Assembly (NCBI GenBank): GCA_018400015.1
Contig: JAGYNB010000001.1
Coordinates: 264,124-328,123 of the forward strand
Origin: Candidatus Omnitrophota bacterium
GTDB taxonomy: Bacteria; Omnitrophota; Gorgyraeia; Gygaellales; Gygaellaceae
Length of the DNA: 64,000 nucleotides
Direction: 5' to 3'
Under the pieces are notes generated by a model, which was given only the letters and a program-made list of their open reading frames with translations, was not told where the DNA came from and did not search any database. The translations under genes were made by a program, and so were the position numbers. Every line of letters begins with the position of its first letter. The first letter of the stretch is position 1. Of the stretch, positions 1 through 64,000 are shown piece by piece.

Positions 1-34
1 ACTATAATTTTACAAGAAGGGGGTGTAGTAGATA

Positions 35-235
35 ATGGCAACAGGAACAGTTAAGTGGTTCAATAACCAAAAAGGTTATGGTTTTATAACTCCTGAGTCA
101 GGTAATGATGTTTTCGTACATCATACTGATATTCAAGGTGACGGTTACAAGTCTTTAGAAGAAGGTCAAAAAGTTGAGTTTGAAATTGCTCAAGGTCCTA
201 AAGGTGAACAAGCCAAGAACGTAGTAAAGTTATAA
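35..235 (+). CDS. cspA: Cold-shock protein, CspA family
   Basis: 66 aa; [18 protein letters not shown]...VFVHH is the classic cold-shock domain RNP motif; RBS aaggggg 10 nt upstream. Confidence 0.9.
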
Positions 236-253
236 CCATAAAGAAAAAAAAGA

Positions 254-284
254 AAGACCCGGGAATGTTCCCGGGTCTTTTCTT
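254..284 (+). terminator. Rho-independent terminator between the two csp genes
   Basis: Perfect 11-bp stem aagacccggga/tcccgggtctt (254-264 / 269-279), 4-nt loop, followed by ttctt. Confidence 0.6.
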
Positions 285-302
285 GAGAAGGGATAACCTA
301 AA

Positions 303-506
303 GTGCATACAGGAAAAGTTAAGAAACTTATAAGAGATAAAGGTTTTGGTTTTATTAAAGATGTAGACGGCAGGCAGGTTTTTTTTCATAAGAGCACGAT
401 AATCGATAATCGTTTTGATTCTTTAATTGAAGACCAGCTTGTTGAGTTTGAAGTTGAGAAGTCAGATAAAGGCCCACGCGCTTTTAATGTTAAAGTCTTG
501 GATTAA
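303..506 (+). CDS. Cold-shock protein, CspA family (GTG start)
   Basis: 67 aa; VKKLIRDKGFGFIKDVDGRQVFFH cold-shock domain motif; second paralog in tandem. Confidence 0.85.
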   Translation: MHTGKVKKLIRDKGFGFIKDVDGRQVFFHKSTIIDNRFDSLIEDQLVEFEVEKSDKGPRAFNVKVLD

Positions 507-539
507 AAGCTAGATTACCAATCAGTTATTGATTTACCT

Positions 540-2108
540 ATGCTTGAACAGAACAAAAAAAGATACAGATTAAGAATAGTTATTCCTGCATATCCGGCGT
601 TTAATATTTATTCCTGCGTAGCTGATAAAACTACGGCTTTAGGGCCGGTTTGTGTAGCCAGTTCAGTAAATGAAATGTCGGGTTGGGATGTTGAGATAAT
701 TGATGAGAATAACCTGCGTATGTACGGTCCGCGTGCTCAAGATATTGGTGCAGATCATGAATTTTTACAGCAGTTAAGGCCTGCAGATGTGGTTGGTTTT
801 TATGGAGGCCTTACCAGTACAATTCCACGCCTTTACGATATAGCTAATTTTTATAAACAAAAAGGAGTAATTACGGTTGCCGGCGGCCAGCACTTTGCTC
901 AAGAAAATATTGCCGAGGCATTAAGTTCAGGGGTCGATTATGTGGTTATTGGAGAAGGTGAAGAGACGATTAAAGAGCTTCTTGTGGCGCTGCAGAATAA
1001 TAATGAGTTAGATTCGATTAAAGGCATTGCTTTTTTGGAGGATGGTAAGATAATTGAAACTTCTAAAAGAGAGCCTTTGATGGATTTTGACAATTTGCCA
1101 TTGCCTGATTTTTCTTTGGTGCGTTATGCAAAGATAAAGATGTATCCTGTGGAAAGAATCCGTGGCTGCGGCATGAATTGCGAATTTTGCACGGTAAAAG
1201 ATAAGCCGCGTTTTTCTTCTCCCGAGAGGCTTCTTGAGCGTATCAGTTATATTGTAGAAACTAAAGACGCCAGACATTTCTTTATAGTCGATGATTTATT
1301 TGGTCAACAAAGAGAAGAAACTATAAGATTTTGTAAGATGCTTAAGGATTATCAAGCGAATATCAACAGAAGGCTTGATTTCACGGTTCAGATAAGACTG
1401 GATAAGGCAAAAGATACCGAACTTTTGACTGTTATGCGCGAATCCGGCATAAATACAGTCGCCATTGGTTTCGAGTCCCCTATTGATGAAGAGCTAGAGG
1501 CAATGAATAAGCATCTTAAGGCGCAGGAAATGTTATCTCTTGTAAAGGTGTTTCATAGGTTTGGATTTTTGATCCATGGTATGTTTATTTTTTGCTATCC
1601 TATGAAGGAGGGGAATCATTTTGACATGTCCGTTGATGAAAGAGTAAAACGGATGAAGGATTTTGTAAAGAAAGCTAGAATTGATACTATACAGGTGATG
1701 TTGCCTGTCCCCCTTCCCGGAACCGAGTTAAGATCAAGGCTTGCGGCGCAGGGCCGCATATTTGCACTTAAAGATATAGGTTGGCAGTATTATGACGGTA
1801 ATTTCCCTCTTTTTATCCCCGATGAGCCTATGACTGCAGAGGATATGCAATGTTCCATAAGAAAGATCATGGGTAAGTTTTATCAGTTTAGGTATATGTT
1901 TATGGTGGTGGTTAGCATATTTTCTTTTCCGGCGATTGTGTTCTTTTTTAGCAATATTAAAAAAGGCTGGAGAATATGGTATCGTTTGTGGCGCAATACC
2001 TTGATTCGTTTTGGTGGTTGGATAACCATTAAGGGTTGGACAAGCGAATTTAAGAAAAATAAATTTTCTCAGCGTCTGCAACAGGCGCAAACACATCTAA
2101 AAGGTTAA
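540..2108 (+). CDS. B12-binding radical SAM protein (class B-like) with C-terminal transmembrane segment
   Basis: 522 aa; N-terminal Rossmann-like B12-binding region; RGCGMNCEFC CxxxCxxC motif; hydrophobic tail MFMVVVSIFSFPAIVFFF. Confidence 0.75.
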   Translation: MLEQNKKRYRLRIVIPAYPAFNIYSCVADKTTALGPVCVASSVNEMSGWDVEIIDENNLRMYGPRAQDIGADHEFLQQLRPADVVGFYGGLTSTIPRLYDIANFYKQKGVITVAGGQHFAQENIAEALSSGVDYVVIGEGEETIKELLVALQNNNELDSIKGIAFLEDGKIIETSKREPLMDFDNLPLPDFSLVRYAKIKMYPVERIRGCGMNCEFCTVKDKPRFSSPERLLERISYIVETKDARHFFIVDDLFGQQREETIRFCKMLKDYQANINRRLDFTVQIRLDKAKDTELLTVMRESGINTVAIGFESPIDEELEAMNKHLKAQEMLSLVKVFHRFGFLIHGMFIFCYPMKEGNHFDMSVDERVKRMKDFVKKARIDTIQVMLPVPLPGTELRSRLAAQGRIFALKDIGWQYYDGNFPLFIPDEPMTAEDMQCSIRKIMGKFYQFRYMFMVVVSIFSFPAIVFFFSNIKKGWRIWYRLWRNTLIRFGGWITIKGWTSEFKKNKFSQRLQQAQTHLKG

Positions 2109-2234
2109 TTCGTAATAAGCCGCGTTAATATTCAAGCTCAGTTTTTCCAATAAAGTTATGGTTAGCTTTTTGATTTTTCTTATTCAATATGATAGAATAC
2201 ATCCAAGTCAATCAAATAAATTATTATTAAGCCT

Positions 2235-2894
2235 GTGATGTCTTTAGATGCTATAAAAATAAGAAGACTAGAAAAGAAAGATATCCCTACTTTAAGAAAG
2301 TTGGCTGCTGATACTGCATATTTTGGCAGTGCCTGCGAGAATTTTTTTCCTGACAGAGAGTTTTTGTCGGTTTTAATCATGGATTATTATCTATTTTTTG
2401 AACCTGAGCATACTTGGGTGGCAGATGACAATGGAGAGGCTGTTGGCTATCTTTCTGCAGGGTTTGATGAATCTTCATATGCAAAGTATATGTTAAGATA
2501 CATGCCGAAATATTTTTTAAGATTTTTAATAAAAGGCGGCCTTTTTGATAAAAGGACAATAAAATTAATCTGGTATAATCTGTTGGTTGCGATCAATAAA
2601 CAGAATCAGCTAAAAAAAATTGACTATAGTAAATACCCAGTACATATCCACCAGAATATGAAACAGGGATATCGAGGTAAAGGTATCGGTAGCGGTTTGG
2701 TAAAGGCTTTTTTAGAATTTGTAGATAATAAAAAGTTTGGTGTTCATTTTCGCGCATTACGAGAGGTCGATAATTTTGCCTTTTTCGAAAGGTACGGTTT
2801 TAGAAAAATAGATTATAAAAGGGTTCCTATTTGGGAGAAGTGGCTTAATAGGAGCCCGCTTTATTTTATGGAATATGTAAGAGAAAGCGCATGA
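2235..2894 (+). CDS. GNAT-family N-acetyltransferase
   Basis: 219 aa; acetyl-CoA binding-like HIHQNMKQGYRGKGIGSGLVKAFLEF motif; stop overlaps next gene start (ATGA). Confidence 0.55.
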   Translation: MMSLDAIKIRRLEKKDIPTLRKLAADTAYFGSACENFFPDREFLSVLIMDYYLFFEPEHTWVADDNGEAVGYLSAGFDESSYAKYMLRYMPKYFLRFLIKGGLFDKRTIKLIWYNLLVAINKQNQLKKIDYSKYPVHIHQNMKQGYRGKGIGSGLVKAFLEFVDNKKFGVHFRALREVDNFAFFERYGFRKIDYKRVPIWEKWLNRSPLYFMEYVRESA

Positions 2895-3541
2895 TAGACA
2901 AAGTTATTAGTAAAGAATCCCTCCAGACAGGAATAAAGCGTATTTCACTTACCTTTGATGATGGCCCGGATAGGCTTTATACGCCCAAGATTCTAGATAT
3001 CTTAAGAGATTTTAATATAAAAGCAACTTTTTTCGTTGTGGGTAAAAATGCCCAGAATAACCCTGATATAATCACTCGTATCAACAAAGAAGGCCATGAT
3101 ATCGGTAATCATACATTTAGGCATCCGGTAAGCCCGCTTTTACTGAGGAGGAAGAACTTCATTAGGGAAGAGATTCTAAAAACTAACCGTATATTAAACA
3201 AGATCTTAGGCAAGATCCCGCTTTTTTTCCGTCCGCCTCTTGCAAGGTGGGATGCCTCAAGCAAGGATTTAATTTCTCAGGCAAGAAAGTTTGGCCACGT
3301 GAGCGTAGGTTGGTCGTGTTCTTCTGTTGATTGGATAGGCAGCCGCAAGATAATAGCAAATAAAATACTTAAGAATCCCAAAAAAGACGGCGATATTATA
3401 CTTTTGCATGACGGTGCGGAGAAAACATTCATCAAAAAAAGAAGCGCAACGGTAGAGATGCTTCCTGCGATTATCAAAGATTTACAAGAAAAATCTTTCC
3501 AGATGCTGTCATTAACCAAGTTGTTGTCTAATTTTCATTGA
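2891..3541 (+). CDS. Polysaccharide deacetylase (CE4 / NodB homology domain)
   Basis: 216 aa; LTFDDGPD...ATFFVVG...GHDIGNHTFRHP are the canonical NodB motifs. Confidence 0.8.
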   Translation: MIDKVISKESLQTGIKRISLTFDDGPDRLYTPKILDILRDFNIKATFFVVGKNAQNNPDIITRINKEGHDIGNHTFRHPVSPLLLRRKNFIREEILKTNRILNKILGKIPLFFRPPLARWDASSKDLISQARKFGHVSVGWSCSSVDWIGSRKIIANKILKNPKKDGDIILLHDGAEKTFIKKRSATVEMLPAIIKDLQEKSFQMLSLTKLLSNFH

Positions 3542-3628
3542 TTAAAACATTAATAATATCTATTGCAAAATAAAAGAGTATATTATAGAATATGCTCGTC
3601 TTTATAAATCCTTCAAAGGGGTATCGTT

Positions 3629-5374
3629 ATGAAAAATAAGCCAATCAATAAAGGAATAGAAAATCTTCGAAAATCCGGTAGTAATGTTTATAAAAAAGGC
3701 GCGCAGATGTTGCCGTGTGTGTCTTTGATGATGGCAGAAGGAGTTTTGGACTCTGTTAAAGATTTAAAGAAGCCTTTTGTGACTATTGTCAATTCCTACA
3801 CTACGCATATACCCGGTCACGCCCATTTGGATAAGATCGGAGAAGTCGTAAAAAAACAGCTTGAAGGTATGGGTGTTAATGTTTGGTATGCTAATATTGG
3901 CGGTGCAATTTGTGACGGTATTGCCATGGGACATTTTGGGATGAAGTATTCGCTAGCTTCCCGCGAGCTTATTACTGACCAGATCGAAACGATTATCGCA
4001 GCGCATCCTTGCGATGCCTGGATTGGGATCGGCAATTGCGACAAAATCGTTCCGGGGATGTATAATGCCATGGTCAGGCTTAATATTCCGTCTATTTACG
4101 TAAGCGGCGGACCGATGCTTGCTGGTAAAAATAATACTGATTTAATATCTGTTTTTGAAGGTGTGGGAAAATACAGTGTAGGTAAACTTTCTAAGAAGTC
4201 ATTGGAAGAATTAACAGAAGTTGCCTGTCCAGGTTACGGTAGTTGTTCAGGGATGTTTACGGCTAATTCGATGAATTGTTTGGGTGAAGTATTAGGTTTT
4301 GCCTTATCCGGTAACGGCACAATTCCGGCAACAATCCGTGTGAAAGATAAAACCAGACAGTTTACGATTAACCCCCAAAGGATAAGCCTTGCGAAAAAAG
4401 CAGCCAGAACTTTGGTAGATTTAATGAAGAAAAATATTAGACCTCTAGATATTTTAACCAAAGACTCAATTGATAATGCTTTTGTTCTTGATATGGCTAT
4501 GGGTGGTTCTACCAACACAGTGCTGCATATCTTGGCTTTAGCGCATGAGGCAGGAATAGATTATGATTTAAACCGGATTAGTTATATTGCTAAAAATACG
4601 CCAAACGTAATAAAGATTGCTCCTTCAAGGCCAGAGGTTCATTTAGAACATGTTCACAAAATAGGCGGAATGGGAGCAATATTAAAATCAGTTGTTAAAT
4701 CTAAGAAAACGCCCTTGAAACTTAACGCAAAGACAGTTTACGGTAGTTTAAAGAATTATGTTTTAGGATCTCCAGAACCAGATGGCAATATTTTACGCAG
4801 TGTTGATAATGCTTTTTCCAAACAAGGCGGTTTGGCAATTCTTTTTGGCAATATTGCCAAAAAGGGTGCGGTGGTAAAAACCAGCGGTGTGGAAGCTGAC
4901 ATGATGCGTTTTACAGGACCAGCTAAGATATATAATTCTCAGGAAGAAGCATTAGAGGGTATTTTAAAAGGAGAAGTCAAAGACGGTGATGTGGTCATAA
5001 TTCGTTATGAAGGTCCAAAAGGCGGACCTGGTATGCAGGAAATGCTTTCTCCTACAGCGGCAATTAAAGGTGCAGGGATAAAGGCGGCGCTCATAACCGA
5101 CGGCAGATTTTCCGGAGGTACGCGCGGGTTATGCATAGGGCATGTTTCACCTGAAGCCGCATCCGGCGGCGAGATAGGTTTGTTAAAAAACAAAGATATA
5201 ATTGAAATCGATGTTGAGAAAAAATCATTAAACGCCAAGGTTTCTAGCCAAGAGTTTAAAAGAAGGGCCAAAGGTAAAAAACCCTTTGTCTGTAAGGTGG
5301 AGGGCGGTTGGCTTCGCAGGTATTCATATTTTGTCACTAGCGCAGACACTGGCGCAGTATTAAGCAATCCTTAA
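3629..5374 (+). CDS. ilvD: Dihydroxy-acid dehydratase (IlvD/EDD family)
   Basis: 581 aa; CDKIVPGM and SGGPM motifs; the C-terminal GG-rich region is typical of IlvD/EDD dehydratases. No other ilv genes nearby. Confidence 0.7.
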
Positions 5375-5385
5375 ATAGAATATTT

Positions 5386-6516
5386 ATGCAAAAAGTTTTT
5401 AAACGTAATCTTAAAATTATAAGCGTACTTATACTTTTGTACCTATTTTTAGTAAGTATAAAGATGATGGGTAGTTCTTTTAAGATGTTTGGTTCCGGAT
5501 TCGCTGAACGTCTGATTTGTTCCTGCAGTAATCCTATTGTAGGCCTATTTATCGGGATTTTGGTTACAAGCATAATACAGAGTTCTTCCACCACCACCTC
5601 CTTAGTAGTTGGTTTTGTTGGAGGGGGAATGCTTCCGATTGGGTATGCTATTCCGATTATTATGGGAGCGAATATCGGCACAACTATTACCAATAGTCTT
5701 GTATCGTTGTCTTTTGTAACCAGAAGAGAGGATTTTAGAAGGGCTTTTTCCGGAGCAACCATGCATGATTTCTTTAATCTCTGTTCGGTAATCCTGTTTT
5801 TGCCTTTAGAATTGAAATTCCACTTTCTGCAGCGGTCAGCTTTATTTCTAACGAAAATATTCGAGACAGTCGGCGGGGTAAGATTTACAAGCCCTTTAAA
5901 GATAATAATCGATCCGATTATAGATTTAATTGAACACTTACTAAAGAATGTTATACATACTCCTGATATTGCCTGCGGGGTTATAATGCTTTCGGTTTCG
6001 GTAATTGTAATGATATTTTCTCTTGTATATATCGTTAAAGTTATGCGTTCTTTGATTATTTCCAAGACCGAAGGTTTTATCCATAAATATCTTTTTAGGA
6101 ATGACGCTACGGCATTTGTATTGGCTTTGTTATTGACAGCGGTAGTACAAAGCAGTTCGGTTACCACGGCTTTAGTGGTGCCGTTAATTGGAGCAGGTAT
6201 ACTTACGGTTTATCGGGCATATCCATATGTTTTGGGAGCAAATCTGGGGACTACTTTTACCGCGCTTTTAGCATCTTTAGCAACCGTGACTATTTTAAAC
6301 GGCAAGGCAGTAAATACTATCGGAATAACCGCTGCATTCGCTCACTTAATGTTTAATATCTGCGGAATTGTTGTTTTTTATCCTTTAAGAAAAATCCCCA
6401 TATATTTTGCAACTAAACTTTCTGATTTGGCATACCGTAAGAGAAGATGGGCGCTTGTTTATGTATTGGGGTTTTTTATTGTGATTCCTTTGGTTATGAT
6501 TTTCTTTGTTAAGTAA
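5386..6516 (+). CDS. Na+/phosphate cotransporter (NptA / Na/Pi-II family)
   Basis: 376 aa polytopic membrane protein with duplicated QSSSTTTSL / QSSSVTTAL repeat motifs characteristic of Na/Pi cotransporters. Confidence 0.75.
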   Translation: MQKVFKRNLKIISVLILLYLFLVSIKMMGSSFKMFGSGFAERLICSCSNPIVGLFIGILVTSIIQSSSTTTSLVVGFVGGGMLPIGYAIPIIMGANIGTTITNSLVSLSFVTRREDFRRAFSGATMHDFFNLCSVILFLPLELKFHFLQRSALFLTKIFETVGGVRFTSPLKIIIDPIIDLIEHLLKNVIHTPDIACGVIMLSVSVIVMIFSLVYIVKVMRSLIISKTEGFIHKYLFRNDATAFVLALLLTAVVQSSSVTTALVVPLIGAGILTVYRAYPYVLGANLGTTFTALLASLATVTILNGKAVNTIGITAAFAHLMFNICGIVVFYPLRKIPIYFATKLSDLAYRKRRWALVYVLGFFIVIPLVMIFFVK

Positions 6517-6540
6517 ATTCAAAAGAAAGAGGTGGTTTAA

Positions 6541-7212
6541 ATGTTAAGAGAAATAATTGCTATCTGGAAGGGTGAAAGTTTTATGAATAAGGTGGTTGAG
6601 GAATTCGTCCAGATGCTTGAGGATGCCAATAGTGTTTTCGAAAAGTCATGGAGTGCATTTAAGGAAAATAATGTTAATGATCAGATAAAAAACGAGATTT
6701 ACGATAAAGATAAGTCCGTTAATAAAAGAGAACGCTCGATAAGGAGGATGCTTCTAGAGCATTTAAGCATAAATCCTCAGCAGGATGTTTCCGGGTGTCT
6801 TGCGATGATAAGTCTGGTAAAAGATGCAGAGCGTATAGGAGACTATGCTAAAAATATCTTTGAGGTGGCGATACTTATGTCTGAGGAATTGAAAGACATG
6901 AAGTATGTCTTTAGGCTTAGCGAAATCCAATCTAGGATTAATTTACATTTTGTGGCACTTTTTACGGCTTTTAAGGATTCCGATGAGGCTAGCGCAAAAA
7001 AGGTTTTGGATGATTATAAAGCTATTAAAGAACAGTGCAACAGCGTTTTAAATGATCTTTTGGGTGATTCTATGTCCAATAAAGAGGCAGTTTCAACTGC
7101 TTTGCTTTCCAGGTACCTCAAGAGGATAAACTCTCATATCAGCAATATTGCTTCAGGATTGGTCTATCCCTTGGATAGAATAGATTTCGTAAGGGGCGGT
7201 ATTTTAGAATAG
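6541..7212 (+). CDS. PhoU-like phosphate-signalling protein
   Basis: 223 aa; DAERIGDYAKNIFE PhoU-domain motif; directly downstream of the Na/Pi transporter. Confidence 0.65.
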   Translation: MLREIIAIWKGESFMNKVVEEFVQMLEDANSVFEKSWSAFKENNVNDQIKNEIYDKDKSVNKRERSIRRMLLEHLSINPQQDVSGCLAMISLVKDAERIGDYAKNIFEVAILMSEELKDMKYVFRLSEIQSRINLHFVALFTAFKDSDEASAKKVLDDYKAIKEQCNSVLNDLLGDSMSNKEAVSTALLSRYLKRINSHISNIASGLVYPLDRIDFVRGGILE

Positions 7213-7222
7213 GCAAGCTTCA

Positions 7223-7251
7223 TTGACTAAATTCAGGTAGCGTACTATAAT
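7223..7251 (+). promoter_or_regulatory. Sigma70-like promoter upstream of the sensor kinase
   Basis: TTGACT (7223-7228), 17-nt spacer, TATAAT (7246-7251); 45 nt upstream of the ATG at 7297. Confidence 0.4.
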
Positions 7252-7296
7252 TATATCAACAGGCGATTTCTTGAGAAAGCCTATAATAATCCTATC

Positions 7297-10200
7297 ATGA
7301 ATCAAGCTGTCCAAAAAAGATTATCTGCAAAATACAACAAATTAAATTCATTCACCATGTATAAAACTACAATCGACTCTATGGCTGATGCCATACACGT
7401 CATTGATCGGGATTTTAATATTGTCATATTCAATAAACAATTTAAAAGATGGAACCGTATTCTAAAACTAGAGACTAAAGCTGTGGGAAAGAAGCTTTTT
7501 GATATTTATCCATTCTTGCCAAAGAAAGTTTTGTATGAGTATAAACAGGTTTTTGAAACGGGAAAGGTTTTATCTACAGAAGAATCCAATGTTATAAACA
7601 ATAAAGAATATGTTACTGAAACACGTAAGATCCCTGTTGTCGAAAAAGGGGAAGTTGTAAATATTATTACCGTAGTGCGGGATATTACCGAGCGTAAAAC
7701 AAAAGAAAAAGAACTTCTGCTTAAGAATATGGCTATAGAATCTTCGATGGCAGGTTTTGCCATAGCGGATATGAAAGGTAAGCTGATTTCTGTAAACAAA
7801 GCCTTTTTAAAGATATGGGGATATAACAGTAAAAAACAGGTTTTGGGAAGACCGGTCAGTCAATTTTGGTTAACGGAAAGACAGGTTGTGGATGTCTTGC
7901 AAGACATAGGAGAAAATAGCGAGTATTTCGGAGAAATGGATGCAAAAAGAAAAAATGGTTCTTCTTTTGTCGCTAAGGTTTCAGCATGTCTTGTTAAAGA
8001 TAAAGATAATAAGTCCATTGCGATGATGGCTTATTTTATGGATGTTACCAAAGAAAAACAAATCAGAGAGAATTTAAAGGATTCGGAAGAAAAGTACCGG
8101 CTGGTTATGGAGAATATGAACGATTTGGTTTTTCAGATTTCTCCGCTTGGGTTCATTCAGTATGTAAGCCCGAAAGTTAAAGAGTTTTATGGTTATGATC
8201 CGCAGAAACTCATAGGCAAACATTTAAAGCAAACCACAGTTTTAAGTCAACTGCCTAAAGCTTTATTGATATTGAAACGTGTTTTAAGTGGTGATAGCAT
8301 AAGAGGTTTTGAAATAAGGCTTAAAGACAAAAAAGGTAAATCTACCGCAATGGAGATTAATATATCTCCGGTAATGAGTAATGGACGTATCATAGGTGCT
8401 CAAGGAGTGATGAGGGATGTTACCCACACCAGAAAGATTCAGCTTGCCATAAGAAAGAACGAACAGCTTCTTAAAGCTATTATAACCAACAGTCCAAACT
8501 GTGTTTATGCAAAAGATAGCAGGGACAGATTCATTTTAGTCAATAAAAAGATGGCTTCTTTGTTTTCGCTAACACCGGAGGATTTTATAAATAAAACCGT
8601 AGATGATATATTGAATAAGTTTGGTAAAAAGGCGAGAAATAAGTTTAAGAAGATGTTCGATACCGATAAGCAGGTTATCAGAGAAAAGAAAATAAGAGTT
8701 TATCCGCAGGATAATTTTGTATTTCCTAATGGGAAAGAACTTTGCTGTAGGGTGAATAAAATTCCTTTTGATACCGCTGATTACAGAAATTGTGTTTTAT
8801 GTATTGGGATCGATTTGACCGATTATAAAAAAGCTATTGAACAGGTAAGCCTTTTAAAGGAAAGAATAGAGTTTATTTTGGGAGCAACGAAAACCGGCCT
8901 AGATATTATCGACAGCGATTTTAATATTATTTATGTAGACCCGGTTTGGGCAAATAAATACGGTAATCCCATAGGCAGAAAATGTTATGAATATTTTATG
9001 AAACGTAAAACACCTTGTCTTGATTGCGGTGTGATAAAAGCTAAACGTACGAAAAAACCTGTAGTTTCAGATGAAGTCTTGGTTAGAGAAAAGAATAGGC
9101 TTGTGCAGGTAACAACTATTCCTTTTAATGACGGTAAAGGCAATCTGTTGTTTGCTGAGGTTAACGTCGATATCACCGAAAGAAAGAAATCAGAGGAAAA
9201 ATTGGCGGATTCCGAAAGAAGAATGGAAGAGCTTTATGAAAGCAGCCGTGATGGGTATGTATTCGTGGACATGCAAGGCAATGTAAAAGAATATAATAAT
9301 GCTTATAAGGATATGCTTGGCTATAGCGATAAAGAGATCGCCAAATTAAATTATAAAAAACTTACTCCTAAAAAATGGCACGCTATGGAAGATACGATTG
9401 TTAAAAATCAGATATTAAAGTACGGATTTTCCGAACTATATGAAAAAGAGTATATTAGAAAAGACGGTAAAGTTATTCCCGTAGAATTAAGGACTTATTT
9501 AGTAAGGGATGTTTTTGGTATGCCCGAGGGGATGTGGGCGTTTATTAGAGATATTTCGCGCAGAAAAGATATAGAAAATAAATTAAAACAGGCTTATGAT
9601 AGGTTAAAAACAACTCAGGACAGTCTTATCTTGTCAGAAAAACTTGCCGCATTGGGCAAGTTCTCATTAGGAATTGCTCATGAGGTAAAAAATCCTCTTG
9701 GTATTGCCCTGGGAGGAGTGGAATTCTTAGATCAAAAACTGGGCTCTAGTGATAAAGAAATTGCCATTACAACCAGCAAGATAAAAGACGCGCTTATGAG
9801 AGCGAATAAGATACTTTATTCGCTGTTGCAGTCGGCAAGGCCATCAAGTATGAATATCGCCGAAGGCGATATAAATGAATTGATTGATGATGTATTAAGC
9901 CTGGTAAGATTCAAGATCGATCCAAAAAATATAGTTATAGAAAAATCATATGCATTAGATTGTATAAATGTAATGATGGATAAATCCCAGATTCATCAGG
10001 TGATGTTTAATGTTTTTATGAATGCTATTGAGGCAATTGATAAAAAAGGCAAGATATCAGTAAAAACATATGTAAAATTATCAAACGATAACAAAAAACA
10101 ATGTGTGATAGAAATTATTGATACTGGCAAAGGGATAAAAAAGGATCATTTTTCTAAATTATTTGAGCCATTTTTTAGCACAAAAGACAAAGAAAAAGGT

Positions 10201-10317
10201 TTGGGGCTAGGGCTTATTATTGTTAAAAATATAATCGACAGGCACAAAGGGGCCTTTTCCATAAAAAGTCAGGCCAATAAGGGTACTTGTGTATTGGTTA
10301 CTTTACCTATGAACTAA
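7297..10317 (+). CDS. Multi-PAS sensor histidine kinase
   Basis: 1006 aa; several PAS/PAC-like repeats; H-box LGKFSLGIAHEVKNPLG; C-terminal HATPase_c (N, G1, G2 boxes: IIDTGKGI, GLGLGL). Confidence 0.85.
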   Translation: MNQAVQKRLSAKYNKLNSFTMYKTTIDSMADAIHVIDRDFNIVIFNKQFKRWNRILKLETKAVGKKLFDIYPFLPKKVLYEYKQVFETGKVLSTEESNVINNKEYVTETRKIPVVEKGEVVNIITVVRDITERKTKEKELLLKNMAIESSMAGFAIADMKGKLISVNKAFLKIWGYNSKKQVLGRPVSQFWLTERQVVDVLQDIGENSEYFGEMDAKRKNGSSFVAKVSACLVKDKDNKSIAMMAYFMDVTKEKQIRENLKDSEEKYRLVMENMNDLVFQISPLGFIQYVSPKVKEFYGYDPQKLIGKHLKQTTVLSQLPKALLILKRVLSGDSIRGFEIRLKDKKGKSTAMEINISPVMSNGRIIGAQGVMRDVTHTRKIQLAIRKNEQLLKAIITNSPNCVYAKDSRDRFILVNKKMASLFSLTPEDFINKTVDDILNKFGKKARNKFKKMFDTDKQVIREKKIRVYPQDNFVFPNGKELCCRVNKIPFDTADYRNCVLCIGIDLTDYKKAIEQVSLLKERIEFILGATKTGLDIIDSDFNIIYVDPVWANKYGNPIGRKCYEYFMKRKTPCLDCGVIKAKRTKKPVVSDEVLVREKNRLVQVTTIPFNDGKGNLLFAEVNVDITERKKSEEKLADSERRMEELYESSRDGYVFVDMQGNVKEYNNAYKDMLGYSDKEIAKLNYKKLTPKKWHAMEDTIVKNQILKYGFSELYEKEYIRKDGKVIPVELRTYLVRDVFGMPEGMWAFIRDISRRKDIENKLKQAYDRLKTTQDSLILSEKLAALGKFSLGIAHEVKNPLGIALGGVEFLDQKLGSSDKEIAITTSKIKDALMRANKILYSLLQSARPSSMNIAEGDINELIDDVLSLVRFKIDPKNIVIEKSYALDCINVMMDKSQIHQVMFNVFMNAIEAIDKKGKISVKTYVKLSNDNKKQCVIEIIDTGKGIKKDHFSKLFEPFFSTKDKEKGLGLGLIIVKNIIDRHKGAFSIKSQANKGTCVLVTLPMN

Positions 10318-10332
10318 AACAGGAGACGTTAG

Positions 10333-10701
10333 ATGAAAAAAATAATGATAGTTGATGATGAAAATGATTTTTGTTTTTTTATCAAGAAAAACCTAGAAAT
10401 TACCAAGTTGTTTGAGGTTGTAGTTTGTACAGATGCAAACAAAGCATTTAACGAGATAAAGAAAGAAAAACCAGACCTTGTTATTTTGGATGTGGCTATG
10501 CCTGGTAAAGATGGCAGCCAGATTGCTCAGGAAATAAAAGAAGATCCTGATCTTGTAAACCTGCCGTTTATATTTTTGACAGCTTTAGTTACTGGAGAAG
10601 AAGCAAAAAGGCAGGCTGATCAGAGTAAACGCCAGTATATATTCGCCAAACCTGTTGAAATACAAAGTCTTATCACCGCAATAAACAGAATTTTGAATTG
10701 A
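10333..10701 (+). CDS. Response regulator, receiver domain only (CheY-like)
   Basis: 122 aa; MIVDDE...LDVAMPGKDG with conserved Asp; no output domain. Confidence 0.8.
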   Translation: MKKIMIVDDENDFCFFIKKNLEITKLFEVVVCTDANKAFNEIKKEKPDLVILDVAMPGKDGSQIAQEIKEDPDLVNLPFIFLTALVTGEEAKRQADQSKRQYIFAKPVEIQSLITAINRILN

Positions 10702-10730
10702 TCTGAAGTAATTCTAAGAAAGTTTAACCC

Positions 10731-10785
10731 TTGACAAGTGCAGGAAGTGTATGCTATACTTTAACTGGAAATGAAAATCATTTTC
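10731..10785 (+). promoter_or_regulatory. Promoter with putative Fur box upstream of fur
   Basis: TTGACA (10731-10736), 18-nt spacer, TATACT (10755-10760). 10770-10785 aATGAaAATCATTtTC matches the Fur-box core AATGATAATCATTATC with 2 mismatches, and is the perfect palindrome GAAAAT-c-ATTTTC. Confidence 0.4.
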
Positions 10786-10803
10786 AATAAGGGGATGAGA
10801 TAA

Positions 10804-11265
10804 ATGCGGTTTGGAAGAAGAGGTTTTTGTAAAGCATGGCAGGGTCAGATTAAAGATGCCGGGTATCGTTTAACTATACCCAGACAGGTTATTTTGGATG
10901 TGCTAGCAAATAACACCGGGCATCTAAGCGCTGAAGATATTTATTTAAAAGTGCATAAGATTTATCCTCAGATAGGCCTAACAACTATTTATAGGACTTT
11001 GGATTTGTTGGTTAGTGTGGGGGTTGTTTTAAAAAGCGATTTTGGAGATGGACGTGCGCGTTTTGAAATAAAAATAAAAGATAAAACACACCATCATCAT
11101 TTAATATGTACTAAATGTTCACGAGTAATAGATTATACGGATTTTATTGATAAAGAACTAAAACTTTTAGCCGAGACTAAAAAAGGGTTAAGTGAGAAGT
11201 TTGATTTTGAAATTACAGGCCATTTGATTCAATTTTACGGAGTATGTAAAGACTGCAGGTCTTAA
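10804..11265 (+). CDS. Fur-family metalloregulator (Fur/Zur/PerR)
   Basis: 153 aa; winged-helix N-terminus; HHHHLICTKC and CKDC metal-binding motifs. Confidence 0.8.
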   Translation: MRFGRRGFCKAWQGQIKDAGYRLTIPRQVILDVLANNTGHLSAEDIYLKVHKIYPQIGLTTIYRTLDLLVSVGVVLKSDFGDGRARFEIKIKDKTHHHHLICTKCSRVIDYTDFIDKELKLLAETKKGLSEKFDFEITGHLIQFYGVCKDCRS

Positions 11266-11281
11266 AACAAAGGAGGGTATT

Positions 11282-11650
11282 ATGCCTAGAGGAGACGGAA
11301 CAGGTCCTATGGGACAGGGTTCAATGACAGGAAGAGGTTTAGGCTATTGTGCTGGTTTTAATGCACCAGGATATGCCAATTCAGGTTTTGGCAGAGGATT
11401 TGGTATGGGTGCAGGTCGCGGTATGGGAAGAGGCAGGCGCAACTGGTTTTACCAGACAGGGCTTCCTGGATGGGTAAGAGCGGGTTATGGTATGAGCGCT
11501 TACGGCAATCCTTATATGTCTGCCAACCAAGCTTATGCACCTTCAAAGAAGGACCAGCTTGATTATTTAAATAATGAAGCTGAAAGTTTAAAGGCAAGGT
11601 TAAAGGATATAGATTCTCAGATCAATAGTCTAGATAAGCAAGAAGAATAG
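11282..11650 (+). CDS. DUF5320-like glycine-rich / coiled-coil protein
   Basis: 122 aa; Gly-rich GRGxGMG repeats then a C-terminal coiled coil. This architecture commonly precedes NifB/NifX-like genes in anaerobes. Confidence 0.55.
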   Translation: MPRGDGTGPMGQGSMTGRGLGYCAGFNAPGYANSGFGRGFGMGAGRGMGRGRRNWFYQTGLPGWVRAGYGMSAYGNPYMSANQAYAPSKKDQLDYLNNEAESLKARLKDIDSQINSLDKQEE

Positions 11651-11670
11651 GTAAACTAAAAGGAGATAAT

Positions 11671-12060
11671 ATGCGGTTTGCAATATCTACTGACGCAGGT
11701 GAGGTGTCTGCACATTTTGGCAGGTGCCCGTCTTTTACAATCGTTGATATTGAAGAAGGGATAGTAAAAAGTAGGACTATAGTGGCTAATCCAGGACATC
11801 ATCCAGGACATATTCCTAAATTTCTGCATGATAAGGGTGTAAATTGCGTTATTGCCGGCGGAATGGGTATGAATGCAACTAATTTATTCAATCAGTTTGA
11901 TATAAAAACGGTTGTGGGCGCGGTTGGTTCTATTGATGAGGTGGTTGAAGCCATACTTAAAGGTAATTTAACCGCTGGTGAAAGTACATGCAAACCTGGA
12001 CAGGGCAAAGGATATGGTTTGGATAAGACTGTCTGCGATCATGAAGACGGTCATGACTAA
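11671..12060 (+). CDS. NifB/NifX-like 'dinitrogenase FeMo-cofactor biosynthesis' domain protein
   Basis: 129 aa; AxHFGRCPxFTIVD...VIAGGMGMNA motif of the PF02579-type fold. Confidence 0.7.
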   Translation: MRFAISTDAGEVSAHFGRCPSFTIVDIEEGIVKSRTIVANPGHHPGHIPKFLHDKGVNCVIAGGMGMNATNLFNQFDIKTVVGAVGSIDEVVEAILKGNLTAGESTCKPGQGKGYGLDKTVCDHEDGHD

Positions 12061-12074
12061 CAGAAGGAGAGATA

Positions 12075-12440
12075 ATGAAAGTTTGTGTTAGTGCTCAAGG
12101 CGATAATTTAGATTCAAGCGTTGATCCGCGTTTTGGCCGTTGCCAGTATTTTGTTTTTGTTGATACGGATACTTTGGAATTTGAAGCTGTTAATAATCCC
12201 AACATTACCGGTATGGGCGGAGTGGGCATACAGTCAGCCCAGTTTATTGTCTCTAAAGGAGCAGAAGCTGTTCTTACGGGCAATGTCGGGCCGAACGCTT
12301 TCACTACATTACAGGCAGCTAATTTAAAAATCATTACTGGTGTAGCGGGCTCGGTAAAAGAGGCAGTGGATAATTATAAAAACGGAAAATACAATTCTAC
12401 AAACGGTCCCAGCGTAGATTCTAAATTCGGGATGTCTTAA
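12075..12440 (+). CDS. NifB/NifX-like 'dinitrogenase FeMo-cofactor biosynthesis' domain protein (paralog)
   Basis: 121 aa; DPRFGRCQYFVFVD...VLTGNVGPNA, same fold as the upstream gene. Confidence 0.7.
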   Translation: MKVCVSAQGDNLDSSVDPRFGRCQYFVFVDTDTLEFEAVNNPNITGMGGVGIQSAQFIVSKGAEAVLTGNVGPNAFTTLQAANLKIITGVAGSVKEAVDNYKNGKYNSTNGPSVDSKFGMS

Positions 12441-12451
12441 ATAATGCTATT

Positions 12452-13312
12452 ATGATAATATCAGTTGCAAGCGGCAAGGGTGGAACAGGTAAAACAACTG
12501 TTGCTGTTAATTTGGCTTTGTCTTTGGATGAAAAGCTGCAGTTTTTAGATTGCGATGTTGAAGAGCCTAATGCCCATTTATTTCTAAAGCCTAAAATAGA
12601 ACATGTCCAGCCGAGTTTTATTAAGGTGCCTGAGATAGATGAGTCTAAATGCAGTCTCTGCGGTAAGTGCCAGTCTGTTTGTCAATACAATGCATTAGCG
12701 GTTATGCCTAAAACCGATAAGGCAAGCGGCAAGGTTATGGTTTTCCAGCAACTTTGCCATGGCTGCGGTGGATGTATGTTGTTATGTCCTGAAAAAGCAA
12801 TAAAAGAAGTTGATAGGAAAATCGGCGTTGTGGAAATAGGCAAAGCCAAAGATATTGATTTTTTCCACGGGAAACTCGACATATCGGAACCTATGGCTCC
12901 TCCTTTAATCCGCCACGTCAAAAGATATATTGATAAGAATGCATTAGTTATCAGTGACTGTCCGCCAGGTACTTCTTGTCCTGTGGTTACGGCAGTCAAG
13001 GGAAGTGATTTTTGCCTATTGGTAACTGAACCAACGCCATTTGGCCTGCATGATTTAACCCTAGCTGTAGAATTATTAAGGATAATTCATGTAAAATTTG
13101 CTGTTGCAATCAATAAATCAGGTGAAACAGATAATATAATTGACGATTACTGTAAAAAAGAGAACATCCCTATATTATTAAAGCTTCCTTTTGATAAAAA
13201 AATAGCCTCAGCTTATTCTAAAGGCGAGAATATCGTAGAGGTGTTCAAAGAATACAAAAACAATTTTAAAGGTCTATTTAATTCAATAAAAACAATAGTA
13301 AACAATAAATGA
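12452..13312 (+). CDS. MinD/Mrp-family P-loop ATPase with inserted 2x[4Fe-4S] ferredoxin domain
   Basis: 286 aa; deviant Walker A SGKGGTGKTT; two CxxCxxCxxxC motifs (CSLCGKCQSVC, CHGCGGCMLLCP). Confidence 0.8.
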   Translation: MIISVASGKGGTGKTTVAVNLALSLDEKLQFLDCDVEEPNAHLFLKPKIEHVQPSFIKVPEIDESKCSLCGKCQSVCQYNALAVMPKTDKASGKVMVFQQLCHGCGGCMLLCPEKAIKEVDRKIGVVEIGKAKDIDFFHGKLDISEPMAPPLIRHVKRYIDKNALVISDCPPGTSCPVVTAVKGSDFCLLVTEPTPFGLHDLTLAVELLRIIHVKFAVAINKSGETDNIIDDYCKKENIPILLKLPFDKKIASAYSKGENIVEVFKEYKNNFKGLFNSIKTIVNNK

Positions 13313-14163
13313 AACAGATACTTGTTATAAGCGGCAAGGGTGGAACAGGTAAAACAGTATTGTCTGCTTCGTTTGCATCGTTAGCAAAAAAATGCGTAGT
13401 TTCCGATTGTGATGTGGATGCGGCGGATTTACATCTATTGCTTAGGCCAAAGGTAAAAGAAACAATTAATTTTAAAAGCGGTAAAAGCGCCAATATTGAT
13501 GAGAATTTATGCATAAAATGCGGCAAATGCATTAATTTTTGCAGGTTTGATGCTATTACCAGTGACATTAGAATTGACCATGCTTCCTGTGAAGGTTGCG
13601 GTGTATGTACTTATTTTTGCCCTGTTTCGGCGATTAAGATGATAGAAAACGAATGTGGAGAGTGTTTTATATCCGATACTCGTTATGGCACCATGGTCCA
13701 TGCGCGGCTGGGGATTGCTGAAGAAAATTCCGGCAAGCTGGTGAGCCTGGTGAGAAAAAAATCTCAGGAGATAGCTGCGGAACAAAATTGCGAGTTTTTG
13801 ATAATTGACGGGCCTCCGGGAATAGGTTGTCCGGTTATTGCTTCTCTTTCCGGTGTGGATGTTGCGGTTATTGTAACTGAGCCTACCTTATCGGGTTTGC
13901 ATGATGCAAAAAGAGTAATTGAGGTGGCGCGCCACTTCAAAGTTGCAGTTAATTTAGTAATAAATAAGTTTGACCTTAATCTGGATATGACTAAAACCAT
14001 AGAAGGCTATTGCAGTAAAAATAATATTAGGTTGTTGGGTAAGATTGCTTTTGATGAAGCATTTGTTAAAAGCCTTATTGAGGTAAAGCCGATAGTAGAG
14101 TGTGAGTATAGCAAGGTAAATAAGGATATAGTGGATATTTGGCAGAAGTTAGCTTATAATTAA
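13309..14163 (+). CDS. MinD/Mrp-family P-loop ATPase with inserted 2x[4Fe-4S] ferredoxin domain (paralog)
   Basis: 284 aa; SGKGGTGKT; CIKCGKCINFC and CEGCGVCTYFCP; start overlaps the stop of the upstream paralog. Confidence 0.8.
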   Translation: MKQILVISGKGGTGKTVLSASFASLAKKCVVSDCDVDAADLHLLLRPKVKETINFKSGKSANIDENLCIKCGKCINFCRFDAITSDIRIDHASCEGCGVCTYFCPVSAIKMIENECGECFISDTRYGTMVHARLGIAEENSGKLVSLVRKKSQEIAAEQNCEFLIIDGPPGIGCPVIASLSGVDVAVIVTEPTLSGLHDAKRVIEVARHFKVAVNLVINKFDLNLDMTKTIEGYCSKNNIRLLGKIAFDEAFVKSLIEVKPIVECEYSKVNKDIVDIWQKLAYN

Positions 14164-14168
14164 AAATA

Positions 14169-14960
14169 ATGAAAGAACAAAATTTTAAATATATCTATGG
14201 ACCTGTTTCCAGCTGGCGGCTGGGAAGTTCGCTCGGAGTTGATCCTATATGTACGCGTGGCAAGGTATGTTCTTTTAACTGCATTTATTGCCAGATAGGC
14301 AAGACAACAAAGCTAACTACCAAAAGAGAGGTTTTTGTAGACGCGGATAAGATTGTAAGCGAGATAAAATTACTGCCCAAAAGAAGAATCGATTATATTA
14401 CTTTATCCGGTATGGGAGAGCCGACTTTAGCAGCGAATTTATCCGAGATTATAAAAAAAATCAGGAGAATACGCAAAGAAAAAATTGCCGTAATCACCAA
14501 TTCTTCTCTTTTAGGCGATAAAGATGTCAGAAGAGATTTATCCTTGGTGGACTTTGTGATTGCAAAATTAGACGCTCCCAATGAATGGATATATTCTAAG
14601 ATCAACAGGCCCTATGGACTGGTGAAGTTTAATGATATAGTAAAAGGTATAAAGAATTTTAAAAAAACTTTTAAGAAAAAACTTGCTATACAGATAATGT
14701 TTACTGCTATCAATAAGGATTTTGCTTTAGAGTTGTCGCGTTTGGTTAATTCGATTAATCCCGATGAAGTGCAGATTAATACCCCCTTAAGGCCTTCGAA
14801 GATAGAGCCTTTAATCAAGAAGGAGTTAAAGAAGATCACGGATATTTTCAAAAAAACCTGCAAGAAGATAAATGTTGTGAGCGTTTATGATGTTAAAAAG
14901 AAGAAAGTGGAATCAATCAGCCAGCCGGATACCTTAAGAAGAAGAGGTAAACCTTATTAG
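14169..14960 (+). CDS. Radical SAM protein (small, single domain)
   Basis: 263 aa; CSFNCIYC CxxxCxxC motif near the N-terminus; GMGEPT SAM-binding motif. Confidence 0.7.
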   Translation: MKEQNFKYIYGPVSSWRLGSSLGVDPICTRGKVCSFNCIYCQIGKTTKLTTKREVFVDADKIVSEIKLLPKRRIDYITLSGMGEPTLAANLSEIIKKIRRIRKEKIAVITNSSLLGDKDVRRDLSLVDFVIAKLDAPNEWIYSKINRPYGLVKFNDIVKGIKNFKKTFKKKLAIQIMFTAINKDFALELSRLVNSINPDEVQINTPLRPSKIEPLIKKELKKITDIFKKTCKKINVVSVYDVKKKKVESISQPDTLRRRGKPY

Positions 14961-14963
14961 TTT

Positions 14964-15854
14964 ATGCAGACCTACCTAGATTGTATCCCTTGTTTTTTCA
15001 AGCAGGCAATAGAATCATCCCGCATGATCGGCGCCTCAAATAATGAACAGGAGTGCATTATAAGGGAGATTTCTCAATTGTTAGCTGAGGCTTCTTTTAG
15101 GCAGTCTCCACCTGAGATAGCAAGTTCAATCCATGCGATAATAAAGAAGGTTACAGGTAACCCCGATCCCTATAGGCAGATTAAAATTAAAAGCAATAAG
15201 AAAGCTTTGAAGATTTATCCAAAGTTAAAAAGAATTGTAAAGAGTAAAGCCAACAGGCTTTTAATAGCAACAGAGCTGGCTATTGCCGGCAATATCATTG
15301 ATTACGGGGTTAAAAATTCTCTTAATGTTGAAGAGGAGCTAAAGAAAATATTAGTTCAGGAAGAGCAAAATCTTAAAAAGAAAAAAAAGTTTTTTGATTT
15401 TTCTCATTTTGAAAAAGACTTAAAGAAAGCCGATAGAATTGTTTATTTGGCTGATAATGCAGGCGAGATTGTTTTCGACCGTGTATTATTAGAAGAGATT
15501 AAATCACTTTTTCCAAAGAAGAAGATTTATTTTGTTGTAAAGGAAAAACCGATTATAAACGATGCCTTGGCCGGTGATGCTTTGTTTTGCAAGATCGATA
15601 AATTTACCGAGATTATCTCTTCCGGATTAGACACTCCCGGCACTGTTTTGGCTAGATGCAGTAAAAGTTTTTTAAATATTTTTAATAAAGCGGATATGGT
15701 TATCAGTAAAGGCCAGGGCAATTTTGAGTCGTTAAGTTCATCAAAAAAGAAAATCTACTTTTTATTCATGGCCAAATGCCCTGTAGTTGCAGATAGCATT
15801 GCTTGTCAGGTAGGCGATATTAACTTAGTCAATAGCAGTCTGAGAAGATTATAA
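14964..15854 (+). CDS. DUF89 / ARMT1-like (damage-control phosphatase family) protein
   Basis: 296 aa; the LADNAGEIVFD and VISKGQGNFE motifs are typical of the DUF89 metal-dependent phosphatase fold. Confidence 0.55.
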   Translation: MQTYLDCIPCFFKQAIESSRMIGASNNEQECIIREISQLLAEASFRQSPPEIASSIHAIIKKVTGNPDPYRQIKIKSNKKALKIYPKLKRIVKSKANRLLIATELAIAGNIIDYGVKNSLNVEEELKKILVQEEQNLKKKKKFFDFSHFEKDLKKADRIVYLADNAGEIVFDRVLLEEIKSLFPKKKIYFVVKEKPIINDALAGDALFCKIDKFTEIISSGLDTPGTVLARCSKSFLNIFNKADMVISKGQGNFESLSSSKKKIYFLFMAKCPVVADSIACQVGDINLVNSSLRRL

Positions 15855-15866
15855 ATAAAAAGTATT

Positions 15867-16580
15867 ATGCATAAAATATTATTGATTAAACAGGGTTCAA
15901 CCAAAAAAGACCGTTCTCTTCGCAAATGGGGATTAAGTTTTTTAATCGATGATGATATCATATTCGATACTTTTGGCTCAAGAGAAGATCTTATTGCAGA
16001 GATTAAAAGTTTATCGATAGATTTAAACAAAATACGTCATGTAGTTATCTCACACGATCACTGGGATCATATAGAAGGGTTATCCTACATATTAGAAAGA
16101 AATAAAGATCTTACCGTATACCTGCCGTTTAAAACAAATGAAGATTTAATAAACAAAATTATCTCTTCCGGAGTAAATTTAGAATTAGTAAATCAAAGCA
16201 TAAAGATAAAAGATGGTATTTTTGTAAGTAAGCAGATGGTTAATGCTTTGGATAAAAATACCGTTTTTGAGCATTGTCTGGTGATTGATACAACAGAGGG
16301 TTTGGTTGTGATTACAGGCTGTGCGCACCCTGGGATTGATTATATGGTAAAAGAAGTAAAGAATGATTTTAAAAAGCGGATCAGGTTGTTAATTGGCGGA
16401 TTTCATTTGAAGAATGAGCCGGAAGATAAAATAAGAGCGGTTATAGACAGGCTTATTGTTCTTGGCGTAAAAGAAGTTGCGCCAATCCATTGTACAGGGG
16501 AAGTTGCTACAGGTTTATTCAAAGAGTATTTTAAGGATAGATTTATCGATTTAATTAATTCCCGCCAGGTTACAGTTTAA
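15867..16580 (+). CDS. MBL-fold metallo-hydrolase
   Basis: 237 aa; ISHDHWDHIEG metallo-beta-lactamase zinc-binding motif. Confidence 0.7.
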   Translation: MHKILLIKQGSTKKDRSLRKWGLSFLIDDDIIFDTFGSREDLIAEIKSLSIDLNKIRHVVISHDHWDHIEGLSYILERNKDLTVYLPFKTNEDLINKIISSGVNLELVNQSIKIKDGIFVSKQMVNALDKNTVFEHCLVIDTTEGLVVITGCAHPGIDYMVKEVKNDFKKRIRLLIGGFHLKNEPEDKIRAVIDRLIVLGVKEVAPIHCTGEVATGLFKEYFKDRFIDLINSRQVTV

Positions 16581-16640
16581 TAGAAACCCTTAAATTTTAT
16601 TCGCAATAGTTTGTTGTTTTTGGTAGAATAATAAATAATT

Positions 16641-17384
16641 ATGAGAAAGAAAAGGAATATTTTTGTTGTTTTGTTTTTTTGTTTAGTGTTGTCATCATGC
16701 GCTTCTGCAGTAGTTAAGCCTGTTTCTGGGCCTATTTATCAGCCGCCTGCTCCTGTAATAAGGGCTAATATAACCCATACGGTAGCACCTGGTGAAACTG
16801 TCTGGCGTATAAGCAAGATGTATGATGTACCGATGAACGATGTCATCAGATACAATAATATCAAAAGGGTGGATGATCTGAAGATGGGGCAGAAATTAGT
16901 CATTCCTAATGCCGCACCGATTAAGCCGGTTATTACTCTTTATCCGTCCCGAAAATGGAAATATATCATAATCCACCACAGCGCTACTGATGAGGGCAAT
17001 GCATTTTGTTTTTATAATTCACATAGAAAAAGAGGCTGGAAGGACTTGGGGTATCATTTTGTAATCGATAATGGCACTAAAGGAAAAACCAATGGCCAGA
17101 TTGAGACGTCTTCTCGTTGGCTTAAGCAGGAAGACGGCGCTCATTGTAAGGCCAATAATATGAATTCAAGGGGAATTGGAGTCTGTTTGGTGGGAAATTT
17201 TAGTAAAGAAAGATTATCAGACAAACAAATGGATTCTTTAGTTTATCTGGTCGATACTTTAAGAAAGTATTACGGGGTTCCTTTAAGCAATATCCTTGGC
17301 CATGGTCAGGTAAAAGGTGCAAGGACAGAGTGTCCGGGAAAACTTTTCCCCTGGTCTGAATTCAAAAGAAGATTATCGCAGTAA
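16641..17384 (+). CDS. N-acetylmuramoyl-L-alanine amidase (Amidase_2/PGRP) lipoprotein with LysM domain
   Basis: 247 aa; signal peptide + lipobox LSSC; LysM (HTVAPGETVWRISKMY...GQKLVIP); amidase_2 motifs IIIHHSAT...GYHFVIDNG...CPG. Confidence 0.8.
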   Translation: MRKKRNIFVVLFFCLVLSSCASAVVKPVSGPIYQPPAPVIRANITHTVAPGETVWRISKMYDVPMNDVIRYNNIKRVDDLKMGQKLVIPNAAPIKPVITLYPSRKWKYIIIHHSATDEGNAFCFYNSHRKRGWKDLGYHFVIDNGTKGKTNGQIETSSRWLKQEDGAHCKANNMNSRGIGVCLVGNFSKERLSDKQMDSLVYLVDTLRKYYGVPLSNILGHGQVKGARTECPGKLFPWSEFKRRLSQ

Positions 17385-17408
17385 TATTTTTTAAAAAAGG
17401 AGGCTGTT

Positions 17409-17864
17409 ATGAAGGCAAAAGAGATAATGTCGAAAAATGTCATTACAGTCTCACCTAGCGACGATGCCCAAGATGCTTTAGGTTTATTACAGAGAAAGCG
17501 CATAAGCGCCCTTCCGGTTGTAAATGAAAAAGGCGAAGCAATAGGGATGTTTAGTGAAAAAGAGATTCTTTCTTTTGTTTTTCCCAGTTACATCCAGCAT
17601 GTAGGTAATTTTGTTTATGAAGAAAACCCCAAGTCAATCAAGAAAAAATTCAACGAACTAAAAGGTGTTCCTGTTAAAAAACTTATGCGTGATGGCGTGC
17701 TTACGATAAATGAAAACGCTACGCTTTGTGAGATAGCCCGTATCATGATGACGGAAAAATCCCGCAGAATATGCGTTATCGATGATAATAATAAGCTTTT
17801 AGGCATAGTTGGCCGTTGTGATGCCATAGCTGCTTTTATCAAGGAAGCAGAAGAGGCAAAATAA
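17409..17864 (+). CDS. CBS-pair domain protein
   Basis: 151 aa; two CBS motifs (VITVSP...ALPVVNEKGEAIGM; VLTINENATL...RRICVIDDNNKLLGIV). Confidence 0.75.
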   Translation: MKAKEIMSKNVITVSPSDDAQDALGLLQRKRISALPVVNEKGEAIGMFSEKEILSFVFPSYIQHVGNFVYEENPKSIKKKFNELKGVPVKKLMRDGVLTINENATLCEIARIMMTEKSRRICVIDDNNKLLGIVGRCDAIAAFIKEAEEAK

Positions 17865-17870
17865 TAATCA

Positions 17871-19253
17871 ATGATTAAAAAGTTTATAATTCTTTTCAGT
17901 CTTGTTTTGACTGCCGGTATTCTCGCTTCAAAAATCGGTTTTACTACTCAGCAGGTAATTGCCATATCCATATTTTCAACATCCATCCTCGGTACTCTTT
18001 TTTTCTGGGATTTCCGCTTGAGTTTCGCATTTTTAGGCACATCAATACTGCTTATAACTAAGACAATCAATTTAGAAAGTGTTATTAAGTATTCATCTTT
18101 AGAGGTAATACTTTTTTTAGTTGGCATGATGGTTTTGGTGGGATTGTTGAAGAATGCAGGATTTTTTGCCTGGATTGTCAGTCTTATTTTAAGGATAAAG
18201 AATCTTAACGCCAACAGATTCCTGATTGCAATTTCATTTATTTCTGCTCTTTTAGCCTGTGCTGTGGATGAGGTTACTTCAATCATATTCGTAGTTGCGG
18301 CGATATTTGAAATCTGCGATTATTTTGAGGTAGAACCCACGCCATTTTTAATAATTTCAATTCTATCAACCAATATCGGTTCAAGCGGTACGGTTTTGGG
18401 TAATCCCATCGGTATTTTAATTGCTGCAAAATCAGGCCTGACGTTCGAAGATTTTATTCTAAAGGCGTTTCCGATAATGCTTCTATGTATCGGGGTAACC
18501 TTTTTAGTGGTGAAGAAATGGTTTAAAAAGCCGCTGCAGGAGCTGGACAATAAAATTAAGGAGTTTGGCTATAATGATATGTTGGTAAGGTTGATTTCAG
18601 TTCCTCCGGAAAGGGAGCTGAAGATTAGTCTGGGTATTTTTGGCGTGACGTTATTTTTTATTGCCTTGCATCATAGATTAGAGGTGCTTCTGGGTTTAGA
18701 GCCTAATACAATACTTTTGATCATGCCTTTAATCTCAAGCGGATGTGTGATGATCTGGAAACACAAACGCGCCAGGGAATATATTGAAAAGCATGTTGAG
18801 TGGTGGACGCTTTTGTTTTTTATGCTTCTTTTTGCCCAGGCAGGCACATTAAAGTATACCGGCGCGACCGATGTCTTAGCGGAAAAGTTAGTCAGTTTTG
18901 CCGGCAGCAGCGTTAATTTCTTAATCACAATTGTATTGTGGGTTTCGGCAATCGGTTCGTGCATGCTGGATAATGTAGTGTTAGTGGCCGCGTTTATTCC
19001 TATAATACAGAGTTTTGAGTCTTTTAGTATAAGTGTACAGCCTTTATGGTGGGCGCTATTATTCGGCGGATGTTTCGGCGGCAATATTACCATAATCGGC
19101 TCAACCGCCAATATCGTTGCTTTAGGAATATTAGAAAAAGATAAAAATATAAAGATAACATTCTTTAAGTGGTTCTGGATCGGCTTGACTATAGGTTTGA
19201 TGACCACAACCATTGTCTGGATAGTTTTAACCATACTTCCATTTTATAAATAG
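17871..19253 (+). CDS. SLC13/ArsB/NhaD-superfamily anion permease
   Basis: 460 aa, ~12 TM; internal repeat topology; GSSGTVLGNPIG and GGNITIIGSTANIV motifs typical of ion-transporter superfamily permeases. Confidence 0.6.
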   Translation: MIKKFIILFSLVLTAGILASKIGFTTQQVIAISIFSTSILGTLFFWDFRLSFAFLGTSILLITKTINLESVIKYSSLEVILFLVGMMVLVGLLKNAGFFAWIVSLILRIKNLNANRFLIAISFISALLACAVDEVTSIIFVVAAIFEICDYFEVEPTPFLIISILSTNIGSSGTVLGNPIGILIAAKSGLTFEDFILKAFPIMLLCIGVTFLVVKKWFKKPLQELDNKIKEFGYNDMLVRLISVPPERELKISLGIFGVTLFFIALHHRLEVLLGLEPNTILLIMPLISSGCVMIWKHKRAREYIEKHVEWWTLLFFMLLFAQAGTLKYTGATDVLAEKLVSFAGSSVNFLITIVLWVSAIGSCMLDNVVLVAAFIPIIQSFESFSISVQPLWWALLFGGCFGGNITIIGSTANIVALGILEKDKNIKITFFKWFWIGLTIGLMTTTIVWIVLTILPFYK

Positions 19254-19262
19254 GAGATATTT

Positions 19263-19709
19263 ATGAATATAGCCGAATATATTAAAAAAGAGTGTTTAGT
19301 AATGGATTTAAGCTCCAATATAAAAGAAGATGCGATAGCCGAAGTAGCCGCTACTTTTAGTGATGAAAGCGTAAAGGATAAACAGCTTTTTGTAAAAGAG
19401 ATCCTGCAAAGGGAAGAGGAAGGCTCAACCGGAATCGGTTTTGGCGTGGCAATTCCCCATGCGCGCACAGACCAGGTAAAAGATTTTGTCATTGGTTTTG
19501 GCCGTTCTAAAGCTGGAATTGAGTTTAATTCTATTGATAAACAAAAAGTGCATATTATTTTCGTATTAGGGGCAAACCCTGATTATATGAGTCTGTATTT
19601 AAGGATGCTGGCAGAGTTAGCAAAGTATCTCATGTATGAAGATGTAAGAGAAAAGATTATTGCTGCAGCAGACACAGAATATGTTTTAAGGGTATTCAAT
19701 AAGGGTTGA
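19263..19709 (+). CDS. ptsN: PTS EIIA-Ntr-like regulatory protein (PtsN family)
   Basis: 148 aa; GIGFGVAIPHART with the phospho-acceptor His of the EIIA(Fru/Ntr) fold. Confidence 0.7.
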   Translation: MNIAEYIKKECLVMDLSSNIKEDAIAEVAATFSDESVKDKQLFVKEILQREEEGSTGIGFGVAIPHARTDQVKDFVIGFGRSKAGIEFNSIDKQKVHIIFVLGANPDYMSLYLRMLAELAKYLMYEDVREKIIAAADTEYVLRVFNKG

Positions 19710-19731
19710 ATAAAGCTATTTTTAAATTAAA

Positions 19732-21132
19732 ATGAAAAAGTACGCATTAATCTTAGCCGGAGGCAAAGGTACTAGGCTTTGGCCGCTTTCCCGGGCTAAT
19801 CATCCCAAACAGTTCATTGATTTTATCAATGGACAGTCATTGTTTCAGCTTACGATAACTAGGCTGTTGGGATTTTTTAAAGCTAGTGATATTTATTTTA
19901 TCACACAATCAGATTATGAGTTTACGGTTAAAAACCAGATCGATCAGATAAAAGGGTTAAATAGCCTAAAGAAGAAAGTTTTAAAGAATAATCTTGTATT
20001 TGAGCCAAGTTCAAAAAACACCCTTGCGGCAATCACCTTAGGCATGAGGTATATCCAGCAGCATAATAGATTATCTGATAAGGATTTATTTTATGTATTT
20101 GCTTCTGATCATGTTATTGAGCCGATAAATAAATTTAAGCAGGCCCTTAAGCAGGCTCAAGATATAGCAATCCAGGATAAGATAGTTATTTTTGGCGTTA
20201 AGCCAAAGTATCCTAAACAGGGATACGGTTATGTGTTGGTAAAGGATAAATTTGCTAATGGGTATTTGGTAGAGAAGTTTGTGGAAAAGCCGTCTTTAAC
20301 CCGTGCCAAGCAATTATTAAAAAAGCATGCTTATTGGAATGCAGGGATATTTTGTTTTAACAAAAAGCATTTTATAAAAGAACTGCAGAAGAATTCCCCT
20401 AAGCTGTACAGATTGTATAAGACTTCCTTAAAGAAGATGCAGCAGGATTTTAAAAGATTAGAGTCTATTTCCATTGATTATGCAATTATGCAAAAGACCA
20501 AAGATATTGCCTTAGTGAAGTTTGACCTTAACTGGTCTGACTTGGGCAGCTGGGACAGTTTTATTGAGTTTTACAAAAAAGACAAGGGTAATGTCAGTAT
20601 TGGCAAAGCGGAGTTTATCAATTCAAAAGGATGCTTTGCCCGTTCTGAAAAAAGGCTTATTTCCTTTGTCGGTATTAACGATGTTATTGCCATAGATTCA
20701 TCTGATGCGCTGTTAATCGTAAAAAAGGGCAATTCCGATAAGGTAAAAGAATTAACTATGCAGGTTGAGCGAAAAGGCCTGACGCATTCTAAAGAAAGCC
20801 TTACCGTGCATAGGCCATGGGGTTATTATACGGTTTTACATGAACAGAAGCATTATAAGGTAAAGGAAATCGGCATATATCCAAAAAAGGCAATATCTTT
20901 GCAGACGCATAAATACAGAAGCGAGCACTGGAATGTGGTGGAAGGCGAGCTGATTGTGTTTATTAATAGGAAGCGAAAGAAGGTTATACGCAATCAGAGT
21001 GTATTCGTTGGTAAGAATACCAAGCATAAAGTATATAATCCGGGGAAAAAGACATCCCGGATAATCGAGGTACAGATCGGCAGTTACGTTGGAGAAGACG
21101 ATATTAAAAGGTTTGATAAGTACAGAGCATAG
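19732..21132 (+). CDS. manC: Bifunctional mannose-1-phosphate guanylyltransferase / mannose-6-phosphate isomerase (ManC/CpsB type)
   Basis: 466 aa; N-terminal nucleotidyltransferase ILAGGKGTRLWPLS; C-terminal type-II PMI cupin region (SLQTHKYRSEHWNVVEG). Confidence 0.8.
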   Translation: MKKYALILAGGKGTRLWPLSRANHPKQFIDFINGQSLFQLTITRLLGFFKASDIYFITQSDYEFTVKNQIDQIKGLNSLKKKVLKNNLVFEPSSKNTLAAITLGMRYIQQHNRLSDKDLFYVFASDHVIEPINKFKQALKQAQDIAIQDKIVIFGVKPKYPKQGYGYVLVKDKFANGYLVEKFVEKPSLTRAKQLLKKHAYWNAGIFCFNKKHFIKELQKNSPKLYRLYKTSLKKMQQDFKRLESISIDYAIMQKTKDIALVKFDLNWSDLGSWDSFIEFYKKDKGNVSIGKAEFINSKGCFARSEKRLISFVGINDVIAIDSSDALLIVKKGNSDKVKELTMQVERKGLTHSKESLTVHRPWGYYTVLHEQKHYKVKEIGIYPKKAISLQTHKYRSEHWNVVEGELIVFINRKRKKVIRNQSVFVGKNTKHKVYNPGKKTSRIIEVQIGSYVGEDDIKRFDKYRA

Positions 21133-21270
21133 TTTGATAACGCTACTTTTATCTTATATATTTGTTTCTGCAGATAATTAGTTTTGATTATTTAAAGAAA
21201 TAAGCTTTTTAGTCAAGCGATATAATCATAATGAAGGTTAGCTTCCCGCTTTTTTTATCTCTAAACTACG

Positions 21271-22293
21271 ATGAACGACATTAAGCAATATTCTCTGGAT
21301 GAGTTAAAATCTGCTTTTAAAGATATGCGCCTACCGTCATTTGCTGCCGGTCAGGTATTTGACTGGATTTATAAAAAAAGAATAGAAGATTTTGATAAAA
21401 TGAGCAATCTTTCCAAAGCGACAAGGCAGACGCTAAATGAGAGTTTCTTCTCTGCCTATCCAAAAATAGCCGAAAGAATAAAATCAAGCGACAACACGGA
21501 AAAATTCCTTTTTGAACTAGATGACGGGGCATTGATTGAAACAGTATTAATTCCTGAGAAGACGCGCACTACATTATGTATTTCTACTCAAGTTGGGTGC
21601 AGATTTAATTGTAAATTCTGCATGAGTGCAAAGGGCGGTTTTAAGCGCAATTTAACCGCATCTGAGATAATCAACCAGTATCTGGTTATACTTGATTTAA
21701 TATCGCCAAAACGAATTACCAATATTGTTTTTATGGGAATAGGCGAGCCGTTGGATAATTATGATAACTTAACCAAAGCAATCGATATCTTGCAGGAACC
21801 AATAGGCATAGCTTTAAGTAAAAGAAGGCTGTGCGTCTCAACGTGCGGGATAATACCGAATATGGAAAGGCTTGTTAAAAGTTATCCTTTGGTGAAGCTT
21901 TCGGTTTCACTGCATAGCGCTTTTAACGATAAAAGAACTAAGATTATGCCGGTAAATAGAAAATATCCCATTGATGAGCTGATCAAAGCCTTAAAATCAG
22001 TCAGCAGGATACAAAAGTTTCCCGTAACTTTTGAGTATGTATTATTGAGCGGTTTTAATGATTCGAAAGAAGATGCATCAGAGCTTGCCCGAATTTTAAA
22101 TAGACTGAGGTCTAAAGTTAACCTGATCGTTTATAACCGTTCCAGCCTTGATTTTAAATCCTCCGAAGAAGACACGATAAGGCAATTTACACAAATTTTA
22201 AAAGCCAAGAGTGTGACTTTTACCTTGCGCCGTTCCCGCGGCGAGGATATCGATGCTGCCTGCGGTCAATTAAGGGCTTCCTGGAAGAAGTGA
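21271..22293 (+). CDS. rlmN: 23S rRNA/tRNA adenine C2-methyltransferase RlmN (radical SAM)
   Basis: 340 aa; CRFNCKFC rSAM motif; conserved downstream C (CGIIPN) and MGIGEPL motif typical of RlmN/Cfr. Confidence 0.8.
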   Translation: MNDIKQYSLDELKSAFKDMRLPSFAAGQVFDWIYKKRIEDFDKMSNLSKATRQTLNESFFSAYPKIAERIKSSDNTEKFLFELDDGALIETVLIPEKTRTTLCISTQVGCRFNCKFCMSAKGGFKRNLTASEIINQYLVILDLISPKRITNIVFMGIGEPLDNYDNLTKAIDILQEPIGIALSKRRLCVSTCGIIPNMERLVKSYPLVKLSVSLHSAFNDKRTKIMPVNRKYPIDELIKALKSVSRIQKFPVTFEYVLLSGFNDSKEDASELARILNRLRSKVNLIVYNRSSLDFKSSEEDTIRQFTQILKAKSVTFTLRRSRGEDIDAACGQLRASWKK

Positions 22294-22371
22294 TAAAATA
22301 TATTGACGAGTGAGGTTTATTGTGCTAAAAATCATCTTTAGCATGGATAATTATCAAGGAGGTGATAATCT

Positions 22372-22566
22372 ATGAAAAAGATTTTAAAGAGGATGACAGG
22401 CAGAACCACCACTAAAAATAGAAAGAATTCTTTAAGTGGTGATGAGTTTTTTGCTAAAGTGCAGCAGAAGGCCTTTGAGCTTTATGAAAAAAGAGGCTTT
22501 ACTTCCGGTAATGAGTGGTCGGATTGGTTTGAGGCAGAAAAACTTGTAAAATCAGGTAAATTTTAG
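22372..22566 (+). CDS. Small DUF2934-like protein
   Basis: 64 aa; IAxxAYxLYEKRGfxxGxexxDWxxAE-type motif; strong RBS aaggagg. Confidence 0.45.
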   Translation: MKKILKRMTGRTTTKNRKNSLSGDEFFAKVQQKAFELYEKRGFTSGNEWSDWFEAEKLVKSGKF

Positions 22567-22614
22567 TTAACAAAGCGATTTATTGTAGCCTTTTTATTAT
22601 CAACAGGTTATAAA

Positions 22615-22648
22615 ATAAGGGTAAGCTGTAAGCTTGCCCTTATTTTTT
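22615..22648 (+). terminator. Rho-independent terminator
   Basis: Stem taagggtaagct/agcttgccctta (one G-U wobble), then TTTTTTG. Confidence 0.55.
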
Positions 22649-22690
22649 GTTGATTAGAGTCTATGTTTGAGTTAGAATATTACTCATAAC

Positions 22691-23851
22691 ATGCTACCAT
22701 TAATCATATTAATTCTTTTTTTAAGGCCGTTTATTTCCGAGTTTATAAGCCTGAGATTTGATAGTTTGTTCAGCCTTATTTTAGTTTTAATGATTTCTAT
22801 TTATCTTATCGTCAGCAAGAAGATCAGGAAGACTAAATACGATAAACTCATTTTCTTTTATTTCCTTACCATTATAATTGCCGGTTTTTTCTCGTCAGAT
22901 TTAGTAAAAAGTATCAGCAATATACATAAATATACAACTTCGATTATGATTTTTTATTTAGTTTTCTTGGAAGAAGAAAGAAGACTTTTTATACCCTTTA
23001 TCATAGTCAGTGGTTTTTTCATAAGTATTTATTCGCTGTTTCATTTATTTTTCGTTCCCGGAATGGTGATGGATTATCTTAATAAACAGGGGATTGTTTA
23101 TCCTTTTGCAGAAAATTTTCTTGCAAGGAGAAGGGCTTTTGTCCCTTTTGTTTCTCCCAACCTTCTTGCAGGATATATAGCTATGGTTTTTTCCATTGCT
23201 TCTGGGTTTGTTATGGAGCGTTTGCGTAGGCAAAACAAATCACCAGTTTTGATTTTCTATGTTCTTATTTTATTGACTTTGTTTTTTGTTCTGTTTGCCA
23301 CAAAATCAATAGGGGCTTGGTTATCGTTATTGGCTTCTTTATCGTGCTATGTTTTATTCAGGAAACGAATAAACGGGAAATCTTTGTTTTATATAGCTCT
23401 AATTACTGTTTTTTTGCTGGTTATTTTGTATCTACGTTTTAAAGAATCGAGTGTTATTACTTTTCCATCTTTTTCTTTGCATCAAAGGATAAATTATCTT
23501 TTGGAGAGTTTTAAGGTTATATCGGCCCATCCTTTTATGGGCGTGGGTTTAGGTAATTTTATGATCAAAGAAACACTTTTTTGCCATAATTCTTTTATTC
23601 AGATATGGGCTGAAGCTGGCATTGCCGGGTTTATTTCATGGTTGATTTTAGTGGCTGTATTTATTAGAGAGTCAATTATTGGTTTGAAAATAAAGAAAGA
23701 CTATTTTTTTGACGGTTTATTTATAGCTGGAATGTGTTTTATTTTCCATAATTTTGCAGATTTTAGTTATTTTATTCCGCAGGTTTCGTTTATTTGGTGG
23801 ATGGTTTTAGGTTTTATTCTTGCCGAGAGCAGGTTAAGTACTAATGAGTAA
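22691..23851 (+). CDS. O-antigen ligase/polymerase-family (Wzy_C) polytopic membrane protein
   Basis: 386 aa, ~10-12 TM; Wzy_C-like HNSFIQIWAEAGIAGF motif in the distal periplasmic loop. Confidence 0.6.
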   Translation: MLPLIILILFLRPFISEFISLRFDSLFSLILVLMISIYLIVSKKIRKTKYDKLIFFYFLTIIIAGFFSSDLVKSISNIHKYTTSIMIFYLVFLEEERRLFIPFIIVSGFFISIYSLFHLFFVPGMVMDYLNKQGIVYPFAENFLARRRAFVPFVSPNLLAGYIAMVFSIASGFVMERLRRQNKSPVLIFYVLILLTLFFVLFATKSIGAWLSLLASLSCYVLFRKRINGKSLFYIALITVFLLVILYLRFKESSVITFPSFSLHQRINYLLESFKVISAHPFMGVGLGNFMIKETLFCHNSFIQIWAEAGIAGFISWLILVAVFIRESIIGLKIKKDYFFDGLFIAGMCFIFHNFADFSYFIPQVSFIWWMVLGFILAESRLSTNE

Positions 23852-25148
23852 AAAAAATATTATTATATTGGGCGCCGGTCTTTGCGGCTTAAGCGTTGCC
23901 TGGCACCTTAAAAAGATGGGTATAGCTGCTTGTGTATATGAAAAAGAAGATAAAGTGGGGGGGCTTTGCAAAAGCGAGAGCATAGGGGATTTTGAGTTTG
24001 ATTATGATGGTCATGTTTTACATTTTAGATATCCCTATGTATTTAATCTTGTTCAGAGGTTGTTGAATAACAATATACTTGAATTTAAAAGGAGTTCATG
24101 GTTTTATTTTCATGGTAAATATTTTCCTTATCCGTTTCAGGCAAATCTGTATGGTTTTCCTTTCCGCATAAGCCGGGAATGTCTTCTTGGGTTCATTGAG
24201 GCGCAGAAGAATAAAAAAACAGCAGATAATAAAAACACAAGTTTCTTAGACTGGATAAATCATACGTTCGGTCCGGGTATTGCCAAATATTTTATGATTC
24301 CTTATAACGATAAATTTTGGACAGTTGCTCCAAAAAGATTGACTTATCATTGGTCAAAGCGCGTTATTCCGGTTCCTTCTTTGAGCCAGATTATTGAAGG
24401 CACATTATCGCAGAGCAAGAATGACTTTGGTTACAATATACAGTTTTGGTATCCTAGATCCGGAGGAATTATGCAGCTGCCTTTAGCTTTTGCAAAAGGC
24501 AATAAAAATATTTTCACAGGTGTTTCGGCAGTTCAGATAGATCTTAAAAAGAAAATAGTTTATCTTTCAAACGGCGAAAAAAATAAATTCGATTATTTGA
24601 TTTCTACGATACCTTTGCCAGAGCTTGGTGGTATAATTAAAGATATGCCTTATTCGATAAAAAGGTCTTTGAATAGGCTAAGATGGAACTCCATTTTTAA
24701 CCTGAATTTGGGTTTTGACGATAAACGAAAAGTTAATCGACATTGGATTTATTTTCCTCAGAAAAATATTAGTTTTTTTAGAGTCGGGTTCTATAGCAGT
24801 TTTTCAGCAGGTTCATGCCCTAAGGAAAAAAAAGCTATTTATACAGAAGTGTCTTATTCGCGTTTAAGGCCACTGCGCCGCAAAGGAATAAAAGACAGAA
24901 TAAAGAGAGATTTAATTAAAACTGGAATAATCGCCTCAAAAAATGATATTGTTGTTGAGTTTGAGAATGATATTAAATACGGTTATCCGATTTACGATAA
25001 GAATTATGCACCGGCTAGATTGGCGATATTGGATTACTTAAAGCAGAATAAAATGTTTTCATGCGGCAGATACGGGTCGTGGGCATATATGTCTATGGAG
25101 GATGTTATCCTTGATGGGTATAGGATTGCAAATTCAATTAAGGGATGA
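23844..25148 (+). CDS. FAD/NAD(P)-binding oxidoreductase, UDP-galactopyranose mutase-like (Glf family)
   Basis: 434 aa; N-terminal Rossmann ILGAGLCGLSVA; GGL...DGHVLHF, YNDKFWTV and C-terminal YGSWAYMSMEDVI resemble UGM/protoporphyrinogen-oxidase-like folds. Confidence 0.45.
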   Translation: MSKKNIIILGAGLCGLSVAWHLKKMGIAACVYEKEDKVGGLCKSESIGDFEFDYDGHVLHFRYPYVFNLVQRLLNNNILEFKRSSWFYFHGKYFPYPFQANLYGFPFRISRECLLGFIEAQKNKKTADNKNTSFLDWINHTFGPGIAKYFMIPYNDKFWTVAPKRLTYHWSKRVIPVPSLSQIIEGTLSQSKNDFGYNIQFWYPRSGGIMQLPLAFAKGNKNIFTGVSAVQIDLKKKIVYLSNGEKNKFDYLISTIPLPELGGIIKDMPYSIKRSLNRLRWNSIFNLNLGFDDKRKVNRHWIYFPQKNISFFRVGFYSSFSAGSCPKEKKAIYTEVSYSRLRPLRRKGIKDRIKRDLIKTGIIASKNDIVVEFENDIKYGYPIYDKNYAPARLAILDYLKQNKMFSCGRYGSWAYMSMEDVILDGYRIANSIKG

Positions 25149-25927
25149 ATATTAAAAAGAGAATAATTAGTAATTTCTATAAAAAAGATATATTGCTGGA
25201 TATGTCTTTCAGGCAGATGCGGTTAAAATATGCCGGAGCCAAATTGGGTTTATGGTGGGCTGTTATTTCTCCTTTTATTCTTGCTTTGAGTATTAATTTT
25301 GTTTTTAGACATGCTTTCAAGATCAATATTGATAATTTCGCTTTTTTTGTACTTTCAGGGATTATCCCCTGGATTTATATTACCAATACCTTATCTGAAT
25401 CAACAAGCGTATTAATTAATGATGCTTCATTGGTAAGACAAGGATCAATTCCTATAGAGTTTTTGCCGTTTTCTACCGCTCTTGCCAATTTATTGATTTT
25501 TCTTATAGGTATGTTGTTTTTATTGCCTTTTTTTATCATAATCAAATATAACATAGTATTTATGTTGTGGTTTTTACCATTTGTTATACTGATGCATTTT
25601 ATGTTTTTGACAGGGTTAGCGTTATTTGTATCATTTATAAATGTTTTTGTCAGAGATTTTTCCCATCTATTGAATAGTATTTTTATGGTTTGGTTTTGGG
25701 TGACTCCAGTATTTTATTCGCTGGAAATGATTCCTTCTTCATATAGATGGGTTTGTTTATTAAACCCCGTGACTTATTACGTTATAATGTACAGGGATAT
25801 TTTGTTTTACGGGCAATTACCAGATTTAAATATTATTCTCGCTGGTTTGTTCATCGCGATGGTATCTTTATTGTCTGGGTATAGCACATTTATCAAAAAT
25901 GAGTTTTCAATTTTAAAACGATTATGA
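25145..25927 (+). CDS. wzm: ABC-2 type polysaccharide exporter permease (Wzm/TagG/KpsM-like)
   Basis: 260 aa, 6 TM; ABC-2 family signature region; translationally coupled to the downstream ATPase. Confidence 0.75.
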   Translation: MNIKKRIISNFYKKDILLDMSFRQMRLKYAGAKLGLWWAVISPFILALSINFVFRHAFKINIDNFAFFVLSGIIPWIYITNTLSESTSVLINDASLVRQGSIPIEFLPFSTALANLLIFLIGMLFLLPFFIIIKYNIVFMLWFLPFVILMHFMFLTGLALFVSFINVFVRDFSHLLNSIFMVWFWVTPVFYSLEMIPSSYRWVCLLNPVTYYVIMYRDILFYGQLPDLNIILAGLFIAMVSLLSGYSTFIKNEFSILKRL

Positions 25928-27984
25928 ATGCGCTAAGTTTTAATAAAGTAAGTGAAAAGTACCGTATTAAGTTTGTTGAAAACGGTATAGTTTCTTGGGA
26001 GGAAATATGGGCCTTAAGAGATATAAGTTTTAATTTGAAAAAGGGAGAGGTGTTAGGTTTAATCGGACATAATGGTGCCGGTAAGACTACGTTACTAAAA
26101 TTGATATCAGGAGCAATTGTTCCTGATGAAGGGGTTATTGATGTTGTTGGCAGGATCTCTGTATTGATGGAGCTGGGTATAGGGTTTAATCCGGAGTTTA
26201 CTGGCAGAGAAAATATTATTTTCAATGCAAAAATATATGGATTTAATGAGGAAAGCTTAGCGGTTAAGATTGATAAGATAATCGAATTCGCGGATTTAGG
26301 CAGATTTATAGACTCGCCAATAAAATATTATTCTCAAGGCATGTATATGCGTTTGGCATTTGCCTTGGCTATATTTGTTGATCCGGACATACTTTTAATC
26401 GATGATATTTTAGCCGTGGGTGACGAAGATTCTCACAGAAAGTGTATAAGTAAAATATTTGAATTGAAAGCATCTGGTAAAACCATAGTTTTGGTAACTC
26501 ACGATATAACTATGGTGGAAATGCTTTGCGATAGAGTGATTCTGTTGGAAAAAGGGAGAAAGATTAAAGAGGGATTACCAAAAGAGGTAACCAGATATTA
26601 CCTTCAGGCATGCCAGGCCCGCATTAAGGCAAAGCAGGAAGAAGAGACCAGGCTTCTTCGCCAGCAGCGTACGATAACAAATGGTGACATAAGCCTCTAT
26701 GCTGATGTCGAAAGCAAGGCCTTAAGAATTTACCATAAGGACAAGGAAATAACCAATGGCAACGGCCTGCATAGTTCCTTTTTGATAAATGATATATGGT
26801 ATGAATTCCAGGCAGATTGGGAAATAGAAAAGATTGATGAAGGCGTCTTGAAGGTGGGTATGCATTTTGATAGTTTTATTCAGAATATAATCTTAACGCT
26901 GAATCAGGGCGTGTTGGAAATAAATATTGAATATAGTGTTCTAGAAAATAATAATTTGGACAGTTATCATATTAAGTTTGAGTTTGCCGATAGTTATAAA
27001 ACTTGGTTTTGTCATGACGACAGAGGGAGTTTTGATGTGCAGGATTATATAGATTATGCAGCTCCGGTACGCTTAAAAGATAATAAAGTGAGTAAAATTG
27101 CTTTTATTCATGGAGAAAAAACTGAGATTCCTTCCCTTTTGATCGAAGTTTTATCGGATTTAGACAAGAGAATAGCTTCTCTTTATCGTAGAAATGATTT
27201 ATCGTGCGAGAGGGTTTGTTTTCAGTCTAGTTTTATTGTTCCCCGGATGAAAGGTTTTTCAGAAAATTATAGCGGTGCGTTTCAAGCAAAAATTAATTTT
27301 AAAGATAAAATAGAAGAATCTGAAATTACTGATAATAAATTGGAATTTATATATCAGCTTTCAAATGGCGATCTCGATTTTATCTTCGATCGTGGTAAGG
27401 GGAAAATAATTTATAGAGGCAATGAATTAACGTCTGGATTGGGATTTTATACCACTGTTCGTTCAAAAGGGATGTGGTTTGATTCTTCGCAAGCGTTTTG
27501 GAAGGTTGAAAAAAAGAGCAAGAACAAGATTGAATGTTTTGGCCAGTGGTTTTATCTTCCTATTTTACAGAGATGGAGTATTTGTGTAGGCAAAAAAGGT
27601 ATTGATTTTGATATAAGGATGGATATTCCTGAGGAATGCATAACAGAGCTAAGGCACTCAGCATTGATGTTAAGTAACAATTATAAAAAATGGTTCGTAA
27701 ACGATAATATTTTCGGCGATTTTTTGGAAGAATATCATGAAGAATACGATACTATTCCTTTTCGTTTTTGGAGTGGCAATACCGCTGTGCTTGCTGCTTT
27801 ATCTGCAAAAAAGAACTTTCCTCAGGTATTTTTTAAAAGCAAGAATTGTCCATTGGCAATAGTGGAAAATAGTGAATCTATTTATTGGGCAAGGAGATTT
27901 CAGTTTCAGTCTAAAACGGATAATAAGGTAAGCTTGGGCAATAAAGGCATATTTTTTGCAGGCAAAATAACGATCAATGATTAG
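25924..27984 (+). CDS. wzt: Polysaccharide ABC exporter ATPase (Wzt/TagH-like) with ~430-aa C-terminal extension carrying two copies of a putative glycan-binding domain
   Basis: 686 aa; Walker A GHNGAGKTT, signature YSQGM, Walker B LLIDD within the first ~250 aa. The C-terminal extension has two related ~120-aa modules: W.EFQADWEIEK...YKTWF and WFDSSQAFWKVEK...WFYLPILQRWSI...YKKWF. Confidence 0.8.
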   Translation: MNALSFNKVSEKYRIKFVENGIVSWEEIWALRDISFNLKKGEVLGLIGHNGAGKTTLLKLISGAIVPDEGVIDVVGRISVLMELGIGFNPEFTGRENIIFNAKIYGFNEESLAVKIDKIIEFADLGRFIDSPIKYYSQGMYMRLAFALAIFVDPDILLIDDILAVGDEDSHRKCISKIFELKASGKTIVLVTHDITMVEMLCDRVILLEKGRKIKEGLPKEVTRYYLQACQARIKAKQEEETRLLRQQRTITNGDISLYADVESKALRIYHKDKEITNGNGLHSSFLINDIWYEFQADWEIEKIDEGVLKVGMHFDSFIQNIILTLNQGVLEINIEYSVLENNNLDSYHIKFEFADSYKTWFCHDDRGSFDVQDYIDYAAPVRLKDNKVSKIAFIHGEKTEIPSLLIEVLSDLDKRIASLYRRNDLSCERVCFQSSFIVPRMKGFSENYSGAFQAKINFKDKIEESEITDNKLEFIYQLSNGDLDFIFDRGKGKIIYRGNELTSGLGFYTTVRSKGMWFDSSQAFWKVEKKSKNKIECFGQWFYLPILQRWSICVGKKGIDFDIRMDIPEECITELRHSALMLSNNYKKWFVNDNIFGDFLEEYHEEYDTIPFRFWSGNTAVLAALSAKKNFPQVFFKSKNCPLAIVENSESIYWARRFQFQSKTDNKVSLGNKGIFFAGKITIND

Positions 27985-30346
27985 GCATATTTTAAAAAGA
28001 ATTAAAGCGCATTTTAAAAAAGGCGGTTTGTTATATGTCGGATTACGTGTTGTTAAATATCTTAAATTTCTAATTATATCTTTGATTATAAAAATAAAGC
28101 GTGATAAAAAAAAGTCAGTTACCTTAAAGGAAACAGTTTTATCATCAGATAATCTTAAGATTGTAGTTTTAAATTCAGGAATAAACTTTTTATGGAAGGA
28201 TGTTCTTTTTACTGTTCATCCTGGTGTGAATTTAGGTTTTAATATATTGGGGTTATGGAATGATTCTGCCAGGGCCGATTGGCATATCGTAGAGAAGGCA
28301 ACTAATTACTTAAAAATAAAAGTTTATTTCTGGGAATTGCCTTTGAACCAAACATGGGAAATTAAGCTTTTAAGTAAAAACAGGGTAAAAATAGATATTT
28401 GGCTTGAGGTTGAGGAATGGTTGCATATTGATGAAATTCGGCTTTTGTGTCTTGCCGAAGGAAAATATAAATGTTGGATTAATAATTTTGAAATAAATAA
28501 TTTCCAGAAATTTGGCAATGCCTGGCGGGATATATGTATGAGTTCAGAGGTTTCTTCTTTGGTGGGCTTGAGGTTTCCTAAAATCAACGATATTCCTTCG
28601 TTTACTATGGAAACAGACGAAAAAGACACCTTTGCCATTATTCAGAATTCTCCCCAGAATATGTCAGCGCATGCAGTTGGTTTTAGAAAGATTATCCCAA
28701 CCGGAAAAAGAGATTATGCTCCCGGCACATATGGACTTTTCTCAGTTTATTTTAATTTTTTTAGTTCTGATCAGCCTCTTGATAATAAAATCGAGCTTTT
28801 AAGAAAAATAGATCTTAAAAAAATGTCAGCCGTTAATAATAGAGCGAGCAGTACTTATAATCAAGGGATTTTGTTGGTTAATCTTCCATGGCAGGAGGAA
28901 GGCCAATTCGGCGTGAGAGCAGGTTCACGCTGGCCACATATAAAAGATTATTACGAAGGCGATTATACTCCTTTTCCTTTTTTTCTGGCTTACTCAGTCG
29001 CATTATTAAGAAAACACGGTTTTAAATCTATGATAATTGATGCTCTGGCAGAGAGACTTAACGAAAACATATTTCTAGAGAAAGTTTCTAGATTGGGTGC
29101 TGATATTTTAGTCGCAGAGGTTTCAACGCCTTCATTTAAAAACGACATTTCGCTTTTGAAGAAAATGTCGGGGAAGGGAATGAAAATTGTAGTTTGCGGT
29201 CCGCATATTGAGATTCATGAAAGAGATTTCTTGAGTAAGCATCCTTTTATAGATTATGTTTTGTTCGGGGAATACGAGTTTTCTTTACTTGATTTGGTTA
29301 CTGCCATATTTGAAAATAAGCCGCTTTGCGATGTCAAAGGTTTAATCTACCGTGAAGGCGACACTATTATTAAAAACCCTCCAAGAGAAGCTTTTGACAT
29401 AAACTTGCTGCCTTGGCCTTCCCGGGAAGATCTACCTATGGAAAAGTATTGGGATTTGCCTGGTAATATCCCTTATCCATCTGTACAGATGGCTGCTTCT
29501 AGAGGCTGTCCTTTTGGCTGTAATTTTTGTCTTTGGCCCCAGGTAATGTATTTGGGTAATCATTACAGGGTAAGAGATGTTAAGGATACAATAGATGAAA
29601 TGGAGTATCTTGTAAGGGAAATGGGGTTTAAGTCTGTTTACTTTGATGACGATACTTTCAATATAGGCAAAACAAGAATGCTGGATTTTTGCAACGAAAT
29701 TAAAAAACGCGGTTTAAATGATATTCCTTGGGCGATTATGGCAAGAGCAGATTTAATGGATGAAGAGATATTGAACAATATGGAATCTGCGGGACTTTGG
29801 GCTGTTAAGTATGGAGTGGAAAGCCCAAACAGTAAGCTCATTAAGACAATAAATAAAGATATGGGTATCGATAAGACAACGAGAAATATAAAGATTACAC
29901 AGGGGTTGGGGATTAAAACTCATCTTACTTTTTGTTTTGGAGCAGATGGTGAAACAAAAGATACGGTTCAAGAAACTATTAATTATGCCTTGAAGCTTAA
30001 TCCGGAATCAGTACAGTTTTCCATTCTTACTCCTTTTCCCGGAACAAAATTGTACGAAAAACTGGACAAGGAAGGAAGAATTTTAACTAAAGATTGGTTT
30101 AAATATGACGGTCATTATCAATGCGTTTTTCGTCATGATAACTTTACCCCTGAGGAGTTGGTTGCTATTAAGAAACGCGCTTACGGTATCTGGCTGGATC
30201 ATACAAGAAGAAGAAGGGGCGTAAAAGGAGACATAGACAGGTTCAATAAATATCTAAGAAAACATGGATTAGCCAAGGCAATTAGCAAGACCTTATCTTA
30301 TTTTGAATTTGTTATGTTTAAAAGAAAAGAGTTTCTGAATGGATAA
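27977..30346 (+). CDS. B12-binding radical SAM protein with N-terminal TM helix and Wzt-CTD-like domain
   Basis: 789 aa; TM LIISLIIKI; residues ~55-190 carry LWNDSARADWHIVEK...FWELPLNQTWEI...YKCWI, homologous to the Wzt C-terminal modules; B12-binding region; ASRGCPFGCNFC rSAM cluster. Confidence 0.75.
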   Translation: MIRHILKRIKAHFKKGGLLYVGLRVVKYLKFLIISLIIKIKRDKKKSVTLKETVLSSDNLKIVVLNSGINFLWKDVLFTVHPGVNLGFNILGLWNDSARADWHIVEKATNYLKIKVYFWELPLNQTWEIKLLSKNRVKIDIWLEVEEWLHIDEIRLLCLAEGKYKCWINNFEINNFQKFGNAWRDICMSSEVSSLVGLRFPKINDIPSFTMETDEKDTFAIIQNSPQNMSAHAVGFRKIIPTGKRDYAPGTYGLFSVYFNFFSSDQPLDNKIELLRKIDLKKMSAVNNRASSTYNQGILLVNLPWQEEGQFGVRAGSRWPHIKDYYEGDYTPFPFFLAYSVALLRKHGFKSMIIDALAERLNENIFLEKVSRLGADILVAEVSTPSFKNDISLLKKMSGKGMKIVVCGPHIEIHERDFLSKHPFIDYVLFGEYEFSLLDLVTAIFENKPLCDVKGLIYREGDTIIKNPPREAFDINLLPWPSREDLPMEKYWDLPGNIPYPSVQMAASRGCPFGCNFCLWPQVMYLGNHYRVRDVKDTIDEMEYLVREMGFKSVYFDDDTFNIGKTRMLDFCNEIKKRGLNDIPWAIMARADLMDEEILNNMESAGLWAVKYGVESPNSKLIKTINKDMGIDKTTRNIKITQGLGIKTHLTFCFGADGETKDTVQETINYALKLNPESVQFSILTPFPGTKLYEKLDKEGRILTKDWFKYDGHYQCVFRHDNFTPEELVAIKKRAYGIWLDHTRRRRGVKGDIDRFNKYLRKHGLAKAISKTLSYFEFVMFKRKEFLNG

Positions 30347-33300
30347 GCTGTTAGTAAAAGGTATTAATAGCGAAAAGCATGCCTTTGCAGGTCCTAAAAT
30401 AGTACAGATTGATCTTACGGGTAAATGTAATAATAGTTGTATAGGCTGCTGGGTGCACTCTCCTTATATAAAAAACCCACCTAGAGACAAGAATGCAGTG
30501 CTTTCATTTGAAAGAATATCGAGATTAATAGATAATTTGGCACAGTTGGGTACGCGTGAGATTTTTTTATCAGGGGCAGGTGAACCTTTTTTGCATCCTG
30601 AAGTTTTCAGGATTATCGAGGCAATAAAAGCAAAAGGTTTAAAACTTAATATAATTACCAATTTTAGTTTGATCAATAGAAGAAATGCAGAGAAGTTGGT
30701 TGATTTGAAAGTAGATATGATTACAGCAAGCATTTGGGGAGGTGATGAGGACACCTATATAAAAACTCACCCAGGTAAATCCGCAAATGATTTTGCGGCA
30801 ATCAGAAACAATATTAAAACACTGTCGCAAATAAAGAATAAAAATAATGTTTTTTTCCCTCATGTTAAGATTTTTAATGTTATTTGCAATTTGAATTGCA
30901 ACAATATACATAGTATGATCGATTTTGCTTTGGAGGCCGAGGCAGAATCTATTGAATTTCAAATCATGGATATCGTCGAAGGCTCTACTGATTTTTTAAG
31001 GTTGTCATCAGATGATATCAATATTATTAAACAGCAATTTTGTACACTTTTTGAACGAAATGATCTGTTTTTTAGAGATATAAATGAATATAATGCAGAA
31101 AATAGCAGATCTCAAGAATTATTTGAATTTTCAGGAAGGTTTATCAAGATACCCGTTGGTTTTCGTTTAGAAGAGAAGATTGAATGTACCGAAGGTAAGA
31201 ATATTTGTTTGCGTTCCTTAATCTGTCCCTCCGGATTTACCAGTTTGCCTTCTGAATCCAATCCGTTAGTCAAAGAGGACTGCAATAAGATTATTTTTAA
31301 GCGCAGCAAAGAGGAGTGTATGAACTGCAGGCATTTTAAAACAGATTGTCCTGTAAATAGAGATTTCGATATTCCCTTTAAGTATCTTCAGGTTCTTGGA
31401 CATTATCCGTTTATGAGAAGAATTAATTCTGCGGATATATATAAAAAAGAATATGAGCGTGATTTTATTGATAAATTACCTTGTTACATCGGATGGATAT
31501 ATTCTCGAGTCATATCTACGGGAGACGTTATTCCATGTTGCAAAGCGATTAATAAACCGTTGGGTAATATCAATAAAGAATATTTCAAAGAGATATGGGA
31601 CTCACAAGATTACCAAGAATTCCGGTTTAATGCCAAAAATCTGTCAAAAGCTGATGGTTATTTTAATGAAATTGATTGTTTTAAATCATGTGATAACGTG
31701 GGAATGAATATTCAGATTATTGATAATTTATCCAAAATTAATCTGGAAAAAGATCATGGTTGTAAGCTCGAAGCTGTTTATAATGGAGCAAAGTTGTATA
31801 AAAAACTGCCTCAAGCAGAGCAACAAATAATAGTAATGGCAAATTCATTCCATAACGGAAATCTTAATAAATACACCGACGAATTCGGAAAAGGCGTAGT
31901 AATCGATGGCGGATTTAAATATGGTTATGCTGAGTATGAGGTAGACTTTACTAATTCTGGGATTTATGAATTATGGTTATGTTATGCCAGCAATGAGAAA
32001 AGAGGGTTAAAGATATATATTGATGGACAGTTAGTTAAGGATAAAGCAGCTGATTATATAACCGGTGGTTGGGATAAAAGTCATTTAATTTGGAGTAAAG
32101 AACTAAAGATTTCTAACATAAAAGGCAAGCATTATATAAAGTTTGCATCGAATAATGTTTTTCCCCATATACATAGTTTTGTTTTTTTATCGAATGTAAA
32201 AAGAGAAGATTCTGATTTGATTGAATGCGGTTGTGAACAGATTTATGATGGAAAATTTCCATTCGGTGTTTTACGTGAAAAAATTAAGCGAAATGGAATA
32301 ATAATTGCATTCCGGTCTTTAGCTAAGTATATCTTGTCAGGAAAGTTTTTGAATAGCTATCTTGATATTTTGGGCATTTTTAATGGCAGTTATGCATTCA
32401 AAGGCCCTTTTCATGTGCAAATTGATCTTACTTATCGGTGTAACAATGATTGTATTGGTTGTTGGTGTAACTCACCGCTTCTTGGAGAAAAACGGATAAC
32501 AAACGAGAAGAAAAACGAAACGTTGCCTTATCCGTTAGTGATTGATTTGTTGGATGAGATTTCAGCAATGGGTGTTAAGGAAATTTATTTTTCAGGCGGA
32601 GGAGAGCCTTTTATGCATCCGAATATATTCGAAATCTTAGAATATGCAAAATCAAAGAAGCTATTATGTTATATTAATACCAATTTTACTCTTTTGGACA
32701 AAGAGAAAATTAACAAACTTATTGAGTTGGGCATAGATCATTTGACTGTGAGTACTTGGGCGGCAACCGCACAGACTTATGCAAAAACGCATCCTAACAA
32801 GAACGAAGATACTTTTAATACTATTCGCGAGAACTTAAAGTTTCTTAATAGTGTTAAAAAAACAAAACCTCATATAAAACTTTATAATGTTATATTTAAT
32901 TATAATTATCATGAGTTAAAAGAGATGATCTTATTTGCAAAGGATACGGGTTGTGAATCGGTAGAGTTTACTGTTCTTGATACGATTCCCGGGAAAACGG
33001 ATAGACTGCTTTTAAATAAGGAGCAGATCAAGGAACTCGAAGAATCTGTGATCCAAATTAAGGCGGGTATAGACAGCAAAGGTTTATATGAGGGAGTGTT
33101 GTTGTTTCGGTTTGAATCGTTTTTAAGAAGGATTTCCTCGCGTGAGGATTTATCTAATGCAACGTACGATAGGAATATTATCGATAAAATTCCCTGTTAT
33201 ATCGGATGGTGTTTTTCACGCATTATGCCAAATGGCGATGTTAATGCATGTTTAAAGGCGCATCGCATACCCAGCGGTAATTTATTTCAGCAGAACTTCA

Positions 33301-34661
33301 GGGAGATTTGGAATGGCGATAAACAGATATTTTTTCGAAAAAAAACTTTAGTGAAAGAGAAGAAGGGAGAGTTTTTTACTCTTATTGGCAATGATCTGGA
33401 CATTAAAGAAGCAGGTTGTTATAAAAGTTGTGATGATATCGGAAGAAATATATATATGCATAATAGAATAATGTCTTTAACCCTTGTTGAGAGATTTTTT
33501 CTTAAGATTTTGTCAAAGATATTCAAAAAACCGCCAGTGTCCAAAGAGAACAAAATTCTTAAAAATAACGATTTGATAAGAAAAGGTATCTTAACGAAAC
33601 GTAAGGCATTTGTCGGGCCAGAACAGGTGGTGGTTGATATTACTAATCGTTGTAATTTAAGATGTGTTGCCTGCTGGTTGTATTCTCCTGTATTAAAGAA
33701 TCCTCCGAAAAGCGATATTTTATCTGCAGAGTTATCTTTCGATCGTTTATCCGGTTTAATTAAAGAGCTTGCGGCTATGGGTACAAAAAGAATAAGATTT
33801 ACCGGAGGAGGAGAGCCTTTTTTGTATTCTCGTATTTTTGATGCTATAGCCTTAGCCAAACAAAGAAAATTGATTTGTTCTGTGACAACAAATTTTACGT
33901 TATTAAATAAGAAAAAGATCGATGAATTGATTAAGCTTGGTATTGATGAACTTACTGTAAGTCTTTGGGCTTCAAACGAGGATAATTACAGGATAATGCA
34001 TCCGGGCTGTGCTCAGGATATGTTTAAAATGATAGACGATAATTTAGATATGCTTATACAAAATAAAAAAAAGAAACCTTTTGTTACTGCGGCCAATGTG
34101 ATATCCAATCTTAACTATCGATATCTTGAGCAGATGTTCGATTTTGCTGTAAAAAAAGGGTTGGATTCGGTCTACTTTACATTGCTTGATCCTTTAGAAG
34201 GTACAGATGAACTACTTTTGGATTCAGGGCAAAAGAAAGATGTTTTAAAACAGTGTGAGAATATAAAAAGAAAAATTAAACTGTTTTCATCAGAAAAAAG
34301 AATTGAATTGCATTATTTTGATGGTTTTATATCGAGGCTTACTCAATCTCAATCAAGAGACGGTAATTATGATAAACAAAGGGTCCAAGGCGTACCTTGT
34401 TATGCAGGATGGTTGTTTGCGAGGATAATGGCGGATGGGTCTGTGTCTCCTTGCTGTCGGGCAGTAAAGAAAACAATGGGCAACATCAATAAAAATTGTT
34501 TTAAGGATATTTGGTTCTCGCGAATATATAATGAGTTTAGATCCAAAGCACTGCTTTTAGATAAAGCCGATATTTATTTTAAAGATATAGGATGTTTTAA
34601 AACATGCGATAATCTAATGCATAATGAACATATGCATAATATTCTAACATATGGAAAGTAA
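30339..34661 (+). CDS. Giant tri-modular radical SAM/SPASM(twitch)-domain protein with internal beta-sandwich (CBM-like) insert
   Basis: 1440 aa; three tandem modules, each with a CxxxCxxC motif (CNNSCIGC, CNNDCIGC, CNLRCVAC) and an SPASM-like tail (PCYIGW/PCYAGW...GDVxPCC/NAC...GN(I/L)...EIW). Residues ~470-625 (nt ~31746-32214) form an extra Trp/Tyr-rich putative carbohydrate-binding insert. Confidence 0.75.
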   Translation: MDKLLVKGINSEKHAFAGPKIVQIDLTGKCNNSCIGCWVHSPYIKNPPRDKNAVLSFERISRLIDNLAQLGTREIFLSGAGEPFLHPEVFRIIEAIKAKGLKLNIITNFSLINRRNAEKLVDLKVDMITASIWGGDEDTYIKTHPGKSANDFAAIRNNIKTLSQIKNKNNVFFPHVKIFNVICNLNCNNIHSMIDFALEAEAESIEFQIMDIVEGSTDFLRLSSDDINIIKQQFCTLFERNDLFFRDINEYNAENSRSQELFEFSGRFIKIPVGFRLEEKIECTEGKNICLRSLICPSGFTSLPSESNPLVKEDCNKIIFKRSKEECMNCRHFKTDCPVNRDFDIPFKYLQVLGHYPFMRRINSADIYKKEYERDFIDKLPCYIGWIYSRVISTGDVIPCCKAINKPLGNINKEYFKEIWDSQDYQEFRFNAKNLSKADGYFNEIDCFKSCDNVGMNIQIIDNLSKINLEKDHGCKLEAVYNGAKLYKKLPQAEQQIIVMANSFHNGNLNKYTDEFGKGVVIDGGFKYGYAEYEVDFTNSGIYELWLCYASNEKRGLKIYIDGQLVKDKAADYITGGWDKSHLIWSKELKISNIKGKHYIKFASNNVFPHIHSFVFLSNVKREDSDLIECGCEQIYDGKFPFGVLREKIKRNGIIIAFRSLAKYILSGKFLNSYLDILGIFNGSYAFKGPFHVQIDLTYRCNNDCIGCWCNSPLLGEKRITNEKKNETLPYPLVIDLLDEISAMGVKEIYFSGGGEPFMHPNIFEILEYAKSKKLLCYINTNFTLLDKEKINKLIELGIDHLTVSTWAATAQTYAKTHPNKNEDTFNTIRENLKFLNSVKKTKPHIKLYNVIFNYNYHELKEMILFAKDTGCESVEFTVLDTIPGKTDRLLLNKEQIKELEESVIQIKAGIDSKGLYEGVLLFRFESFLRRISSREDLSNATYDRNIIDKIPCYIGWCFSRIMPNGDVNACLKAHRIPSGNLFQQNFREIWNGDKQIFFRKKTLVKEKKGEFFTLIGNDLDIKEAGCYKSCDDIGRNIYMHNRIMSLTLVERFFLKILSKIFKKPPVSKENKILKNNDLIRKGILTKRKAFVGPEQVVVDITNRCNLRCVACWLYSPVLKNPPKSDILSAELSFDRLSGLIKELAAMGTKRIRFTGGGEPFLYSRIFDAIALAKQRKLICSVTTNFTLLNKKKIDELIKLGIDELTVSLWASNEDNYRIMHPGCAQDMFKMIDDNLDMLIQNKKKKPFVTAANVISNLNYRYLEQMFDFAVKKGLDSVYFTLLDPLEGTDELLLDSGQKKDVLKQCENIKRKIKLFSSEKRIELHYFDGFISRLTQSQSRDGNYDKQRVQGVPCYAGWLFARIMADGSVSPCCRAVKKTMGNINKNCFKDIWFSRIYNEFRSKALLLDKADIYFKDIGCFKTCDNLMHNEHMHNILTYGK

Positions 34662-36042
34662 TAATTTAATTAGTTATTTGGATGTATTTTTCCAAAAAGA
34701 TTGCTTTGAAAGAATAAATTCAATTATTGATCCGGATAGCCTTCAATTTAAGCCTGCCAAAGAAGTTTACGAAGATTTAAGATATTATGTGTCTAGATTT
34801 AAGACTAACAAATTCGAATTTAACAGTTATTGCAATTTAAATACGGGTTTTCTATCAAAATTGTGCGATTTGATTATTAACGCTGATTTCTGTATCAAGT
34901 GGTCGAGCCCCGCAGTTTTCAAAAAGGATTTTAACGAAGATAATATTCTACAATTAAAGAAATCAGGATGTTATAGACTTGTTTTTGATTTGTTCTCTGC
35001 ATCGGATAATTTTCTTGAAAGAATGAAAATACCTTTTGACAGCCGAGTGGTTATAAATATATTGCAAAAGTGTAAAGAGCATGGGATTGATGTTGGAATT
35101 AGGTTGTTGTTTTATCATCCGCAGTCAGATATAACTGATTTTGATAACACATTGGAGTTTATTCGTTTAAATTCAGAATATATCAAGGAGATATCCTGCG
35201 TTGACTTATGTATTAGCTCTTTTTTGCGACAGCCTAGATGCAGGAATTTTTATTCCTGCAAAGGCGATAGTAATAATAATTATTCTTCTTTGGCTAAGCG
35301 CATCATGAAACCTTACCGCATAATCAAAGATTTAGGTATTCCGGCGGTTGTTTTTTCTCCATCTGAACAGCAGTTTGATTTAATCAATAGTTTCTTTACT
35401 CGCCACGTAATTTGTAACAGAAATTTATCTTTAGTTTTTGATGGCGGTTGTTGCCATATTTTCTGGAAGAATATGCGCTTAACTAAAGGTTTCGGAATAT
35501 ATACATCTATTTTTGCTTTAGGTAATTGGCAAGATTCTCGGCAGGTCGATTGGAAATTTGTCTGTAAAGACAATTCTAGCATAGTTGTTGTTGGCAATTG
35601 GAAATTCTTGCCTATAGTACAGCAATGGCGTATAGAGATGTTTGCTGAAAATAAGATTTCTTTTTGTGTAACTATGGAAATCAAGGATGGTATCATTATA
35701 GATGGTGAACAGCAGTTTAATGTCATGTTAGACTCAGTATATAAAAGCTGGTTTTTCTCTAAAGATCTTTCCAATATTTTTCCAGAATTTTTTAACAAAG
35801 AGTGGGTTAATTTATTTGAGAAAACAATTGAACACGCTGATTGTATTGGCGTTGAGGCAAATTCTGAAAAATTCCCTGATTTGAGATTGCGCTGCGATTT
35901 TTTCCATGGAAGAAAGCTGGCCGTATTGAACACGCCATTAGAGTTTAGTTCCAGAAAGCTTAAGGCATATTTTTTCGACATGAATAAAAAACCACCAGGG
36001 GAAATAGTTTATTTTAAAGGAGAGATTTTAATTGGCAAATAA
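34651..36042 (+). CDS. Degenerate radical-SAM-like (no CxxxCxxC) protein fused to Wzt-CTD-like domain
   Basis: 463 aa; residues ~90-190 align to the distal half of the B12-rSAM barrel of ORF 36032 (LKKSGCYRLVFDLFSASDNFLERM... vs KAGCTRLCYGIESASDDVLKRM...) but the Cys triad is absent. Residues ~255-380 carry NWQDSRQVDWKFV...WKFLPIVQQWRI...YKSWF. Confidence 0.5.
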   Translation: MESNNLISYLDVFFQKDCFERINSIIDPDSLQFKPAKEVYEDLRYYVSRFKTNKFEFNSYCNLNTGFLSKLCDLIINADFCIKWSSPAVFKKDFNEDNILQLKKSGCYRLVFDLFSASDNFLERMKIPFDSRVVINILQKCKEHGIDVGIRLLFYHPQSDITDFDNTLEFIRLNSEYIKEISCVDLCISSFLRQPRCRNFYSCKGDSNNNYSSLAKRIMKPYRIIKDLGIPAVVFSPSEQQFDLINSFFTRHVICNRNLSLVFDGGCCHIFWKNMRLTKGFGIYTSIFALGNWQDSRQVDWKFVCKDNSSIVVVGNWKFLPIVQQWRIEMFAENKISFCVTMEIKDGIIIDGEQQFNVMLDSVYKSWFFSKDLSNIFPEFFNKEWVNLFEKTIEHADCIGVEANSEKFPDLRLRCDFFHGRKLAVLNTPLEFSSRKLKAYFFDMNKKPPGEIVYFKGEILIGK

Positions 36043-38002
36043 TGTTTATGATGCTGCTTTAGTTATGATGCCTCCGTGGGAGCCTAAGATAGCGCCTTTA
36101 GGTCTTGCTTATATTGCTGAACATTTAAAAAGCAATGGGTTGAAAGTTAAGATTATTGATTTTAATCTGCGTCTTTATAAGCAGTCTGATGAGAGAAAGC
36201 GCATTTTTTGGAATATTTCCAACATTAACTTTATGCCTCTTCCGGAAATTACGGCCAGAATGTCAAGTTTATTTAAAAAAGAAATTGACGGTTTAACCGA
36301 TGAGCTTATTTCTTGTAACGCCGGTGTAATAGGTTTTTCTGTCAATATTACCAGTATTGGTCTTGCCGGCAAGATAAGTTCGATCATAAAGCAAAAGGAC
36401 AGCAGTAAAATAGTTGTTTTTGGGGGAACAGGTTGTTTTTGGCAAAATGATAGAGATAGTATTGCTAGAGAAGATTTGGCATCCATAGATGCTTTTGTGA
36501 TAGGGGAAGGAGAGGAAGCTTTCACAAAAATAGTCGAGAGTCGGGGAGAGTTAATTAACCAGCTTTCTTGTGTTCTCAGCAAAGAGCAGGGTTTTCAGAA
36601 TAGGGTAATGCCCTGTCATATTTCGGATATTAATTCTTTAAGTTTTCCTAAATTTGCTGATTTTGATTTGAATTCGTATTTAGATAAGCATGTACCGATG
36701 CTGATCAGCAGAGGATGTATAGGAGGATGTGTTTATTGCATTGACCGTTTAATGTGCGGTAAATATAGAGCAAGGGACGCAGAGAGTATTATCGAAGAAA
36801 TGCAATATCATATAAATTATAATAAAATCAACGATTTTGCTTTTAATGATTTGATATGCAACGGTGATCTCAGGCAGCTGGAGAAGCTATGTGATTTAAT
36901 TATCGCTTCCGGACTTAAAGTTGTATGGAATAGCTATGCAATGATACGTAAAGATATGACGAAGGATTTATTTGATAAGATGCATAAGGCGGGCTGCACA
37001 AGGTTATGTTATGGGATTGAGAGCGCTTCCGACGATGTATTAAAAAGAATGAATAAATTTTATCTTTCAGATGATGCCAAAAGGATAGTTCAATTAACTC
37101 ATGATGCGGGGATAAACACTGCTTTTAATGTTATAGTTGGTTTTCCCGGCGAAACAATGGAAGATTTTGAAGAAACAATTAGTTTTATTGTCGATAATCA
37201 CGCATCGATAAATGAAATAACTAATATATCAAGTTTTGCAGTAATGCAGAATTCAGTTTTAGGCAAAGATACAGAAAAGTTCGGTATAATTATTCCCGAA
37301 AATAAAGATCTAAACTATTTTGTTGATAATAGAGGGTTGGATTTAAACGGGAGAATTAAACGAGTTTATAAAACTGTATTTACATCCGTAATGCTGGGTA
37401 TTAAAAATGTTATTGTAAATGTACCAAGTTATAATATCAGTTCTGATAATAATTTGGTTATGATGATTAATTTACCTCCGGCACGTGTTGATATGCCGTG
37501 TTTAGGTCTGTTGAAGATGCACAATAAACTAAATATAGCGAATGTAAAGAAAATTATAAGGGATTCGAATATTGAGTTATTTCGGATGGTTAACGAGGAT
37601 GAAAAAAGATTATGGCTAACGGAAAATTATTTTTCTTGGTTAAAGCCAGAATTTCTATTGAAAGAATACAGCCATTTGAGTGATGTTTTTTTTCAATATA
37701 TAAACGATATTGTTTCTTCTGGCGCGGGGAGAATCTACTTTTTCATAAATAAGGAGAATTGGATGTTATCTTGTAAGATATCTAACTATCTTAAGAAGAT
37801 TAGGCCAGATCTATTACTTTTTTATAACCAGGATTCTTCCGAAGAATTTATTGCGATGGACGATATTGATTTTTGCAAGATTAAACCTTTTGTTGAAAGC
37901 TTTGAAAGAAAAGAAATCAAAGATAAACAACCATTAAAATATGATTTATTAGATTTAAGTTTATACGAAGATTTATGTTTACCTATAGACCTGATTAAAT
38001 AA
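36032..38002 (+). CDS. B12-binding radical SAM protein
   Basis: 656 aa; N-terminal B12-binding-like Rossmann (ALVMMPPWEPKIAPLGLAYI); SRGCIGGCVYC cluster; GIESASDDVL, IVGFPGET core motifs. Confidence 0.75.
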   Translation: MANNVYDAALVMMPPWEPKIAPLGLAYIAEHLKSNGLKVKIIDFNLRLYKQSDERKRIFWNISNINFMPLPEITARMSSLFKKEIDGLTDELISCNAGVIGFSVNITSIGLAGKISSIIKQKDSSKIVVFGGTGCFWQNDRDSIAREDLASIDAFVIGEGEEAFTKIVESRGELINQLSCVLSKEQGFQNRVMPCHISDINSLSFPKFADFDLNSYLDKHVPMLISRGCIGGCVYCIDRLMCGKYRARDAESIIEEMQYHINYNKINDFAFNDLICNGDLRQLEKLCDLIIASGLKVVWNSYAMIRKDMTKDLFDKMHKAGCTRLCYGIESASDDVLKRMNKFYLSDDAKRIVQLTHDAGINTAFNVIVGFPGETMEDFEETISFIVDNHASINEITNISSFAVMQNSVLGKDTEKFGIIIPENKDLNYFVDNRGLDLNGRIKRVYKTVFTSVMLGIKNVIVNVPSYNISSDNNLVMMINLPPARVDMPCLGLLKMHNKLNIANVKKIIRDSNIELFRMVNEDEKRLWLTENYFSWLKPEFLLKEYSHLSDVFFQYINDIVSSGAGRIYFFINKENWMLSCKISNYLKKIRPDLLLFYNQDSSEEFIAMDDIDFCKIKPFVESFERKEIKDKQPLKYDLLDLSLYEDLCLPIDLIK

Positions 38003-38021
38003 GCAAAAAAATAATAAAATT

Positions 38022-40571
38022 ATGCAGAGTACGTTTCCTGAGAATTTATCGATTCAAACTACATCCATTTGCAATGCTCATTGTATTTTTTGTCCTTATG
38101 AGCAGATTAAAGATAAATTTCCCGCAAAGGTTATGGATAATAGTTTGTTTAGAAAGATTATAGATGAATCTAGCTCTTATCGTCAAATCAAGAGAATAAT
38201 TCTTTATATGAATAATGAACCTTTGACTGATAAGTTTATTATTGAGCGGATTAATTATGCAAAGGAGAAAATTCCTTGGTCCAGCGTGCATTTATTGACT
38301 AACGGTAGTCTTCTGAATGATGCATTGATAAGAAATCTGCTAGATTCTCGGCTTGACTGGATTGGTTTTAGTTTACATGGGGTAAGGAAGCAGACTTTTG
38401 AAAAGACAATGGGCATAGACTATGATAAAACATTTAAAAATGTAAATAATTTTATAAACTCGGCGAAAGAAGTAAAAAATATAAAAGAATACGTAATGGT
38501 TACTTTTTTGCGCCATATATATTTAAGTGAATCTGAAAAAGAAGAAGCCTTTGCTTATTGGAAAAGCAAAGGTATAGAGAGAATTAGTTATTTTGATGGT
38601 CCTGTCAGCCGTGCCGGAAACGTAAAGAATATGCCAACGGTAAGAAATCATTCGGTTTATGGCTGTAATTCAATTTGGGCAAATGAGATGATGCATATAG
38701 TTGAGGATGGAAATGTTGTTGCCTGTTGCATGGATTGGAATAGAGAAATAAACTTAGGCAATCTTAATGCTGATTCGATTGCTCAGGTGTGGAATTCACA
38801 AAGTTACAACGAATTTAGAGAAAGAAGAGACGGTTTATTGTCTTCAGAAGAAGAATTTCTGTGTAAAAGGTGCGAAATGGCAAAGACCGGTGAAACAGAT
38901 ACTAATATCCGGACAAGAAATAGCGGCAATTTGGATATTGGATTAGTAACGCTTCCTCCTTGGGGGGTTGAGAATCCTCCTATTGGGCTGGGCTATTTAG
39001 ATTCGCACCTGAGGAACAAGGGTTTTAAGACAAAGATATTTGATTTTAATATTTTATTTCATAATAGTGTTGAAGATTCTTTAAAGATGCTTTGGCATGT
39101 GGAAAATAAAAACTATTGGAGCAATAAAGAGACATTTTCCTTGCTGGTTAATATTTTCAAGAAACAGATAGAGGAAACGGTTGCTATATTGTTGTCGTCT
39201 AATTGTAAGTTTTTTGGATTTTCTGTAGTTGATCCCAAGGAAAGAATTACAATAGAAGTTATAAAAAGAATGAAGAAGAAAGCACCTCAAATAAAAGTAA
39301 TTCTAGGCGGGCCCGCCTGTTCCAGCGATGTGCAAAGAGAATTCTTTTTGCATAATGCCCCTGGGGTTATAGATTATTTTGTTGTCGGAGAAGGAGAAGA
39401 AACTCTTGAGAAAATTATCGACAACGAGATTAAATCAATAAATCCCCCTAGGGAAAATGGTGTTGCATTTTATGAATCCAAGAAATGGCATTACATTCCA
39501 AGGGATCCGATAAAGCCCTTGGATAAAATCGGTTTCCCTAAGTATGCCGGTATCAATCTCAAGGAGTATAACGGAGGCCGTTCCCTTCTTGTAGAATGGT
39601 CCAGGGGGTGTATAGGAAATTGTAGTTTTTGTAAGAATTATCACTTGGTTAAGGGCTATCGCTTCAGAAGCCCTAAAAACATAGTAGAAGAATTAAGTTA
39701 TTTTGTAAACAATCATAATATACGCGAATTTACAGTATGCGACAGTTTAATGAATGGGAATTTTAAACAGCTCAATGACGTTTGTGATGAAATTATTAAA
39801 AAAGGAATCAATATTAGATGGTCTGGTCAAATTGCATCAAGAAAAGAAATGACTGTTGATTTATTCACTAAGATGAAAAGGGCAGGCTGTTTAAAGATGC
39901 AGATTGGTGTTGAGAGCGGTTCGGATTTAGTTTTAAAGAAAATGAATAAAATTTATACTTCGAAAATCTCCCGAAATACAGTAAGAAATGCAAATAAGGC
40001 GGGTATTGAAACGGAAATATTTATAATCATAGGTTTTCCCGGAGAATCGCATAAAGAATTTATGAAAACCTATGATTTTATAAAACATAACGCCGCCTAT
40101 ATTGATACAGTTAAATCAATTAATACGCTTCATTTAATCGCAGGCACAGAGGTTTATGAACAAAAAGAGAAGTTTGGCATAAAAGAACTTCCCAGTGAAA
40201 ACTGGCATTATCTTTGGGAGACAATAGATGGCAATAATTATTCCGTAAGGAAAGAAAGAGCACAAAAAATCTTGGATTTATGTTGGCGATTAGGTATTAA
40301 GGTTATGGAAACGAACATAAAAGAAGGCAAAGAGGCGTCAGCGACAGTTTATGAAAAAATGGCAATTCCACAAGCAGTAGAAAAATTAAAGTTTGAAATA
40401 AATAAATTACAGGGTTTGCCTCAGCAGAATAAGGTAAAAACAAAGATGAGAAGAAGTTGTCTGAAATATATTCTTCTTGTTCCTATAGTTTTCTATACTT
40501 TATTTTACATAATTTATTTCCAGTTATTTAGGTTGATAAAAGGCAGGTTTATATTAGGGGGAAGCGAATAA
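38022..40571 (+). CDS. Dual radical SAM fusion: N-terminal SPASM/twitch-type rSAM + C-terminal B12-binding rSAM, C-terminal TM anchor
   Basis: 849 aa; first domain CNAHCIFC with VACCMDWN...LGNL...VWNS SPASM-like tail; second domain B12-binding + SRGCIGNCSFC; hydrophobic C-terminus ILLVPIVFYTLFYIIYFQLF. Confidence 0.75.
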   Translation: MQSTFPENLSIQTTSICNAHCIFCPYEQIKDKFPAKVMDNSLFRKIIDESSSYRQIKRIILYMNNEPLTDKFIIERINYAKEKIPWSSVHLLTNGSLLNDALIRNLLDSRLDWIGFSLHGVRKQTFEKTMGIDYDKTFKNVNNFINSAKEVKNIKEYVMVTFLRHIYLSESEKEEAFAYWKSKGIERISYFDGPVSRAGNVKNMPTVRNHSVYGCNSIWANEMMHIVEDGNVVACCMDWNREINLGNLNADSIAQVWNSQSYNEFRERRDGLLSSEEEFLCKRCEMAKTGETDTNIRTRNSGNLDIGLVTLPPWGVENPPIGLGYLDSHLRNKGFKTKIFDFNILFHNSVEDSLKMLWHVENKNYWSNKETFSLLVNIFKKQIEETVAILLSSNCKFFGFSVVDPKERITIEVIKRMKKKAPQIKVILGGPACSSDVQREFFLHNAPGVIDYFVVGEGEETLEKIIDNEIKSINPPRENGVAFYESKKWHYIPRDPIKPLDKIGFPKYAGINLKEYNGGRSLLVEWSRGCIGNCSFCKNYHLVKGYRFRSPKNIVEELSYFVNNHNIREFTVCDSLMNGNFKQLNDVCDEIIKKGINIRWSGQIASRKEMTVDLFTKMKRAGCLKMQIGVESGSDLVLKKMNKIYTSKISRNTVRNANKAGIETEIFIIIGFPGESHKEFMKTYDFIKHNAAYIDTVKSINTLHLIAGTEVYEQKEKFGIKELPSENWHYLWETIDGNNYSVRKERAQKILDLCWRLGIKVMETNIKEGKEASATVYEKMAIPQAVEKLKFEINKLQGLPQQNKVKTKMRRSCLKYILLVPIVFYTLFYIIYFQLFRLIKGRFILGGSE

Positions 40572-40676
40572 TAATGTCGGTTATTTTGTTATGCTGGAGA
40601 GAATTTTTTTAAAAAATAAAATTGATTGGTTATTCGGTAGCGGCATAGTGGATTTGAAAAACAAAAGGTAAAGATT

Positions 40677-41840
40677 ATGCGTATTTTGATGGTTCATCCC
40701 CATGATATTCATTCATCAGTTGAACCTTGGACCAGAAGAGTCAAAAGTTTAGCGGAAGAGTTCGCGAAAAGCGGGCATGAAGTAAGATTGGTTTATTTTC
40801 CTTTAAAGAAAAGAGATCCAACTAACAGTAGTAACAATCTATATGAAGAGTTTGTGTTTAATCGTAATTGTTCTTTCACTAATTTTATTAAAAATACAGT
40901 TAAGTTAATAAAATTGGCTGAGTGGTCTGATGTTATGCATTTTCAAAAATGTCATCATTACGCCTCAATCCCTACAGTCATAGCAGCTTATATAAAAAAG
41001 AAGCCGTTACATTACGATTGGGATGATTGGGAAGAAATGATTTGGTATGAATCTTGCGGGAGAGGATTACATTCTTTGTTTATAGGATTTTCTTTTAGGA
41101 TTTTGGAAAGGTTTTTGCCTGTATTTGCTGATAGTGTATCTGTAGCAAGCCATCATTTAAGAACGCTTGCTTTGAAATATGGAGTAAATGAAGATAGGAT
41201 TTGTCTTGCTCCGGTAGGGGTAGATTCTAAAGAGTTTAATCCCTCTGTTGCATCGGGAAATATTAAAGATAACTATAATATTAAAGGAAATTTAGTGCTC
41301 TATGTTGGTCAATTACATGGTGCACAGTATATTGAGTTACTTATAAAAGCGGCAAAATCTGTACTGGAGCAAAGAAAAGATACCACTTTTATGATAGTGG
41401 GTGAAGGAGTTATGGAGAGAGATTTAAGGATCCTGACCAGGGATTTGGGCATAGATGACAAGGTAATATTTACAGGATCAGTTTCACATGGCCAAATTCC
41501 GGCGTATATAAACGCAGCGGATGTGTGTGTTGCTCCTTTTAGGGATACTTTGGTTACTCGTTGTAAAAGCCCTTTGAAGATAGTGGAATATTGTTCATGC
41601 GCCAAGGCGATAGTTGCAAGCAATGTAGGGGAAGTGAGAAGGATGCTGGGGGGAGTTGCCGTATTGGTTGAGCCGGGTAATTTCCAAGCTTTATCAGAAG
41701 GAATCTTGCGACTTTTGAATGAGAAGCAGTTAAGAGCTAATCTGGGAAAATTTGCACGTCTTCGCGTAGAGAAGCATTATAATTGGGCAAATACAGCAGG
41801 GGCAATATTTTCTTTATACCAAAGAATCTGCATAAAATAA
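40677..41840 (+). CDS. Glycosyltransferase, family 4 (GT-B)
   Basis: 387 aa; C-terminal EX7E-type motif region LKIVEYCSCAKAIVASNVGEV. Confidence 0.75.
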   Translation: MRILMVHPHDIHSSVEPWTRRVKSLAEEFAKSGHEVRLVYFPLKKRDPTNSSNNLYEEFVFNRNCSFTNFIKNTVKLIKLAEWSDVMHFQKCHHYASIPTVIAAYIKKKPLHYDWDDWEEMIWYESCGRGLHSLFIGFSFRILERFLPVFADSVSVASHHLRTLALKYGVNEDRICLAPVGVDSKEFNPSVASGNIKDNYNIKGNLVLYVGQLHGAQYIELLIKAAKSVLEQRKDTTFMIVGEGVMERDLRILTRDLGIDDKVIFTGSVSHGQIPAYINAADVCVAPFRDTLVTRCKSPLKIVEYCSCAKAIVASNVGEVRRMLGGVAVLVEPGNFQALSEGILRLLNEKQLRANLGKFARLRVEKHYNWANTAGAIFSLYQRICIK

Positions 41841-41850
41841 AATATTCATT

Positions 41851-42957
41851 GTGAAAATCTTATTTATAACAAGAGAAGGATATAAAATGGCGGGAGCCAG
41901 AATTCGTTGTTATAATTTTTCAAGAAATCTTATTGCCCGCGGCATTGATGCGCAGGTTGTGTCTTTTAAGGATGGTTTTGGCGCGTTTGACGGTGCAGAA
42001 GAATCAAAAATGACATTGAATGACAAAATAAGAGCAAATTTAAAGGTTTTAAATTATATAAGGCAGCAGAAGGACATAATCTTATTGATTCAGCGGTTTA
42101 ATTATCATTCTTTTGCACCTTTCTTGATGCATATTTTTGCAAAAACGAAAACTATTTTTGATCTTGATGATTGGGAAATGGATGAAAACCCAAGATATCA
42201 TTTTGGTTTTTATCCATCATCAAAAGCCCATTTTTTTTCAAAGGTTATCGCAAAAAGAAGTAATTTTTGTATAGGGGCCAGTAGGTTTTTGCAGGATTTT
42301 TTAAGCCTTTCAAACAAAAAAAGTTATTATCTTCCATCAGGCGTAGACACGGAAAAGTTTTATCCTGTTTATGATAATTTGAATAACCGGGAGTTTGTTT
42401 TTGCTTGGATAGGGACATTGAATAGAATGGAGTATATAGAGAATTTAGAGTCGCTTTTTCGTTGTTTTCAACAGGTAAGAAGAGTTTATCCATTTGTTTA
42501 TCTTGATATTATCGGTTCTGGTATATATGAGGTTGAATTAAAGGAAATAGTAAGGCTTATTGGAGATTCCCATATAAGGTTAAAAGGGTGGATTGATCCC
42601 GATAAGGTTAATAGTTATTTGGCATCGGTTAATGTTGCTGTTATGCCAATGGTGAGATCAAATAATTTTAATTTTTCCAAAAGCCCTGTTAAGCTTTTTG
42701 AGTATATGTCAACAGGAAAACCCGTTGTTGCAAGCAGTATAGGAGAAGCAAGCAAAATAATCCAAGACGGATCAAACGGTTTTTTGGCAAAAACAGAGAA
42801 AGAATTTACAGAAAAGATGCTTATTTTGGTCAATGACCCTGAGTTGTGTATAAAGCTGGGCAAAGAAGCTGTCAGAACAATTGAACAAAATTATTCATTA
42901 AATATCTTGGGTGATAAGTTGTATAACATGATTTTAGAGAATATACAATGTTCTTGA
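41851..42957 (+). CDS. Glycosyltransferase, family 4 (GT-B)
   Basis: 368 aa; KLFEYMSTGKPVVASSIGEA GT4 motif. Confidence 0.7.
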   Translation: MKILFITREGYKMAGARIRCYNFSRNLIARGIDAQVVSFKDGFGAFDGAEESKMTLNDKIRANLKVLNYIRQQKDIILLIQRFNYHSFAPFLMHIFAKTKTIFDLDDWEMDENPRYHFGFYPSSKAHFFSKVIAKRSNFCIGASRFLQDFLSLSNKKSYYLPSGVDTEKFYPVYDNLNNREFVFAWIGTLNRMEYIENLESLFRCFQQVRRVYPFVYLDIIGSGIYEVELKEIVRLIGDSHIRLKGWIDPDKVNSYLASVNVAVMPMVRSNNFNFSKSPVKLFEYMSTGKPVVASSIGEASKIIQDGSNGFLAKTEKEFTEKMLILVNDPELCIKLGKEAVRTIEQNYSLNILGDKLYNMILENIQCS

Positions 42958-43805
42958 GCATAGTTATTTTAACATTTAACAGCGGAGATTTTATAAAAAG
43001 ATGCCTTGATTCTTTGTTCTCTAATGTCTTAGAAGATACAGAAGTTATAGTTGTGGATAATGCTTCGACTGACAAGACAAAGGAGATTCTTAAATTATAT
43101 TCGTCTAAGTTACGATTTATCGCGAACGAAAGCAATCTTGGTTCCTGCGCAGGCAGAAATATTGCTATTGATAATTCTTCTGGTGATTGGATATTATTTT
43201 TGGACTGTGATATAGTCTTGCATAAAGATTTTATTGAGCAGATTATTCTTAAAATTAAATCTGTTTCAGGCCGGGTTGGTGCGGTTCAGCCGTTGATTCT
43301 TAAATCTGATTCAGAAACTATTTATTCTTGTGGAATTCGTCTTACTTTTCTTAGAAGGTTTTTTGATATTGGCAGGGATAAATCCGACAGAAGAAAATTT
43401 GCCTGTGAGAGAAGTATTTTTGGAGCATGTTCCGCAGCATCCGTTTATAGACGTAATATGATCGAGCAGATAAAAGATCAGTATGGTTATTTTGATGAGC
43501 GTTTTTTCTTTTTAGTAGAAGATGTAGATTTGTCGTGGCGCGCCAGAAAAAAAGGCTGGGAGACATTATTTTTTCCTGGTGCAAAATGTATCCATGCCGG
43601 CAACAGCTCATATTTTTCAAAACACTTAAGGCAGTATCTCAGTTTCCGCAATAGATACTATATGATATTAAAGAATGAAAATAAATATTTCCTTCTGCTA
43701 AAATCATTATTTTATATTTTTTACGATGTCCCCAGATTGGTTTTTTTATTATTTACTAATCCGTATATTTATCAGCGAAAGCTGAAATTATCCCAGCAGT
43801 ATTAA
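42948..43805 (+). CDS. Glycosyltransferase, family 2 (GT-A)
   Basis: 285 aa; SIVILTFNSG...VVDNASTD...LDCD DxD-type GT2 motifs. Confidence 0.75.
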   Translation: MFLSIVILTFNSGDFIKRCLDSLFSNVLEDTEVIVVDNASTDKTKEILKLYSSKLRFIANESNLGSCAGRNIAIDNSSGDWILFLDCDIVLHKDFIEQIILKIKSVSGRVGAVQPLILKSDSETIYSCGIRLTFLRRFFDIGRDKSDRRKFACERSIFGACSAASVYRRNMIEQIKDQYGYFDERFFFLVEDVDLSWRARKKGWETLFFPGAKCIHAGNSSYFSKHLRQYLSFRNRYYMILKNENKYFLLLKSLFYIFYDVPRLVFLLFTNPYIYQRKLKLSQQY

Positions 43806-43871
43806 CTTTCTTACCAGGTATGAGTTTATTCAGGGATAGCAGACTGATTATTTTTTTGCAAGTTAGAATAG

Positions 43872-44834
43872 ATGACTATAAATAAATTGATAAATAATAT
43901 GAAAATATGTTGTGTAATTGTGGCTTATAAAAATAAGCAATCATTGTTTAAATGCGTTTCTTGTGTTTTTGAACAATCGCTGGCAGTCAGCGATATAGTT
44001 ATTGTAAATAATCACGGCACGTTAGAGGATAATTTTAATTCAAGGATACCGATAACTATTATTAATAATTCAAACAATCTATTCTATGGAGTTTCGTTAA
44101 ATATTGCCATAAATAAGGTTCGGGCAGATTTTTATATTTGTTTAAATGACGACGCTTATATAGATAATAATTTTGTTAAAGAAGCAATCAAAGGGTTCGA
44201 CATTGGGGAAGATATTGGCATGGTCTGCGGTAAAGTTTTATCTTCTGATGGGATGAGAATAGATTCTGCTGGGTTATTTCTAGGATTAGCCAGGCAGCCT
44301 GTTGATAGAGGTCATCAAAAAGCCACAGCCGCAAGTTTTAATAATCAAAATTATGTTTTTGGTGTTCCCGGGGCTGTTGCTTTTTACAGAAAAACCATGT
44401 TGGATAGTGTTCGTATAGGAAGTGATTATTTTGATTCGGAGTATAAAATGTTTTATGAAGATATAGATCTGTGCTGGCGCGCCAATAGGTTAGGATGGCG
44501 TGCCTATTATGTTCCTTCGGCGCTTGCTTATCATCAAAGAGGGTTGAGTGCAAGAACTAACGATGGAGTTGGTAGAAGATTTGGCCGAAGGTTTTTAAAT
44601 AAAGAACTACATTTTGAATTGATCAAAAATAGATATCTTACGATAATAAAGAATGAAACCATTGCTGGTTTCTTAAGCCATATGTTGTTTATTATTGTTT
44701 ATGAGGCTGTTATTTGGTTGTATATTATTATTTTTAATCCTCTTATCGCCATGAATTTCATTCGGTTATTTTCGCTTAAGAAGGCTTTTAGAAAAAGGAA
44801 GCTGATAAATAATTTAGTTCTTAAAAAAAGTTAA
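43872..44834 (+). CDS. Glycosyltransferase, family 2 (GT-A)
   Basis: 320 aa; CCVIVAYKN...LNDDAY; shares GVPGAVAFYRK / EDIDLCWRA motifs with the preceding GT2 (paralogs). Confidence 0.7.
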   Translation: MTINKLINNMKICCVIVAYKNKQSLFKCVSCVFEQSLAVSDIVIVNNHGTLEDNFNSRIPITIINNSNNLFYGVSLNIAINKVRADFYICLNDDAYIDNNFVKEAIKGFDIGEDIGMVCGKVLSSDGMRIDSAGLFLGLARQPVDRGHQKATAASFNNQNYVFGVPGAVAFYRKTMLDSVRIGSDYFDSEYKMFYEDIDLCWRANRLGWRAYYVPSALAYHQRGLSARTNDGVGRRFGRRFLNKELHFELIKNRYLTIIKNETIAGFLSHMLFIIVYEAVIWLYIIIFNPLIAMNFIRLFSLKKAFRKRKLINNLVLKKS

Positions 44835-44858
44835 TTATATAATTTTATATTTAAATAC

Positions 44859-45989
44859 ATGAAGCGTATAAAAATACTTTTTATTATAACTTATCTTGAA
44901 CTTGGCGGTGCACAGAAGCAGTTGTTGTCGATATTGCAGTCGTTAGATAAAAAGCGTTATGATATTCATTTGTTTGCCGGTTCCTGCGGGTACCTTTTGG
45001 ATAAATTTAAAAATTTACAAGGCGTCACTTTAAAGCTATCTTCACATCTTAGGAGAGAAATAAGTTTATCTTGTGATCTAGCTTCCTTTCTGGAGATCTA
45101 TCATTATGTTAAGGTAAATGGATTCGATATAGTCCATTTGCACTCTCCCAAAGCTTCCTTTTTGGGGCGTTGGGCTGCATATTTAGCAGGCGCAAAAAAT
45201 ATTATATACACAGTGCATGGGTGGCCATTCCATGCTTTTATGAATCCTTTTTTGTTTTCTCTATATTGGATTATTGAGTTTAGCAGCGCCAGGATCACCA
45301 AGAAAATCATTGTAGTTTCCAAGGCAGATCTTAAGACCGGAATTACAAAATTCATAGCTGGGGAAAAAAAACTCGAGCTTATTTATTACGGTATTGATAT
45401 AGATAAATTCCATTCTATATCTTGCCATAGAAGAAATAGCTTTATAGACAATAAAACTATTATGGTCGTGTCTTCTTTTAAGAAACAAAAAGGCCTTAAT
45501 GATTTTCTGGTAGTTGTGAGTTTGCTTTTAAGGCAATTACCCGATACAAAGTTTATTCTTATTGGTAAAGGTCCTTTGTTTTCTGCTGTAAAAGATAAGT
45601 TAAAAAAAGAAAGTCTTGAAGGGTCTGTGGAGATGGTTGGCTGGCAGGAAAATATAGATATTTATTATGAAAAAGCCTCGCTATTATTATTAACATCCTT
45701 ATGGGAAGGTCTACCTGTTTGTTTGATTGAAGCGGTGGTTGCTGGTTTGCCTGTTGTATGCACTGATACAGGAGGGGTTAAGGATTTAATAAAAAATGCT
45801 GATAATGGAATAATAGTGCAGGTAAAGGATATCCTGGGCTTAAAAAATGCATGTTTAGACATGCTAGAAAACTATTCTGATTGGTATAAGAAAATAGTAA
45901 AATACAGATTTGATATTGATGTTTCTATCTGGAGCGATGATAGAATGTTAAGGCAACTGCAGGAAATTTATAGCGATATAGTTGAATAA
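44859..45989 (+). CDS. Glycosyltransferase, family 4 (GT-B)
   Basis: 376 aa; SLWEGLPVCLIEAVVAGLPVVCTDTGG GT4 motif. Confidence 0.75.
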   Translation: MKRIKILFIITYLELGGAQKQLLSILQSLDKKRYDIHLFAGSCGYLLDKFKNLQGVTLKLSSHLRREISLSCDLASFLEIYHYVKVNGFDIVHLHSPKASFLGRWAAYLAGAKNIIYTVHGWPFHAFMNPFLFSLYWIIEFSSARITKKIIVVSKADLKTGITKFIAGEKKLELIYYGIDIDKFHSISCHRRNSFIDNKTIMVVSSFKKQKGLNDFLVVVSLLLRQLPDTKFILIGKGPLFSAVKDKLKKESLEGSVEMVGWQENIDIYYEKASLLLLTSLWEGLPVCLIEAVVAGLPVVCTDTGGVKDLIKNADNGIIVQVKDILGLKNACLDMLENYSDWYKKIVKYRFDIDVSIWSDDRMLRQLQEIYSDIVE

Positions 45990-46017
45990 ATAACCTATTG
46001 TGTTAGAATAAATTACG

Positions 46018-47010
46018 ATGAAAATCGCATTATTTTTTATATTCAGTCTTGTTTTGAATGCAATATTGTTGAGTTTTGCTAATAAATTCGGTATAAAGTT
46101 TTCCTTATTCGGCAGGGAAAGGAAGATACCATTTACTGGAGGGCTAGCTATATTTTTAGGGTTTATTATATCTTTTGTTTGTATTGTTTTTTTTACTGAT
46201 TTAGTTTTTTCTTTTCAAGTCGTATGGTTCTTAGTTTTTTCTCTATTGATAATTATTGTTGAAACTGTAGATGATTTAAAGGATCTTTCTCTTAAGGCGA
46301 GGATATTTATACAGGTTTTAATAGTTTTTTTGTTTTTACTATTCTCAAAAAGGATTCAGATATATTTTCTCCCTGGTTGGTTAAATTATCTTGTTTCATT
46401 CATTTGGATAATAGGTATAACCAATGCTTTTAATCTTTTGGACATAGAAGATGGTTTATGCGGGGGAGTTAGTATTATAGTAGCAGCTTCATTATTAGTT
46501 ATTGCTTTGTTGAAAGTAGATTTGTTGATAATTTATTTGCTTTTGAGTCTGTTGCCTTCATTAATCGTATTTATATTTTTTAATTTCCCGCCAGCTAGGA
46601 TATTTATGGGCAATGCAGGAAGTCATTTCTTGGGTTTTTCTATAGCCGTTTTTTGCATTCAACAAGATTATGCCTTACCAAGCAATAAGATTTCTTTGCT
46701 GATTCCTTTTTTATTCTTAGTTGCGCCGATAATGGATACAATATATCTTGTTATCTCAAGAATAAGAAATAAAATACATCCTTTAAGAAAAAGCCCCGAT
46801 CATATATTCTTGCATCTTTTATCTAAAGGGTACTCTAAAAGGAAAATGTTGTTTTTGGTTTATTCTGTGACTTTACTTTGGTGTATGAGTGCAATAACGC
46901 TTTTTGAAGGGTTTAATTATATTTTTATCGTTTTGTTATTTCTTGCTGTTTTCTTAAGTGTGGTTGTTTATTTTATGGCTATTGGTGTAAAAGTTAATAA
47001 CAGTAGTTAA
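46018..47010 (+). CDS. wecA: Polyprenyl-phosphate HexNAc-1-phosphate transferase (WecA/MraY family), initiating glycosyltransferase
   Basis: 330 aa polytopic; ITNAFNLLDIEDGL (NAxNxxDGxDGL) signature. Confidence 0.75.
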   Translation: MKIALFFIFSLVLNAILLSFANKFGIKFSLFGRERKIPFTGGLAIFLGFIISFVCIVFFTDLVFSFQVVWFLVFSLLIIIVETVDDLKDLSLKARIFIQVLIVFLFLLFSKRIQIYFLPGWLNYLVSFIWIIGITNAFNLLDIEDGLCGGVSIIVAASLLVIALLKVDLLIIYLLLSLLPSLIVFIFFNFPPARIFMGNAGSHFLGFSIAVFCIQQDYALPSNKISLLIPFLFLVAPIMDTIYLVISRIRNKIHPLRKSPDHIFLHLLSKGYSKRKMLFLVYSVTLLWCMSAITLFEGFNYIFIVLLFLAVFLSVVVYFMAIGVKVNNSS

Positions 47011-47052
47011 TTTTTTTCGTTACAATATATACGTTATGTTAGTTAAAATAAT

Positions 47053-48321
47053 ATGGATATAAAAACTTTAAATCTTATTATATTTGTGACTGCGTATCTT
47101 TTGATTGTTTTATTTACCAAAAAAAGAACGTTTATATCTATAGTTGCCGCAATATTATTAATATTAACTGGTTGTCTTTCTTTTCAGGAAGCATTATTTT
47201 CAATAAACTGGAATGTATTGGGTATATTTGTAGGCATGCTTTTCGTTGCTGATATATTTATGGAAAGCAAAGTGCCGGCGTATCTTGCAGAAGTAATCAT
47301 AGATCGTTCTAAGAATGTCAGCTGGGCAATTCTTTTTATCTGTATTTTAAGCGGAGTCATTTCAGCATTTTTAGAAAATGTCGCAACTGTGATTATTATT
47401 GCGCCTATTGCCTTGTCTATGGCAAAAAAGCTTAATTTCAATCCTGTAAAGATGATGATAGCAATTGCTATATCGAGTAATCTTCAAGGGGCAGCGACTT
47501 TGGTGGGGGATCCTCCGAGTATGCTTTTAGGTGGTTTTGCCAAAATGAATTTTGCCCATTTCTTTTTCTATCAAGGGAAGCCCAGTATTTTCTTTGCCGT
47601 GGAGTTGGGGGCTGTGGTTTCATTTGCCGTTTTGTATTTGATTTTTAGAAACAGAAAAGAAAAACCTTTATTCTTGCCTTTAGAAAAGGTGCGTTCCTGG
47701 GTGCCTACGGTTATTCTTGGTGTATTGATTTTATTATTGGCCTTGACATCTTTTGTAGATCTTGAGTTTTCCTATATGGCGGGTATTTTATGTATGATGT
47801 TTGCTTTGGTTAGTTTAATCTACAAGAGGTTAATTGTAAAAGAAAGCATAATAAACAATTTTAAGTTTTTTGACTGGGATACATCAGTTTTTTTGGTAGC
47901 GATTTTTGTTCTTGTGGGCAGTCTTCAGGTCAATGGATGGATTGATATCATATCTTCCAAGATTTCAGGCATAATCGGCGCAAATGTACTCTTAGGTTTT
48001 ATACTCATAATATTATTTTCTATTATTTTTTCAGCTTTTATCGACAACGTACCATTTCTGGCAGCTATGCTACCTGTGGCTATAGGTATTTCTGCTAATT
48101 TGAACATAAATCCGACTTTGTTTTTATTCGCTTTGCTAATCGGTGCCAGTCTCGGCGGGAATATAACCCCGATTGGCGCATCGGCAAATATAGTAGCCTG
48201 CGGCTTGCTTAAAAAAGAGGGTTATAACGTAAGCTTTAGAGAATTTGCCTGCATAGGATTACCTTTTACCATTGCAGCGACTTTGGCTGCGTCAATATTT
48301 GTTTGGTTTATCTGGAGTTAA
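47053..48321 (+). CDS. SLC13/ArsB/NhaD-superfamily permease (paralog of 17871..19253)
   Basis: 422 aa, ~12 TM; GGNITPIGASANIVA and GAATLVGDPPSML repeat motifs. Confidence 0.6.
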   Translation: MDIKTLNLIIFVTAYLLIVLFTKKRTFISIVAAILLILTGCLSFQEALFSINWNVLGIFVGMLFVADIFMESKVPAYLAEVIIDRSKNVSWAILFICILSGVISAFLENVATVIIIAPIALSMAKKLNFNPVKMMIAIAISSNLQGAATLVGDPPSMLLGGFAKMNFAHFFFYQGKPSIFFAVELGAVVSFAVLYLIFRNRKEKPLFLPLEKVRSWVPTVILGVLILLLALTSFVDLEFSYMAGILCMMFALVSLIYKRLIVKESIINNFKFFDWDTSVFLVAIFVLVGSLQVNGWIDIISSKISGIIGANVLLGFILIILFSIIFSAFIDNVPFLAAMLPVAIGISANLNINPTLFLFALLIGASLGGNITPIGASANIVACGLLKKEGYNVSFREFACIGLPFTIAATLAASIFVWFIWS

Positions 48322-48342
48322 AAATTTAAAGTCGCTCTTGAC

Positions 48343-48367
48343 AAATGATACTAATATGGTATCATTT
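48343..48367 (+). promoter_or_regulatory. Palindromic operator candidate overlapping promoter of the rrf2-nifU-sufCBD operon
   Basis: Perfect 9-bp inverted repeat AAATGATAC-n7-GTATCATTT immediately after a TTGACA hexamer (48338-48343). Confidence 0.4.
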
Positions 48368-48486
48368 ATTAAGAGGAGGCCGATATGGATATAAACATCA
48401 GATACATGTTAAGGCCTGTAGCCCACTGTAAAGAAGGCTGCAGTATTTAGTCCTGGGCAAGACATTAAACTGCCCAGCATTTAATC

Positions 48487-48909
48487 ATGAAACTTATCAC
48501 AAGACACACGGCTTATGCGGTGGGTGCTATACTTTTTGCCGCAAAAAGCAAGCAAGATATAATTTCTGTTGAGGAATTTTATAAAGGAACCCGTATTCCA
48601 AAAGCTTTTTTAAGAAAGATCCTGCAGATTTTGAGTAAGAGGAATATATTCAGTTCTTTTAAAGGCAAACAAGGCGGTTTTCGTTTAAGGAAAAATTCGA
48701 ATCAGATATCTTTAATAGATATAGCTGATATTTTCCAAGAAGGTTTGAAGATAAACGAGTGTTTTTTCAAGAAAAAACTTTGTGATAGCGAAAAGAATTG
48801 CGCCTTAAAAAAGAAAATCGATGACATAGAAAGAATGGTTGTAAAAGAATTAGAAAGTATTACAATAGCCTCTTTATTAAATTACAATAAAAGAAGGAGA
48901 TTAAAATGA
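48487..48909 (+). CDS. Rrf2-family transcriptional regulator
   Basis: 140 aa; the [12 protein letters not shown]...[21 protein letters not shown] winged-HTH is typical of Rrf2 (IscR/SufR-like); stop overlaps the nifU-like start. Confidence 0.75.
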
Positions 48910-49127
48910 GAGAGAAAGTAGAAGCAGCTTTGAATATGATCAAACCGATATTACAGGCAGATGGAGGTAATGTTGAGCTTGTAGATGTAACAAGTGATGG
49001 AATTGTAAAAGTAAAATTAACCGGTGCCTGCGGAAGTTGCCCGATGAGTCAGATGACTTTAAAAATGGGCATAGAGCAGACCCTTAAAAAAGAAGTTCCT
49101 GAGGTTAAAGAAGTAATCTCGGTTTAA
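48906..49127 (+). CDS. NifU-like (Nfu C-terminal domain) Fe-S cluster carrier
   Basis: 73 aa; GACGSCPMS CxxC motif of the Nfu/NifU C-terminal domain. Confidence 0.7.
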
Positions 49128-49139
49128 CATGTTAATTTT

Positions 49140-49862
49140 ATGTTTTTCGAGATAAAAGACCTAACAGTTGAAGTTGAAGGTAAAACAATACTTAGAGATA
49201 TCAATCTTTCTATTGATAAAGATGAGGTTATGGTTCTTTTTGGTCCTAATGGAAGCGGGAAGACTACGCTTTTAAGGGCGATAATGGGTTTTGCTGGTTA
49301 TAAAGTAATTCAAGGTGAAATCATCTTTGAAGGCGAAAGAATAAATAATCTAACTATAGATGAGCGTGCCAGGCTTGGGTTAGGTATAATATATCAGCAC
49401 CCCGCGAGTATAAGGGGTGTAAAATTACATCAGATTGCCAGTTTTTTAACTAAAGATGATTCAAAAATAAAAGATCTCTCTCAGAGGCTGTCGCTTAGCA
49501 AGCATCTTGACAGAGACTTAAACCAGGGTTTTTCCGGAGGCGAGATGAAGCGGTCTGAGCTGTTTCAGATAATCCTGCAGGATTCTAAATTTCTCTGTCT
49601 TGACGAGCCGGAATCAGGAGTTGATATAGAAAATATTTCTATCATGGGTAAAGTTTTAGGCGAATATATTACCAAGTTAAAGAAATCCGCACTTGTAATA
49701 ACGCATACAGGATATATTCTAGATTATATAAATGCACAAAAAGGTTGTGTTATGATTGACGGGAAGCTTTGGTGTGTAGGCAATCCCAGACATATGTTTG
49801 AAAAAATCAAAGAGCTAGGCTATGAAAAGTGTAAAGACTGCCTCATCAGGAAAAGTACTTAA
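49140..49862 (+). CDS. sufC: Fe-S cluster assembly ATPase SufC
   Basis: 240 aa; Walker A GPNGSGKTTL, signature FSGGEMKRSE, Walker B LCLDEPESG. Confidence 0.85.
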   Translation: MFFEIKDLTVEVEGKTILRDINLSIDKDEVMVLFGPNGSGKTTLLRAIMGFAGYKVIQGEIIFEGERINNLTIDERARLGLGIIYQHPASIRGVKLHQIASFLTKDDSKIKDLSQRLSLSKHLDRDLNQGFSGGEMKRSELFQIILQDSKFLCLDEPESGVDIENISIMGKVLGEYITKLKKSALVITHTGYILDYINAQKGCVMIDGKLWCVGNPRHMFEKIKELGYEKCKDCLIRKST

Positions 49863-50946
49863 TACTAATCTGAAAAAGAATGATGTAGAGATTATTTCCT
49901 CTTCGGGAATGGATTTTTCTCAAGATAAACGCTCTGGGAGTTTTCTGCAATCCGATAATAAAATAGAGTTTATGAATACTTTGTATGACGGCCTTGATAT
50001 TATCGATATGGAAACCGCCCTGAAGAAAATACCTGAGGCAAAGAAATACTATGCGCGGGCTTTCAAGGAGTTAAAAAGAGATTTCCCCAAAGGCACAAAA
50101 GGCGGTTATTTTATTAGGGTAAAAAAAGGGACTGTCTTAAAGTTGCCCATACAGGCATGCCTGTTTTTAAAACAAAAAGCCTTTAAGCAAAAGGTGCATA
50201 ATTTGATAATTATTGAGGAAGGTGCAAAAGTTTATCTTATAACTGGTTGTTCCGCATCTAAAAGCGCATTTCATGCACACCATTTGGGTATATCTGAATT
50301 TTTCGTGAAAAAGGGAGCTTATTTGAATTTTACAATGATACATTCCTGGAAAGAAGATACTTTTGTGAAACCGATGAGCATTGCTATTGTAGAAGAAGAT
50401 GCTACATTTATATCAAATTACATATCTTTAAAACCTGTAAAGGAAGTTCAGATGTATCCTACGGCAGTATTAAAAGGGAAATCTGCCAGAGCGAGTTTTA
50501 ATTCTTTAATACTTTCTCATCCAGGCTCTGTCCAGGATATAGGTTCACGGGTGATATTTAAAGCTAAAAATACTCAAGCCGAGGTGATTTCCCGGGCAAT
50601 AAGCCTGGGTGGAAAGGTTATTGCCAGAGGTCATTTAAAATCAGAAGTTCCTCAAGTAAAGGCGCATCTTGAGTGCCGCGGTTTGATCTTGTCAGAAAAA
50701 GGGACTATACATGCTATTCCTGAAATGGAATCAGATTATAGAGATGTGAACATGTCTCATGAGGCAGCAATTGGAAAAATCAATAAAGAAGAGATAGAAT
50801 ATCTTTGTTCCAGGGGTTTTACGAGAAATCAAGCGCAATCAATTATAGTAAGAGGTTTTATGGATGTTGATGTTTTAGGTCTTCCTCAAGAGTTGAAGCA
50901 GGGAATAGAAGATTTAGAGAACAAAACTCTTCAGTCAAGTTTTTAG
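49822..50946 (+). CDS. SufB/SufD-family Fe-S assembly protein
   Basis: 374 aa; C-terminal beta-helix region similar to the SufBD fold (AHLECRGLILSEKGTIHAIPEME); the 41-nt overlap with sufC suggests the true start may be an internal Met. Confidence 0.65.
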   Translation: MKSVKTASSGKVLNTNLKKNDVEIISSSGMDFSQDKRSGSFLQSDNKIEFMNTLYDGLDIIDMETALKKIPEAKKYYARAFKELKRDFPKGTKGGYFIRVKKGTVLKLPIQACLFLKQKAFKQKVHNLIIIEEGAKVYLITGCSASKSAFHAHHLGISEFFVKKGAYLNFTMIHSWKEDTFVKPMSIAIVEEDATFISNYISLKPVKEVQMYPTAVLKGKSARASFNSLILSHPGSVQDIGSRVIFKAKNTQAEVISRAISLGGKVIARGHLKSEVPQVKAHLECRGLILSEKGTIHAIPEMESDYRDVNMSHEAAIGKINKEEIEYLCSRGFTRNQAQSIIVRGFMDVDVLGLPQELKQGIEDLENKTLQSSF

Positions 50947-50949
50947 AAG

Positions 50950-51660
50950 ATGAATTCTTTTAAGGCAAAATTGGTTGAAAAAATAAAGCGGACTCCCACC
51001 ATAGAGAGTTTTAGGTTTTCTATAATTGATAAACTTTCTTTTTTGCCGGGTCAGTATATTCAGGTTATGTTTGATTCGAGTAATCCTGATAATACAAAAA
51101 TAAATAAATATTTATCAATTTCCTGTTCGCCGTCAAAGGACTATATTGAAGTTACTAAAAGGTTGAGCGAGAGTGATTTCTCGTATCGTTTAAGGTCTTT
51201 GAAAGAGGCAGATGAATTAAGCTTCTCAGGTCCTTTTGGCAATTGTGTTTTTAGGCCCGAGTTTGAGAAAATAGCTTTTCTCATAGGCGGGATAGGCATT
51301 ACTCCTGTAATTTCTATGCTTGAGTATGTTGCCGAAAAAAACCTTTCTACGGATAGCATATTATTGTATTCTAATAGAAGTACAGAAGAAGCAGCCTTTA
51401 AGGATGTTTTAGATGGCTTTAGCGGGCATTCAAAGAACATAAAAACTATTTTTACCGTAAGCGAAGAAAGTGTTCAAAATCAAGATTATTTATATGGGCG
51501 GATTGATAAGACAATGGTGGAAAGCTATATGCCTGATTTTCAGCAGAGAATATTTTTTATTTTTGGGCCAGGCGCCATGGTAGAAGCCATGGTAAAGATT
51601 TTAAAAGATTTAAAAGTGCAAGAAGCCAACATAAAAAAAGAAGTCTTTATCGGCTATTAA
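50950..51660 (+). CDS. FNR-like FAD/NAD(P)-binding oxidoreductase
   Basis: 236 aa; FAD-binding barrel + NAD Rossmann (FLIGGIGITP, FIFGPGAM); no C-terminal Fe-S Cys cluster. Confidence 0.55.
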   Translation: MNSFKAKLVEKIKRTPTIESFRFSIIDKLSFLPGQYIQVMFDSSNPDNTKINKYLSISCSPSKDYIEVTKRLSESDFSYRLRSLKEADELSFSGPFGNCVFRPEFEKIAFLIGGIGITPVISMLEYVAEKNLSTDSILLYSNRSTEEAAFKDVLDGFSGHSKNIKTIFTVSEESVQNQDYLYGRIDKTMVESYMPDFQQRIFFIFGPGAMVEAMVKILKDLKVQEANIKKEVFIGY

Positions 51661-51671
51661 AAGGAGGCTTT

Positions 51672-52064
51672 ATGAAGACTATAAAAGAATTATTTAACAG
51701 CGCAGATTGGAAATTGGAAAAACATGTTCCGGTGATTGAGGTCAAAGGCAGTATTAAAAAGAGCGAGAATATAAATTTTAGTGTGAGCGTAGGAAAAGAA
51801 ATTACACATCCCAACACAACCGAACATCACATAGTTTATATGGAGGTATATTTTCTTCCTGATGCGGAGAGAAACCCGTATCTTCTTGGAAGGGTGGATT
51901 TTTCTGCGCATGGCGCATCTGTAAAAGGGCCTAATACAAGCGGTGTTTATACTGCTGCGATGATTGAATTGAGTTTTAAAACAGATTCACCCGGTACGAT
52001 TTTAGCATATAGCTACTGTAATATTCACGGGCTTTGGGACAGTTCTTACGAATTAAAGTTCTAG
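51672..52064 (+). CDS. sor: Superoxide reductase (neelaredoxin-type desulfoferrodoxin family)
   Basis: 130 aa; EKHVPVIE catalytic Glu-Lys-His motif plus His/Cys ligands (HPNTTEHH, CNIHG). Confidence 0.8.
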   Translation: MKTIKELFNSADWKLEKHVPVIEVKGSIKKSENINFSVSVGKEITHPNTTEHHIVYMEVYFLPDAERNPYLLGRVDFSAHGASVKGPNTSGVYTAAMIELSFKTDSPGTILAYSYCNIHGLWDSSYELKF

Positions 52065-52073
52065 GAGATTATT

Positions 52074-52940
52074 TTGGAAAATAAGCTTAAGCAAAAAATC
52101 ATAAATTTAGAAAATAACGAATTTACGGAATATCTTATCTACCAAAAAATTTCTAAATTAGTAAAGGATAAATCTCAATCGGAGGTTTTATCGCAGATTG
52201 CACAGGAAGAGTTAAAACACTGCGATATCTTTAAGTCTATCACTAAAGTAGAGCCAAAGCCGAAGCATTTAAAGCTGATTTTTTATGTTTTAACCGCGAG
52301 ATTATTGGGCCTTACTTTTGCTTTAAGGCTTATGGAATCCCAGGAAGGCTTAGCGCAAAGCACATATGAAAAAGTTAGTCAGATAGATTCGAGGATTGAA
52401 GAAATTATTAAAGATGAGAATAAGCATGAGAATGCACTTATTGATCTTATAAATGAAGACCGTCTTAAATATGTAAGTTCAATAGTGTTAGGTTTAAACG
52501 ATGCCTTGGTGGAATTAACCGGTGCATTGGTTGGATTTACCCTTGCGCTTCAGAATACCCGCCTTATTGCAATAGTCGGACTTATTACAGGGATAGCTGC
52601 TTCTATGTCTATGGCTGCTTCGGAATATTTATCCACAAAGCAGGAAAAGACCGACAAGAACCCCTTAAGGGCGAGTATCTATACAGGTTTTGCATATGTG
52701 TTAACGGTGTTATTTTTAGTTTTTCCGTACTTTTTATTGGAAAATGTAGTTTTATGTTTATTGTTGGTCATTTTCAATGCACTGCTGGTGATAGTTATAT
52801 TTACTTTCTATATTTCGGTTGCAAAGCAGTTATCTTTTAGAAAGCGTTTCTTAGAGATGGCTTCTATAAGCTTGACCATCGCCGGTATTAATTTTGTTAT
52901 TGGTCTAGGCATCAGAAAATTTTTCGGTATAGATATTTAA
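52074..52940 (+). CDS. Ferritin-like domain fused to VIT1/CCC1-family iron transporter
   Basis: 288 aa; N-terminal diiron-like EELKHCDIF...ENKHE helices; C-terminal 5-TM VIT1 region (GLNDALVELTGALVG). Confidence 0.65.
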   Translation: MENKLKQKIINLENNEFTEYLIYQKISKLVKDKSQSEVLSQIAQEELKHCDIFKSITKVEPKPKHLKLIFYVLTARLLGLTFALRLMESQEGLAQSTYEKVSQIDSRIEEIIKDENKHENALIDLINEDRLKYVSSIVLGLNDALVELTGALVGFTLALQNTRLIAIVGLITGIAASMSMAASEYLSTKQEKTDKNPLRASIYTGFAYVLTVLFLVFPYFLLENVVLCLLLVIFNALLVIVIFTFYISVAKQLSFRKRFLEMASISLTIAGINFVIGLGIRKFFGIDI

Positions 52941-52958
52941 TTAAACAAGGAGGATATA

Positions 52959-53135
52959 ATGGGACCTGTCGAAGCATTGAAAATAGCTCTTTCTAAGGAA
53001 GAAAGCTCCGTAGAGTTGTATACCAGACTTTCAACACAAGCGCCGGCAGCTCGTGATATTCTTCTTTTTTTAATTGAAGAAGAGCAAAAACATAAACATC
53101 TGATTGACAAAAAAATAGCAGAGTTAACAACCTAA
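52959..53135 (+). CDS. Small ferritin/rubrerythrin-like fragment protein (58 aa)
   Basis: Not in the ORF track (<60 aa). RBS aaggagg 5 nt upstream. Sequence MGPVEALKIALSKEESSVELY...LLFLIEEEQKHKHL resembles the first helix pair of ORF 54171. Confidence 0.3.
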   Translation: MGPVEALKIALSKEESSVELYTRLSTQAPAARDILLFLIEEEQKHKHLIDKKIAELTT

Positions 53136-53145
53136 AGGATAAACG

Positions 53146-53610
53146 ATGGTTAGTTTATCTATAGATGTGATCAAATTCTTCGAACGTCAGGGTTGCGTAT
53201 TGGTGGCGACTTTTTCTAGTGACGGCAGTATACATAATTCCTGTAAAGGCATTGTCAGGATTAACAAAAAAGGCGAAGTTTATATAATGGATCTTTATAA
53301 AGCAGTTACTTATAACAATCTTCAAAAAGATCATAGGATTTCCATAACGGCTTACAATGAAACTAAATTTACCGGATATAGCCTAAAGGGAAGAGCTAAA
53401 ATTCTTCCAGAAAGTGGCATAACAGCATCACTTTTAGATGATTGGAATAAAAGACTTACTTCAAGAATAGCCACAAGATTACTGGATAATATAAAAAGTA
53501 ATAATTCTTTAGCTCGACATCATGAAGCTCATTTGCCCAAGCCTAATTATTTAATTGTTATTCAGGTTGACGAAGTGGTTGATCTTGCTCCAAAAGAAGT
53601 GAAAATTTAG
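53146..53610 (+). CDS. Pyridoxamine 5'-phosphate oxidase-like FMN-binding split-barrel protein
   Basis: 154 aa; size and the GCVLVATFSSDGSIHNS pattern fit the PNPOx-like fold. Confidence 0.5.
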   Translation: MVSLSIDVIKFFERQGCVLVATFSSDGSIHNSCKGIVRINKKGEVYIMDLYKAVTYNNLQKDHRISITAYNETKFTGYSLKGRAKILPESGITASLLDDWNKRLTSRIATRLLDNIKSNNSLARHHEAHLPKPNYLIVIQVDEVVDLAPKEVKI

Positions 53611-53619
53611 AGGTGTTTT

Positions 53620-54156
53620 ATGTTTGTTTTGGCAATTAATGCAAGTCCAAGAATAAACGGAAATACGGATATATTGATTGATAAGGTATTGGAGGGGTTT
53701 ATTTCTAAAGGCTGTGATAGCGAGAAAATATATCTTGATAAACTTAACATAGCAGCTTACCGCGATGATCTGCCGCAGGATGATTTTAATAATGTTTTAG
53801 AGAAAATTAAAGCTGCTGATATTTTGATTTTGGGCTCACCGATATATTTTGGCAGCATGACAGCTCAATTAAAAACATTGATCGATCGCTTTCAAAGCGT
53901 GTGGGAAGATAAAATATTCAGAGGGTTAAATTTTTCGCACAAGAGGCAAAAGGGTATTTTTATATCCGTTCAGGGTGATAAAAAAAGCTCATATTTCGAT
54001 AATGCAAGATCTATCATTAAAAACTTTTTTGCTGTTACGGGCATAGAATATTCTAATGAATTATTTTGTACTGAGTGCGAAGATAAGCAAGACGTTTTAA
54101 ATAATAATGATTTACTGCAAGAAGCTTTTGAAATGGGGAAAGACTTTTCATTTTAA
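53620..54156 (+). CDS. Flavodoxin-like NAD(P)H-dependent FMN reductase
   Basis: 178 aa; the AINASPRINGNT...ILILGSPIYFGSMTAQLKTLIDR motif is typical of the NADPH-dependent FMN reductase / iron-sulfur-flavoprotein family (no Isf Cys cluster). Confidence 0.65.
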   Translation: MFVLAINASPRINGNTDILIDKVLEGFISKGCDSEKIYLDKLNIAAYRDDLPQDDFNNVLEKIKAADILILGSPIYFGSMTAQLKTLIDRFQSVWEDKIFRGLNFSHKRQKGIFISVQGDKKSSYFDNARSIIKNFFAVTGIEYSNELFCTECEDKQDVLNNNDLLQEAFEMGKDFSF

Positions 54157-54170
54157 TAAAGGAGAATTTT

Positions 54171-54668
54171 ATGGAAAATAAGATTTCCGGAGCGGAGTTG
54201 TTAAATATCGCTGTTAGAATTGAAAATAATGGTTATGCTTTTTATGATCAGTTTGCTAAAAAGGCTAAAGATAACGCAGTAAACGCTATGCTTATTTATT
54301 TAAGAGACGAAGAAAAGAAACACTCGGATAAATTTAGCTATATGCTAGAAGAATTGCATAAAAAAGCTGGTCAAGAAAGCCTTTATACGCAGGAATACTC
54401 TGCTTATATAAAAAGTATTGCTTCAAAGCTAGTATTTTCTCAAGAAAATACAGGTATAGAGATTGCTCAAGAAATGAAAAGCGATAAACAGGCAATTGAG
54501 AAGGCGATTGAATTTGAAAAAGATTCTATCCGTTATTATAATGCGATGAAAGAAGCGGTTTCTGAAGGAGAAAAGAACGTATTGGAAGAAGTGGTACATG
54601 AAGAAGAGGTGCATCTTGAGAAATTATCAGGTTTATTGGCAGGTTTAGAGAATGCAGGAGGTGTTTAA
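54171..54668 (+). CDS. Rubrerythrin/ferritin-like diiron protein
   Basis: 165 aa; paired E...EEKKH and EFEKDSIRYY...EEEVH helices consistent with a ferritin-like four-helix bundle. Confidence 0.55.
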   Translation: MENKISGAELLNIAVRIENNGYAFYDQFAKKAKDNAVNAMLIYLRDEEKKHSDKFSYMLEELHKKAGQESLYTQEYSAYIKSIASKLVFSQENTGIEIAQEMKSDKQAIEKAIEFEKDSIRYYNAMKEAVSEGEKNVLEEVVHEEEVHLEKLSGLLAGLENAGGV

Positions 54669-54905
54669 ATGAATAAGAATGTAATAGTGTATAGTACGCC
54701 TACATGTCCATATTGCGCGAAACTTAAAGATTTCTTAAAAGAAAATAATATTAATTTTACCGAATTTGATGTTTCTACTGATTTAACAGCAGCCCAGGAG
54801 ATGACTTCCAAGACAGGCCAGATGGGCGTGCCTGTTTTGGATATTGAGGGAGAAATTATTATTGGTTTTGATAAGGAAAAGATAAAATTCATTTTAGAAA
54901 TTTAA
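54669..54905 (+). CDS. Glutaredoxin-like protein
   Basis: 78 aa; YSTPTCPYCAKLKDFL CPYC active site; GVPVL cis-Pro region. Confidence 0.75.
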   Translation: MNKNVIVYSTPTCPYCAKLKDFLKENNINFTEFDVSTDLTAAQEMTSKTGQMGVPVLDIEGEIIIGFDKEKIKFILEI

Positions 54906-54924
54906 TAAAAAGGGAAACATAATT

Positions 54925-55869
54925 ATGCATATTTCTAAAGTTGCGGTTGTCGGTGTTGGCAGTGTAGGAAGCACGTTCGCTTATTCGCTGATGATTAGCG
55001 GCCTAGCAAGAGAAATAGTTTTAATTGACGCCAATAGGGAGCGCTTAATAGGCGAATGCATGGATTTAAACCACGGGGCGAGCTTTGTAAATCCGGTTGA
55101 TATTCATGAAGGTGATTATAAAGATTGTAAAGATGCTGATGTCGTGGTTGTTACTTTAGGAGCAAAACAAAGTCCGGGTCAGTCGCGGCTTGATTTAATA
55201 AAAACCAATGCCGGCATATTTAAAGAAGTGATTCCTAAAGTCGTAAAATATTGTAGGCAGGGGGTATTGTTGATTGTATCAAATCCCGTAGATATCCTCA
55301 CTTATCTTGCTTTGAAGATATCCGGAATCGAAAAAAATAGAGTTTTTGGTTCTGGTACAGTATTGGATAGTTCGAGGCTTAAGTATTCTATAAGTAAAAA
55401 CTGTAAAATTGATGCAAGGAATATCCATGCTTATATTATTGGAGAGCACGGTGATAGTGAATTGGTAGTATGGAGCCAGGCGAGCATTGCCGGAATGAAA
55501 ATTGCCGAATATTGTCCTAAGTGCAATAAGGCTTGTGATTATCACAAGAGGTTGAATAATATTTTTGATGAGGTTAAGAATTCCGCGTATGAGATTATTA
55601 AGCGCAAAGGCTCTACTTATTATGCCATAGGTTTATCTTTGGTTAAGATTGTGCAGGCAATAATAAGGGATGAAAATTCCATTCTGCCGGTTTCTAGTTT
55701 AATCGATGACTATTATGGGATAAAAGATGTTTGTTTTAGTCTTCCTTGCAAGGTTAACAGATCCGGAGTAGAAAAAGTTTTAAAGATAGAGTTGTCAAGT
55801 CAAGAACAGGTTCAGCTTAAAGAATCAGCGGATAAATTAAAGGGTATTATTGAATCGTTAGGTATATAA
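54925..55869 (+). CDS. ldh: L-lactate dehydrogenase (LDH/MDH family; Gln at substrate-specificity position suggests LDH)
   Basis: 314 aa; GVGSVGS NAD Rossmann; GAKQSPGQSRLDL (Q not R); IGEHGDSEL catalytic His loop. Confidence 0.75.
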   Translation: MHISKVAVVGVGSVGSTFAYSLMISGLAREIVLIDANRERLIGECMDLNHGASFVNPVDIHEGDYKDCKDADVVVVTLGAKQSPGQSRLDLIKTNAGIFKEVIPKVVKYCRQGVLLIVSNPVDILTYLALKISGIEKNRVFGSGTVLDSSRLKYSISKNCKIDARNIHAYIIGEHGDSELVVWSQASIAGMKIAEYCPKCNKACDYHKRLNNIFDEVKNSAYEIIKRKGSTYYAIGLSLVKIVQAIIRDENSILPVSSLIDDYYGIKDVCFSLPCKVNRSGVEKVLKIELSSQEQVQLKESADKLKGIIESLGI

Positions 55870-55898
55870 GTTTCTATTAAGGGTTTAAGGTAAATTAA

Positions 55899-55930
55899 AA
55901 AGGCAGCTGTTTAGGCTGCCTTTTTTGTTT
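55899..55930. terminator. Bidirectional rho-independent terminator between convergent ldh and glnA
   Basis: GGCAGC-tgtttag-GCTGCC hairpin flanked by A-run upstream and T-run downstream. Confidence 0.55.
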
Positions 55931-55943
55931 GTTATTGCATGGT

Positions 55944-57479
55944 TTAAAGAAGCGGAAGATATTTTTTGATTTCGTGTTGGGTAATTTGGATTCTGTATTC
56001 TTCCCACTCCTTCCTTTTGTTAAACAGGAACCTGTTAAATATATGGTTTCCCAGAGTTTCTTTTACGAATTGGCTGTTTTCGGTCTCTAATATTGCCTCA
56101 AACAGGTTCCCCGGCAAAGATGTAAGGCCGCGTTTTTCTCGTTCTTCCATGGCCATGTGGTATATATTTGGTTCTACCGGATCGGGAAGAGGGTATTTTT
56201 TTTCGATTCCTTCTAAACCTGCAGTGAGCATTACAGCAAACGCAAGATATGGATTGCATGCCGGGTCAGGGCAGCGCAATTCTGCGCGTGTTGCTTTTTC
56301 ATTACCAGGTCTATACATCGGTACTCGTATGAGCGTGGTTCTGTTTTTCTGCGCCCAGGAAGCGTATACAGGGGCTTCGTATCCTGAGACAAGCCTTTTA
56401 TATGAGTTTACCCACTGTGCAGTTAGAGAACATATTTCCCTGGCGTGTTTTAGCTGTCCGGAAATAAAATATTTGGCAATGCTTGATAAATGATGTCTGT
56501 CTTTTTTATCATAAAATGCGTTTTTGTCTTTATTGAACAATGATTGATGTATATGCATTCCAGAGCCGTTAAAACCGAATAAAGGCTTTGGCATAAAAGT
56601 AGCGTATACGCCGTTTTGTTGGGCGATTTCTTTTATGACGTACTTACAGGTGATTACGTTATCTGCAGCTTTTAAAGCGCTGGTGTATTTGGGGTCTATT
56701 TCGTGCTGGCTGGGCGCTACTTCATGGTGCGTAGCTTCCATAGTAATACCCATTTCTTCAAGAGTTCTTACAGTTTTATTTCTTAATGTGTTAGCTAAAT
56801 CATTAGGTATTAATTCGAAATACGACCCTTCGTCGATTATTTCAGGATTTTTCTCTGATTTAAAATAAAAGTATTCTATTTCCGCTCCGATCATAAAATC
56901 AAACCCGATTTTTTTAGCTCTTGCAAGGGCTCTTTTGAGAACATGCCTTGGGTCTCCTGCGTAAGGGGTTCCGTTCGTGGTGAGTATATCGCAGAACATC
57001 CTGGCAACAGGGTAATCTTTTGTTGTCCAGGGTAGTATTTTAAAAGTTGATGGGTCTGGAAGAGCAATGATATCGCTTTCTTCAGCCTCGGCAAAACCGG
57101 TGACAGAGGAGCCGTCAAAACCTTTGCCGTGTTCAAGAGCATCTTTTAACTCTCCCTTAGTGATAGAGACGCATTTTAAGATGCCCAGGATATCTACAAA
57201 CCAAAGCTGTATTGTTCTTATATCGTTTTGGTCAACTATTCTTAGAATTTCTTTAATCGAGGTTTTGTCTGAGGTGGTTGGTAAAGATGAAAAATTTGAT
57301 TGTTTATATGTGACAGTATTAAATCCTTTTTGGTTTTCGATTTCCTCCAAGGCAATAATGTATTGTTTACCTACTTTTTCTGCCTTTAATGATCCGTGGT
57401 TTATGCGTTCTATCACGGCCTGTCTTGAGATCTTAAGTACTTTGGCAGCTTCTGTAGGGCTTAAAAAATCCTTTTTCAT
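55944..57479 (-). CDS. glnA: Glutamine synthetase type I with N-terminal excisionase/MerR-like HTH DNA-binding domain
   Basis: GS motifs GFDGSS, KPLFGFNGSGMHIHQSL, NPYLAFAVMLTAGL; N-terminal ~65 aa LSPTEAAKVLKISRQAVIERI is an HTH_17-like domain. ATG at 57479 has a perfect RBS aaggagg; the tracked ORF extends to a TTG at 57497. Confidence 0.8.
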   Translation of the reverse strand: MKKDFLSPTEAAKVLKISRQAVIERINHGSLKAEKVGKQYIIALEEIENQKGFNTVTYKQSNFSSLPTTSDKTSIKEILRIVDQNDIRTIQLWFVDILGILKCVSITKGELKDALEHGKGFDGSSVTGFAEAEESDIIALPDPSTFKILPWTTKDYPVARMFCDILTTNGTPYAGDPRHVLKRALARAKKIGFDFMIGAEIEYFYFKSEKNPEIIDEGSYFELIPNDLANTLRNKTVRTLEEMGITMEATHHEVAPSQHEIDPKYTSALKAADNVITCKYVIKEIAQQNGVYATFMPKPLFGFNGSGMHIHQSLFNKDKNAFYDKKDRHHLSSIAKYFISGQLKHAREICSLTAQWVNSYKRLVSGYEAPVYASWAQKNRTTLIRVPMYRPGNEKATRAELRCPDPACNPYLAFAVMLTAGLEGIEKKYPLPDPVEPNIYHMAMEEREKRGLTSLPGNLFEAILETENSQFVKETLGNHIFNRFLFNKRKEWEEYRIQITQHEIKKYLPLL

Positions 57480-57490
57480 AGTTACCTCCT

Positions 57491-57555
57491 TTGACAATTG
57501 TTATGTTACTTTACGATTGACAAATGAATTATAACATATGATTTACGTTTGTCAA
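57491..57555. promoter_or_regulatory. Repeated TTGACAA half-sites / inverted repeat in the glnA-crtI divergent intergenic region
   Basis: TTGACAA at 57491-57497 and 57517-57523; inverted partner TTTGTCAA at 57548-57555 (TTGACAAA-n23-TTTGTCAA). Confidence 0.35.
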
Positions 57556-57651
57556 GTAGTTTTTATATTATTTTTGCTGTTATATTCAATTGAAAAAAAC
57601 CCTTGTTTGTATATATTTTTGGCAATAGAATAGTAATAACAGGAGGTTGCT

Positions 57652-59091
57652 ATGGCTGGTAAAATTATAGTTGTTGGTGCAGGAATTGGCGGTTTGGCTA
57701 CAGCAGCAAGATTATCAAGCAAGGGGTATGATGTTGAAGTGTTTGAGAAACTTCCTGTATGTGGAGGCAGAAACAATATAATAGAAGATAGAGGTTTTAA
57801 GTTTGATACAGGGCCTTCGTTTGTTTTGATGCCGGATTTTTTCGAAGAATTGTTTACATATTGCAATAAAGATATCAAAGATTATTTGGATTTAAAGGTA
57901 TTGGACCCAAGCTACAAGATTTTTTATCCGGATTCAGATGTTTTAACTGTTTTTAAAGATAGCGATAAAACCAAAGAGGAGCTGGAAAGAATAGAAAAGG
58001 GCGCTGCAAAAGGCTTTGATGGCTTTATCCGCGAGACCACCCGGCTTTATAATATAACTAGACCTTTATTGTACAAGTGCTTTTCTAAAAAAACCCTTTT
58101 TGACGTTAGATACCTACCGTTATTATTTAAGCTTAATCCTTTAAAAAGTTACTGGGATATTGCCAAGAAGTTTTTTAAAAGCGAGAAACTGCTTTATGCA
58201 TTTACTTTTGAGGCGATGTTTATGGGGGTTTCTCCTTTTAATGCTCCGGGTTTTTATAGTATTATCAGCTATGCCGACCATGTGCAAAAAATCTTTCATC
58301 CTATGGGCGGGATGTATGAAATACCCAAAAGCCTTGAGAAGATTTGTTTAGAAAACGGTGTGAAGATTCACTATAATTCACCGGTTAGTAAAATAAATAA
58401 GATCAACCGCAAGCTAAGCATTTCAACAGATACTATGATTACTGAAGCAGATAAAGTTGTTGTAAACGCCGATTATTCTTATACTCAGGAAAGTCTTTTA
58501 AAAAGAAAACTGCCTGATTATAAATATAGCTGCAGCGTATATCTGATTTATTTGGGTTTAAAGAAGAAATTAGGTCCTTTAGCGCATCATAATCTGTTTT
58601 TTTCTTCAAATCTTATAAAGAACCTGGATGAGATCTTTTCCTTAAAGAATGTTCCTGGCGATCCGTCTTTTTATATTCATGTGCCTACGGTTACAGATTC
58701 CAGTTTGGCTCCGGAAGGCAAGGAGATACTATATTTATTGATTCCCGTGCCTAATCTGGATAATCCAAAAGAAGATTTTTACTCAAAAGAGATTTATTTA
58801 AGGAATATTGTGTTTAATAAGATAAATAAAACCCTTGATATAAATCTGGAAGATTTAATTGAAGTCGAGCATAGGTTTTACCCCAAGGATTTCATCGGAA
58901 AATACAATATCAAATTTGGTGCAACCTTTGGTCTGGCCCATAATCTTATGCAGAGTGCTTTTTTTAGGCCTGTAAATTTCGACAATAAGTTCAGGAATCT
59001 TTATTTTGTAGGTGCAAGTACCCAGCCAGGTGGTGGATTGCCGGTTGTTATAGCAGCATCGAGAATAGTGGCAGATTTGATAACTCTTTAA
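57652..59091 (+). CDS. crtI: Phytoene desaturase-family FAD-dependent oxidoreductase (CrtI/CrtN-like)
   Basis: 479 aa; VVGAGIGGLATAARL...FEK..V.GGR Rossmann; C-terminal FVGASTQPGGGLPVV motif of the CrtI family. Confidence 0.75.
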   Translation: MAGKIIVVGAGIGGLATAARLSSKGYDVEVFEKLPVCGGRNNIIEDRGFKFDTGPSFVLMPDFFEELFTYCNKDIKDYLDLKVLDPSYKIFYPDSDVLTVFKDSDKTKEELERIEKGAAKGFDGFIRETTRLYNITRPLLYKCFSKKTLFDVRYLPLLFKLNPLKSYWDIAKKFFKSEKLLYAFTFEAMFMGVSPFNAPGFYSIISYADHVQKIFHPMGGMYEIPKSLEKICLENGVKIHYNSPVSKINKINRKLSISTDTMITEADKVVVNADYSYTQESLLKRKLPDYKYSCSVYLIYLGLKKKLGPLAHHNLFFSSNLIKNLDEIFSLKNVPGDPSFYIHVPTVTDSSLAPEGKEILYLLIPVPNLDNPKEDFYSKEIYLRNIVFNKINKTLDINLEDLIEVEHRFYPKDFIGKYNIKFGATFGLAHNLMQSAFFRPVNFDNKFRNLYFVGASTQPGGGLPVVIAASRIVADLITL

Positions 59092-59936
59092 TAAAGCTTA
59101 CTTAATTTTCTAATGTATTTGATCACTGCGTTAGTTGTAACATCAGGTGTAGAAGCCCCTGCAGTTACGCCAACACTTTTTACATTTTTAAGCCACTCTT
59201 TTTTAATATCAGTAGGTTTATTAACCCAGTAACTGTTTTTATTAAGTTCACGTGAGATTTGATAAAGCCTTTTTGTATTGGCGCTGTGTTTAGATCCGAT
59301 AATGATCATCACATCGTTTTCTAACGGGAGTTTCTTTATTTCTTTTTGTTTGAGCCTGGTAGGGTTACAGATGGTGTTAAAAAACATAAGGTGTTTTATG
59401 ACTTTTTTTAAATTATTTGAAACTCGCATCACCTTATTGTAATTTTGCGTAGATTGAACGACAACAGCTGCTTTTTTTACTTTTTTCAATGTTTTTAAAG
59501 GCAGTTTATGTTTTGTATCAATTAAAATAGCTTTTTTATCCAGCTGTCCAAGGATACCCAGGACCTCATCGTGTTTTTTGTCCCCGATAACTATTATCTT
59601 ATAACCTTTCTTTTCCATGGTCACAGCTATGTTATGGATTTCTTTTACCATGGGACAGGTGGCGTCTACAATGTTATATCCTAATTTATTAGCAGAGTTT
59701 ATTGTTTGTTTCCCTACCCCGTGTGCCCTGACAAGTAAGAGTTTATTTGTGCCCTTTTTTAGCTTAGTGACTTTTTTGATTCCGATTTTACTGATTTGTT
59801 TTACAACATCTTCGTTGTGTACGATATCTCCGAGCATCTCTACATTAAGGTGGGGTTTTTTGGTTTCATGGGCAATTTTTAAAGCGCGTTTTACCCCGAA
59901 GCAAAAACCAGCTGATTTTGCAAGATTGATTTTCAT
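59088..59936 (-). CDS. ispH: 4-hydroxy-3-methylbut-2-enyl diphosphate reductase IspH (LytB)
   Basis: 282 aa; MKINLAKSAGFCFGVKRAL N-terminus with the first cluster Cys; later Cys ligands (ATCPMV, NTICNPT). Confidence 0.85.
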   Translation of the reverse strand: MKINLAKSAGFCFGVKRALKIAHETKKPHLNVEMLGDIVHNEDVVKQISKIGIKKVTKLKKGTNKLLLVRAHGVGKQTINSANKLGYNIVDATCPMVKEIHNIAVTMEKKGYKIIVIGDKKHDEVLGILGQLDKKAILIDTKHKLPLKTLKKVKKAAVVVQSTQNYNKVMRVSNNLKKVIKHLMFFNTICNPTRLKQKEIKKLPLENDVMIIIGSKHSANTKRLYQISRELNKNSYWVNKPTDIKKEWLKNVKSVGVTAGASTPDVTTNAVIKYIRKLSKLY

Positions 59937-60814
59937 GATAGGTTCCTTAAGATATGCTTTAATAGGGTCATTATTTTTTTTATATTACTGACGTATATTC
60001 TTTTTGAGAATACATCATAACCTTTTTTTTCTATTTCTTCAAGAATAAGGGAGTAGATTTCACTCATTAAGGCAACCAACATTCGGAACTGTTTTTGTTT
60101 TATAAGCGCTATGCCTTGTTTTGAATGGAAGTAATAGCTTTTTGCTCTTTTAACCTGCATTTTTAATAGGTCTATAAAATCGTTATTTAAAGTGGAATCT
60201 TTGATATCATTTTCGCATAAATTGTATTGTTTTAATTCGTCAAGCGGCAGGTATATTCTGTTTCTGAAGTAATCTTCTTTTATGTCCCTGATTATATTGG
60301 TTAGTTGCATGGCAATTCCAAGCTCAATTGCGTGTTTTTGGGCGTCTTCATTATCTATGCCGATTATTTTAAGCAGCATAAGCCCGATTACCCCAGCAAC
60401 TTTATAGCAGTAGCTGTAAAGTTCGTTAAAATTACTGTACCTATTTTTATCTAGGTCTATCTCCATTCCTGAGATGAGTTCAATGAAGTATTCTTTTGGT
60501 ATGGAATATTTATTGGTAATGTGTCTGAGTGCCAGAAATAGATTCTCCTTGATTGGCTGGCTGCTATAAGAGATATTTATTTTAGATTTAATGTTATTTA
60601 GCTTATTCGCGGCGTTTACAGGGGTTAAATCAACGGCTTCATCAATGAGTCTACATACTGCATAAATACAGTAACAGGCAATTCTTTTTTCTTTGTTTAA
60701 TACCTTAGAGGCAAAGTAGAATGTCTTGGCGTGTTTTTTGGTTATGTATTGTGCCTTTTTAAAACCTGCCTCAAGTGAGTTTTCGGGTTTACGAATCATG
60801 AAAGTATTGTACAA
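59933..60814 (-). CDS. crtB: Phytoene/squalene synthase-family enzyme (CrtB-like)
   Basis: 293 aa; YCYKVAGVIGLM and GIAMQLTNIIRDIKED...RIYLP trans-isoprenyl diphosphate synthase head-to-head motifs. Confidence 0.75.
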   Translation of the reverse strand: MYNTFMIRKPENSLEAGFKKAQYITKKHAKTFYFASKVLNKEKRIACYCIYAVCRLIDEAVDLTPVNAANKLNNIKSKINISYSSQPIKENLFLALRHITNKYSIPKEYFIELISGMEIDLDKNRYSNFNELYSYCYKVAGVIGLMLLKIIGIDNEDAQKHAIELGIAMQLTNIIRDIKEDYFRNRIYLPLDELKQYNLCENDIKDSTLNNDFIDLLKMQVKRAKSYYFHSKQGIALIKQKQFRMLVALMSEIYSLILEEIEKKGYDVFSKRIYVSNIKKIMTLLKHILRNLS

Positions 60815-60845
60815 CTAACTTTGGTTTATTCCAAGAAGGATTTGA

Positions 60846-61190
60846 TTGTATTGTTTTTGGCTTTGCAGTAAAATAGTAGTAATGTCAGATTATATGCTTG
60901 TTTTACTATTATCGGTTTCGGTTCCTTTGGTGCTTAGTTTCTATCCAAAACTTAGATTCTACCAGAATACAAGAGCACTTTTTCTAAGTATAGGCTGTAT
61001 TTTACTTATTTTCGGCTCTTGGGATGTGTTTGCTACCTGGCGCGGGCACTGGTTTTTTAATCCAGAGAAAATTTTTGGTGTCCATGTAATTAATCTTCCC
61101 TTGGAAGAGGTTTTGTTTTTTATCGTGATTCCGTTTTGCTGTATTTTTACCTGGGAAGCCCTTAAGTTCATAAGAAAACGCATAAAATGA
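60846..61190 (+). CDS. Lycopene cyclase domain protein (CrtYc/CrtYe-like half)
   Basis: 114 aa, 3 TM; conserved INLPLEEVLFF (hPhEE) motif of heterodimeric carotenoid cyclases. Confidence 0.65.
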   Translation: MYCFWLCSKIVVMSDYMLVLLLSVSVPLVLSFYPKLRFYQNTRALFLSIGCILLIFGSWDVFATWRGHWFFNPEKIFGVHVINLPLEEVLFFIVIPFCCIFTWEALKFIRKRIK

Positions 61191-61477
61191 AAGAGTATAC
61201 TATCCTTGCGGCAATTTCTGTTATCGTAACCTGCTATATGGATAAAAAGCTGGATACGAAACTGCTTAAAAACGGACTTTTTTATCTGTTTATAGTTATT
61301 ATTTTCGGTTTTAAGCTGCTTGTTAACGGCTTTCTAACCGGTGAAGGGATCGTGCTTTATAATCCAGATTTTTTTCTGGGAGTTAGAATTACAAGCATTC
61401 CCTTAGAGGATTTTTTATTCGGCTTCAGCATGGTTACAATGAATGTCATCTTTTGGGAAAAATTAAAAAAGGAATGA
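61187..61477 (+). CDS. Lycopene cyclase domain protein (CrtYd/CrtYf-like half)
   Basis: 96 aa, 3 TM; TSIPLEDFLFGF motif; overlaps the stop of the partner gene. Confidence 0.65.
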   Translation: MKEYTILAAISVIVTCYMDKKLDTKLLKNGLFYLFIVIIFGFKLLVNGFLTGEGIVLYNPDFFLGVRITSIPLEDFLFGFSMVTMNVIFWEKLKKE

Positions 61478-62340
61478 AAAAGATAATTTTTATATTAGGA
61501 CTCTTATTGTTAGTTACAGTAAATATTGTTTTTTGTTTTGATTGGCGTAGTCTGCATGAAAAGGCCACCGTAAACGATTTAAAAGATCTTGATTCTGTAA
61601 AGCTGGACCCGCTTGAGAAAACCTATATACAAGCTTTAATTAATTTAAGTTTACATAATGACGTTAAAGCCAGAGATTTTTTTGAAGACATCCTTGAGAG
61701 AGATTCCAAAAACATTGCTGCCCTCTGGGGCACTGCAGAGGTGTTGCGTAGAGAGCATAAACTTGAAGAAAGCGAAAAGATTTTAAATAAAATTATAAAG
61801 ATAGATAAGGGTTTTGCGCCTGCCTATATAAGCCTTTCTTATATTCAATATATAAATTTGAATTTCGAGGATTCCGTTAGGCTCGCTGCTTATGTTATCA
61901 AACAAGGAAAAGATAAGGTTGGTACGGATAATTATGTCAGGGCTATATTGATGTTTGCAGGCGCCAAGGGGATGATTGCTCATTTTGGCGGGCCATTGTC
62001 AAAGGCAATAAATGGCATAAAAGTTTTTCCTAACTTGAAAAGGGCCGAAAAGATTCTTCCAGATGCTCCTGCGGTTTTATTCGGTTTAGGCAGTTTTTAT
62101 CTGCTTGCTCCTTCGATAATCGGCGGTGATTTGGAAAAAGCAGAGGAATACTTAAGAAAAGCCATAGAAAAAGATCCTTTATTTGTGGATCCATACGTCC
62201 GGCTTGCTCAAGTATATAGATTAAATAACAAAGAGGAAGAGTTCAGCAGGGTTTTAAATAAGGCATTAGAAATCGATCCAAAAAGCGAGCTTGCTCTTGA
62301 TATAAAATCAGGAGAGTGTAATTTTATCTGTTTTAAGTAG
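61453..62340 (+). CDS. TPR-repeat protein with N-terminal signal/anchor
   Basis: 295 aa; N-terminal hydrophobic segment; multiple TPR-like A..Y..LG...A helix pairs. Confidence 0.55.
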   Translation: MGKIKKGMKKIIFILGLLLLVTVNIVFCFDWRSLHEKATVNDLKDLDSVKLDPLEKTYIQALINLSLHNDVKARDFFEDILERDSKNIAALWGTAEVLRREHKLEESEKILNKIIKIDKGFAPAYISLSYIQYINLNFEDSVRLAAYVIKQGKDKVGTDNYVRAILMFAGAKGMIAHFGGPLSKAINGIKVFPNLKRAEKILPDAPAVLFGLGSFYLLAPSIIGGDLEKAEEYLRKAIEKDPLFVDPYVRLAQVYRLNNKEEEFSRVLNKALEIDPKSELALDIKSGECNFICFK

Positions 62341-63414
62341 TTAGTTGAGGATTTTATTGGTCAGGTCTTTAAGAATCTTTTTATAGCGTTTATCCATTCT
62401 TGATTTGTTAAGGAAGGTTTCCACCTTAGTATTTAATTTCACAATTTCTCTTTTTGCGTAAGCCAAAGATCCGCTTTGTATCAACAGTTTTCGCATCTGC
62501 AGAAGGTCTGATTTCTTTACCTTATTTTTATTCAATATTTTTTTAATAATCTGTTTATTTTTGCTGGATATGTTATAGGCGTGCCAAATAAGCAGGGTTT
62601 TTTTTGCTTCTTGAAGATCTGTCAAAGATGATTTGCCGCTTTGTTTTTGTTCGGTGAACATTCCGATTATATCATCTTTTATCTGAAACGCCCTCCCGAG
62701 ATTCAAGCCAATTTTAAATACTTTATTTATTTCTGATTTATTTGCCCCAGCAAGTATTGCTCCTGTTGCCAAAGGTGCGGCAAAGGTATATATGGCTGTT
62801 TTTAAGTCGTATATTTTATATATTTTTTCTTTTTTAATCTTTTCTAAATTCTGAGTGCCGTAAAGAAGTTCAATAAACTCCCCGCTGCCTGTGAATATTG
62901 CAGCTTCTATGAATTTTTTCAACGCCCTTTCTTTTAAGGAGAAATCAACTTTTACGCTTAAGAAAGCATGTATTGCAAGGGCATACATTACATCTCCTAC
63001 GACTATAGCAAGATCGCTACCTGTTGTTTTGGGCGATTTATATCGCTTGAGGTAATTATCAAGCGCTTTATGCATTGAAGGTTTGCCGCGTCTTTTATCC
63101 GACCTGTCGATTATGTCGTCATGAACAAGCATAAAGTCATGCAGGAGCTCCAAAGAAAGAGCAGATCTGTACAGACCAGAAGGGTTACTCTTAGAAAACG
63201 CTTTGAAGCCTACAATTAGAAGCAAAGGGCGGATTCGTTTTCCGGGTCGCAGAAGAAATTCCTTTATATTATTCGATAATATCGGCGAAATTTTCTTCAA
63301 TCCGCAGGTTTTATCTATATCTTTGAGGAATATTTTTAACTCTTGATTAAGTGTATTTTTTATTTTATGCAGCATTGTTTTATGATACCATATAGCTAGT
63401 TTAATCACAATCAA
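62341..63414 (-). CDS. crtE: Polyprenyl diphosphate synthase (GGPP synthase / CrtE-IspA family)
   Basis: 357 aa (true start probably the internal Met ~14 codons in); FARM LVHDDIIDRSDKRRGKPS and SARM FQIKDDIIG motifs. Confidence 0.8.
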   Translation of the reverse strand: MIVIKLAIWYHKTMLHKIKNTLNQELKIFLKDIDKTCGLKKISPILSNNIKEFLLRPGKRIRPLLLIVGFKAFSKSNPSGLYRSALSLELLHDFMLVHDDIIDRSDKRRGKPSMHKALDNYLKRYKSPKTTGSDLAIVVGDVMYALAIHAFLSVKVDFSLKERALKKFIEAAIFTGSGEFIELLYGTQNLEKIKKEKIYKIYDLKTAIYTFAAPLATGAILAGANKSEINKVFKIGLNLGRAFQIKDDIIGMFTEQKQSGKSSLTDLQEAKKTLLIWHAYNISSKNKQIIKKILNKNKVKKSDLLQMRKLLIQSGSLAYAKREIVKLNTKVETFLNKSRMDKRYKKILKDLTNKILN

Positions 63415-63437
63415 ATTTACTTAGTTTAACTAAACTA

Positions 63438-64000
63438 TGAATTTACTCAGGGCATTAAGAATCGAGTTTTTAAGCGTGAGTATTCTGCCGTTTATTTTCG
63501 GCAGTCTAGTCGATATAAGCAGTTTTAAGATCTTAACGTTCTGTTTAGGTATGATTTGTGTTATTTTTATGCATCTAAGCGCTAACTTGATTAACGATTA
63601 TGCAGATTCTTGCTATGGAGCGGATAATATCGATAAGAGGTTTTATAAACTTTTCGGCGGGTCAAAACTTATACAGGAGGGCGTTTACTCGAAACTGTTT
63701 TTCCTAAGACTGTCAATTGGCCTTGCTTTAGTTAGTTTTATAATGGCGATTAGCTTATCTATTTTGGTAAAAAGTTTTATTCCCGTAGTTTCTTTTCTGG
63801 TTATAGTTTTTCTCGGTTGGTCTTATTCTGTAGGTTTTTTTCGCTTTGTTTACAGGAGAACGGGAGAGCTTATTATATTTACTCTTTTTGGCCCGGCAAT
63901 AGTAATGGGAGCTTTCTTTTTACAGACAGGAGTATTCCCTAGTTTTAAGGCGTTTATATTATCAATACCTTTTGGTTTTTTAACAACATCGATTTTATTT
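63438..64000 (+). CDS. UbiA-family prenyltransferase (N-terminal part; runs off window)
   Basis: Polytopic; NDYADSCYGADNIDKR is the UbiA Asp-rich prenyl-diphosphate binding motif (NDxxDxxxD-like). Position after crtE suggests a carotenoid elongase/prenyltransferase. Confidence 0.6.

What the first reader, a model, noticed from the sequence alone, without database searches (positions are those of the whole stretch)
25145..40571. Wzm/Wzt polysaccharide ABC exporter directly coupled to a 12.6-kb block of five multi-domain radical SAM enzymes
Between the exporter genes (25145-27984) and the glycosyltransferase block (40677-47010) sit, with 4-10 bp overlaps between consecutive genes up to 36032, then a 19-nt gap before 38022:
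- 27977: a B12-binding rSAM;
- 30339: a 1440-aa triple rSAM-SPASM protein;
- 34651: a cysteine-less rSAM-like protein;
- 36032: a second B12-binding rSAM;
- 38022: an SPASM-rSAM::B12-rSAM fusion.
That is nine predicted catalytic rSAM domains plus one pseudo-domain in a single operon-like unit.
Class B (B12) rSAMs are typically C-methyltransferases, and SPASM/twitch rSAMs perform crosslinks or epimerisation-type chemistry, normally on peptides or small molecules. I know of no described O-antigen, teichoic or capsule locus in which the ABC exporter is followed by such a battery. I infer a glycan (or glycolipid) that undergoes extensive radical-mediated tailoring, for example C-methylation or epimerisation, possibly on the polyprenol-linked polymer before export.
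Basis: partly seen in the sequence, partly recalled or inferred. Interest (0 to 1): 0.92.

Follow-up and report, generated by a model that had tools for sequence, protein, structure and literature searches.

The report
Radical-SAM battery in a glycan-export operon
An uncultured Omnitrophota bacterium has a surface-polysaccharide operon in which the ABC exporter is followed by five radical-SAM proteins, several of them fused to sugar-binding-type domains, and this conserved but undescribed layout suggests radical chemistry is used to tailor a polysaccharide before export.

Summary
The gene layout is real, with corrections. There are seven CxxxCxxC radical-SAM (rSAM) domains, not nine. The "cysteine-less" protein (r3) has 17 Cys. 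It is an r4-like barrel that lost its B12 domain and cluster loop.

The block lies in a 16-gene co-directional unit (22691-47010): WaaL-like, FAD oxidoreductase, Wzm, Wzt, five rSAM genes, five GTs, WecA-like.

- **Conservation.** Wzm, Wzt-(MOD)2-4, MOD/B12-rSAM, SPASM-rSAMs and GTs recur across Omnitrophota. Outside the phylum, r1-core orthologues sit beside Wzt carrying canonical Wzt_C.
- **Closest characterised relatives.** HpnJ, AprD4 and BtrN all act on sugars or cyclitols.
- **Against RiPP.** No precursor peptide or RRE was found.

Best reading (confidence ~0.55): cytoplasmic radical tailoring of a lipid-linked glycan before Wzm/Wzt export. No chemistry is shown. I found no published description. 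It is a new variant of ABC-transporter-dependent glycan assembly.

The parts
22612..22646 (+). Terminator-like hairpin (16-bp stem, then a T-run). Likely upstream boundary of the transcription unit.
   Evidence: It is the strongest hairpin in 21000-40999. A promoter-like site follows at 22650-22678.
22691..23851 (+). Wzy_C / O-antigen-ligase-like membrane protein (WaaL-like). First gene of the block.
   Evidence: Pfam Wzy_C 46.2 bits. Homologues occur in 6 of 63 related loci >=12 kb.
23844..25148 (+). FAD/NAD(P) oxidoreductase (amine-oxidase fold). A recurrent partner immediately upstream of wzm.
   Evidence: Pfam Amino_oxidase and NAD_binding_8. NCBIfam PRK07208-like, 189 bits, below the cut-off. 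Present in 15 of 63 related loci.
25145..25927 (+). Wzm, the ABC-2 permease.
   Evidence: Pfam ABC2_membrane 61.4 bits. Hydrophobic segments.
25924..26655 (+). Wzt nucleotide-binding domain.
   Evidence: Pfam ABC_tran. Best NCBIfam hits are TagH and Wzt, below their cut-offs.
26656..27342 (+). Wzt MOD copy 1 ('first' subtype).
   Evidence: MOD HMM hit, residues 247-472, 165 bits. Subtype analysis.
27343..27984 (+). Wzt MOD copy 2 ('last' subtype). This is the modelled unit.
27977..28120 (+). r1 N-terminal segment with a moderately hydrophobic stretch (aa 18-38). Possible membrane anchor.
   Evidence: Kyte-Doolittle 1.71.
28121..28843 (+). r1 MOD (r1_N subtype).
   Evidence: BLASTP to r3 MOD 55 bits and to Wzt MOD 37 bits. 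Conserved in all 120 listed r1 homologues.
28868..30346 (+). r1 catalytic core: B12-binding-like domain plus rSAM (C511-x3-C515-x2-C518). HpnJ/AprD4-like.
   Evidence: HpnJ 226 bits, cut-off 577; AprD4 6fd2, 79 bits. The three Cys are invariant in A2.
30339..31790 (+). r2 unit 1: rSAM (C30/34/37), a twitch-like auxiliary Cys set (382/400/401/447/451) and an extra conserved Cys group (296/327/330/337).
   Evidence: 100% conserved; C330 82%.
31791..32213 (+). r2 insert: CBM6/CBM35-fold beta-sandwich (aa ~485-625).
32409..33590 (+). r2 unit 2: rSAM (C701/705/708) plus auxiliary Cys 953/971/1027/1031.
33591..34661 (+). r2 unit 3: rSAM (C1105/1109/1112) plus auxiliary Cys 1354/1372/1373/1419/1423.
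   Evidence: Closest PDB sequences are MoaA and BtrN.
34651..35391 (+). r3 N-terminal half: truncated r4-like rSAM barrel with no B12 domain and no CxxxCxxC (pseudo-domain).
   Evidence: Pfam Radical_SAM positions 83-166 only, 24.8 bits. 34% identity to r4 248-399.
35392..36042 (+). r3 MOD, closest to the Wzt 'last' subtype.
   Evidence: BLASTP 76 bits, 32.6% identity to Wzt 479-608.
36032..38002 (+). r4: B12-binding plus rSAM (C229/233/236), with a C-terminal region resembling the first part of a B12 domain. TTG start.
38022..38921 (+). r5 N-terminal module: rSAM (C17/21/24) plus twitch-like SPASM (C215/235/236/281/284). BtrN-like.
   Evidence: BtrN 4m7s, 50 bits.
38922..40454 (+). r5 C-terminal module: B12-binding plus rSAM (C530/534/537).
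40455..40571 (+). r5 C-terminal transmembrane helix (aa 812-839). Tail anchor.
   Evidence: Kyte-Doolittle 2.12.
40677..41840 (+). GT4 glycosyltransferase (GT4a). Follows the rSAM block in most related loci.
41851..42957 (+). GT4 glycosyltransferase (GT4b).
42948..43805 (+). GT2 glycosyltransferase.
43872..44834 (+). GT2 glycosyltransferase.
44859..45989 (+). GT4 glycosyltransferase (GT4c).
46018..47010 (+). WecA/MraY-family polyprenol-phosphate HexNAc-1-P transferase (initiating enzyme).
   Evidence: Pfam Glycos_transf_4 105 bits. NCBIfam ECA_wecA 89.7 bits, below the cut-off.

Best explanation
The locus encodes an ABC-transporter-dependent (Wzm/Wzt) pathway for a lipid-linked surface glycan, with a battery of radical-SAM tailoring enzymes inserted into it.

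Proposed sequence of events:
1. A WecA-like transferase primes polyprenol phosphate. [inferred]
2. Five GTs build the chain on the cytoplasmic face. [inferred]
3. Seven rSAM catalytic domains modify sugar residues by radical chemistry. They comprise three B12-domain type and four twitch/partial-SPASM type. They are held at the membrane by r5's tail anchor and perhaps r1's N-terminus. They are directed to the glycan by fused binding domains: MOD on r1 and r3, and a CBM6/35-fold domain in r2. Candidate reactions include ring rearrangement or dehydration (r1, HpnJ/AprD4-like), dehydrogenation or epimerisation (BtrN-like twitch units) and C-methylation (r4, r5C). [inferred]
4. Wzt reads the finished chain through its two C-terminal MODs. 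These occupy the position that the Wzt_C carbohydrate-binding domain holds in O9a-type exporters. Wzt then exports the chain with Wzm. [inferred]
5. A WaaL-like ligase attaches the glycan outside the cytoplasm. [inferred]

r3 has lost its cluster motif and probably serves as a non-catalytic MOD-bearing adaptor. [inferred]

Shown here: the domain content, the folds, the cysteine conservation, the conserved synteny and the nearest homologues. Inferred: the substrate, the chemistry, the order of events and the ligand of MOD.
For: **Architecture**
- Domains and motifs.
- From 22691 to 47010 there are 16 co-directional genes. The largest gap is 105 nt, and a terminator-like hairpin lies just upstream.

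**Shared MOD**
- r3-C vs Wzt-C scores 76 bits, r1-N vs r3-C 55 bits, r1-N vs Wzt-C 37 bits.
- Wzt homologues carry 2, 3 or 4 copies.

**r2 insert**

**Competence of r2**
- In 55 r2 homologues all three CxxxCxxC motifs and the auxiliary Cys sets are 100% conserved.

**Synteny**
- L001-L004.
- Of the 63 r1-core loci >=12 kb, 52 hold Wzm/Wzt or GTs and 53 hold SPASM rSAMs. The median is 5 rSAM domains per locus, and the maximum is 11. MOD is fused in many arrangements to B12 and SPASM rSAMs.
- In an archaeon (L057) and a Desulfobulbaceae MAG (L076), and in L067 and L078, the r1-core orthologue lies beside a Wzt that carries Wzt_C.

**Nearest characterised relatives act on sugars or cyclitols**
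- HpnJ (PMC9204698), AprD4 and BtrN.

**Logic from established knowledge**
- rSAM enzymes need a reducing cytoplasm and SAM. Only the ABC-dependent route completes the polymer in the cytoplasm.
Against: - No biochemical or structural data exist for any member, and rSAM substrates cannot be read from sequence.
- The galactose-mutarotase-like fold also occurs in non-sugar contexts (YidC P1, a chloroplast NDH subunit, a PBCV-1 capsid protein). Carbohydrate binding by MOD is therefore inferred from fold and position only.
- MOD subtypes are only ~24% identical to one another and are position-specific. r1-MOD and the Wzt MODs therefore need not bind the same epitope. They could instead be docking domains.
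- Relatives of these B12-type rSAMs also act on lipids (HpnP/R, ladderane candidates).
- No NCBIfam equivalog cut-off is reached for any rSAM protein here.
- Transcription as one unit is not shown.
Confidence: 0.55

Rival explanations
1. The rSAM enzymes make unusual monomers. They act on nucleotide sugars or on the first lipid-linked residues, as DesII, AprD4 and BtrN act on small substrates, and not on the polymer. The GTs then polymerise the modified units.
For: All characterised sugar-directed rSAMs known to me act on small molecules. The closest solved relatives, AprD4 and BtrN, do so as well. Sugar-precursor genes commonly lie inside glycan loci.
Against: This does not explain why polymer-type binding domains (MOD, CBM6/35 fold) are fused to the catalysts in many arrangements. 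It also does not explain why MOD is shared with the exporter, or why r5 is membrane-anchored.
Confidence: 0.17
2. MOD is mainly a protein-protein docking module. The MODs on r1 and r3 pair with the MODs on Wzt and so tether the tailoring enzymes to the exporter. Glycan recognition lies elsewhere, for example in the CBM-fold insert. This can coexist with the main explanation.
For: MOD subtypes are position-specific and conserved between genomes (481 of 501 nearest neighbours are of the same position). That pattern suits fixed partner interfaces. r3's MOD is closest to the Wzt 'last' subtype. Stand-alone MOD proteins exist.
Against: MOD replaces Wzt_C, a known carbohydrate-binding domain, at the same position of Wzt. 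The fold family is overwhelmingly sugar-associated.
Confidence: 0.15
3. The battery modifies a lipid: the polyprenol carrier, a membrane-spanning lipid, or the lipid part of a glycolipid. Wzm/Wzt then exports a glycolipid.
For: NCBIfam hits include lipid-directed B12 rSAMs (rSAM_ladder_B12, HpnR). HpnJ's substrate is lipid-anchored. A polyprenyl synthetase lies inside the cassette of L076. Omnitrophota are mentioned in tetraether-lipid surveys.
Against: All of those hits are far below their cut-offs. Two sugar-binding-type folds are fused to the enzymes. GTs, a WecA-like transferase and a WaaL-like protein flank the block.
Confidence: 0.08
4. The rSAM proteins are RiPP or peptide maturases that happen to neighbour a glycan locus.
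For: NCBIfam lists RiPP families among the weak hits (rSAM_ocin_1 151 bits, ApyD, StsB, PqqE). One source annotates an r2 homologue as 'AlbA'.
Against: - All of those scores are below their cut-offs.
- No PqqD/RRE domain was found at E<=0.01. The CxxxCxxC motifs lie 17-30 residues from the module starts, which leaves no room for an RRE.
- The gaps within the rSAM block are <=19 nt.
- Only two small intergenic ORFs lie in or next to the gene block. One is a 64-aa protein that lies before the terminator-like hairpin (DUF2934-like by eye, not scanned). The other is a 26-aa ORF with no Cys, Ser or Thr.
- The conserved neighbours are exporter and GT genes.
Confidence: 0.03

Closest known systems
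E. coli O8/O9a-type ABC-transporter-dependent O-polysaccharide pathway (WecA, GTs, WbdD terminator, Wzm/Wzt with C-terminal CBM, WaaL)
   Same: - ABC-2 permease plus an ATPase with a C-terminal extension.
- A polyprenol-P HexNAc-1-P transferase, GT4 and GT2 glycosyltransferases and a Wzy_C/WaaL-like gene in one co-directional block.
- In non-Omnitrophota relatives the Wzt next to the orthologous rSAM carries canonical Wzt_C.
   Different: - The Wzt extension here is two (elsewhere up to four) copies of a ~225-aa supersandwich module with no Pfam model, rather than the Wzt_C jelly roll.
- No WbdD-like kinase or methyltransferase terminator was found.
- Five rSAM genes lie between the exporter and the GTs.
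HpnJ (B12-domain rSAM of hopanoid cyclitol-ether synthesis)
   Same: - Best NCBIfam hit of the r1 core, near full length (226 bits).
- HpnJ is proposed to contract the sugar ring of a membrane-lipid-linked glucosamine (PMC9204698). That is radical chemistry on a lipid-anchored sugar.
   Different: - The score is far below the equivalog cut-off (577).
- r1 carries an N-terminal MOD.
- Its neighbours are exporter and GT genes, not hpn genes. No hopanoid genes are in the window.
AprD4 and BtrN (aminoglycoside-pathway rSAM enzymes)
   Same: - Closest solved structures by sequence: r1 core to AprD4 (79 bits); r5-N and r2 unit 3 to BtrN (50 and 26 bits).
- The twitch-like single auxiliary Cys set (C-x17-(C)C...C-x2/3-C) resembles BtrN (the comparison to BtrN is from my knowledge).
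   Different: - Those enzymes act on small soluble pseudo-oligosaccharides or cyclitols. They are single-domain and lack binding modules.
- Here the modules are concatenated, fused to CBM-type domains, and partly membrane-anchored.
Class B rSAM C-methylases GenK/GenD1 (gentamicin) and MoeK5 (moenomycin)
   Same: - B12-binding domain followed by an rSAM core, as in r4 and r5C.
- MoeK5 groups with HpnJ in similarity networks.
- Their methylation sites being on sugar carbons is from my knowledge.
   Different: No specific family assignment was reached. Methyl transfer is untested here.
SPASM/twitch RiPP maturases (PqqE, AlbA, StsB and similar)
   Same: Radical_SAM plus SPASM Pfam domains.
   Different: - No RRE and no precursor peptide.
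- Only 4-5 conserved auxiliary Cys per unit instead of the seven-Cys SPASM motif.
- The context is glycan genes.

Membership tests
ABC-transporter-dependent glycan export (Wzm/Wzt) | ABC-2 type permease next to an ABC ATPase | tested here: met
   PF01061 61.4 bits and PF00005 80.8 bits. The genes overlap by 4 bp.
ABC-transporter-dependent glycan export (Wzm/Wzt) | O9a-type: Wzt_C (PF14524) carbohydrate-binding domain at the Wzt C-terminus | tested here: not met
   No Pfam hit on residues 256-686 even at E<=10. Two MOD units occupy the position instead. Wzt_C is present in L057, L076, L067 and L078.
ABC-transporter-dependent glycan export (Wzm/Wzt) | Initiating polyprenol-P sugar-1-P transferase and cytoplasmic GTs in the locus | tested here: met
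   PF00953 105 bits, plus three GT4 and two GT2 genes.
ABC-transporter-dependent glycan export (Wzm/Wzt) | NCBIfam equivalog score for a named exporter (TagH, galactan Wzt or Wzm) | tested here: not met
   TagH 171-183 bits vs cut-offs 320-538. Galactan Wzt 155 vs 400. Galactan Wzm 54 vs 380.
ABC-transporter-dependent glycan export (Wzm/Wzt) | Export of a lipid-linked glycan | not testable with these tools
   Needs genetics or biochemistry.
Radical SAM superfamily | CxxxCxxC cluster motif within a Radical_SAM (PF04055) domain | tested here: met
   Seven motifs, in r1, r2 (x3), r4 and r5 (x2). 100% conserved in r2 homologues and invariant in r1 homologues. r3 lacks the motif.
Class B (cobalamin-dependent) rSAM | B12-binding-type Rossmann domain N-terminal to the rSAM core | tested here: met
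   PF02310 in r1 (32.4 bits, at the cut-off), r4 (38.1) and r5C (47.0).
Class B (cobalamin-dependent) rSAM | Cobalamin binding and methyl transfer | not testable with these tools
   The r1 core's relatives HpnJ, BchE and AprD4 are non-methylases. That AprD4 does not use cobalamin is from memory.
HpnJ (TIGR03471 equivalog) | Score at or above the curated cut-off (577.6), in a hopanoid gene context | tested here: not met
   226.5 bits. No hpn genes are in the window.
SPASM domain rSAM | PF13186 match | tested here: met
   Three matches in r2 and one in r5.
SPASM domain rSAM | Full seven-Cys motif CX9-15GX4C...CX2CX5CX3C...C for two auxiliary clusters | tested here: not met
   Each unit conserves only C-x17-(C)C...C-x3-C, which is 4-5 Cys. 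r5N has C-x19-CC...C-x2-C. This is twitch-like. Unit 1 of r2 has an extra group of four conserved Cys.
RiPP maturase system | Adjacent precursor peptide gene | tested here: not met
   Gaps inside the rSAM block are <=19 nt. The only small intergenic ORFs in or next to the block are 22372-22566 (upstream of the terminator-like hairpin) and 40591-40671 (26 aa, no Cys/Ser/Thr).
RiPP maturase system | RRE/PqqD-like recognition domain, or a RiPP-family NCBIfam score above its cut-off | tested here: not met
   No PqqD hit at E<=0.01. rSAM_ocin_1 scores 151 vs 281.85. ApyD, StsB and PqqE are all below their cut-offs.
CBM6/CBM35 carbohydrate-binding modules | Beta-sandwich fold matching CBM6/35 | tested here: met
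CBM6/CBM35 carbohydrate-binding modules | Sequence-family membership | tested here: not met
CBM6/CBM35 carbohydrate-binding modules | Ligand binding | not testable with these tools
   Needs binding assays.
Galactose-mutarotase-like supersandwich | Fold | tested here: met
Galactose-mutarotase-like supersandwich | Mutarotase catalytic His/Glu residues | not tested
   5-11% identity. The conserved MOD residues are mostly aromatic (W45, W53, W78, Y114, F127, F205). No superposition was available.

The most novel reading that the evidence does not exclude
Radical-SAM enzymes carrying their own carbohydrate-binding modules perform post-polymerisation radical tailoring of a lipid-linked polysaccharide on the cytoplasmic face. 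The reactions could be ring rearrangement, deoxygenation, oxidation or epimerisation, and C-methylation. The exporter ATPase then reads the product through a previously unrecognised tandem supersandwich domain (MOD) that replaces Wzt_C. This would be the first rSAM system acting on a polysaccharide. Its core (Wzt plus an HpnJ/AprD4-like rSAM plus twitch rSAMs) would be shared between bacteria and DPANN archaea.
Probability: 0.4. Interest if true: 0.88.

Novelty: new variant of a known kind. Interest (0 to 1): 0.78.

Why it matters
Known polysaccharide tailoring uses polar chemistry, such as O-acetylation, O-methylation, phosphorylation and epimerisation through NAD or a carbanion. Radical SAM chemistry on sugars is known only for small molecules (aminoglycosides, nucleosides, hopanoid head groups).

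A conserved cassette of up to 11 rSAM domains per locus, fused to glycan-binding-type modules and wired to a Wzm/Wzt exporter, would mean two things:
- a class of surface glycans bearing modifications at unactivated carbons, in a major uncultured phylum;
- a new enzyme class for glycan engineering.

It also defines a new exporter recognition domain (MOD). It gives a concrete, testable function to many multi-domain 'radical SAM protein' annotations in Omnitrophota and DPANN genomes. For Omnitrophota, some of which are reported to be host-dependent, the cell-surface glycan may matter for host contact.

Tried and rejected
- **Exact look-up of the window's proteins in assemblies** (r3, P0001) found no record. 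The cluster look-up gave only 'NCBI, contig 418,724 bp', with no name or accession. The Omnitrophota assignment therefore rests on homologue labels.
- **Sequence searches of MOD** against Pfam and against PDB sequences, as a single sequence and as a profile, gave nothing. Only the fold search was informative.
- **RiPP reading** was rejected. There is no precursor and no RRE, and all RiPP family scores are below their cut-offs.
- **Wzt_C in the window's Wzt** was rejected.
- **MOD in archaeal and Desulfobulbaceae Wzt extensions** was not found with a 120-sequence HMM. Four of six carry Wzt_C instead.
- **'r1-MOD and the Wzt MODs are recent copies that bind one epitope'** is not supported. The subtypes are ancient and ~24% identical.
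- **Riboswitch or other RNA control** (for example a cobalamin riboswitch): no Rfam match in the whole window.
- **The sigma-70 promoter scan** was uninformative in 21000-40999 (80 sites found against 81 expected).
- **Literature**: seven full-text searches found no description of the cassette. A 2026 Omnitrophota preprint lists radical SAM only as one Pfam domain in a sugar-metabolism module of giant proteins. A single annotated rSAM gene in a C. jejuni HS:19 capsule-associated cluster is the nearest mention.

Full report
**1. The observation**

Pfam assigns them as follows:
- 25145-25927: ABC2_membrane (Wzm).
- 25924-27984: ABC_tran (Wzt, 686 aa).
- r1, 27977-30346: B12-binding + Radical_SAM.
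- r2, 30339-34661, 1440 aa: three Radical_SAM and three SPASM matches.
- r3, 34651-36042: a sub-threshold match to the second half of the rSAM barrel only.
- r4, 36032-38002: B12-binding + Radical_SAM.
- r5, 38022-40571: Radical_SAM-SPASM followed by B12-binding-Radical_SAM.

Gene junctions overlap by 4, 8, 8, 11 and 11 bp, and a 19-nt gap follows.

Two details in the finding are wrong.
- There are seven CxxxCxxC motifs (r1 511; r2 30, 701, 1105; r4 229; r5 17, 530), not nine.
- r3 is not cysteine-less. It has 17 Cys but no cluster motif. Residues 34-184 align with r4 248-399 at 34% identity. r3 is therefore an r4-like barrel that has lost the B12 domain and the cluster-binding loop.

**2. The unit is larger than stated**

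Upstream lie a Wzy_C/WaaL-like gene (22691) and an FAD oxidoreductase (23844). They overlap each other and wzm by 8 and 4 bp. Downstream are GT4, GT4, GT2, GT2, GT4 and a WecA/MraY-family transferase.

From 22691 to 47010 there are 16 co-directional genes, and the largest gap is 105 nt. A terminator-like hairpin with a 16-bp stem lies at 22612-22646. No comparably strong hairpin occurs inside the block. This fits one transcription unit but does not prove it.

**3. A shared, undescribed domain (MOD)**

The Wzt C-terminal 440 residues, the N-terminus of r1 and the C-terminus of r3 share a module.
- r3-C vs Wzt-C scores 76 bits, r1-N vs r3-C 55 bits and r1-N vs Wzt-C 37 bits.
- The module has no Pfam match and no PDB sequence match.
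- An HMM finds 2, 3 or 4 copies in Wzt homologues of ~690, ~920 and ~1140 aa. The unit is ~225 aa.
- An AlphaFold model of Wzt 474-686, built on 25 units, is confident (pLDDT 92.8, pTM 0.90).
- A few matches are not sugar-related (YidC P1, an NDH subunit, a viral capsid protein).
- The nearly invariant residues are mostly aromatic.
- Against 1.84 billion representative proteins the profile finds only 668. MOD is a rare, lineage-restricted domain.

**4. A second sugar-binding-type fold**

**5. Catalytic competence**

In 55 full-length r2 homologues the three CxxxCxxC motifs are 100% conserved. So are the auxiliary sets (382/400/401/447/451; 953/971/1027/1031; 1354/1372/1373/1419/1423). Unit 1 has a further conserved group (296/327/330/337). 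The pattern C-x17-(C)C...C-x3-C is twitch-like rather than a full seven-Cys SPASM motif.

r5 has a C-terminal transmembrane helix (812-839). r1 has a weaker N-terminal hydrophobic segment.

**6. Where it comes from and how common it is**

Homologues of Wzt, r1 and r2 are labelled almost exclusively Candidatus Omnitrophota/Omnitrophica.
- r1 homologues keep the MOD plus B12-rSAM architecture at 45-54% identity.
- r2-type triple proteins are 43-59% identical.
- Many share contigs with the Wzt hits, judged by matching 'longest contig' lengths.
- Direct neighbourhoods show the same order:
  - L001-L003: Wzm, Wzt, B12-rSAM, rSAM, rSAM-SPASM, GT4 and further genes.
  - L004: Wzm, Wzt (1165 aa), B12-rSAM, a triple rSAM-SPASM (1431 aa), a SPASM-rSAM::B12-rSAM fusion (843 aa), a 122-aa ORF, then GT4.

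Among the 63 best loci of >=12 kb:

| Feature | Loci (of 63) |
|---|---|
| Wzm/Wzt or GT homologues | 52 |
| SPASM rSAMs | 53 |
| MOD | 42 |

The median is 5 rSAM domains per locus and the maximum is 11.

MOD occurs in many fusions: MOD-B12, B12-MOD, MOD3-SPASM, B12-MOD-SPASM-MOD and SPASM-B12-MOD. It also occurs alone.

**7. Beyond Omnitrophota**

The r1 catalytic core without MOD has 46-59% identical relatives in DPANN archaea, Desulfobacterota, Aminicenantes, Nitrospirota and other phyla.
- In archaeon AR15 (L057) it lies in the same co-directional cluster as Wzm and a Wzt that carries canonical Wzt_C (PF14524), together with more rSAMs and a GT4.
- In a Desulfobulbaceae MAG (L076) it immediately follows Wzm and a Wzt_C-bearing Wzt, and further rSAMs and a GT-like gene lie downstream.
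- L067 and L078 also have Wzt_C. L059 and L073 do not.
- MOD-type Wzt proteins never show Wzt_C, and MOD was not detected in these outside loci.

MOD therefore occupies, in Omnitrophota, the position of the known glycan-recognition domain of O9a-type exporters.

**8. Hints at chemistry**
- The r1 core's best family hit is HpnJ (226 bits, cut-off 577).
- HpnJ is proposed to contract the sugar ring of bacteriohopanetetrol glucosamine. In similarity networks it groups with MoeK5 (PMC9204698).
- The closest solved structures by sequence are:
  - AprD4 for the r1 core (79 bits);
  - BtrN for r5-N (50 bits);
  - MoaA and BtrN for r2 unit 3.

These relatives act on sugars, cyclitols or a nucleotide ribose, and several are not methylases. 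It remains open for r4 and r5C.

**9. Rivals**
- *RiPP maturation is unlikely.* There is no RRE. The modules start 17-30 residues before their cluster motifs. No RiPP family cut-off is reached. There is no room for, or sign of, a precursor.
- *Action on monomer precursors* cannot be excluded, but it does not explain the fused binding modules or the membrane anchoring.
- *A lipid substrate* is possible for some members, because lipid-directed B12 rSAMs appear among the weak hits and a polyprenyl synthetase lies inside L076.
- *MOD as a docking domain* is a serious partial alternative. MOD subtypes are position-specific and conserved across genomes (481 of 501 nearest neighbours share position). 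Subtypes are only ~24% identical to one another. r1-MOD and the Wzt MODs therefore probably do not read the same epitope.

**10. Most likely mechanism (confidence ~0.55)**

A lipid-linked glycan is primed by the WecA-like enzyme and extended by the GTs in the cytoplasm. It is tailored there by the rSAM battery. Fused MOD and CBM-fold domains and membrane anchors recruit the enzymes. Wzt recognises the product through its tandem MODs, and Wzm/Wzt exports it. A WaaL-like enzyme then ligates it outside the cytoplasm.

The ABC-dependent route is the only one that finishes the polymer in the cytoplasm, where rSAM chemistry can operate. That is an argument from established knowledge, not a result.

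Domain content, folds, conservation and synteny are shown here. Substrate, reactions and order of events are inferred.

**11. Novelty**

Seven full-text searches found no description of an exporter-linked rSAM battery or of CBM-fused rSAM enzymes. The nearest mentions are:
- one annotated rSAM gene in a C. jejuni HS:19 capsule-associated cluster;
- a Pfam co-occurrence note in an Omnitrophota preprint.

The framework (Wzm/Wzt pathway, rSAM superfamily, CBM folds) is known. The combination, the MOD domain and the implied polymer-level radical tailoring are not. I rate it a new variant of a known kind, of high interest, resting entirely on computational inference.

Noticed in passing
window 540-3541: Another B12-binding rSAM (522 aa) is followed by a GNAT acetyltransferase and a polysaccharide deacetylase. 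A deacetylase next to a B12 rSAM recalls the hopanoid HpnK/HpnJ pairing (from memory). This may be a second sugar-directed rSAM locus.
   Followed up: no
window 48487-50946: About 1.5 kb downstream of the last glycan gene, beyond one transporter gene, lie an Rrf2/IscR-type regulator, SufC and a SufB/D-like gene. A strong promoter-like site lies at 48338-48365. Fe-S assembly genes so close to an operon needing at least 14 [4Fe-4S] clusters may be a coincidence or a functional link.
   Followed up: partly
window 12452-14960: Two tandem MinD/ParA-type P-loop NTPases with inserted 4Fe-4S ferredoxin domains are followed by a small rSAM protein and an ARMT1-like phosphatase. Their function is unknown.
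   Followed up: no
P0134 (r1 homologue, 1236 aa; JGI contig of 16,625 bp): This r1-family protein carries intein/LAGLIDADG Pfam domains (PF14528, PF14890). An intein appears to be inserted in the B12-rSAM.
   Followed up: no
L030, L047, L073 (and L043): Some related loci carry 6-9 tandem paralogous ~350-aa SPASM rSAM genes after Wzt, in place of fused multi-domain proteins. The same catalytic repertoire therefore exists in both split and fused forms.
   Followed up: partly
window 36032-38002 (r4 aa 470-590): The C-terminal region of r4 resembles the first part of the B12-binding domains of r4 and r5 (37 bits). With the truncated r3, this suggests past duplication and rearrangement among r3, r4 and r5. 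Compare the SPASM-B12-MOD fusions in L020 and L026.
   Followed up: partly
window 47053-48321 and 17871-19253: Two paralogous DASS/ArsB/MamN-like anion transporters lie on either side of the glycan block, the upstream one about 3.4 kb before it. The downstream one is only 42 nt after the WecA-like gene and may be co-transcribed with it.
   Followed up: no
window 55944-57497 (- strand): A glutamine synthetase with an N-terminal HTH_17 DNA-binding domain. This is an unusual fusion.
   Followed up: no
window 22372-22566: A 64-aa ORF ending 'EWSDWFEAEKLV' looks like a DUF2934-type small protein, judged by eye. It lies between rlmN and the terminator-like hairpin. It is not a RiPP-like precursor.
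   Followed up: partly
L076 11634-12557 and 7037-7867: In the Desulfobulbaceae cassette a polyprenyl synthetase lies between the rSAM genes and a sulfotransferase precedes wzm. This hints at carrier-lipid supply and glycan sulfation in that variant.
   Followed up: no
whole window: GC skew is positive throughout, and nearly all genes are on the + strand up to ~55.9 kb. No tRNA and no Rfam element occurs in 64 kb.
   Followed up: yes

Follow-up and report, generated by a model that had tools for sequence, protein, structure and literature searches.

In glycan pathways that depend on an ABC transporter, a binding domain on the ATPase Wzt tests the polymer for completeness before it is exported. 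Much less is understood of how tailoring and terminating enzymes locate the same end of the polymer. The locus described here, which lies in a 64,000-nucleotide stretch of DNA from a Candidatus Omnitrophota bacterium (the window), raises the question of why one domain should be present both on a Wzt-type ATPase and on radical SAM (rSAM)-type proteins encoded beside it. A first-pass annotation, made from the DNA sequence alone, assigned this domain to the Wzt C-terminal type and proposed that it targets the enzymes to the glycan terminus read by the exporter.

The exporter is of the Wzm/Wzt kind: an ABC_tran NBD and an adjacent ABC-2 permease are encoded within a glycan biosynthesis cluster (Table 1). 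The end of wzm and the start of wzt overlap by 4 nt, and the TagH/Wzt NCBIfam models score the window Wzt at 155–183 bits, below their equivalog cutoffs. The FAD oxidoreductase gene is found directly before wzm in most related loci. From 23844 to 38002 the genes overlap by 4–11 nt, which is consistent with co-expression. A second CBM-like insert, of the CBM35 type and unrelated to the module, is present in the operon's SPASM-rSAM protein; its profile matches the polysaccharide-binding protein 8j3y (E 1.9e-4) and the CBM35 modules 2w47/2w1w (E 7e-3).

Table 1. Features of the cassette, in window coordinates. Module limits are approximate.
Feature	Position (nt)	Strand	Details
Wzy_C/O-antigen-ligase-like membrane protein and FAD oxidoreductase (PRK07208-like)	22691-25148	+	Pfam, NCBIfam
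Wzm, ABC-2 permease	25145-25927	+	Pfam ABC2_membrane E 1.2e-16; NCBIfam galactan Wzm/RfbD E 1.3e-14, below cutoff
Wzt NBD, aa 1-250	25924-26673	+	Pfam ABC_tran E 1.8e-22; NCBIfam TagH/Wzt-type
Module M1, "penultimate" type	26674-27333	+	Wzt aa ~251-470; independent HMM
Module M2, "last" type	27334-27981	+	Wzt aa 471-686; all core residues present; sequence used for structure model
Basic amphipathic leader, ORF 27977 aa 1-40	27977-28096	+	Motif KF.KHLK.GGL.YA..RG.KYF.FL
ORF 27977 N-terminal module, "B12-rSAM-N" class	28097-28801	+	aa ~41-275; independent HMM
B12-binding and radical SAM catalytic part, ORF 27977	28907-30346	+	CxxxCxxC at aa 511
Triple radical SAM/SPASM fusion	30339-34661	+	Pfam Radical_SAM x3, SPASM x3; without mutarotase-like module
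CBM6/35-like insert in the triple fusion	~31746-32318	+	Insert profile A4
B12-rSAM barrel remnant, ORF 34651 N-terminal half	34651-35355	+	Partial Pfam Radical_SAM
ORF 34651 C-terminal module	35362-36039	+	aa ~238-463; all core residues present; HMM and BLASTP
B12-rSAM	36032-38002	+	Pfam; no module match
SPASM-rSAM and B12-rSAM fusion	38022-40571	+	Pfam; no module match
GT4, GT4, GT2, GT2, GT4 and WecA/MraY-family initiating transferase	40677-47010	+	Pfam; NCBIfam WecA E 2e-25, below cutoff

The window contains exactly four copies of one module, and these are homologous. They were found by searching its six-frame translation with an HMM built from 76 homologues, all from other genomes and with zero window sequence. 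The matches are to M2 (i-E 3.9e-65), the C-terminus of ORF 34651 (3.1e-58), the N-terminus of ORF 27977 (2.6e-38) and M1 (4.7e-29), while the fifth-ranked match reached only E 0.15. Pairwise BLASTP agrees, with E-values for M2 and the ORF 34651 C-terminus (1.6e-20; 27% identity over 215 aa), the two ORF termini (2.9e-13), M1 and M2 (4.8e-8), M2 and ORF 27977 (1.5e-7) and M1 and ORF 27977 (6e-4). The four segments are thus where the first-pass annotation had placed them, and its common motif, W.DS..A.W ... LP..Q.W.I ... YK.WF, corresponds to the near-invariant columns of the family (T33, W48, S51, W56, Q79, W81, Y117 and W120). The Wzt extension does hold two related copies, but each is ~215–230 residues long and not ~120, an underestimate that arose because only the better-conserved N-terminal half had been caught. 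To call the copies close homologues was also an overstatement, as they are 18–28% identical.

The sharing of one domain between the exporter ATPase and rSAM-type proteins of the same operon is evolutionarily conserved and no local accident. A chance match or a generic Trp-rich repeat is ruled out by the independent HMM, whose values for the four copies span 1e-29 to 1e-65 while the background lies at 0.15. More broadly, the resemblance could be due to composition or an annotation artefact, or the operon could be a peptide (RiPP) cluster with a peptide-binding module. RiPP pathways often contain SPASM and B12 radical SAM enzymes, and the NCBIfam "RiPP maturation radical SAM C-methyltransferase" model gives 110–151 bits, below cutoff, on ORFs 36032 and 38022. 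Against this stand the HMM values, the confident fold prediction described below and the content of the cassette: Wzm/Wzt, five glycosyltransferases, a WecA-like initiator, a ligase-like protein and the CBM35-like insert. We regard these explanations as very improbable.

Assignment to the Wzt C-terminal type is ruled out. Pfam Wzt_C (PF14524) gave no hit to the window Wzt (threshold E<=0.1) and none to the 80 family members examined (E<=1). A purpose-built Wzt_C HMM, which recovered 92/92 classical Wzt proteins, had no match better than E 0.16 across the window, 34 related loci and 150 module proteins. In hhalign, an 80-sequence module alignment compared with 47 Wzt_C regions gave a probability of 0.6% over 20 aligned columns. 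The predicted fold is likewise unrelated, an outcome that the first-pass annotation had itself named as refuting its proposal: no Wzt CBD entry is present in the top 50 or top 60 structural matches to the model, which is a mutarotase-like supersandwich, whereas the classical Wzt CBD is a jelly roll of ~150 aa that forms strand-swapped dimers (PMC9445017).

What the module has done, it seems, is take the place of the canonical CBD on Wzt. The window NBD is 46–57% identical to the NBDs of classical PF14524-bearing Wzt proteins and falls in a clade whose other members carry a PF14524 CBD. As the module adjoins this NBD, and as PF14524-like sequence was found neither in the window nor in the related loci or module proteins, the comparison indicates domain replacement at the CBD position.

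The structure model of M2 (216 residues; pLDDT 94.3, pTM 0.91) has 18 strands. In Foldseek, it matched members of the galactose-mutarotase-like fold with E 1.9e-6, probability 1.00 and TM 0.61–0.68, and an earlier, shallow AlphaFold model (four sequences, pLDDT 56) weakly found the same fold families. The module is thus predicted to be an all-beta supersandwich of the galactose-mutarotase-like type, a typical fold among carbohydrate-binding domains. Domains of this fold include aldose 1-epimerases, the accessory domains of GH38, GH94, GH97, GH2 (LacZ domain 5), GH15 and polysaccharide lyases, and OpgG; identity between these and the window module is only 5–13%. The setting of the module, tandem arrays on an ABC ATPase together with copies on radical SAM enzymes, also differs from theirs and is not reported in the literature searched.

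This relationship raises the possibility that the module is itself catalytic: mutarotase- or epimerase-like, or otherwise sugar-transforming, acting on the glycan or on a sugar precursor. The "last" Wzt class does keep several acidic residues (D50, E105, E133, D139, E178 and D181). However, His, Glu and Asp are all absent from the columns conserved in >=70% of copies family-wide, which hold T, G, W, Q, L, Y, F, P, N and R, so that the conserved catalytic His/Glu of aldose 1-epimerases are lacking. Pfam Aldose_epim had no sequence match in any of the 80 family members, the module is ~70–120 residues shorter than mutarotases (216 aa vs 290–340), and an enzyme would not normally be expected as 2–8 tandem copies on an ATPase. 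A catalytic role is judged highly improbable.

The fold is not always carbohydrate-binding. Strong structural matches include the periplasmic P1 domain of YidC (3bs6/3blc) and the NDH subunit PnsB2 (9grx), which act in protein contexts, have no established sugar ligand and show no sequence similarity to the module. These matches lend some weight to an explanation that we consider rather unlikely, namely that the modules are protein–protein docking or scaffold elements. Here, the modules of Wzt and of the rSAM proteins would bind each other or the Wzt NBD to form a membrane-associated enzyme–exporter complex, with the tandem number serving as a spacer or ruler. Dimerisation, known in the classical Wzt CBDs (PMC9445017), would fit this as well. 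The structural neighbours of the model speak against it, as the large majority are sugar-acting proteins.

The conserved residues bear on both possibilities. Eight core positions are kept in every module class (W48, W56, Q79, W81, Y117, W120, N179 and R187), and these are aromatic or polar, as in sugar-binding sites, which counts against a scaffold. M1, however, is degenerate at three of them (W81I, N179R and R187V), and core residues are also lost in the "mid" modules of Wzt proteins. From the alignments, this loss fits spacers as well as binders. The nearest neighbours of M1 are penultimate modules of other Wzt proteins, and the ORF 27977 module is 37–41% identical to the module of its orthologues and ~20% to Wzt modules. 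Identity between module classes is ~20%, and their relationships mark them as ancient positional paralogues, so that recent domain shuffling is ruled out. The strict maintenance of such position-specific classes could also reflect docking. Since different classes are only ~20% identical, one common epitope is not required across them.

By profile and domain content, the ~220-residue module is an undescribed family, with no match in Pfam or NCBIfam. Neither the Wzt extension nor the family profile brought up anything useful in PDB sequence searches. A word-indexed protein search with the four-module alignment gave zero matches, and this reflects limited sensitivity rather than absence, because an exhaustive HMMER scan recovered 548 cluster representatives (50% identity) at E<=1e-3 and 179 at E<=1e-30. 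Most members are Wzt proteins, each with 2–8 tandem modules; other fusions are to B12-rSAM, SPASM-rSAM and GT-C proteins. The best 150 matches include 87 Wzt proteins, 8 GT-C/PMT_2 glycosyltransferases, 7 radical SAM enzymes and 4 rSAM remnants, and all module partners among them are glycan-pathway enzymes or transporters. The GT-C fusions count against docking. Soluble domains of GT-C glycosyltransferases are usually periplasmic and, if this holds for the module, docking to cytoplasmic Wzt would be impossible there.

The two rSAM-type proteins that carry the module in the window differ sharply. ORF 27977 is a class B (B12-binding) radical SAM enzyme, as judged by its domains and Cys motif: Pfam Radical_SAM (PF04055) matches with E 2.5e-16 and 60.7 bits, and B12-binding (PF02310) with 32.4 bits against a cutoff of 32.1. 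The closest NCBIfam models are HpnJ (226 bits) and BchE (176 bits), both far below the equivalog cutoffs. Its leader motif is shared by ~18 orthologues, with a maximum Kyte-Doolittle hydropathy (19-aa window) of 0.5–1.7, which argues against a clear transmembrane helix. ORF 34651, on the other hand, is a remnant and is ruled out as an rSAM enzyme. Only profile positions 83–166 of Radical_SAM are matched (24.8 bits vs a cutoff of 29.5), corresponding to the second half of the barrel, and neither CxxxCxxC nor a B12 domain was found. Its alignment to intact B12-rSAM proteins with the module begins at the lost Cys motif, and five proteins of the same architecture (P0120, P0123, P0145, P0078 and L017) all lack CxxxCxxC. 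The first-pass annotation, which treated both as rSAM enzymes, is thus corrected for ORF 34651. As ORF 34651 is incapable of radical chemistry, the targeting of an enzyme does not explain its copy of the module. A catalytically dead protein that retains a fully conserved module is adaptor-like, and this would suit a scaffold.

The arrangement of exporter and module-bearing rSAM is conserved across Omnitrophota. Related loci were found with a 12-sequence alignment of "last"-type modules, and in 22/30 informative loci the gene right after wzt encodes a module fused to a B12-rSAM. Six further loci have the module in another arrangement: on differently arranged rSAM proteins (three), in a split ORF beside a B12-rSAM (one) or on genes cut by a contig end (two). 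Full-length orthologues number >120. The matches suggest restriction of the module-bearing cassette to this uncultured phylum and, since narrow peptide patterns favour close relatives, the restriction is only suggested. The literature searched contains no description of Wzt with a mutarotase-like domain, of radical SAM enzymes in ABC-transporter-dependent O-antigen pathways or on polysaccharides, or of Omnitrophota radical SAM enzymes; a 2019 Glycobiology article on ABC-transporter-linked CBMs (Mann, Kimber and Whitfield) was outside its scope and may mention such extensions.

On balance, we lean slightly towards a new family of glycan-binding modules that supplanted the canonical Wzt CBD and that brings in tailoring enzymes as well. 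In Omnitrophota, the 2–8 tandem copies sit after the Wzt ATPase domain in the canonical CBD position, and paralogous modules are fused to the operon's radical SAM enzymes, most often to the B12-rSAM encoded right after wzt. Modules on the enzymes would keep the polymer in place at the radical SAM active site while it is tailored; those on Wzt would capture the finished polymer and pass it to the Wzm channel, the tandem copies giving avidity for a repeating chain. We infer from the predicted fold and the context that the ligand would be a glycan, that exporter and enzymes may see one molecule and that binding may gate export. Targeting of exporter and enzymes to one polymer by glycan recognition is plausible because the fold is of a carbohydrate-binding type and is found at the usual CBD site. 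The same glycan terminus, as first proposed, is not implied, because the copies are old paralogues that have diverged so far between classes; the tandem copies per Wzt are at least as good a sign of multivalent binding along the chain. A more specific proposal is tentative: the mutarotase-like modules may be a shared "address" system, in which position-specific paralogues physically couple the Wzm/Wzt export of a lipid-linked polysaccharide to its tailoring, or perhaps capping, by rSAM enzymes. If true, the exporter checkpoint reader and the writer enzymes would use homologous readers, the modules would form a new CBM family and, to our knowledge, this would be the first case of appended binding modules directing radical SAM enzymes to a polymeric glycan.

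Compared with the Wzt_C systems (E. coli O9a, R. terrigena/K. pneumoniae O12 and A. aeolicus), the module is likewise fused to a Wzt-type ABC ATPase beside Wzm, immediately C-terminal to its NBD, and, by analogy, would be expected to recognize the polymer before export. It differs in its predicted supersandwich of ~18 strands and ~220 aa, in having no sequence or profile similarity to Wzt_C, and in being present in tandem, and also on enzymes, where Wzt_C is single. At the position of the CBD, the cassette thus offers another structural solution, with the same domain family on enzymes encoded beside the exporter, and a large family absent from Pfam and NCBIfam marks a conserved surface-glycan cassette of Omnitrophota. 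Class B radical SAM enzymes that act on sugars include HpnJ and the aminoglycoside enzymes GenK and AprD4. ORF 27977 resembles these in its B12 domain, its CxxxCxxC and its closest models; we know of none among them with a carbohydrate-binding-type module or coupling to Wzm/Wzt. According to a 2024 paper, terminators were not known to carry CBMs, with one predicted exception, the Ig-like CBM of the K. pneumoniae O7 chain terminator ORF6 (PMC11231755). In both systems, an enzyme that tailors or terminates the glycan of an ABC-transporter-dependent pathway bears a putative carbohydrate-binding module. The CBM of O7 ORF6 is of a different fold and is not common to the exporter, whereas the window family is present on both exporter and enzymes, and those enzymes are radical SAM proteins.

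Four copies of a ~215–230-aa module are present in the window: two in the Wzt extension (M1 and M2), one at the N-terminus of ORF 27977 and one at the C-terminus of ORF 34651. The first-pass annotation had described these segments as ~120-aa close homologues. Homology is confirmed by pairwise BLASTP, with E-values from 1.6e-20 (M2 versus the ORF 34651 C-terminus) to 6e-4 (M1 versus ORF 27977), but the copies are longer than described and 18–28% identical. When an independent HMM, made from 76 homologues from other genomes with the window sequences excluded, was run against a six-frame translation of the window, exactly four domains were recovered: M1 (4.7e-29), M2 (3.9e-65), ORF 34651 (3.1e-58) and ORF 27977 (2.6e-38). 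This HMM detects no fifth copy in the window (next match, E 0.15). The motif noted earlier corresponds to nearly invariant columns of an 80-sequence family alignment, which are T33, W48, S51, W56, Q79, W81, Y117, W120, F130, P163, N179, R187 and F208 in M2 numbering.

The module had also been assigned to the Wzt_C type, the classical carbohydrate-binding domain (CBD) of Wzt, and this identity is rejected on the results from Pfam, hhalign, a Wzt_C-region HMM and the predicted fold, which is different. Pfam PF14524 has no match in the window Wzt extension at E<=0.1, or in any of the 80 family members at E<=1. Outside fragmentary Omnitrophota matches, the full-length proteins nearest to the window ATPase domain (NBD) are Wzt proteins of the classical type, ~420 aa long, which carry PF14524 and whose NBDs are 46–57% identical. 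The C-terminal regions of 47 of these relatives were aligned, and hhalign gave a probability of 0.6% between them and the module alignment. An HMM of the Wzt_C regions recovers 92/92 classical Wzt proteins; its best match reaches E 0.57 in the window and E 0.16 in the set of 150 module-bearing proteins, with nothing at E<=1 across 34 related loci.

PDB sequence and profile searches with the module were empty. AlphaFold produced a poor model from the four sequences (pLDDT 56), and from the 80-sequence alignment a model with pLDDT 94.3 and pTM 0.91, comprising 18 beta strands over 216 residues. Foldseek matched the latter to aldose 1-epimerases, GH94 phosphorylase N-terminal domains and GH38 mannosidase domains in the PDB, as well as to the YidC P1 domain, GH36 and OpgG (E 2e-6 to 1e-3, TM 0.55–0.68); the poor model pointed weakly to the same structural families. 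Wzt CBD entries are absent from both structural-match lists (top 50 and top 60). By predicted structure, the module belongs to the mutarotase-like fold, but it matches none of that fold's Pfam families by sequence. No column is conserved as His or an acidic residue in >=70% of copies family-wide, which argues against mutarotase-type catalysis by the module. The main rival to a glycan-binding role is that the module is a docking or scaffold unit; YidC P1 and PnsB2 offer structural precedents for this.

Searched exhaustively with HMMER, a set of 1.84 billion cluster representatives yielded 548 proteins with the module at E<=1e-3, and 179 at E<=1e-30. Single-module proteins are under-represented among the best 150 of the 548, because ranking is by summed score. 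Within these 150, whose domain partners were confirmed with Pfam, 87 are Wzt with tandem modules (two in 23, three in 38, four in 13, five in 12 and eight in 1), 8 are membrane glycosyltransferases of the GT-C/PMT_2 type whose modules are C-terminal, 7 belong to the radical SAM enzymes (B12 and/or SPASM) and 4 have the ORF 34651 architecture; the remainder are mostly fragments. Glycosyltransferases of the GT-C/PMT_2 type with 2–4 modules at the C-terminus include P0014, P0081, P0098 and P0106, and module-less GT-C genes lie inside the cassette in some related loci. P0022 (2244 aa) has eight tandem modules, and a Wzt fragment with at least six (L003, 3-4376) comes from a MAG labelled Mariniplasma.

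The window copies lie in a single co-directional glycan cluster, 22691-47010, and neighbouring genes overlap by 4–11 nt from 23844 to 38002. At 12452-14960, a small radical SAM (activase-like) gene comes after two P-loop ATPases of the NUBPL/MinD type that contain 4Fe-4S ferredoxin inserts, and SufBD genes with an ABC ATPase (SufC-like by position) lie at 49140-50946. Thus, iron-sulfur assembly genes are found on both sides of a cluster that contains seven radical SAM domains. Over positions 1-55000 the + strand carries almost every long ORF and the GC skew is steadily positive (0.15–0.3 per 2-kb bin); the skew drops after ~56 kb, where genes on the minus strand first occur.

Features of the glycan cluster, in order, and GT-C entries in related loci
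Feature	Coordinates	Details
Wzy_C/O-antigen-ligase-like protein		first gene of the cluster
FAD oxidoreductase (PRK07208-like)		between the Wzy_C/ligase-like gene and Wzm
Wzm	25145-25927	
Wzt	25924-27984	686 aa
ORF 27977, B12-radical SAM		789 aa
Basic amphipathic leader	27977-28096	ORF 27977 aa 1-40; KF.KHLK.GGL.YA..RG.KYF.FL
ORF 30339, triple radical SAM/SPASM fusion	30339-34661	
CBM6/35-like insert	31746-32318	~190 aa; ORF 30339 aa ~470-660, between first and second rSAM/SPASM units
ORF 34651		463 aa
Radical SAM barrel remnant	34651-35355	ORF 34651 aa 1-235; no CxxxCxxC or B12 domain
B12-rSAM	36032-38002	
SPASM-rSAM + B12-rSAM fusion	38022-40571	
GT4, GT4, GT2, GT2, GT4, WecA/MraY-family initiating transferase		last genes of the cluster, to 47010
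GT-C/PMT_2-type glycosyltransferase, L009	688-2283	
GT-C/PMT_2-type glycosyltransferase, L033	17153-18370	

Scanning one genome per species identified 34 related loci, nearly all labelled Candidatus Omnitrophota; the few labelled Planctomycetia, Mariniplasma or Patescibacteria may reflect binning or taxonomy errors. The genes typically run GT4, WecA-like, FAD oxidoreductase, Wzm, Wzt with 2–6 modules and module+B12-rSAM, followed by three SPASM-rSAM units, further B12-rSAM, GT4 and GT2. The gene after wzt is visible in 30 of the 34 loci, and in 22 of these 30 it is module+B12-rSAM. In L015 the module is a separate ORF abutting the B12-rSAM, while L023, L024 and L029 have a SPASM-rSAM with two modules and a B12-rSAM whose C-terminus carries a module. 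The module-bearing genes of L025 and L028 are cut by the contig end, and in L009 and L030 the rSAM genes after wzt have no module. ORF 27977 has >120 full-length orthologues (43–54% identity), which are from Omnitrophota in every case with an organism name; none of them has a recorded Pfam domain within its N-terminal 290 residues. One 1236-aa orthologue, P0284, has precomputed matches to PF14528 and PF14890, which we take to be intein/LAGLIDADG-type families; this would suggest an intein inserted in a radical SAM enzyme.

ORF 34651 had been taken for a radical SAM-type protein, and it proves not to be intact. It aligns to the latter half of proteins with the B12-rSAM+module architecture, for instance the 734-aa one in L024, beginning at the exact site of their CxxxCxxC, of which it retains only the first Cys. 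The truncated architecture recurs in five homologues of ~470 aa (P0120, P0123, P0145, one at the same operon position in L017, and P0078, which has two modules), and a CX5-6C pair ahead of the module is kept in most members. ORF 34651 is a conserved remnant, catalytically dead, whose module is fully conserved; this also fits an adaptor as expected of a docking or scaffold unit. The ORF 27977 leader motif also precedes the module in module+B12-rSAM orthologues of L001-L033; its hydropathy is lower than that of a typical transmembrane helix, and it could serve as a helix for docking or at the membrane interface. The ORF 30339 insert has no Pfam match and is also found in L005, L006, L010, L013 and L020. 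Its profile hits the polysaccharide-binding protein 8j3y at E 1.9e-4 and, at E 7e-3, CBM35 modules (2w47/2w1w). Judged from these matches, an rSAM enzyme of this operon bears a second kind of putative carbohydrate-binding-type module, unrelated to the first.

Modules group by position rather than by genome. Identity is 29–41% within a class (Wzt-first, Wzt-last, B12-rSAM-N and rSAM-C) and ~20% between classes, and the nearest neighbour of a module almost always belongs to the same class, so the fusions are old. Every core residue is kept in 26/26 Wzt-last modules, while W120, N179 or R187 is often lost from Wzt-mid modules. Of the window copies, M1 belongs to the penultimate type, with I81, R179 and V187; the full core set is present in M2 and in the ORF 34651 module, and the ORF 27977 module has H187. 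Specificity may have diverged among the copies.

The best-supported reading is that a putative glycan-binding module took over the place of the canonical CBD in this lineage and would also have been recruited by tailoring enzymes, whereby exporter and enzymes could be held on the same lipid-linked polymer. Glycan binding is suggested by the predicted fold, the position after the NBD and the exclusively glycan-related fusion partners, together with a conserved core of aromatic and polar residues, the tight synteny and the CBM6/35-like insert in the same operon. Given the tandem arrays and paralogue divergence, recognition of a specific terminus or of one shared epitope is not implied.

No description of the cassette or domain was found in the searchable literature; according to PMC11231755, terminator enzymes were not known to carry CBMs, except for one predicted Ig-like case. 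We regard as new here, within a predicted exporter checkpoint of the CBD type, the domain family, its tandem organization and its occurrence on radical SAM enzymes as well. The known Wzt CBDs form jelly-roll dimers that exchange their C-terminal strands, and the cap binds to a flat sheet (PMC9445017). The module takes the position of the CBD but departs from Wzt_C in sequence, profile and fold, its predicted supersandwich being a different fold at the same position.

Follow-up and report, generated by a model that had tools for sequence, protein, structure and literature searches.

The window analysed here is a stretch of 64,000 nucleotides of contig JAGYNB010000001.1 from an uncultured Candidatus Omnitrophota bacterium, which IlvD places near Ca. 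Gygaella. It contains a co-directional block of genes, the features of which are listed in Table 1 together with the subdivisions of the protein under study, a fusion of two radical SAM (rSAM) modules called A and B below. Between 22691 and 38002, neighbouring genes share 4-11 bp with each other, and a 19-bp gap then precedes the fusion gene. A gene for the GDP-mannose pyrophosphorylase ManC lies directly upstream of the cluster. The presence of a WecA-like enzyme, five glycosyltransferases (GTs), an ABC2_membrane protein, a TagH/Wzt-like ATPase, and a Wzy_C protein corresponds to an ABC-transporter-dependent glycan cluster, and at least seven rSAM modules are encoded among these genes. The GT4 protein also matched TIGR04157, a glycosyltransferase of a Bacteroidales peptide system, at 60 bits against a cut-off of 400; this was weighed as a hint of a RiPP cluster and set aside as generic GT4 similarity. 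The B12-type rSAM protein starting at 27977 had been credited with an N-terminal transmembrane helix in the initial annotation. This assignment is marginal, as the segment reaches a Kyte-Doolittle maximum of 1.71, has three basic residues inside, and is absent from the L003 orthologue.

Table 1. Features of the gene block and of the fusion protein (positions in the window; aa numbers within the fusion refer to the 849-aa protein).
Feature	Position	Strand	Remarks
Wzy_C/O-antigen-ligase-like membrane protein	22691..23851	+	head of co-directional block
Wzm-like ABC-2 permease	25145-25927	+	part of 25145..27984
Wzt/TagH-like ATPase with long C-terminal extension	25924-27984	+	part of 25145..27984
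789-aa B12-type rSAM protein	27977..30346	+	best family HpnJ, 226 bits, under curated cut-off
1440-aa protein, three rSAM + Twitch-like modules in tandem	30339..34661	+	
463-aa cluster-less rSAM-like protein	34651..36042	+	homologous to C-terminal extension of A-Bmid-Cext relatives
656-aa B12-type rSAM protein	36032..38002	+	equivalent to the 'mid' B module of longer fused relatives
Fusion ORF, complete, 849 aa	38022..40571	+	order: Twitch rSAM (A), linker, B12-type rSAM (B), tail helix
Module A radical SAM core, aa 1-204	38022..38633	+	C17-X3-C21-X2-C24 at nt 38070-38093
Module A auxiliary Fe-S (Twitch-type, predicted) domain, aa 205-290	38634..38891	+	
Inter-module linker, aa 291-302	38892..38927	+	length and sequence variable among orthologues
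Module B N-terminal Rossmann-like B12-binding domain, aa 303-470	38928..39431	+	Pfam 382-465; invariant GEGEE 456-460
Module B radical SAM core, Pfam aa 525-687	39594..40082	+	C530-X3-C534-X2-C537 at nt 39609-39632
Module B C-terminal subdomain, then helix 782-798 and flexible segment 803-811	40083..40457	+	conserved WHYLWE, METNIxEGKE
C-terminal hydrophobic helix, aa 813-840, putative membrane tail anchor	40458..40541	+	flanks KTKMRRS and RLIKGR; then ILGGSE
387-aa GT4 glycosyltransferase	40677..41840	+	51-61% identity in close loci, highest conservation among the non-rSAM neighbours
Further glycosyltransferases: GT1/GT4, two GT2, GT4	within 41851..47010	+	
WecA-like polyprenyl-phosphate sugar-phosphate transferase	46018-47010	+	

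The fusion gene starts with ATG and is read through all 849 codons with zero internal stops. The encoded protein contains the motifs CNAHCIFC (C17/C21/C24), VACCMDWN (C235/C236), and SRGCIGNCSFC (C530/C534/C537), and it ends in the hydrophobic tail ILLVPIVFYTLFYIIYFQLF. Pfam matches to Radical_SAM, SPASM, and B12-binding were all above their gathering scores, and Radical_SAM (PF04055) was found on two stretches, with 128 bits against a cut-off of 29.5. The two CX3CX2C motifs place both halves in the radical SAM superfamily. The second (C530) is invariant in 16/16 orthologues, and the first (C17) is present in all 11 that have a complete N-terminus. The chance that the fusion arose through misassembly or misannotation, or that the gene is a decaying pseudogene, is negligible. 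Nothing was found in support of such an origin, and it was rejected on the basis of an uninterrupted ORF, an identical protein recorded on a 418,724-bp NCBI contig, and a composition that is uniform along the gene. In addition, the A/B junction is read through in the 16 orthologues, which come from independent assemblies and in which all cluster cysteines are invariant, so neither a stop codon nor a frameshift separates the halves. These results confirm that the 849-aa protein really does join two different radical SAM enzymes, one BtrN-like and one of the vitamin-B12 type, in a single chain. In the AlphaFold model, pLDDT was below 50 over aa 276-302. The pTM of the model was low (0.58), so that the placement of the two modules relative to each other is undefined.

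In module A, the position of the GGE SAM-binding motif is occupied by an invariant NNEPL (aa 64-68). The auxiliary domain contains five cysteines only, arranged as C215-X14-G-X4-C235-C236 ... C281-X2-C284, and every one of them is invariant in the 16 orthologues. The N-terminal half had been called SPASM-type, and Pfam indeed reports a SPASM match at 219-284 (47.9 bits). However, when the domain was compared with the seven-Cys SPASM signature (CX9-15GX4C, gap, CX2CX5CX3C, gap, C), the stretch C215-C235 (CX14GX4C) matched the first half, but the CX2CX5CX3C half was absent and only C281-X2-C284 follows. The Pfam match is obtained despite the missing half because the SPASM model also spans truncated domains. 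With five cysteines and no CX2CX5CX3C, the domain is therefore predicted to be of the one-cluster Twitch type and BtrN-like, not a full two-cluster SPASM domain.

This assignment was consistent with structural comparison. The solved relative nearest to module A by sequence is BtrN (E = 6e-14), with both the core and the Twitch domain aligned, and BtrN is also the best fold match of the N-terminal half (TM-score normalised to target 0.69-0.72). C215, C235, C281, and C284 align with C169, C187, C232, and C235 of BtrN (positions counted from the alignment), which are the auxiliary-cluster ligands in the published BtrN structures. BtrN, the 2-deoxy-scyllo-inosamine dehydrogenase of the butirosin pathway (PDB 4M7S/4M7T), and HygY share with module A the order of a radical SAM core followed by a Twitch domain, and BtrN, as is probable for module A, is tied to carbohydrate-type substrates. 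BtrN sets a precedent for Twitch enzymes as sugar dehydrogenases or epimerases (PMC9012708), and HygY is a second one, as indicated by a title cited in PMC10991966. However, identity between module A and BtrN is only ~18% in the structural alignment. Module A also differs in having an additional invariant cysteine, C236, beside a ligand position, NNEPL where the BtrN type has YGEP/GGE, and a second enzyme fused to it within a surface-glycan cluster, whereas BtrN belongs to an aminoglycoside pathway.

Module B has the layout of class B enzymes, in which a Rossmann-type B12-binding domain at the N-terminus precedes the radical SAM core. PF02310 (B12-binding) was matched at aa 382-465 with 47.0 bits against a cut-off of 32.1, and the best Foldseek matches were TsrM, OxsB, CysS, and TokK (E = 1e-17 to 1e-15), all of which combine the same two domains. 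We know of no sequence motif that is diagnostic of cobalamin binding or use, and from its domain layout module B is predicted to be a cobalamin-type class B radical SAM enzyme. Identity with the solved class B structures is 14-17%, and module B differs from them by a conserved C-terminal subdomain and the hydrophobic tail helix; to our knowledge, a tail of this kind is not present in any solved class B enzyme. Methyltransferases are not the whole of class B. The NCBIfam families compared included rSAM_ocin_1, BchE, PhpK, rSAM_ladder_B12, HpnJ, ApyD, and W_rSAM_matur, and all 25 listed families scored under their curated cut-offs for the 849-aa protein, with rSAM_ocin_1 (TIGR03975), BchE, and HpnJ reaching 151/282, 119/481, and 97/578 bits, respectively. 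Since all these scores are far below the cut-offs, the chemistry is assigned by analogy only. There is a family-level likeness to HpnJ, BchE, PhpK, and sugar C-methyltransferases of the MoeK5/GenK type, and the corresponding NCBIfam families are the top matches of module B.

The top match, TIGR03975, is a subfamily of RiPP C-methyltransferases, and many SPASM enzymes are peptide maturases. The block also contains an ABC transporter. These observations would fit a RiPP cluster in which SPASM/Twitch and B12-type rSAM enzymes cross-link, epimerise, and C-methylate a ribosomal peptide, as in proteusins, before glycosylation and ABC export. However, the score of 151 bits is well under the cut-off, the transporter is of the Wzm/Wzt (ABC-2) type, and no peptidase or leader-processing gene is present in the block. 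Module A begins at residue 1 and has its cluster motif at residue 17, leaving no N-terminal RiPP-recognition (PqqD-like) domain; a search with Pfam profiles found no domain N-terminal to its core. The overlapping rSAM genes leave no space for a precursor gene, and the sole small intergenic ORFs nearby, of 64 aa and 26 aa, do not resemble Cys/Ser/Thr-rich core peptides. A role in peptide maturation is thus very improbable.

The initial annotation had described the protein as ending in a strongly hydrophobic helix, and this is borne out by conservation. Only one Kyte-Doolittle segment (window of 19 residues) exceeds 1.6; it covers aa 812-839 and reaches 2.12, and the peak elsewhere is 1.21. A value of 2.12 was reached by 458 of 5000 composition shuffles (9%), and the peak alone is not statistically remarkable. 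The tail is credible because it is conserved at the extreme C-terminus in 85 of the 251 homologues (74 of the first 120 matches), and not because of its hydropathy. The homologue tails have a median of 24 uncharged residues in the hydrophobic core, with basic flanks. Their sequence is less conserved than the catalytic core, and the helix is hydrophobic in every tail-bearing protein. In the AlphaFold model, helix 813-840 is isolated behind a flexible segment. Both flanks are basic, with net charges of about +5 and +4, so the topology is ambiguous, and the helix could be transmembrane, could lie in the plane of the membrane, or could make a protein-protein contact. A membrane anchor is the probable function, in which case the helix would be inserted into the membrane. 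A sorting signal of the PEP-CTERM/GlyGly-CTERM kind was considered and rejected, as there is no signal peptide and Gly-Gly follows the helix, whereas the motif definitions expect it ahead of the helix.

Relatives of the fusion are present in other genomes. Modules A and B are combined in a single polypeptide in 86 of the 251 retrieved homologues, and 18 of the 251 have the exact A-B-tail layout. Other layouts include the modules alone, A-B-B, B-B, and polyproteins whose length reaches about 2,700 aa, and chains extend to three to five modules. In fused relatives of ~1300 aa, the 'mid' B module, equivalent to the separate 656-aa protein in the window, is flanked by A and the terminal B. DPANN archaea, Acidobacteriota, and Bacteroidota have A and B as adjacent genes. 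Near-full-length A-B fusions suggested by tblastn in these three groups proved, on inspection of the ORFs, to be adjacent genes or different fusions and were left uncounted. In Neolewinella aquimaris (Bacteroidota) and a Bryobacterales MAG (Acidobacteriota), a double GT4 carries an A-type module at its C-terminal end. The modules thus shuffle freely, indicating that physical fusion of A and B is not required for function. The fusion had initially been taken to imply two sequential reactions on one substrate; this does not follow from the fusion alone, which is one layout among shuffled modules.

The family is large and modular, it is without a characterised member, and its genes are consistently located in clusters for cell-surface sugar polymers. 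Literature searched for multi-domain rSAM proteins, for rSAM with Wzt and DPANN, and for rSAM with cobalamin and O-antigen gave no description of it. The closest parallel in architecture is FbiC (F0 synthase), a fusion of CofG and CofH, which likewise has two complete radical SAM domains in one polypeptide; these serve one pathway and are separate proteins in other organisms. The wording "two radical SAM domains" is applied to FbiC in a passage of PMC11917521. However, FbiC is soluble, acts in cofactor synthesis, and joins similar domains that are neither of the B12 nor of the Twitch type, whereas the present fusion joins different subclasses, and its family reaches three to five modules per chain in a glycan-assembly context.

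The glycan context recurs as well, across phyla. A cluster of Wzm/Wzt, an HpnJ-like B12-type rSAM protein, a triple rSAM protein, the fusion, a GT4, further GTs, and a WecA-like transferase was found in Omnitrophota and DPANN archaea. Wzm/Wzt, the GT4 of ~387 aa, GT2, and PMT_2 genes lie beside rSAM genes in Omnitrophota, Kaelpia, Nanoarchaeota, and Woesearchaeota, and the Wzt of one archaeal relative bears a Wzt_C carbohydrate-binding domain. Together with the A-type modules fused to glycosyltransferases, this supports the link to glycans in the earlier reading. The gene set matches that of ABC-dependent O-antigen and teichoic-acid pathways (WecA, GTs, Wzm/Wzt, WaaL). However, tailoring in the known pathways is carried out by conventional methyl-, acetyl-, and phosphotransferases, and the literature searched gave no described pathway in which seven or more radical SAM modules stand together in a block.

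Taken together, we lean towards the view that the fusion is a membrane-tethered enzyme that tailors a glycan by two radical steps ahead of its ABC export. The operon-like block would make a surface glycan, with the fusion working inside this pathway. The WecA-like enzyme would begin the chain on a polyprenyl phosphate carrier, the GT4 and GT2 enzymes would extend it, several radical SAM enzymes would modify it, presumably while it is lipid-linked, and Wzm/Wzt would export it, after which the WaaL-like protein would probably act as the ligase. By analogy with BtrN, module A would carry the SAM cluster and one auxiliary [4Fe-4S] cluster and take a hydrogen atom off a sugar carbon. Either a secondary alcohol would then be converted to a ketone, with the electron passed to the auxiliary cluster, or a hydrogen atom would be re-donated and the centre inverted, for which the invariant additional Cys236 is a candidate donor. 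Module B would most probably add a methyl group to an unactivated carbon via methylcobalamin, or, less probably, rearrange a ring in the manner of OxsB or HpnJ. These reactions, and the sequence in which they would occur, are proposals. HpnJ and the calditol synthase Cds are radical SAM precedents on lipid-linked sugars (PMC13459092), since their radical reaction takes place on a sugar that a membrane lipid already carries, as proposed here for the fusion; unlike the two-module fusion, each has a single module and belongs to a hopanoid or archaeal-lipid pathway.

The same enzyme and pathway might instead use soluble nucleotide sugars (GDP-mannose or UDP-HexNAc derivatives), with the modified sugar consumed by the adjacent GTs and the tail only concentrating the enzyme near the membrane-bound machinery. 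BtrN and the fold matches AprD4, OxsB, and TokK act on small soluble substrates, ManC is encoded upstream, and the GT-rSAM fusions would equally fit an rSAM module that supplies the donor of the GT. This is nevertheless unlikely. A conserved membrane-type tail on the terminal module in 85 homologues is unexpected for an enzyme of soluble precursors, no module is fused to a nucleotide-binding or nucleotidyltransferase domain, and at least seven rSAM modules per cluster better fit the stepwise decoration of a polymer than the synthesis of one donor sugar.

The enzymes might also modify a membrane lipid, or the sugar head group of a glycolipid, for instance by methylating it, bridging it, or forming a ring, as Hbs/Hgm, GrsA, HpnJ, or Cds do, with the GT4 making the glycolipid and the ABC transporter flipping it. 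SPASM/Twitch and B12-type rSAM enzymes, Hbs and Hgm, do cluster together in archaeal lipid modification, and Omnitrophota have Mss/Hbs homologues (10.1101/2023.10.20.563219). The neighbouring 789-aa protein is nearest to HpnJ (226 bits), the GT4 proteins have weak glycolipid-synthase matches, and the membrane tail is compatible with a lipid substrate. However, module A is BtrN-like with 4-5 cysteines, compared with 7-8 in AhbD/Hbs, and Tes, Mss, Grs, and isoprenoid genes were not found in the window. Five GTs, a WecA-like initiator, and a WaaL-like protein are the signature of carrier-based polymer assembly, and modification of a membrane lipid or glycolipid is therefore rather improbable.

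We also offer a wider proposal, tentatively, as possible rather than probable. The fusion may be one component of an undescribed system of Twitch-type A and S modules and B12-type B modules, which are exchanged among single enzymes and polyproteins with as many as five modules and of which the last would be membrane-tethered. With the conserved GT4 and the Wzm/Wzt exporter, this system would yield a surface glycan or glycolipid with many radical modifications, such as C-methylation, oxidation or epimerisation, and possibly carbocycles or cross-links, and it would be common to ultra-small Omnitrophota and DPANN archaea, probably by horizontal transfer. Radical SAM chemistry on sugars has been described mainly for antibiotic pathways and a few lipid head groups. 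If the proposal is true, whole groups of radical SAM modules modify a surface polymer ahead of its export, and the family would enlarge the poorly sampled class B radical SAM enzymes, possibly with new reactions. The shuffling of modules is a natural "Rosetta stone" for which enzymes act together. Single-module versions in the family should express more easily, and the GT4-GT4-A fusion of the cultured Neolewinella aquimaris DSM 105137 is a tractable experimental entry point. Omnitrophota and DPANN archaea are abundant, tiny, mostly uncultured, and attached to other cells, and under this proposal their envelopes would be chemically unlike any described LPS or capsule.

The target gene is an uninterrupted open reading frame with an ATG start, coding for 849 aa and separated by 19 bases from the stop of the preceding gene. 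The initial annotation had proposed that two radical SAM (rSAM) types are joined in this single chain, and all the motifs it quoted were found: CNAHCIFC (C17, C21, C24), VACCMDWN (C235, C236), and SRGCIGNCSFC (C530, C534, C537). Pfam recognized two radical SAM stretches, a SPASM domain (219-284), and a B12-binding domain (382-465), all above gathering scores, which bears the proposal out. The base composition of the window was uniform along the gene, and an identical protein is recorded on a 418,724-bp NCBI contig. In addition, 16 proteins of 780-885 aa from independent assemblies aligned through the junction between the N-terminal module A and the C-terminal module B, 11 from the very start and 5 from the equivalent of Met38. 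In this alignment the second cluster motif and all Twitch cysteines were invariant, and the inter-module linker varied in length and sequence. An assembly or annotation artefact was thus excluded by the open frame, the 16 spanning proteins, and the identical NCBI record.

Module A had been described as SPASM-type. After the radical SAM core it contains 5 cysteines only, arranged as C215-X14-G-X4-C235-C236 and C281-X2-C284, and the CX2CX5CX3C half of the SPASM signature was absent from it. BtrN was its top solved relative by sequence (E = 6e-14 versus 6e-3 for the next), with an alignment taking in both core and Twitch domain. Counted along this alignment, C215, C235, C281, and C284 match BtrN residues 169, 187, 232, and 235, which we take to be the ligands of the single auxiliary cluster of BtrN. 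BtrN was also the top structural match for the module A half of the predicted model (TM-score 0.69-0.72, normalised to the target). Because the CX2CX5CX3C half is missing and BtrN is the best relative by sequence and by structure, module A is, judged from sequence and model, a BtrN-type Twitch enzyme with one putative auxiliary cluster rather than a two-cluster SPASM enzyme. The auxiliary Fe-S domain has the truncated Twitch pattern. C236 is an extra invariant cysteine beside a putative cluster ligand.

The top structural matches of module B were the cobalamin-dependent enzymes TsrM, OxsB, CysS, and TokK (E = 1e-17 to 1e-15), which together with the Pfam B12-binding domain agrees with the B12-dependent type proposed for this half. 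Sequence similarity to solved structures was weak (9ccb, 1.5e-8; OxsB, 3.6e-7), and the curated NCBIfam families compared with the target all scored far below their cut-offs (rSAM_ocin_1, 151 versus 282; BchE, 119 versus 481; HpnJ, 97 versus 578). Sequence architecture and predicted fold place module B among the class B radical SAM enzymes, outside every characterised family.

The hydrophobic C-terminal helix of the earlier description was recovered at residues 812-839, the sole Kyte-Doolittle 19-residue window above 1.6 (maximum 2.12; 1.21 in the other 800 residues). The AlphaFold model (mean pLDDT 80.4, pTM 0.58) predicted a continuous helix at 813-840 after a low-confidence segment (803-811), and a disordered inter-module linker (276-302). 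Composition shuffles equalled the hydropathy peak in 458 of 5000 cases, so the peak alone is weak proof and the weight rests on conservation. A tail segment was present within the last 60 residues in 74 of the top 120 homologues, and in 85 when all 251 were counted, with a median uncharged core of 24 residues and net-positive flanks. Tail identity was about 30-50% versus 50-63% in the catalytic core, yet the tail was hydrophobic in every protein bearing one. Both flanks in the target are basic (KTKMRRS and RLIKGR), leaving the topology of the putative anchor ambiguous. A conserved LLGG (ILGG in the target) lies a few residues past the helix, usually followed by 1-4 charged residues (homologues P0002-P0120). 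The N-terminal transmembrane helix claimed for the B12-rSAM at 27977 found little support: the hydrophobic stretch is marginal (Kyte-Doolittle maximum 1.71, with 3 basic residues inside it) and not conserved, as one orthologue lacks it.

All 251 retrieved homologues were classified by module. A and B shared one chain in 86, with A directly followed by B in 85 of these, so the fusion recurs in other genomes. The layouts included A-B-tail as in the target (18), A-B-B-tail of ~1300 aa (25), B-B-tail (16), B-tail alone of ~547 aa (21), and A-B without tail (34); the remainder extended up to A-B-B-B-B (~2300 aa) or had the S-type module, also of Twitch type, mixed in. An exhaustive search gave 1,773 clusters (50% identity) at E <= 1e-30, with polyproteins up to 2,689 aa among the matches listed. 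Two upstream genes match parts of three-module relatives: the 656-aa protein resembles their "mid" B module (38-43% identity), and the 463-aa protein, conserved as a separate 465-aa gene in locus L001, has its homologue in the C-terminal extension of A-Bmid-Cext relatives (~1015-1037 aa). The same parts therefore occur in differing fusion states between genomes. A tblastn impression of the A-B fusion itself in DPANN archaea, Acidobacteriota, and Bacteroidota was rejected, as A and B are adjacent genes there rather than a single chain. In a Woesearchaeota MAG (L035), the 307-aa A-type gene stands alone and shares 4 bases with the start of a 1960-aa ORF holding the B-type matches of the locus, seen as tblastn matches only; here a DPANN archaeon has the fusion in split form.

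Features in the window and in homologous loci
Feature	Sequence	Coordinates	Strand
Gene 1, Wzy_C/WaaL-like protein	window		+
Gene 2, flavin amine oxidase	window		+
Gene 3, Wzm-like ABC-2 permease	window		+
Gene 4, Wzt/TagH-like ABC ATPase, long C-terminal extension	window	25924-27984	+
Gene 5, HpnJ-like B12-rSAM, 789 aa	window	27977-30346	+
Gene 6, triple rSAM-Twitch protein, 1440 aa	window	30339-34661	+
Gene 7, rSAM remnant, 463 aa	window	34651-36042	+
Gene 8, B12-rSAM, 656 aa	window	36032-38002	+
Gene 9, target, 849 aa	window	38022-40571	+
Hydrophobic tail of target, with ILGG	window	40458-40571	+
Genes 10-14, GT4 (387 aa), GT1/GT4, two GT2, GT4	window		+
Gene 15, WecA-like transferase	window		+
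B12-rSAM outside cluster	window	540-2108	
Two NUBPL/ParA-type P-loop proteins with ferredoxin inserts, then small rSAM	window	12452-14960	
RlmN-like gene	window	21271-22293	
64-aa intergenic ORF	window	22372-22566	+
SufC/SufBD	window	49140-50946	
Stand-alone A-type gene and 1960-aa ORF	L035, Woesearchaeota MAG	656-7458	
Double GT4 + C-terminal BtrN-like rSAM-Twitch	L055, Neolewinella aquimaris DSM 105137	7682-10843	
Double GT4 + C-terminal BtrN-like rSAM-Twitch	L049, Bryobacterales MAG	7358-10846	

The genes at 22691-47010 are all co-directional, with overlaps of 4-11 bases between neighbours in the 22691-38002 part; the cluster is preceded by a ManC gene and followed by SufC/SufBD. The 1440-aa protein carries CX3CX2C at 30, 701, and 1105. 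Each of its modules has CX13GX4C and CX3C, modules 1 and 3 also have a CC pair, and none has CX2CX5CX3C; its three "SPASM" modules thus share the truncated pattern of module A. Other Omnitrophota conserve the protein at 1299-1431 aa, and the Ca. Kaelpia version (1917 aa) is joined to a B12-rSAM. The radical SAM barrel of the 463-aa protein is reduced to its C-terminal part and lacks CX3CX2C; the protein may be a non-catalytic subunit. Residues 471-562 of the 656-aa protein resemble the start of a B12-binding domain (30% identity to target residues 301-388) and look like the remnant of a former extra module. The closest curated family of the 789-aa protein was HpnJ, the hopanoid sugar ring-contraction enzyme (226 bits versus a cut-off of 578), and its ~310 N-terminal residues had no domain match. 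The ~430-aa extension of the Wzt/TagH-like ATPase, whose orthologues in loci L001 and L003 have 1146-1165 aa, matched no Pfam family and may represent a new domain for glycan recognition or tailoring. A RiPP system, as radical SAM genes beside a transporter might suggest, is unlikely: Pfam gave no recognition domain in the target, no precursor ORF or peptidase was found at the locus, and the transporter is of ABC-2 type.

Fe-S and radical SAM genes were also abundant in the window beyond the cluster. The 64-aa ORF has a basic N-terminus and a ...WSDWFEAEKL... motif; it resembles small DUF2934-type proteins and is unlike a RiPP precursor in appearance. GC skew was strongly positive (0.15-0.3) to ~56 kb, where nearly all large ORFs are on the forward strand, and 0.04-0.13 beyond, with genes on both strands. 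IlvD of the window shared 90% identity with the Candidatus Gygaella obscura protein, Gygaella being a genus within the phylum Candidatus Omnitrophota; the other named matches were Omnitrophota or PVC-group bacteria.

The cluster arrangement recurred in two other Omnitrophota genomes, one more Omnitrophota-type contig, Ca. Kaelpia, and Nanoarchaeota and Woesearchaeota contigs. The archaeal partners included Wzm, a Wzt bearing a Wzt_C carbohydrate-binding domain, GT4, GT2, and genes of the sulfatase family. Among 70 fetched loci, the 387-aa GT4 was the best-conserved non-rSAM partner, with 51-61% identity among close relatives whose loci include the downstream flank. Neolewinella aquimaris and a Bryobacterales MAG encode a double-GT4 protein with an A-type module at its C-terminus (1053 and 1162 aa, respectively); its gene adjoins a second, stand-alone A-type gene, and in Neolewinella also a GT9 heptosyltransferase-like gene. 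The Neolewinella strain is cultured and offers an experimental handle on the GT4-GT4-A fusion.

The conserved neighbourhood, the translational coupling with transporter and other rSAM genes, and the GT-A fusions elsewhere tie the target family to glycan assembly. Because radical SAM enzymes depend on SAM, a reductant, and Fe-S clusters, they must work on the cytoplasmic side. In the Wzm/Wzt pathway the polymer is finished there on a lipid carrier, ahead of export. Through a putative tail anchor on its last module, the enzyme, perhaps complexed with partners, would be kept at this assembly site. We infer the chemistry of both modules. For module B, C-methylation by way of methylcobalamin, the commonest class B reaction, is the most probable; an OxsB- or HpnJ-like rearrangement is an alternative. 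By analogy with BtrN, module A may remove a hydrogen atom from the carbinol carbon of a sugar, giving a ketone, or an epimer if the hydrogen atom is returned. In HygY, a single cysteine sets dehydrogenation versus epimerisation, according to a title cited in PMC10991966; in module A, the extra invariant cysteine is C236. HpnJ and Cds are precedents for radical SAM action on lipid-linked sugars (PMC13459092). It is quite possible that the substrates are instead nucleotide sugars. Action on a lipid or glycolipid is suggested by the HpnJ-like neighbour, the Hbs/Hgm pairing, and Omnitrophota Mss/Hbs homologues (10.1101/2023.10.20.563219), but the gene set, which is of polymer type, and the cysteines of module A in their arrangement speak against it.

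Modules A and B are both of known kinds, and FbiC is a precedent for a protein with two radical SAM domains (PMC11917521). Four features seem to be new, and none of them was described in the literature searched: a Twitch module paired with a class B module, a tail that is conserved, modules freely recombined into polyproteins, and an association with the Wzm/Wzt glycan clusters of Omnitrophota and DPANN. The target is moderately interesting as a single protein, and more so as a system.
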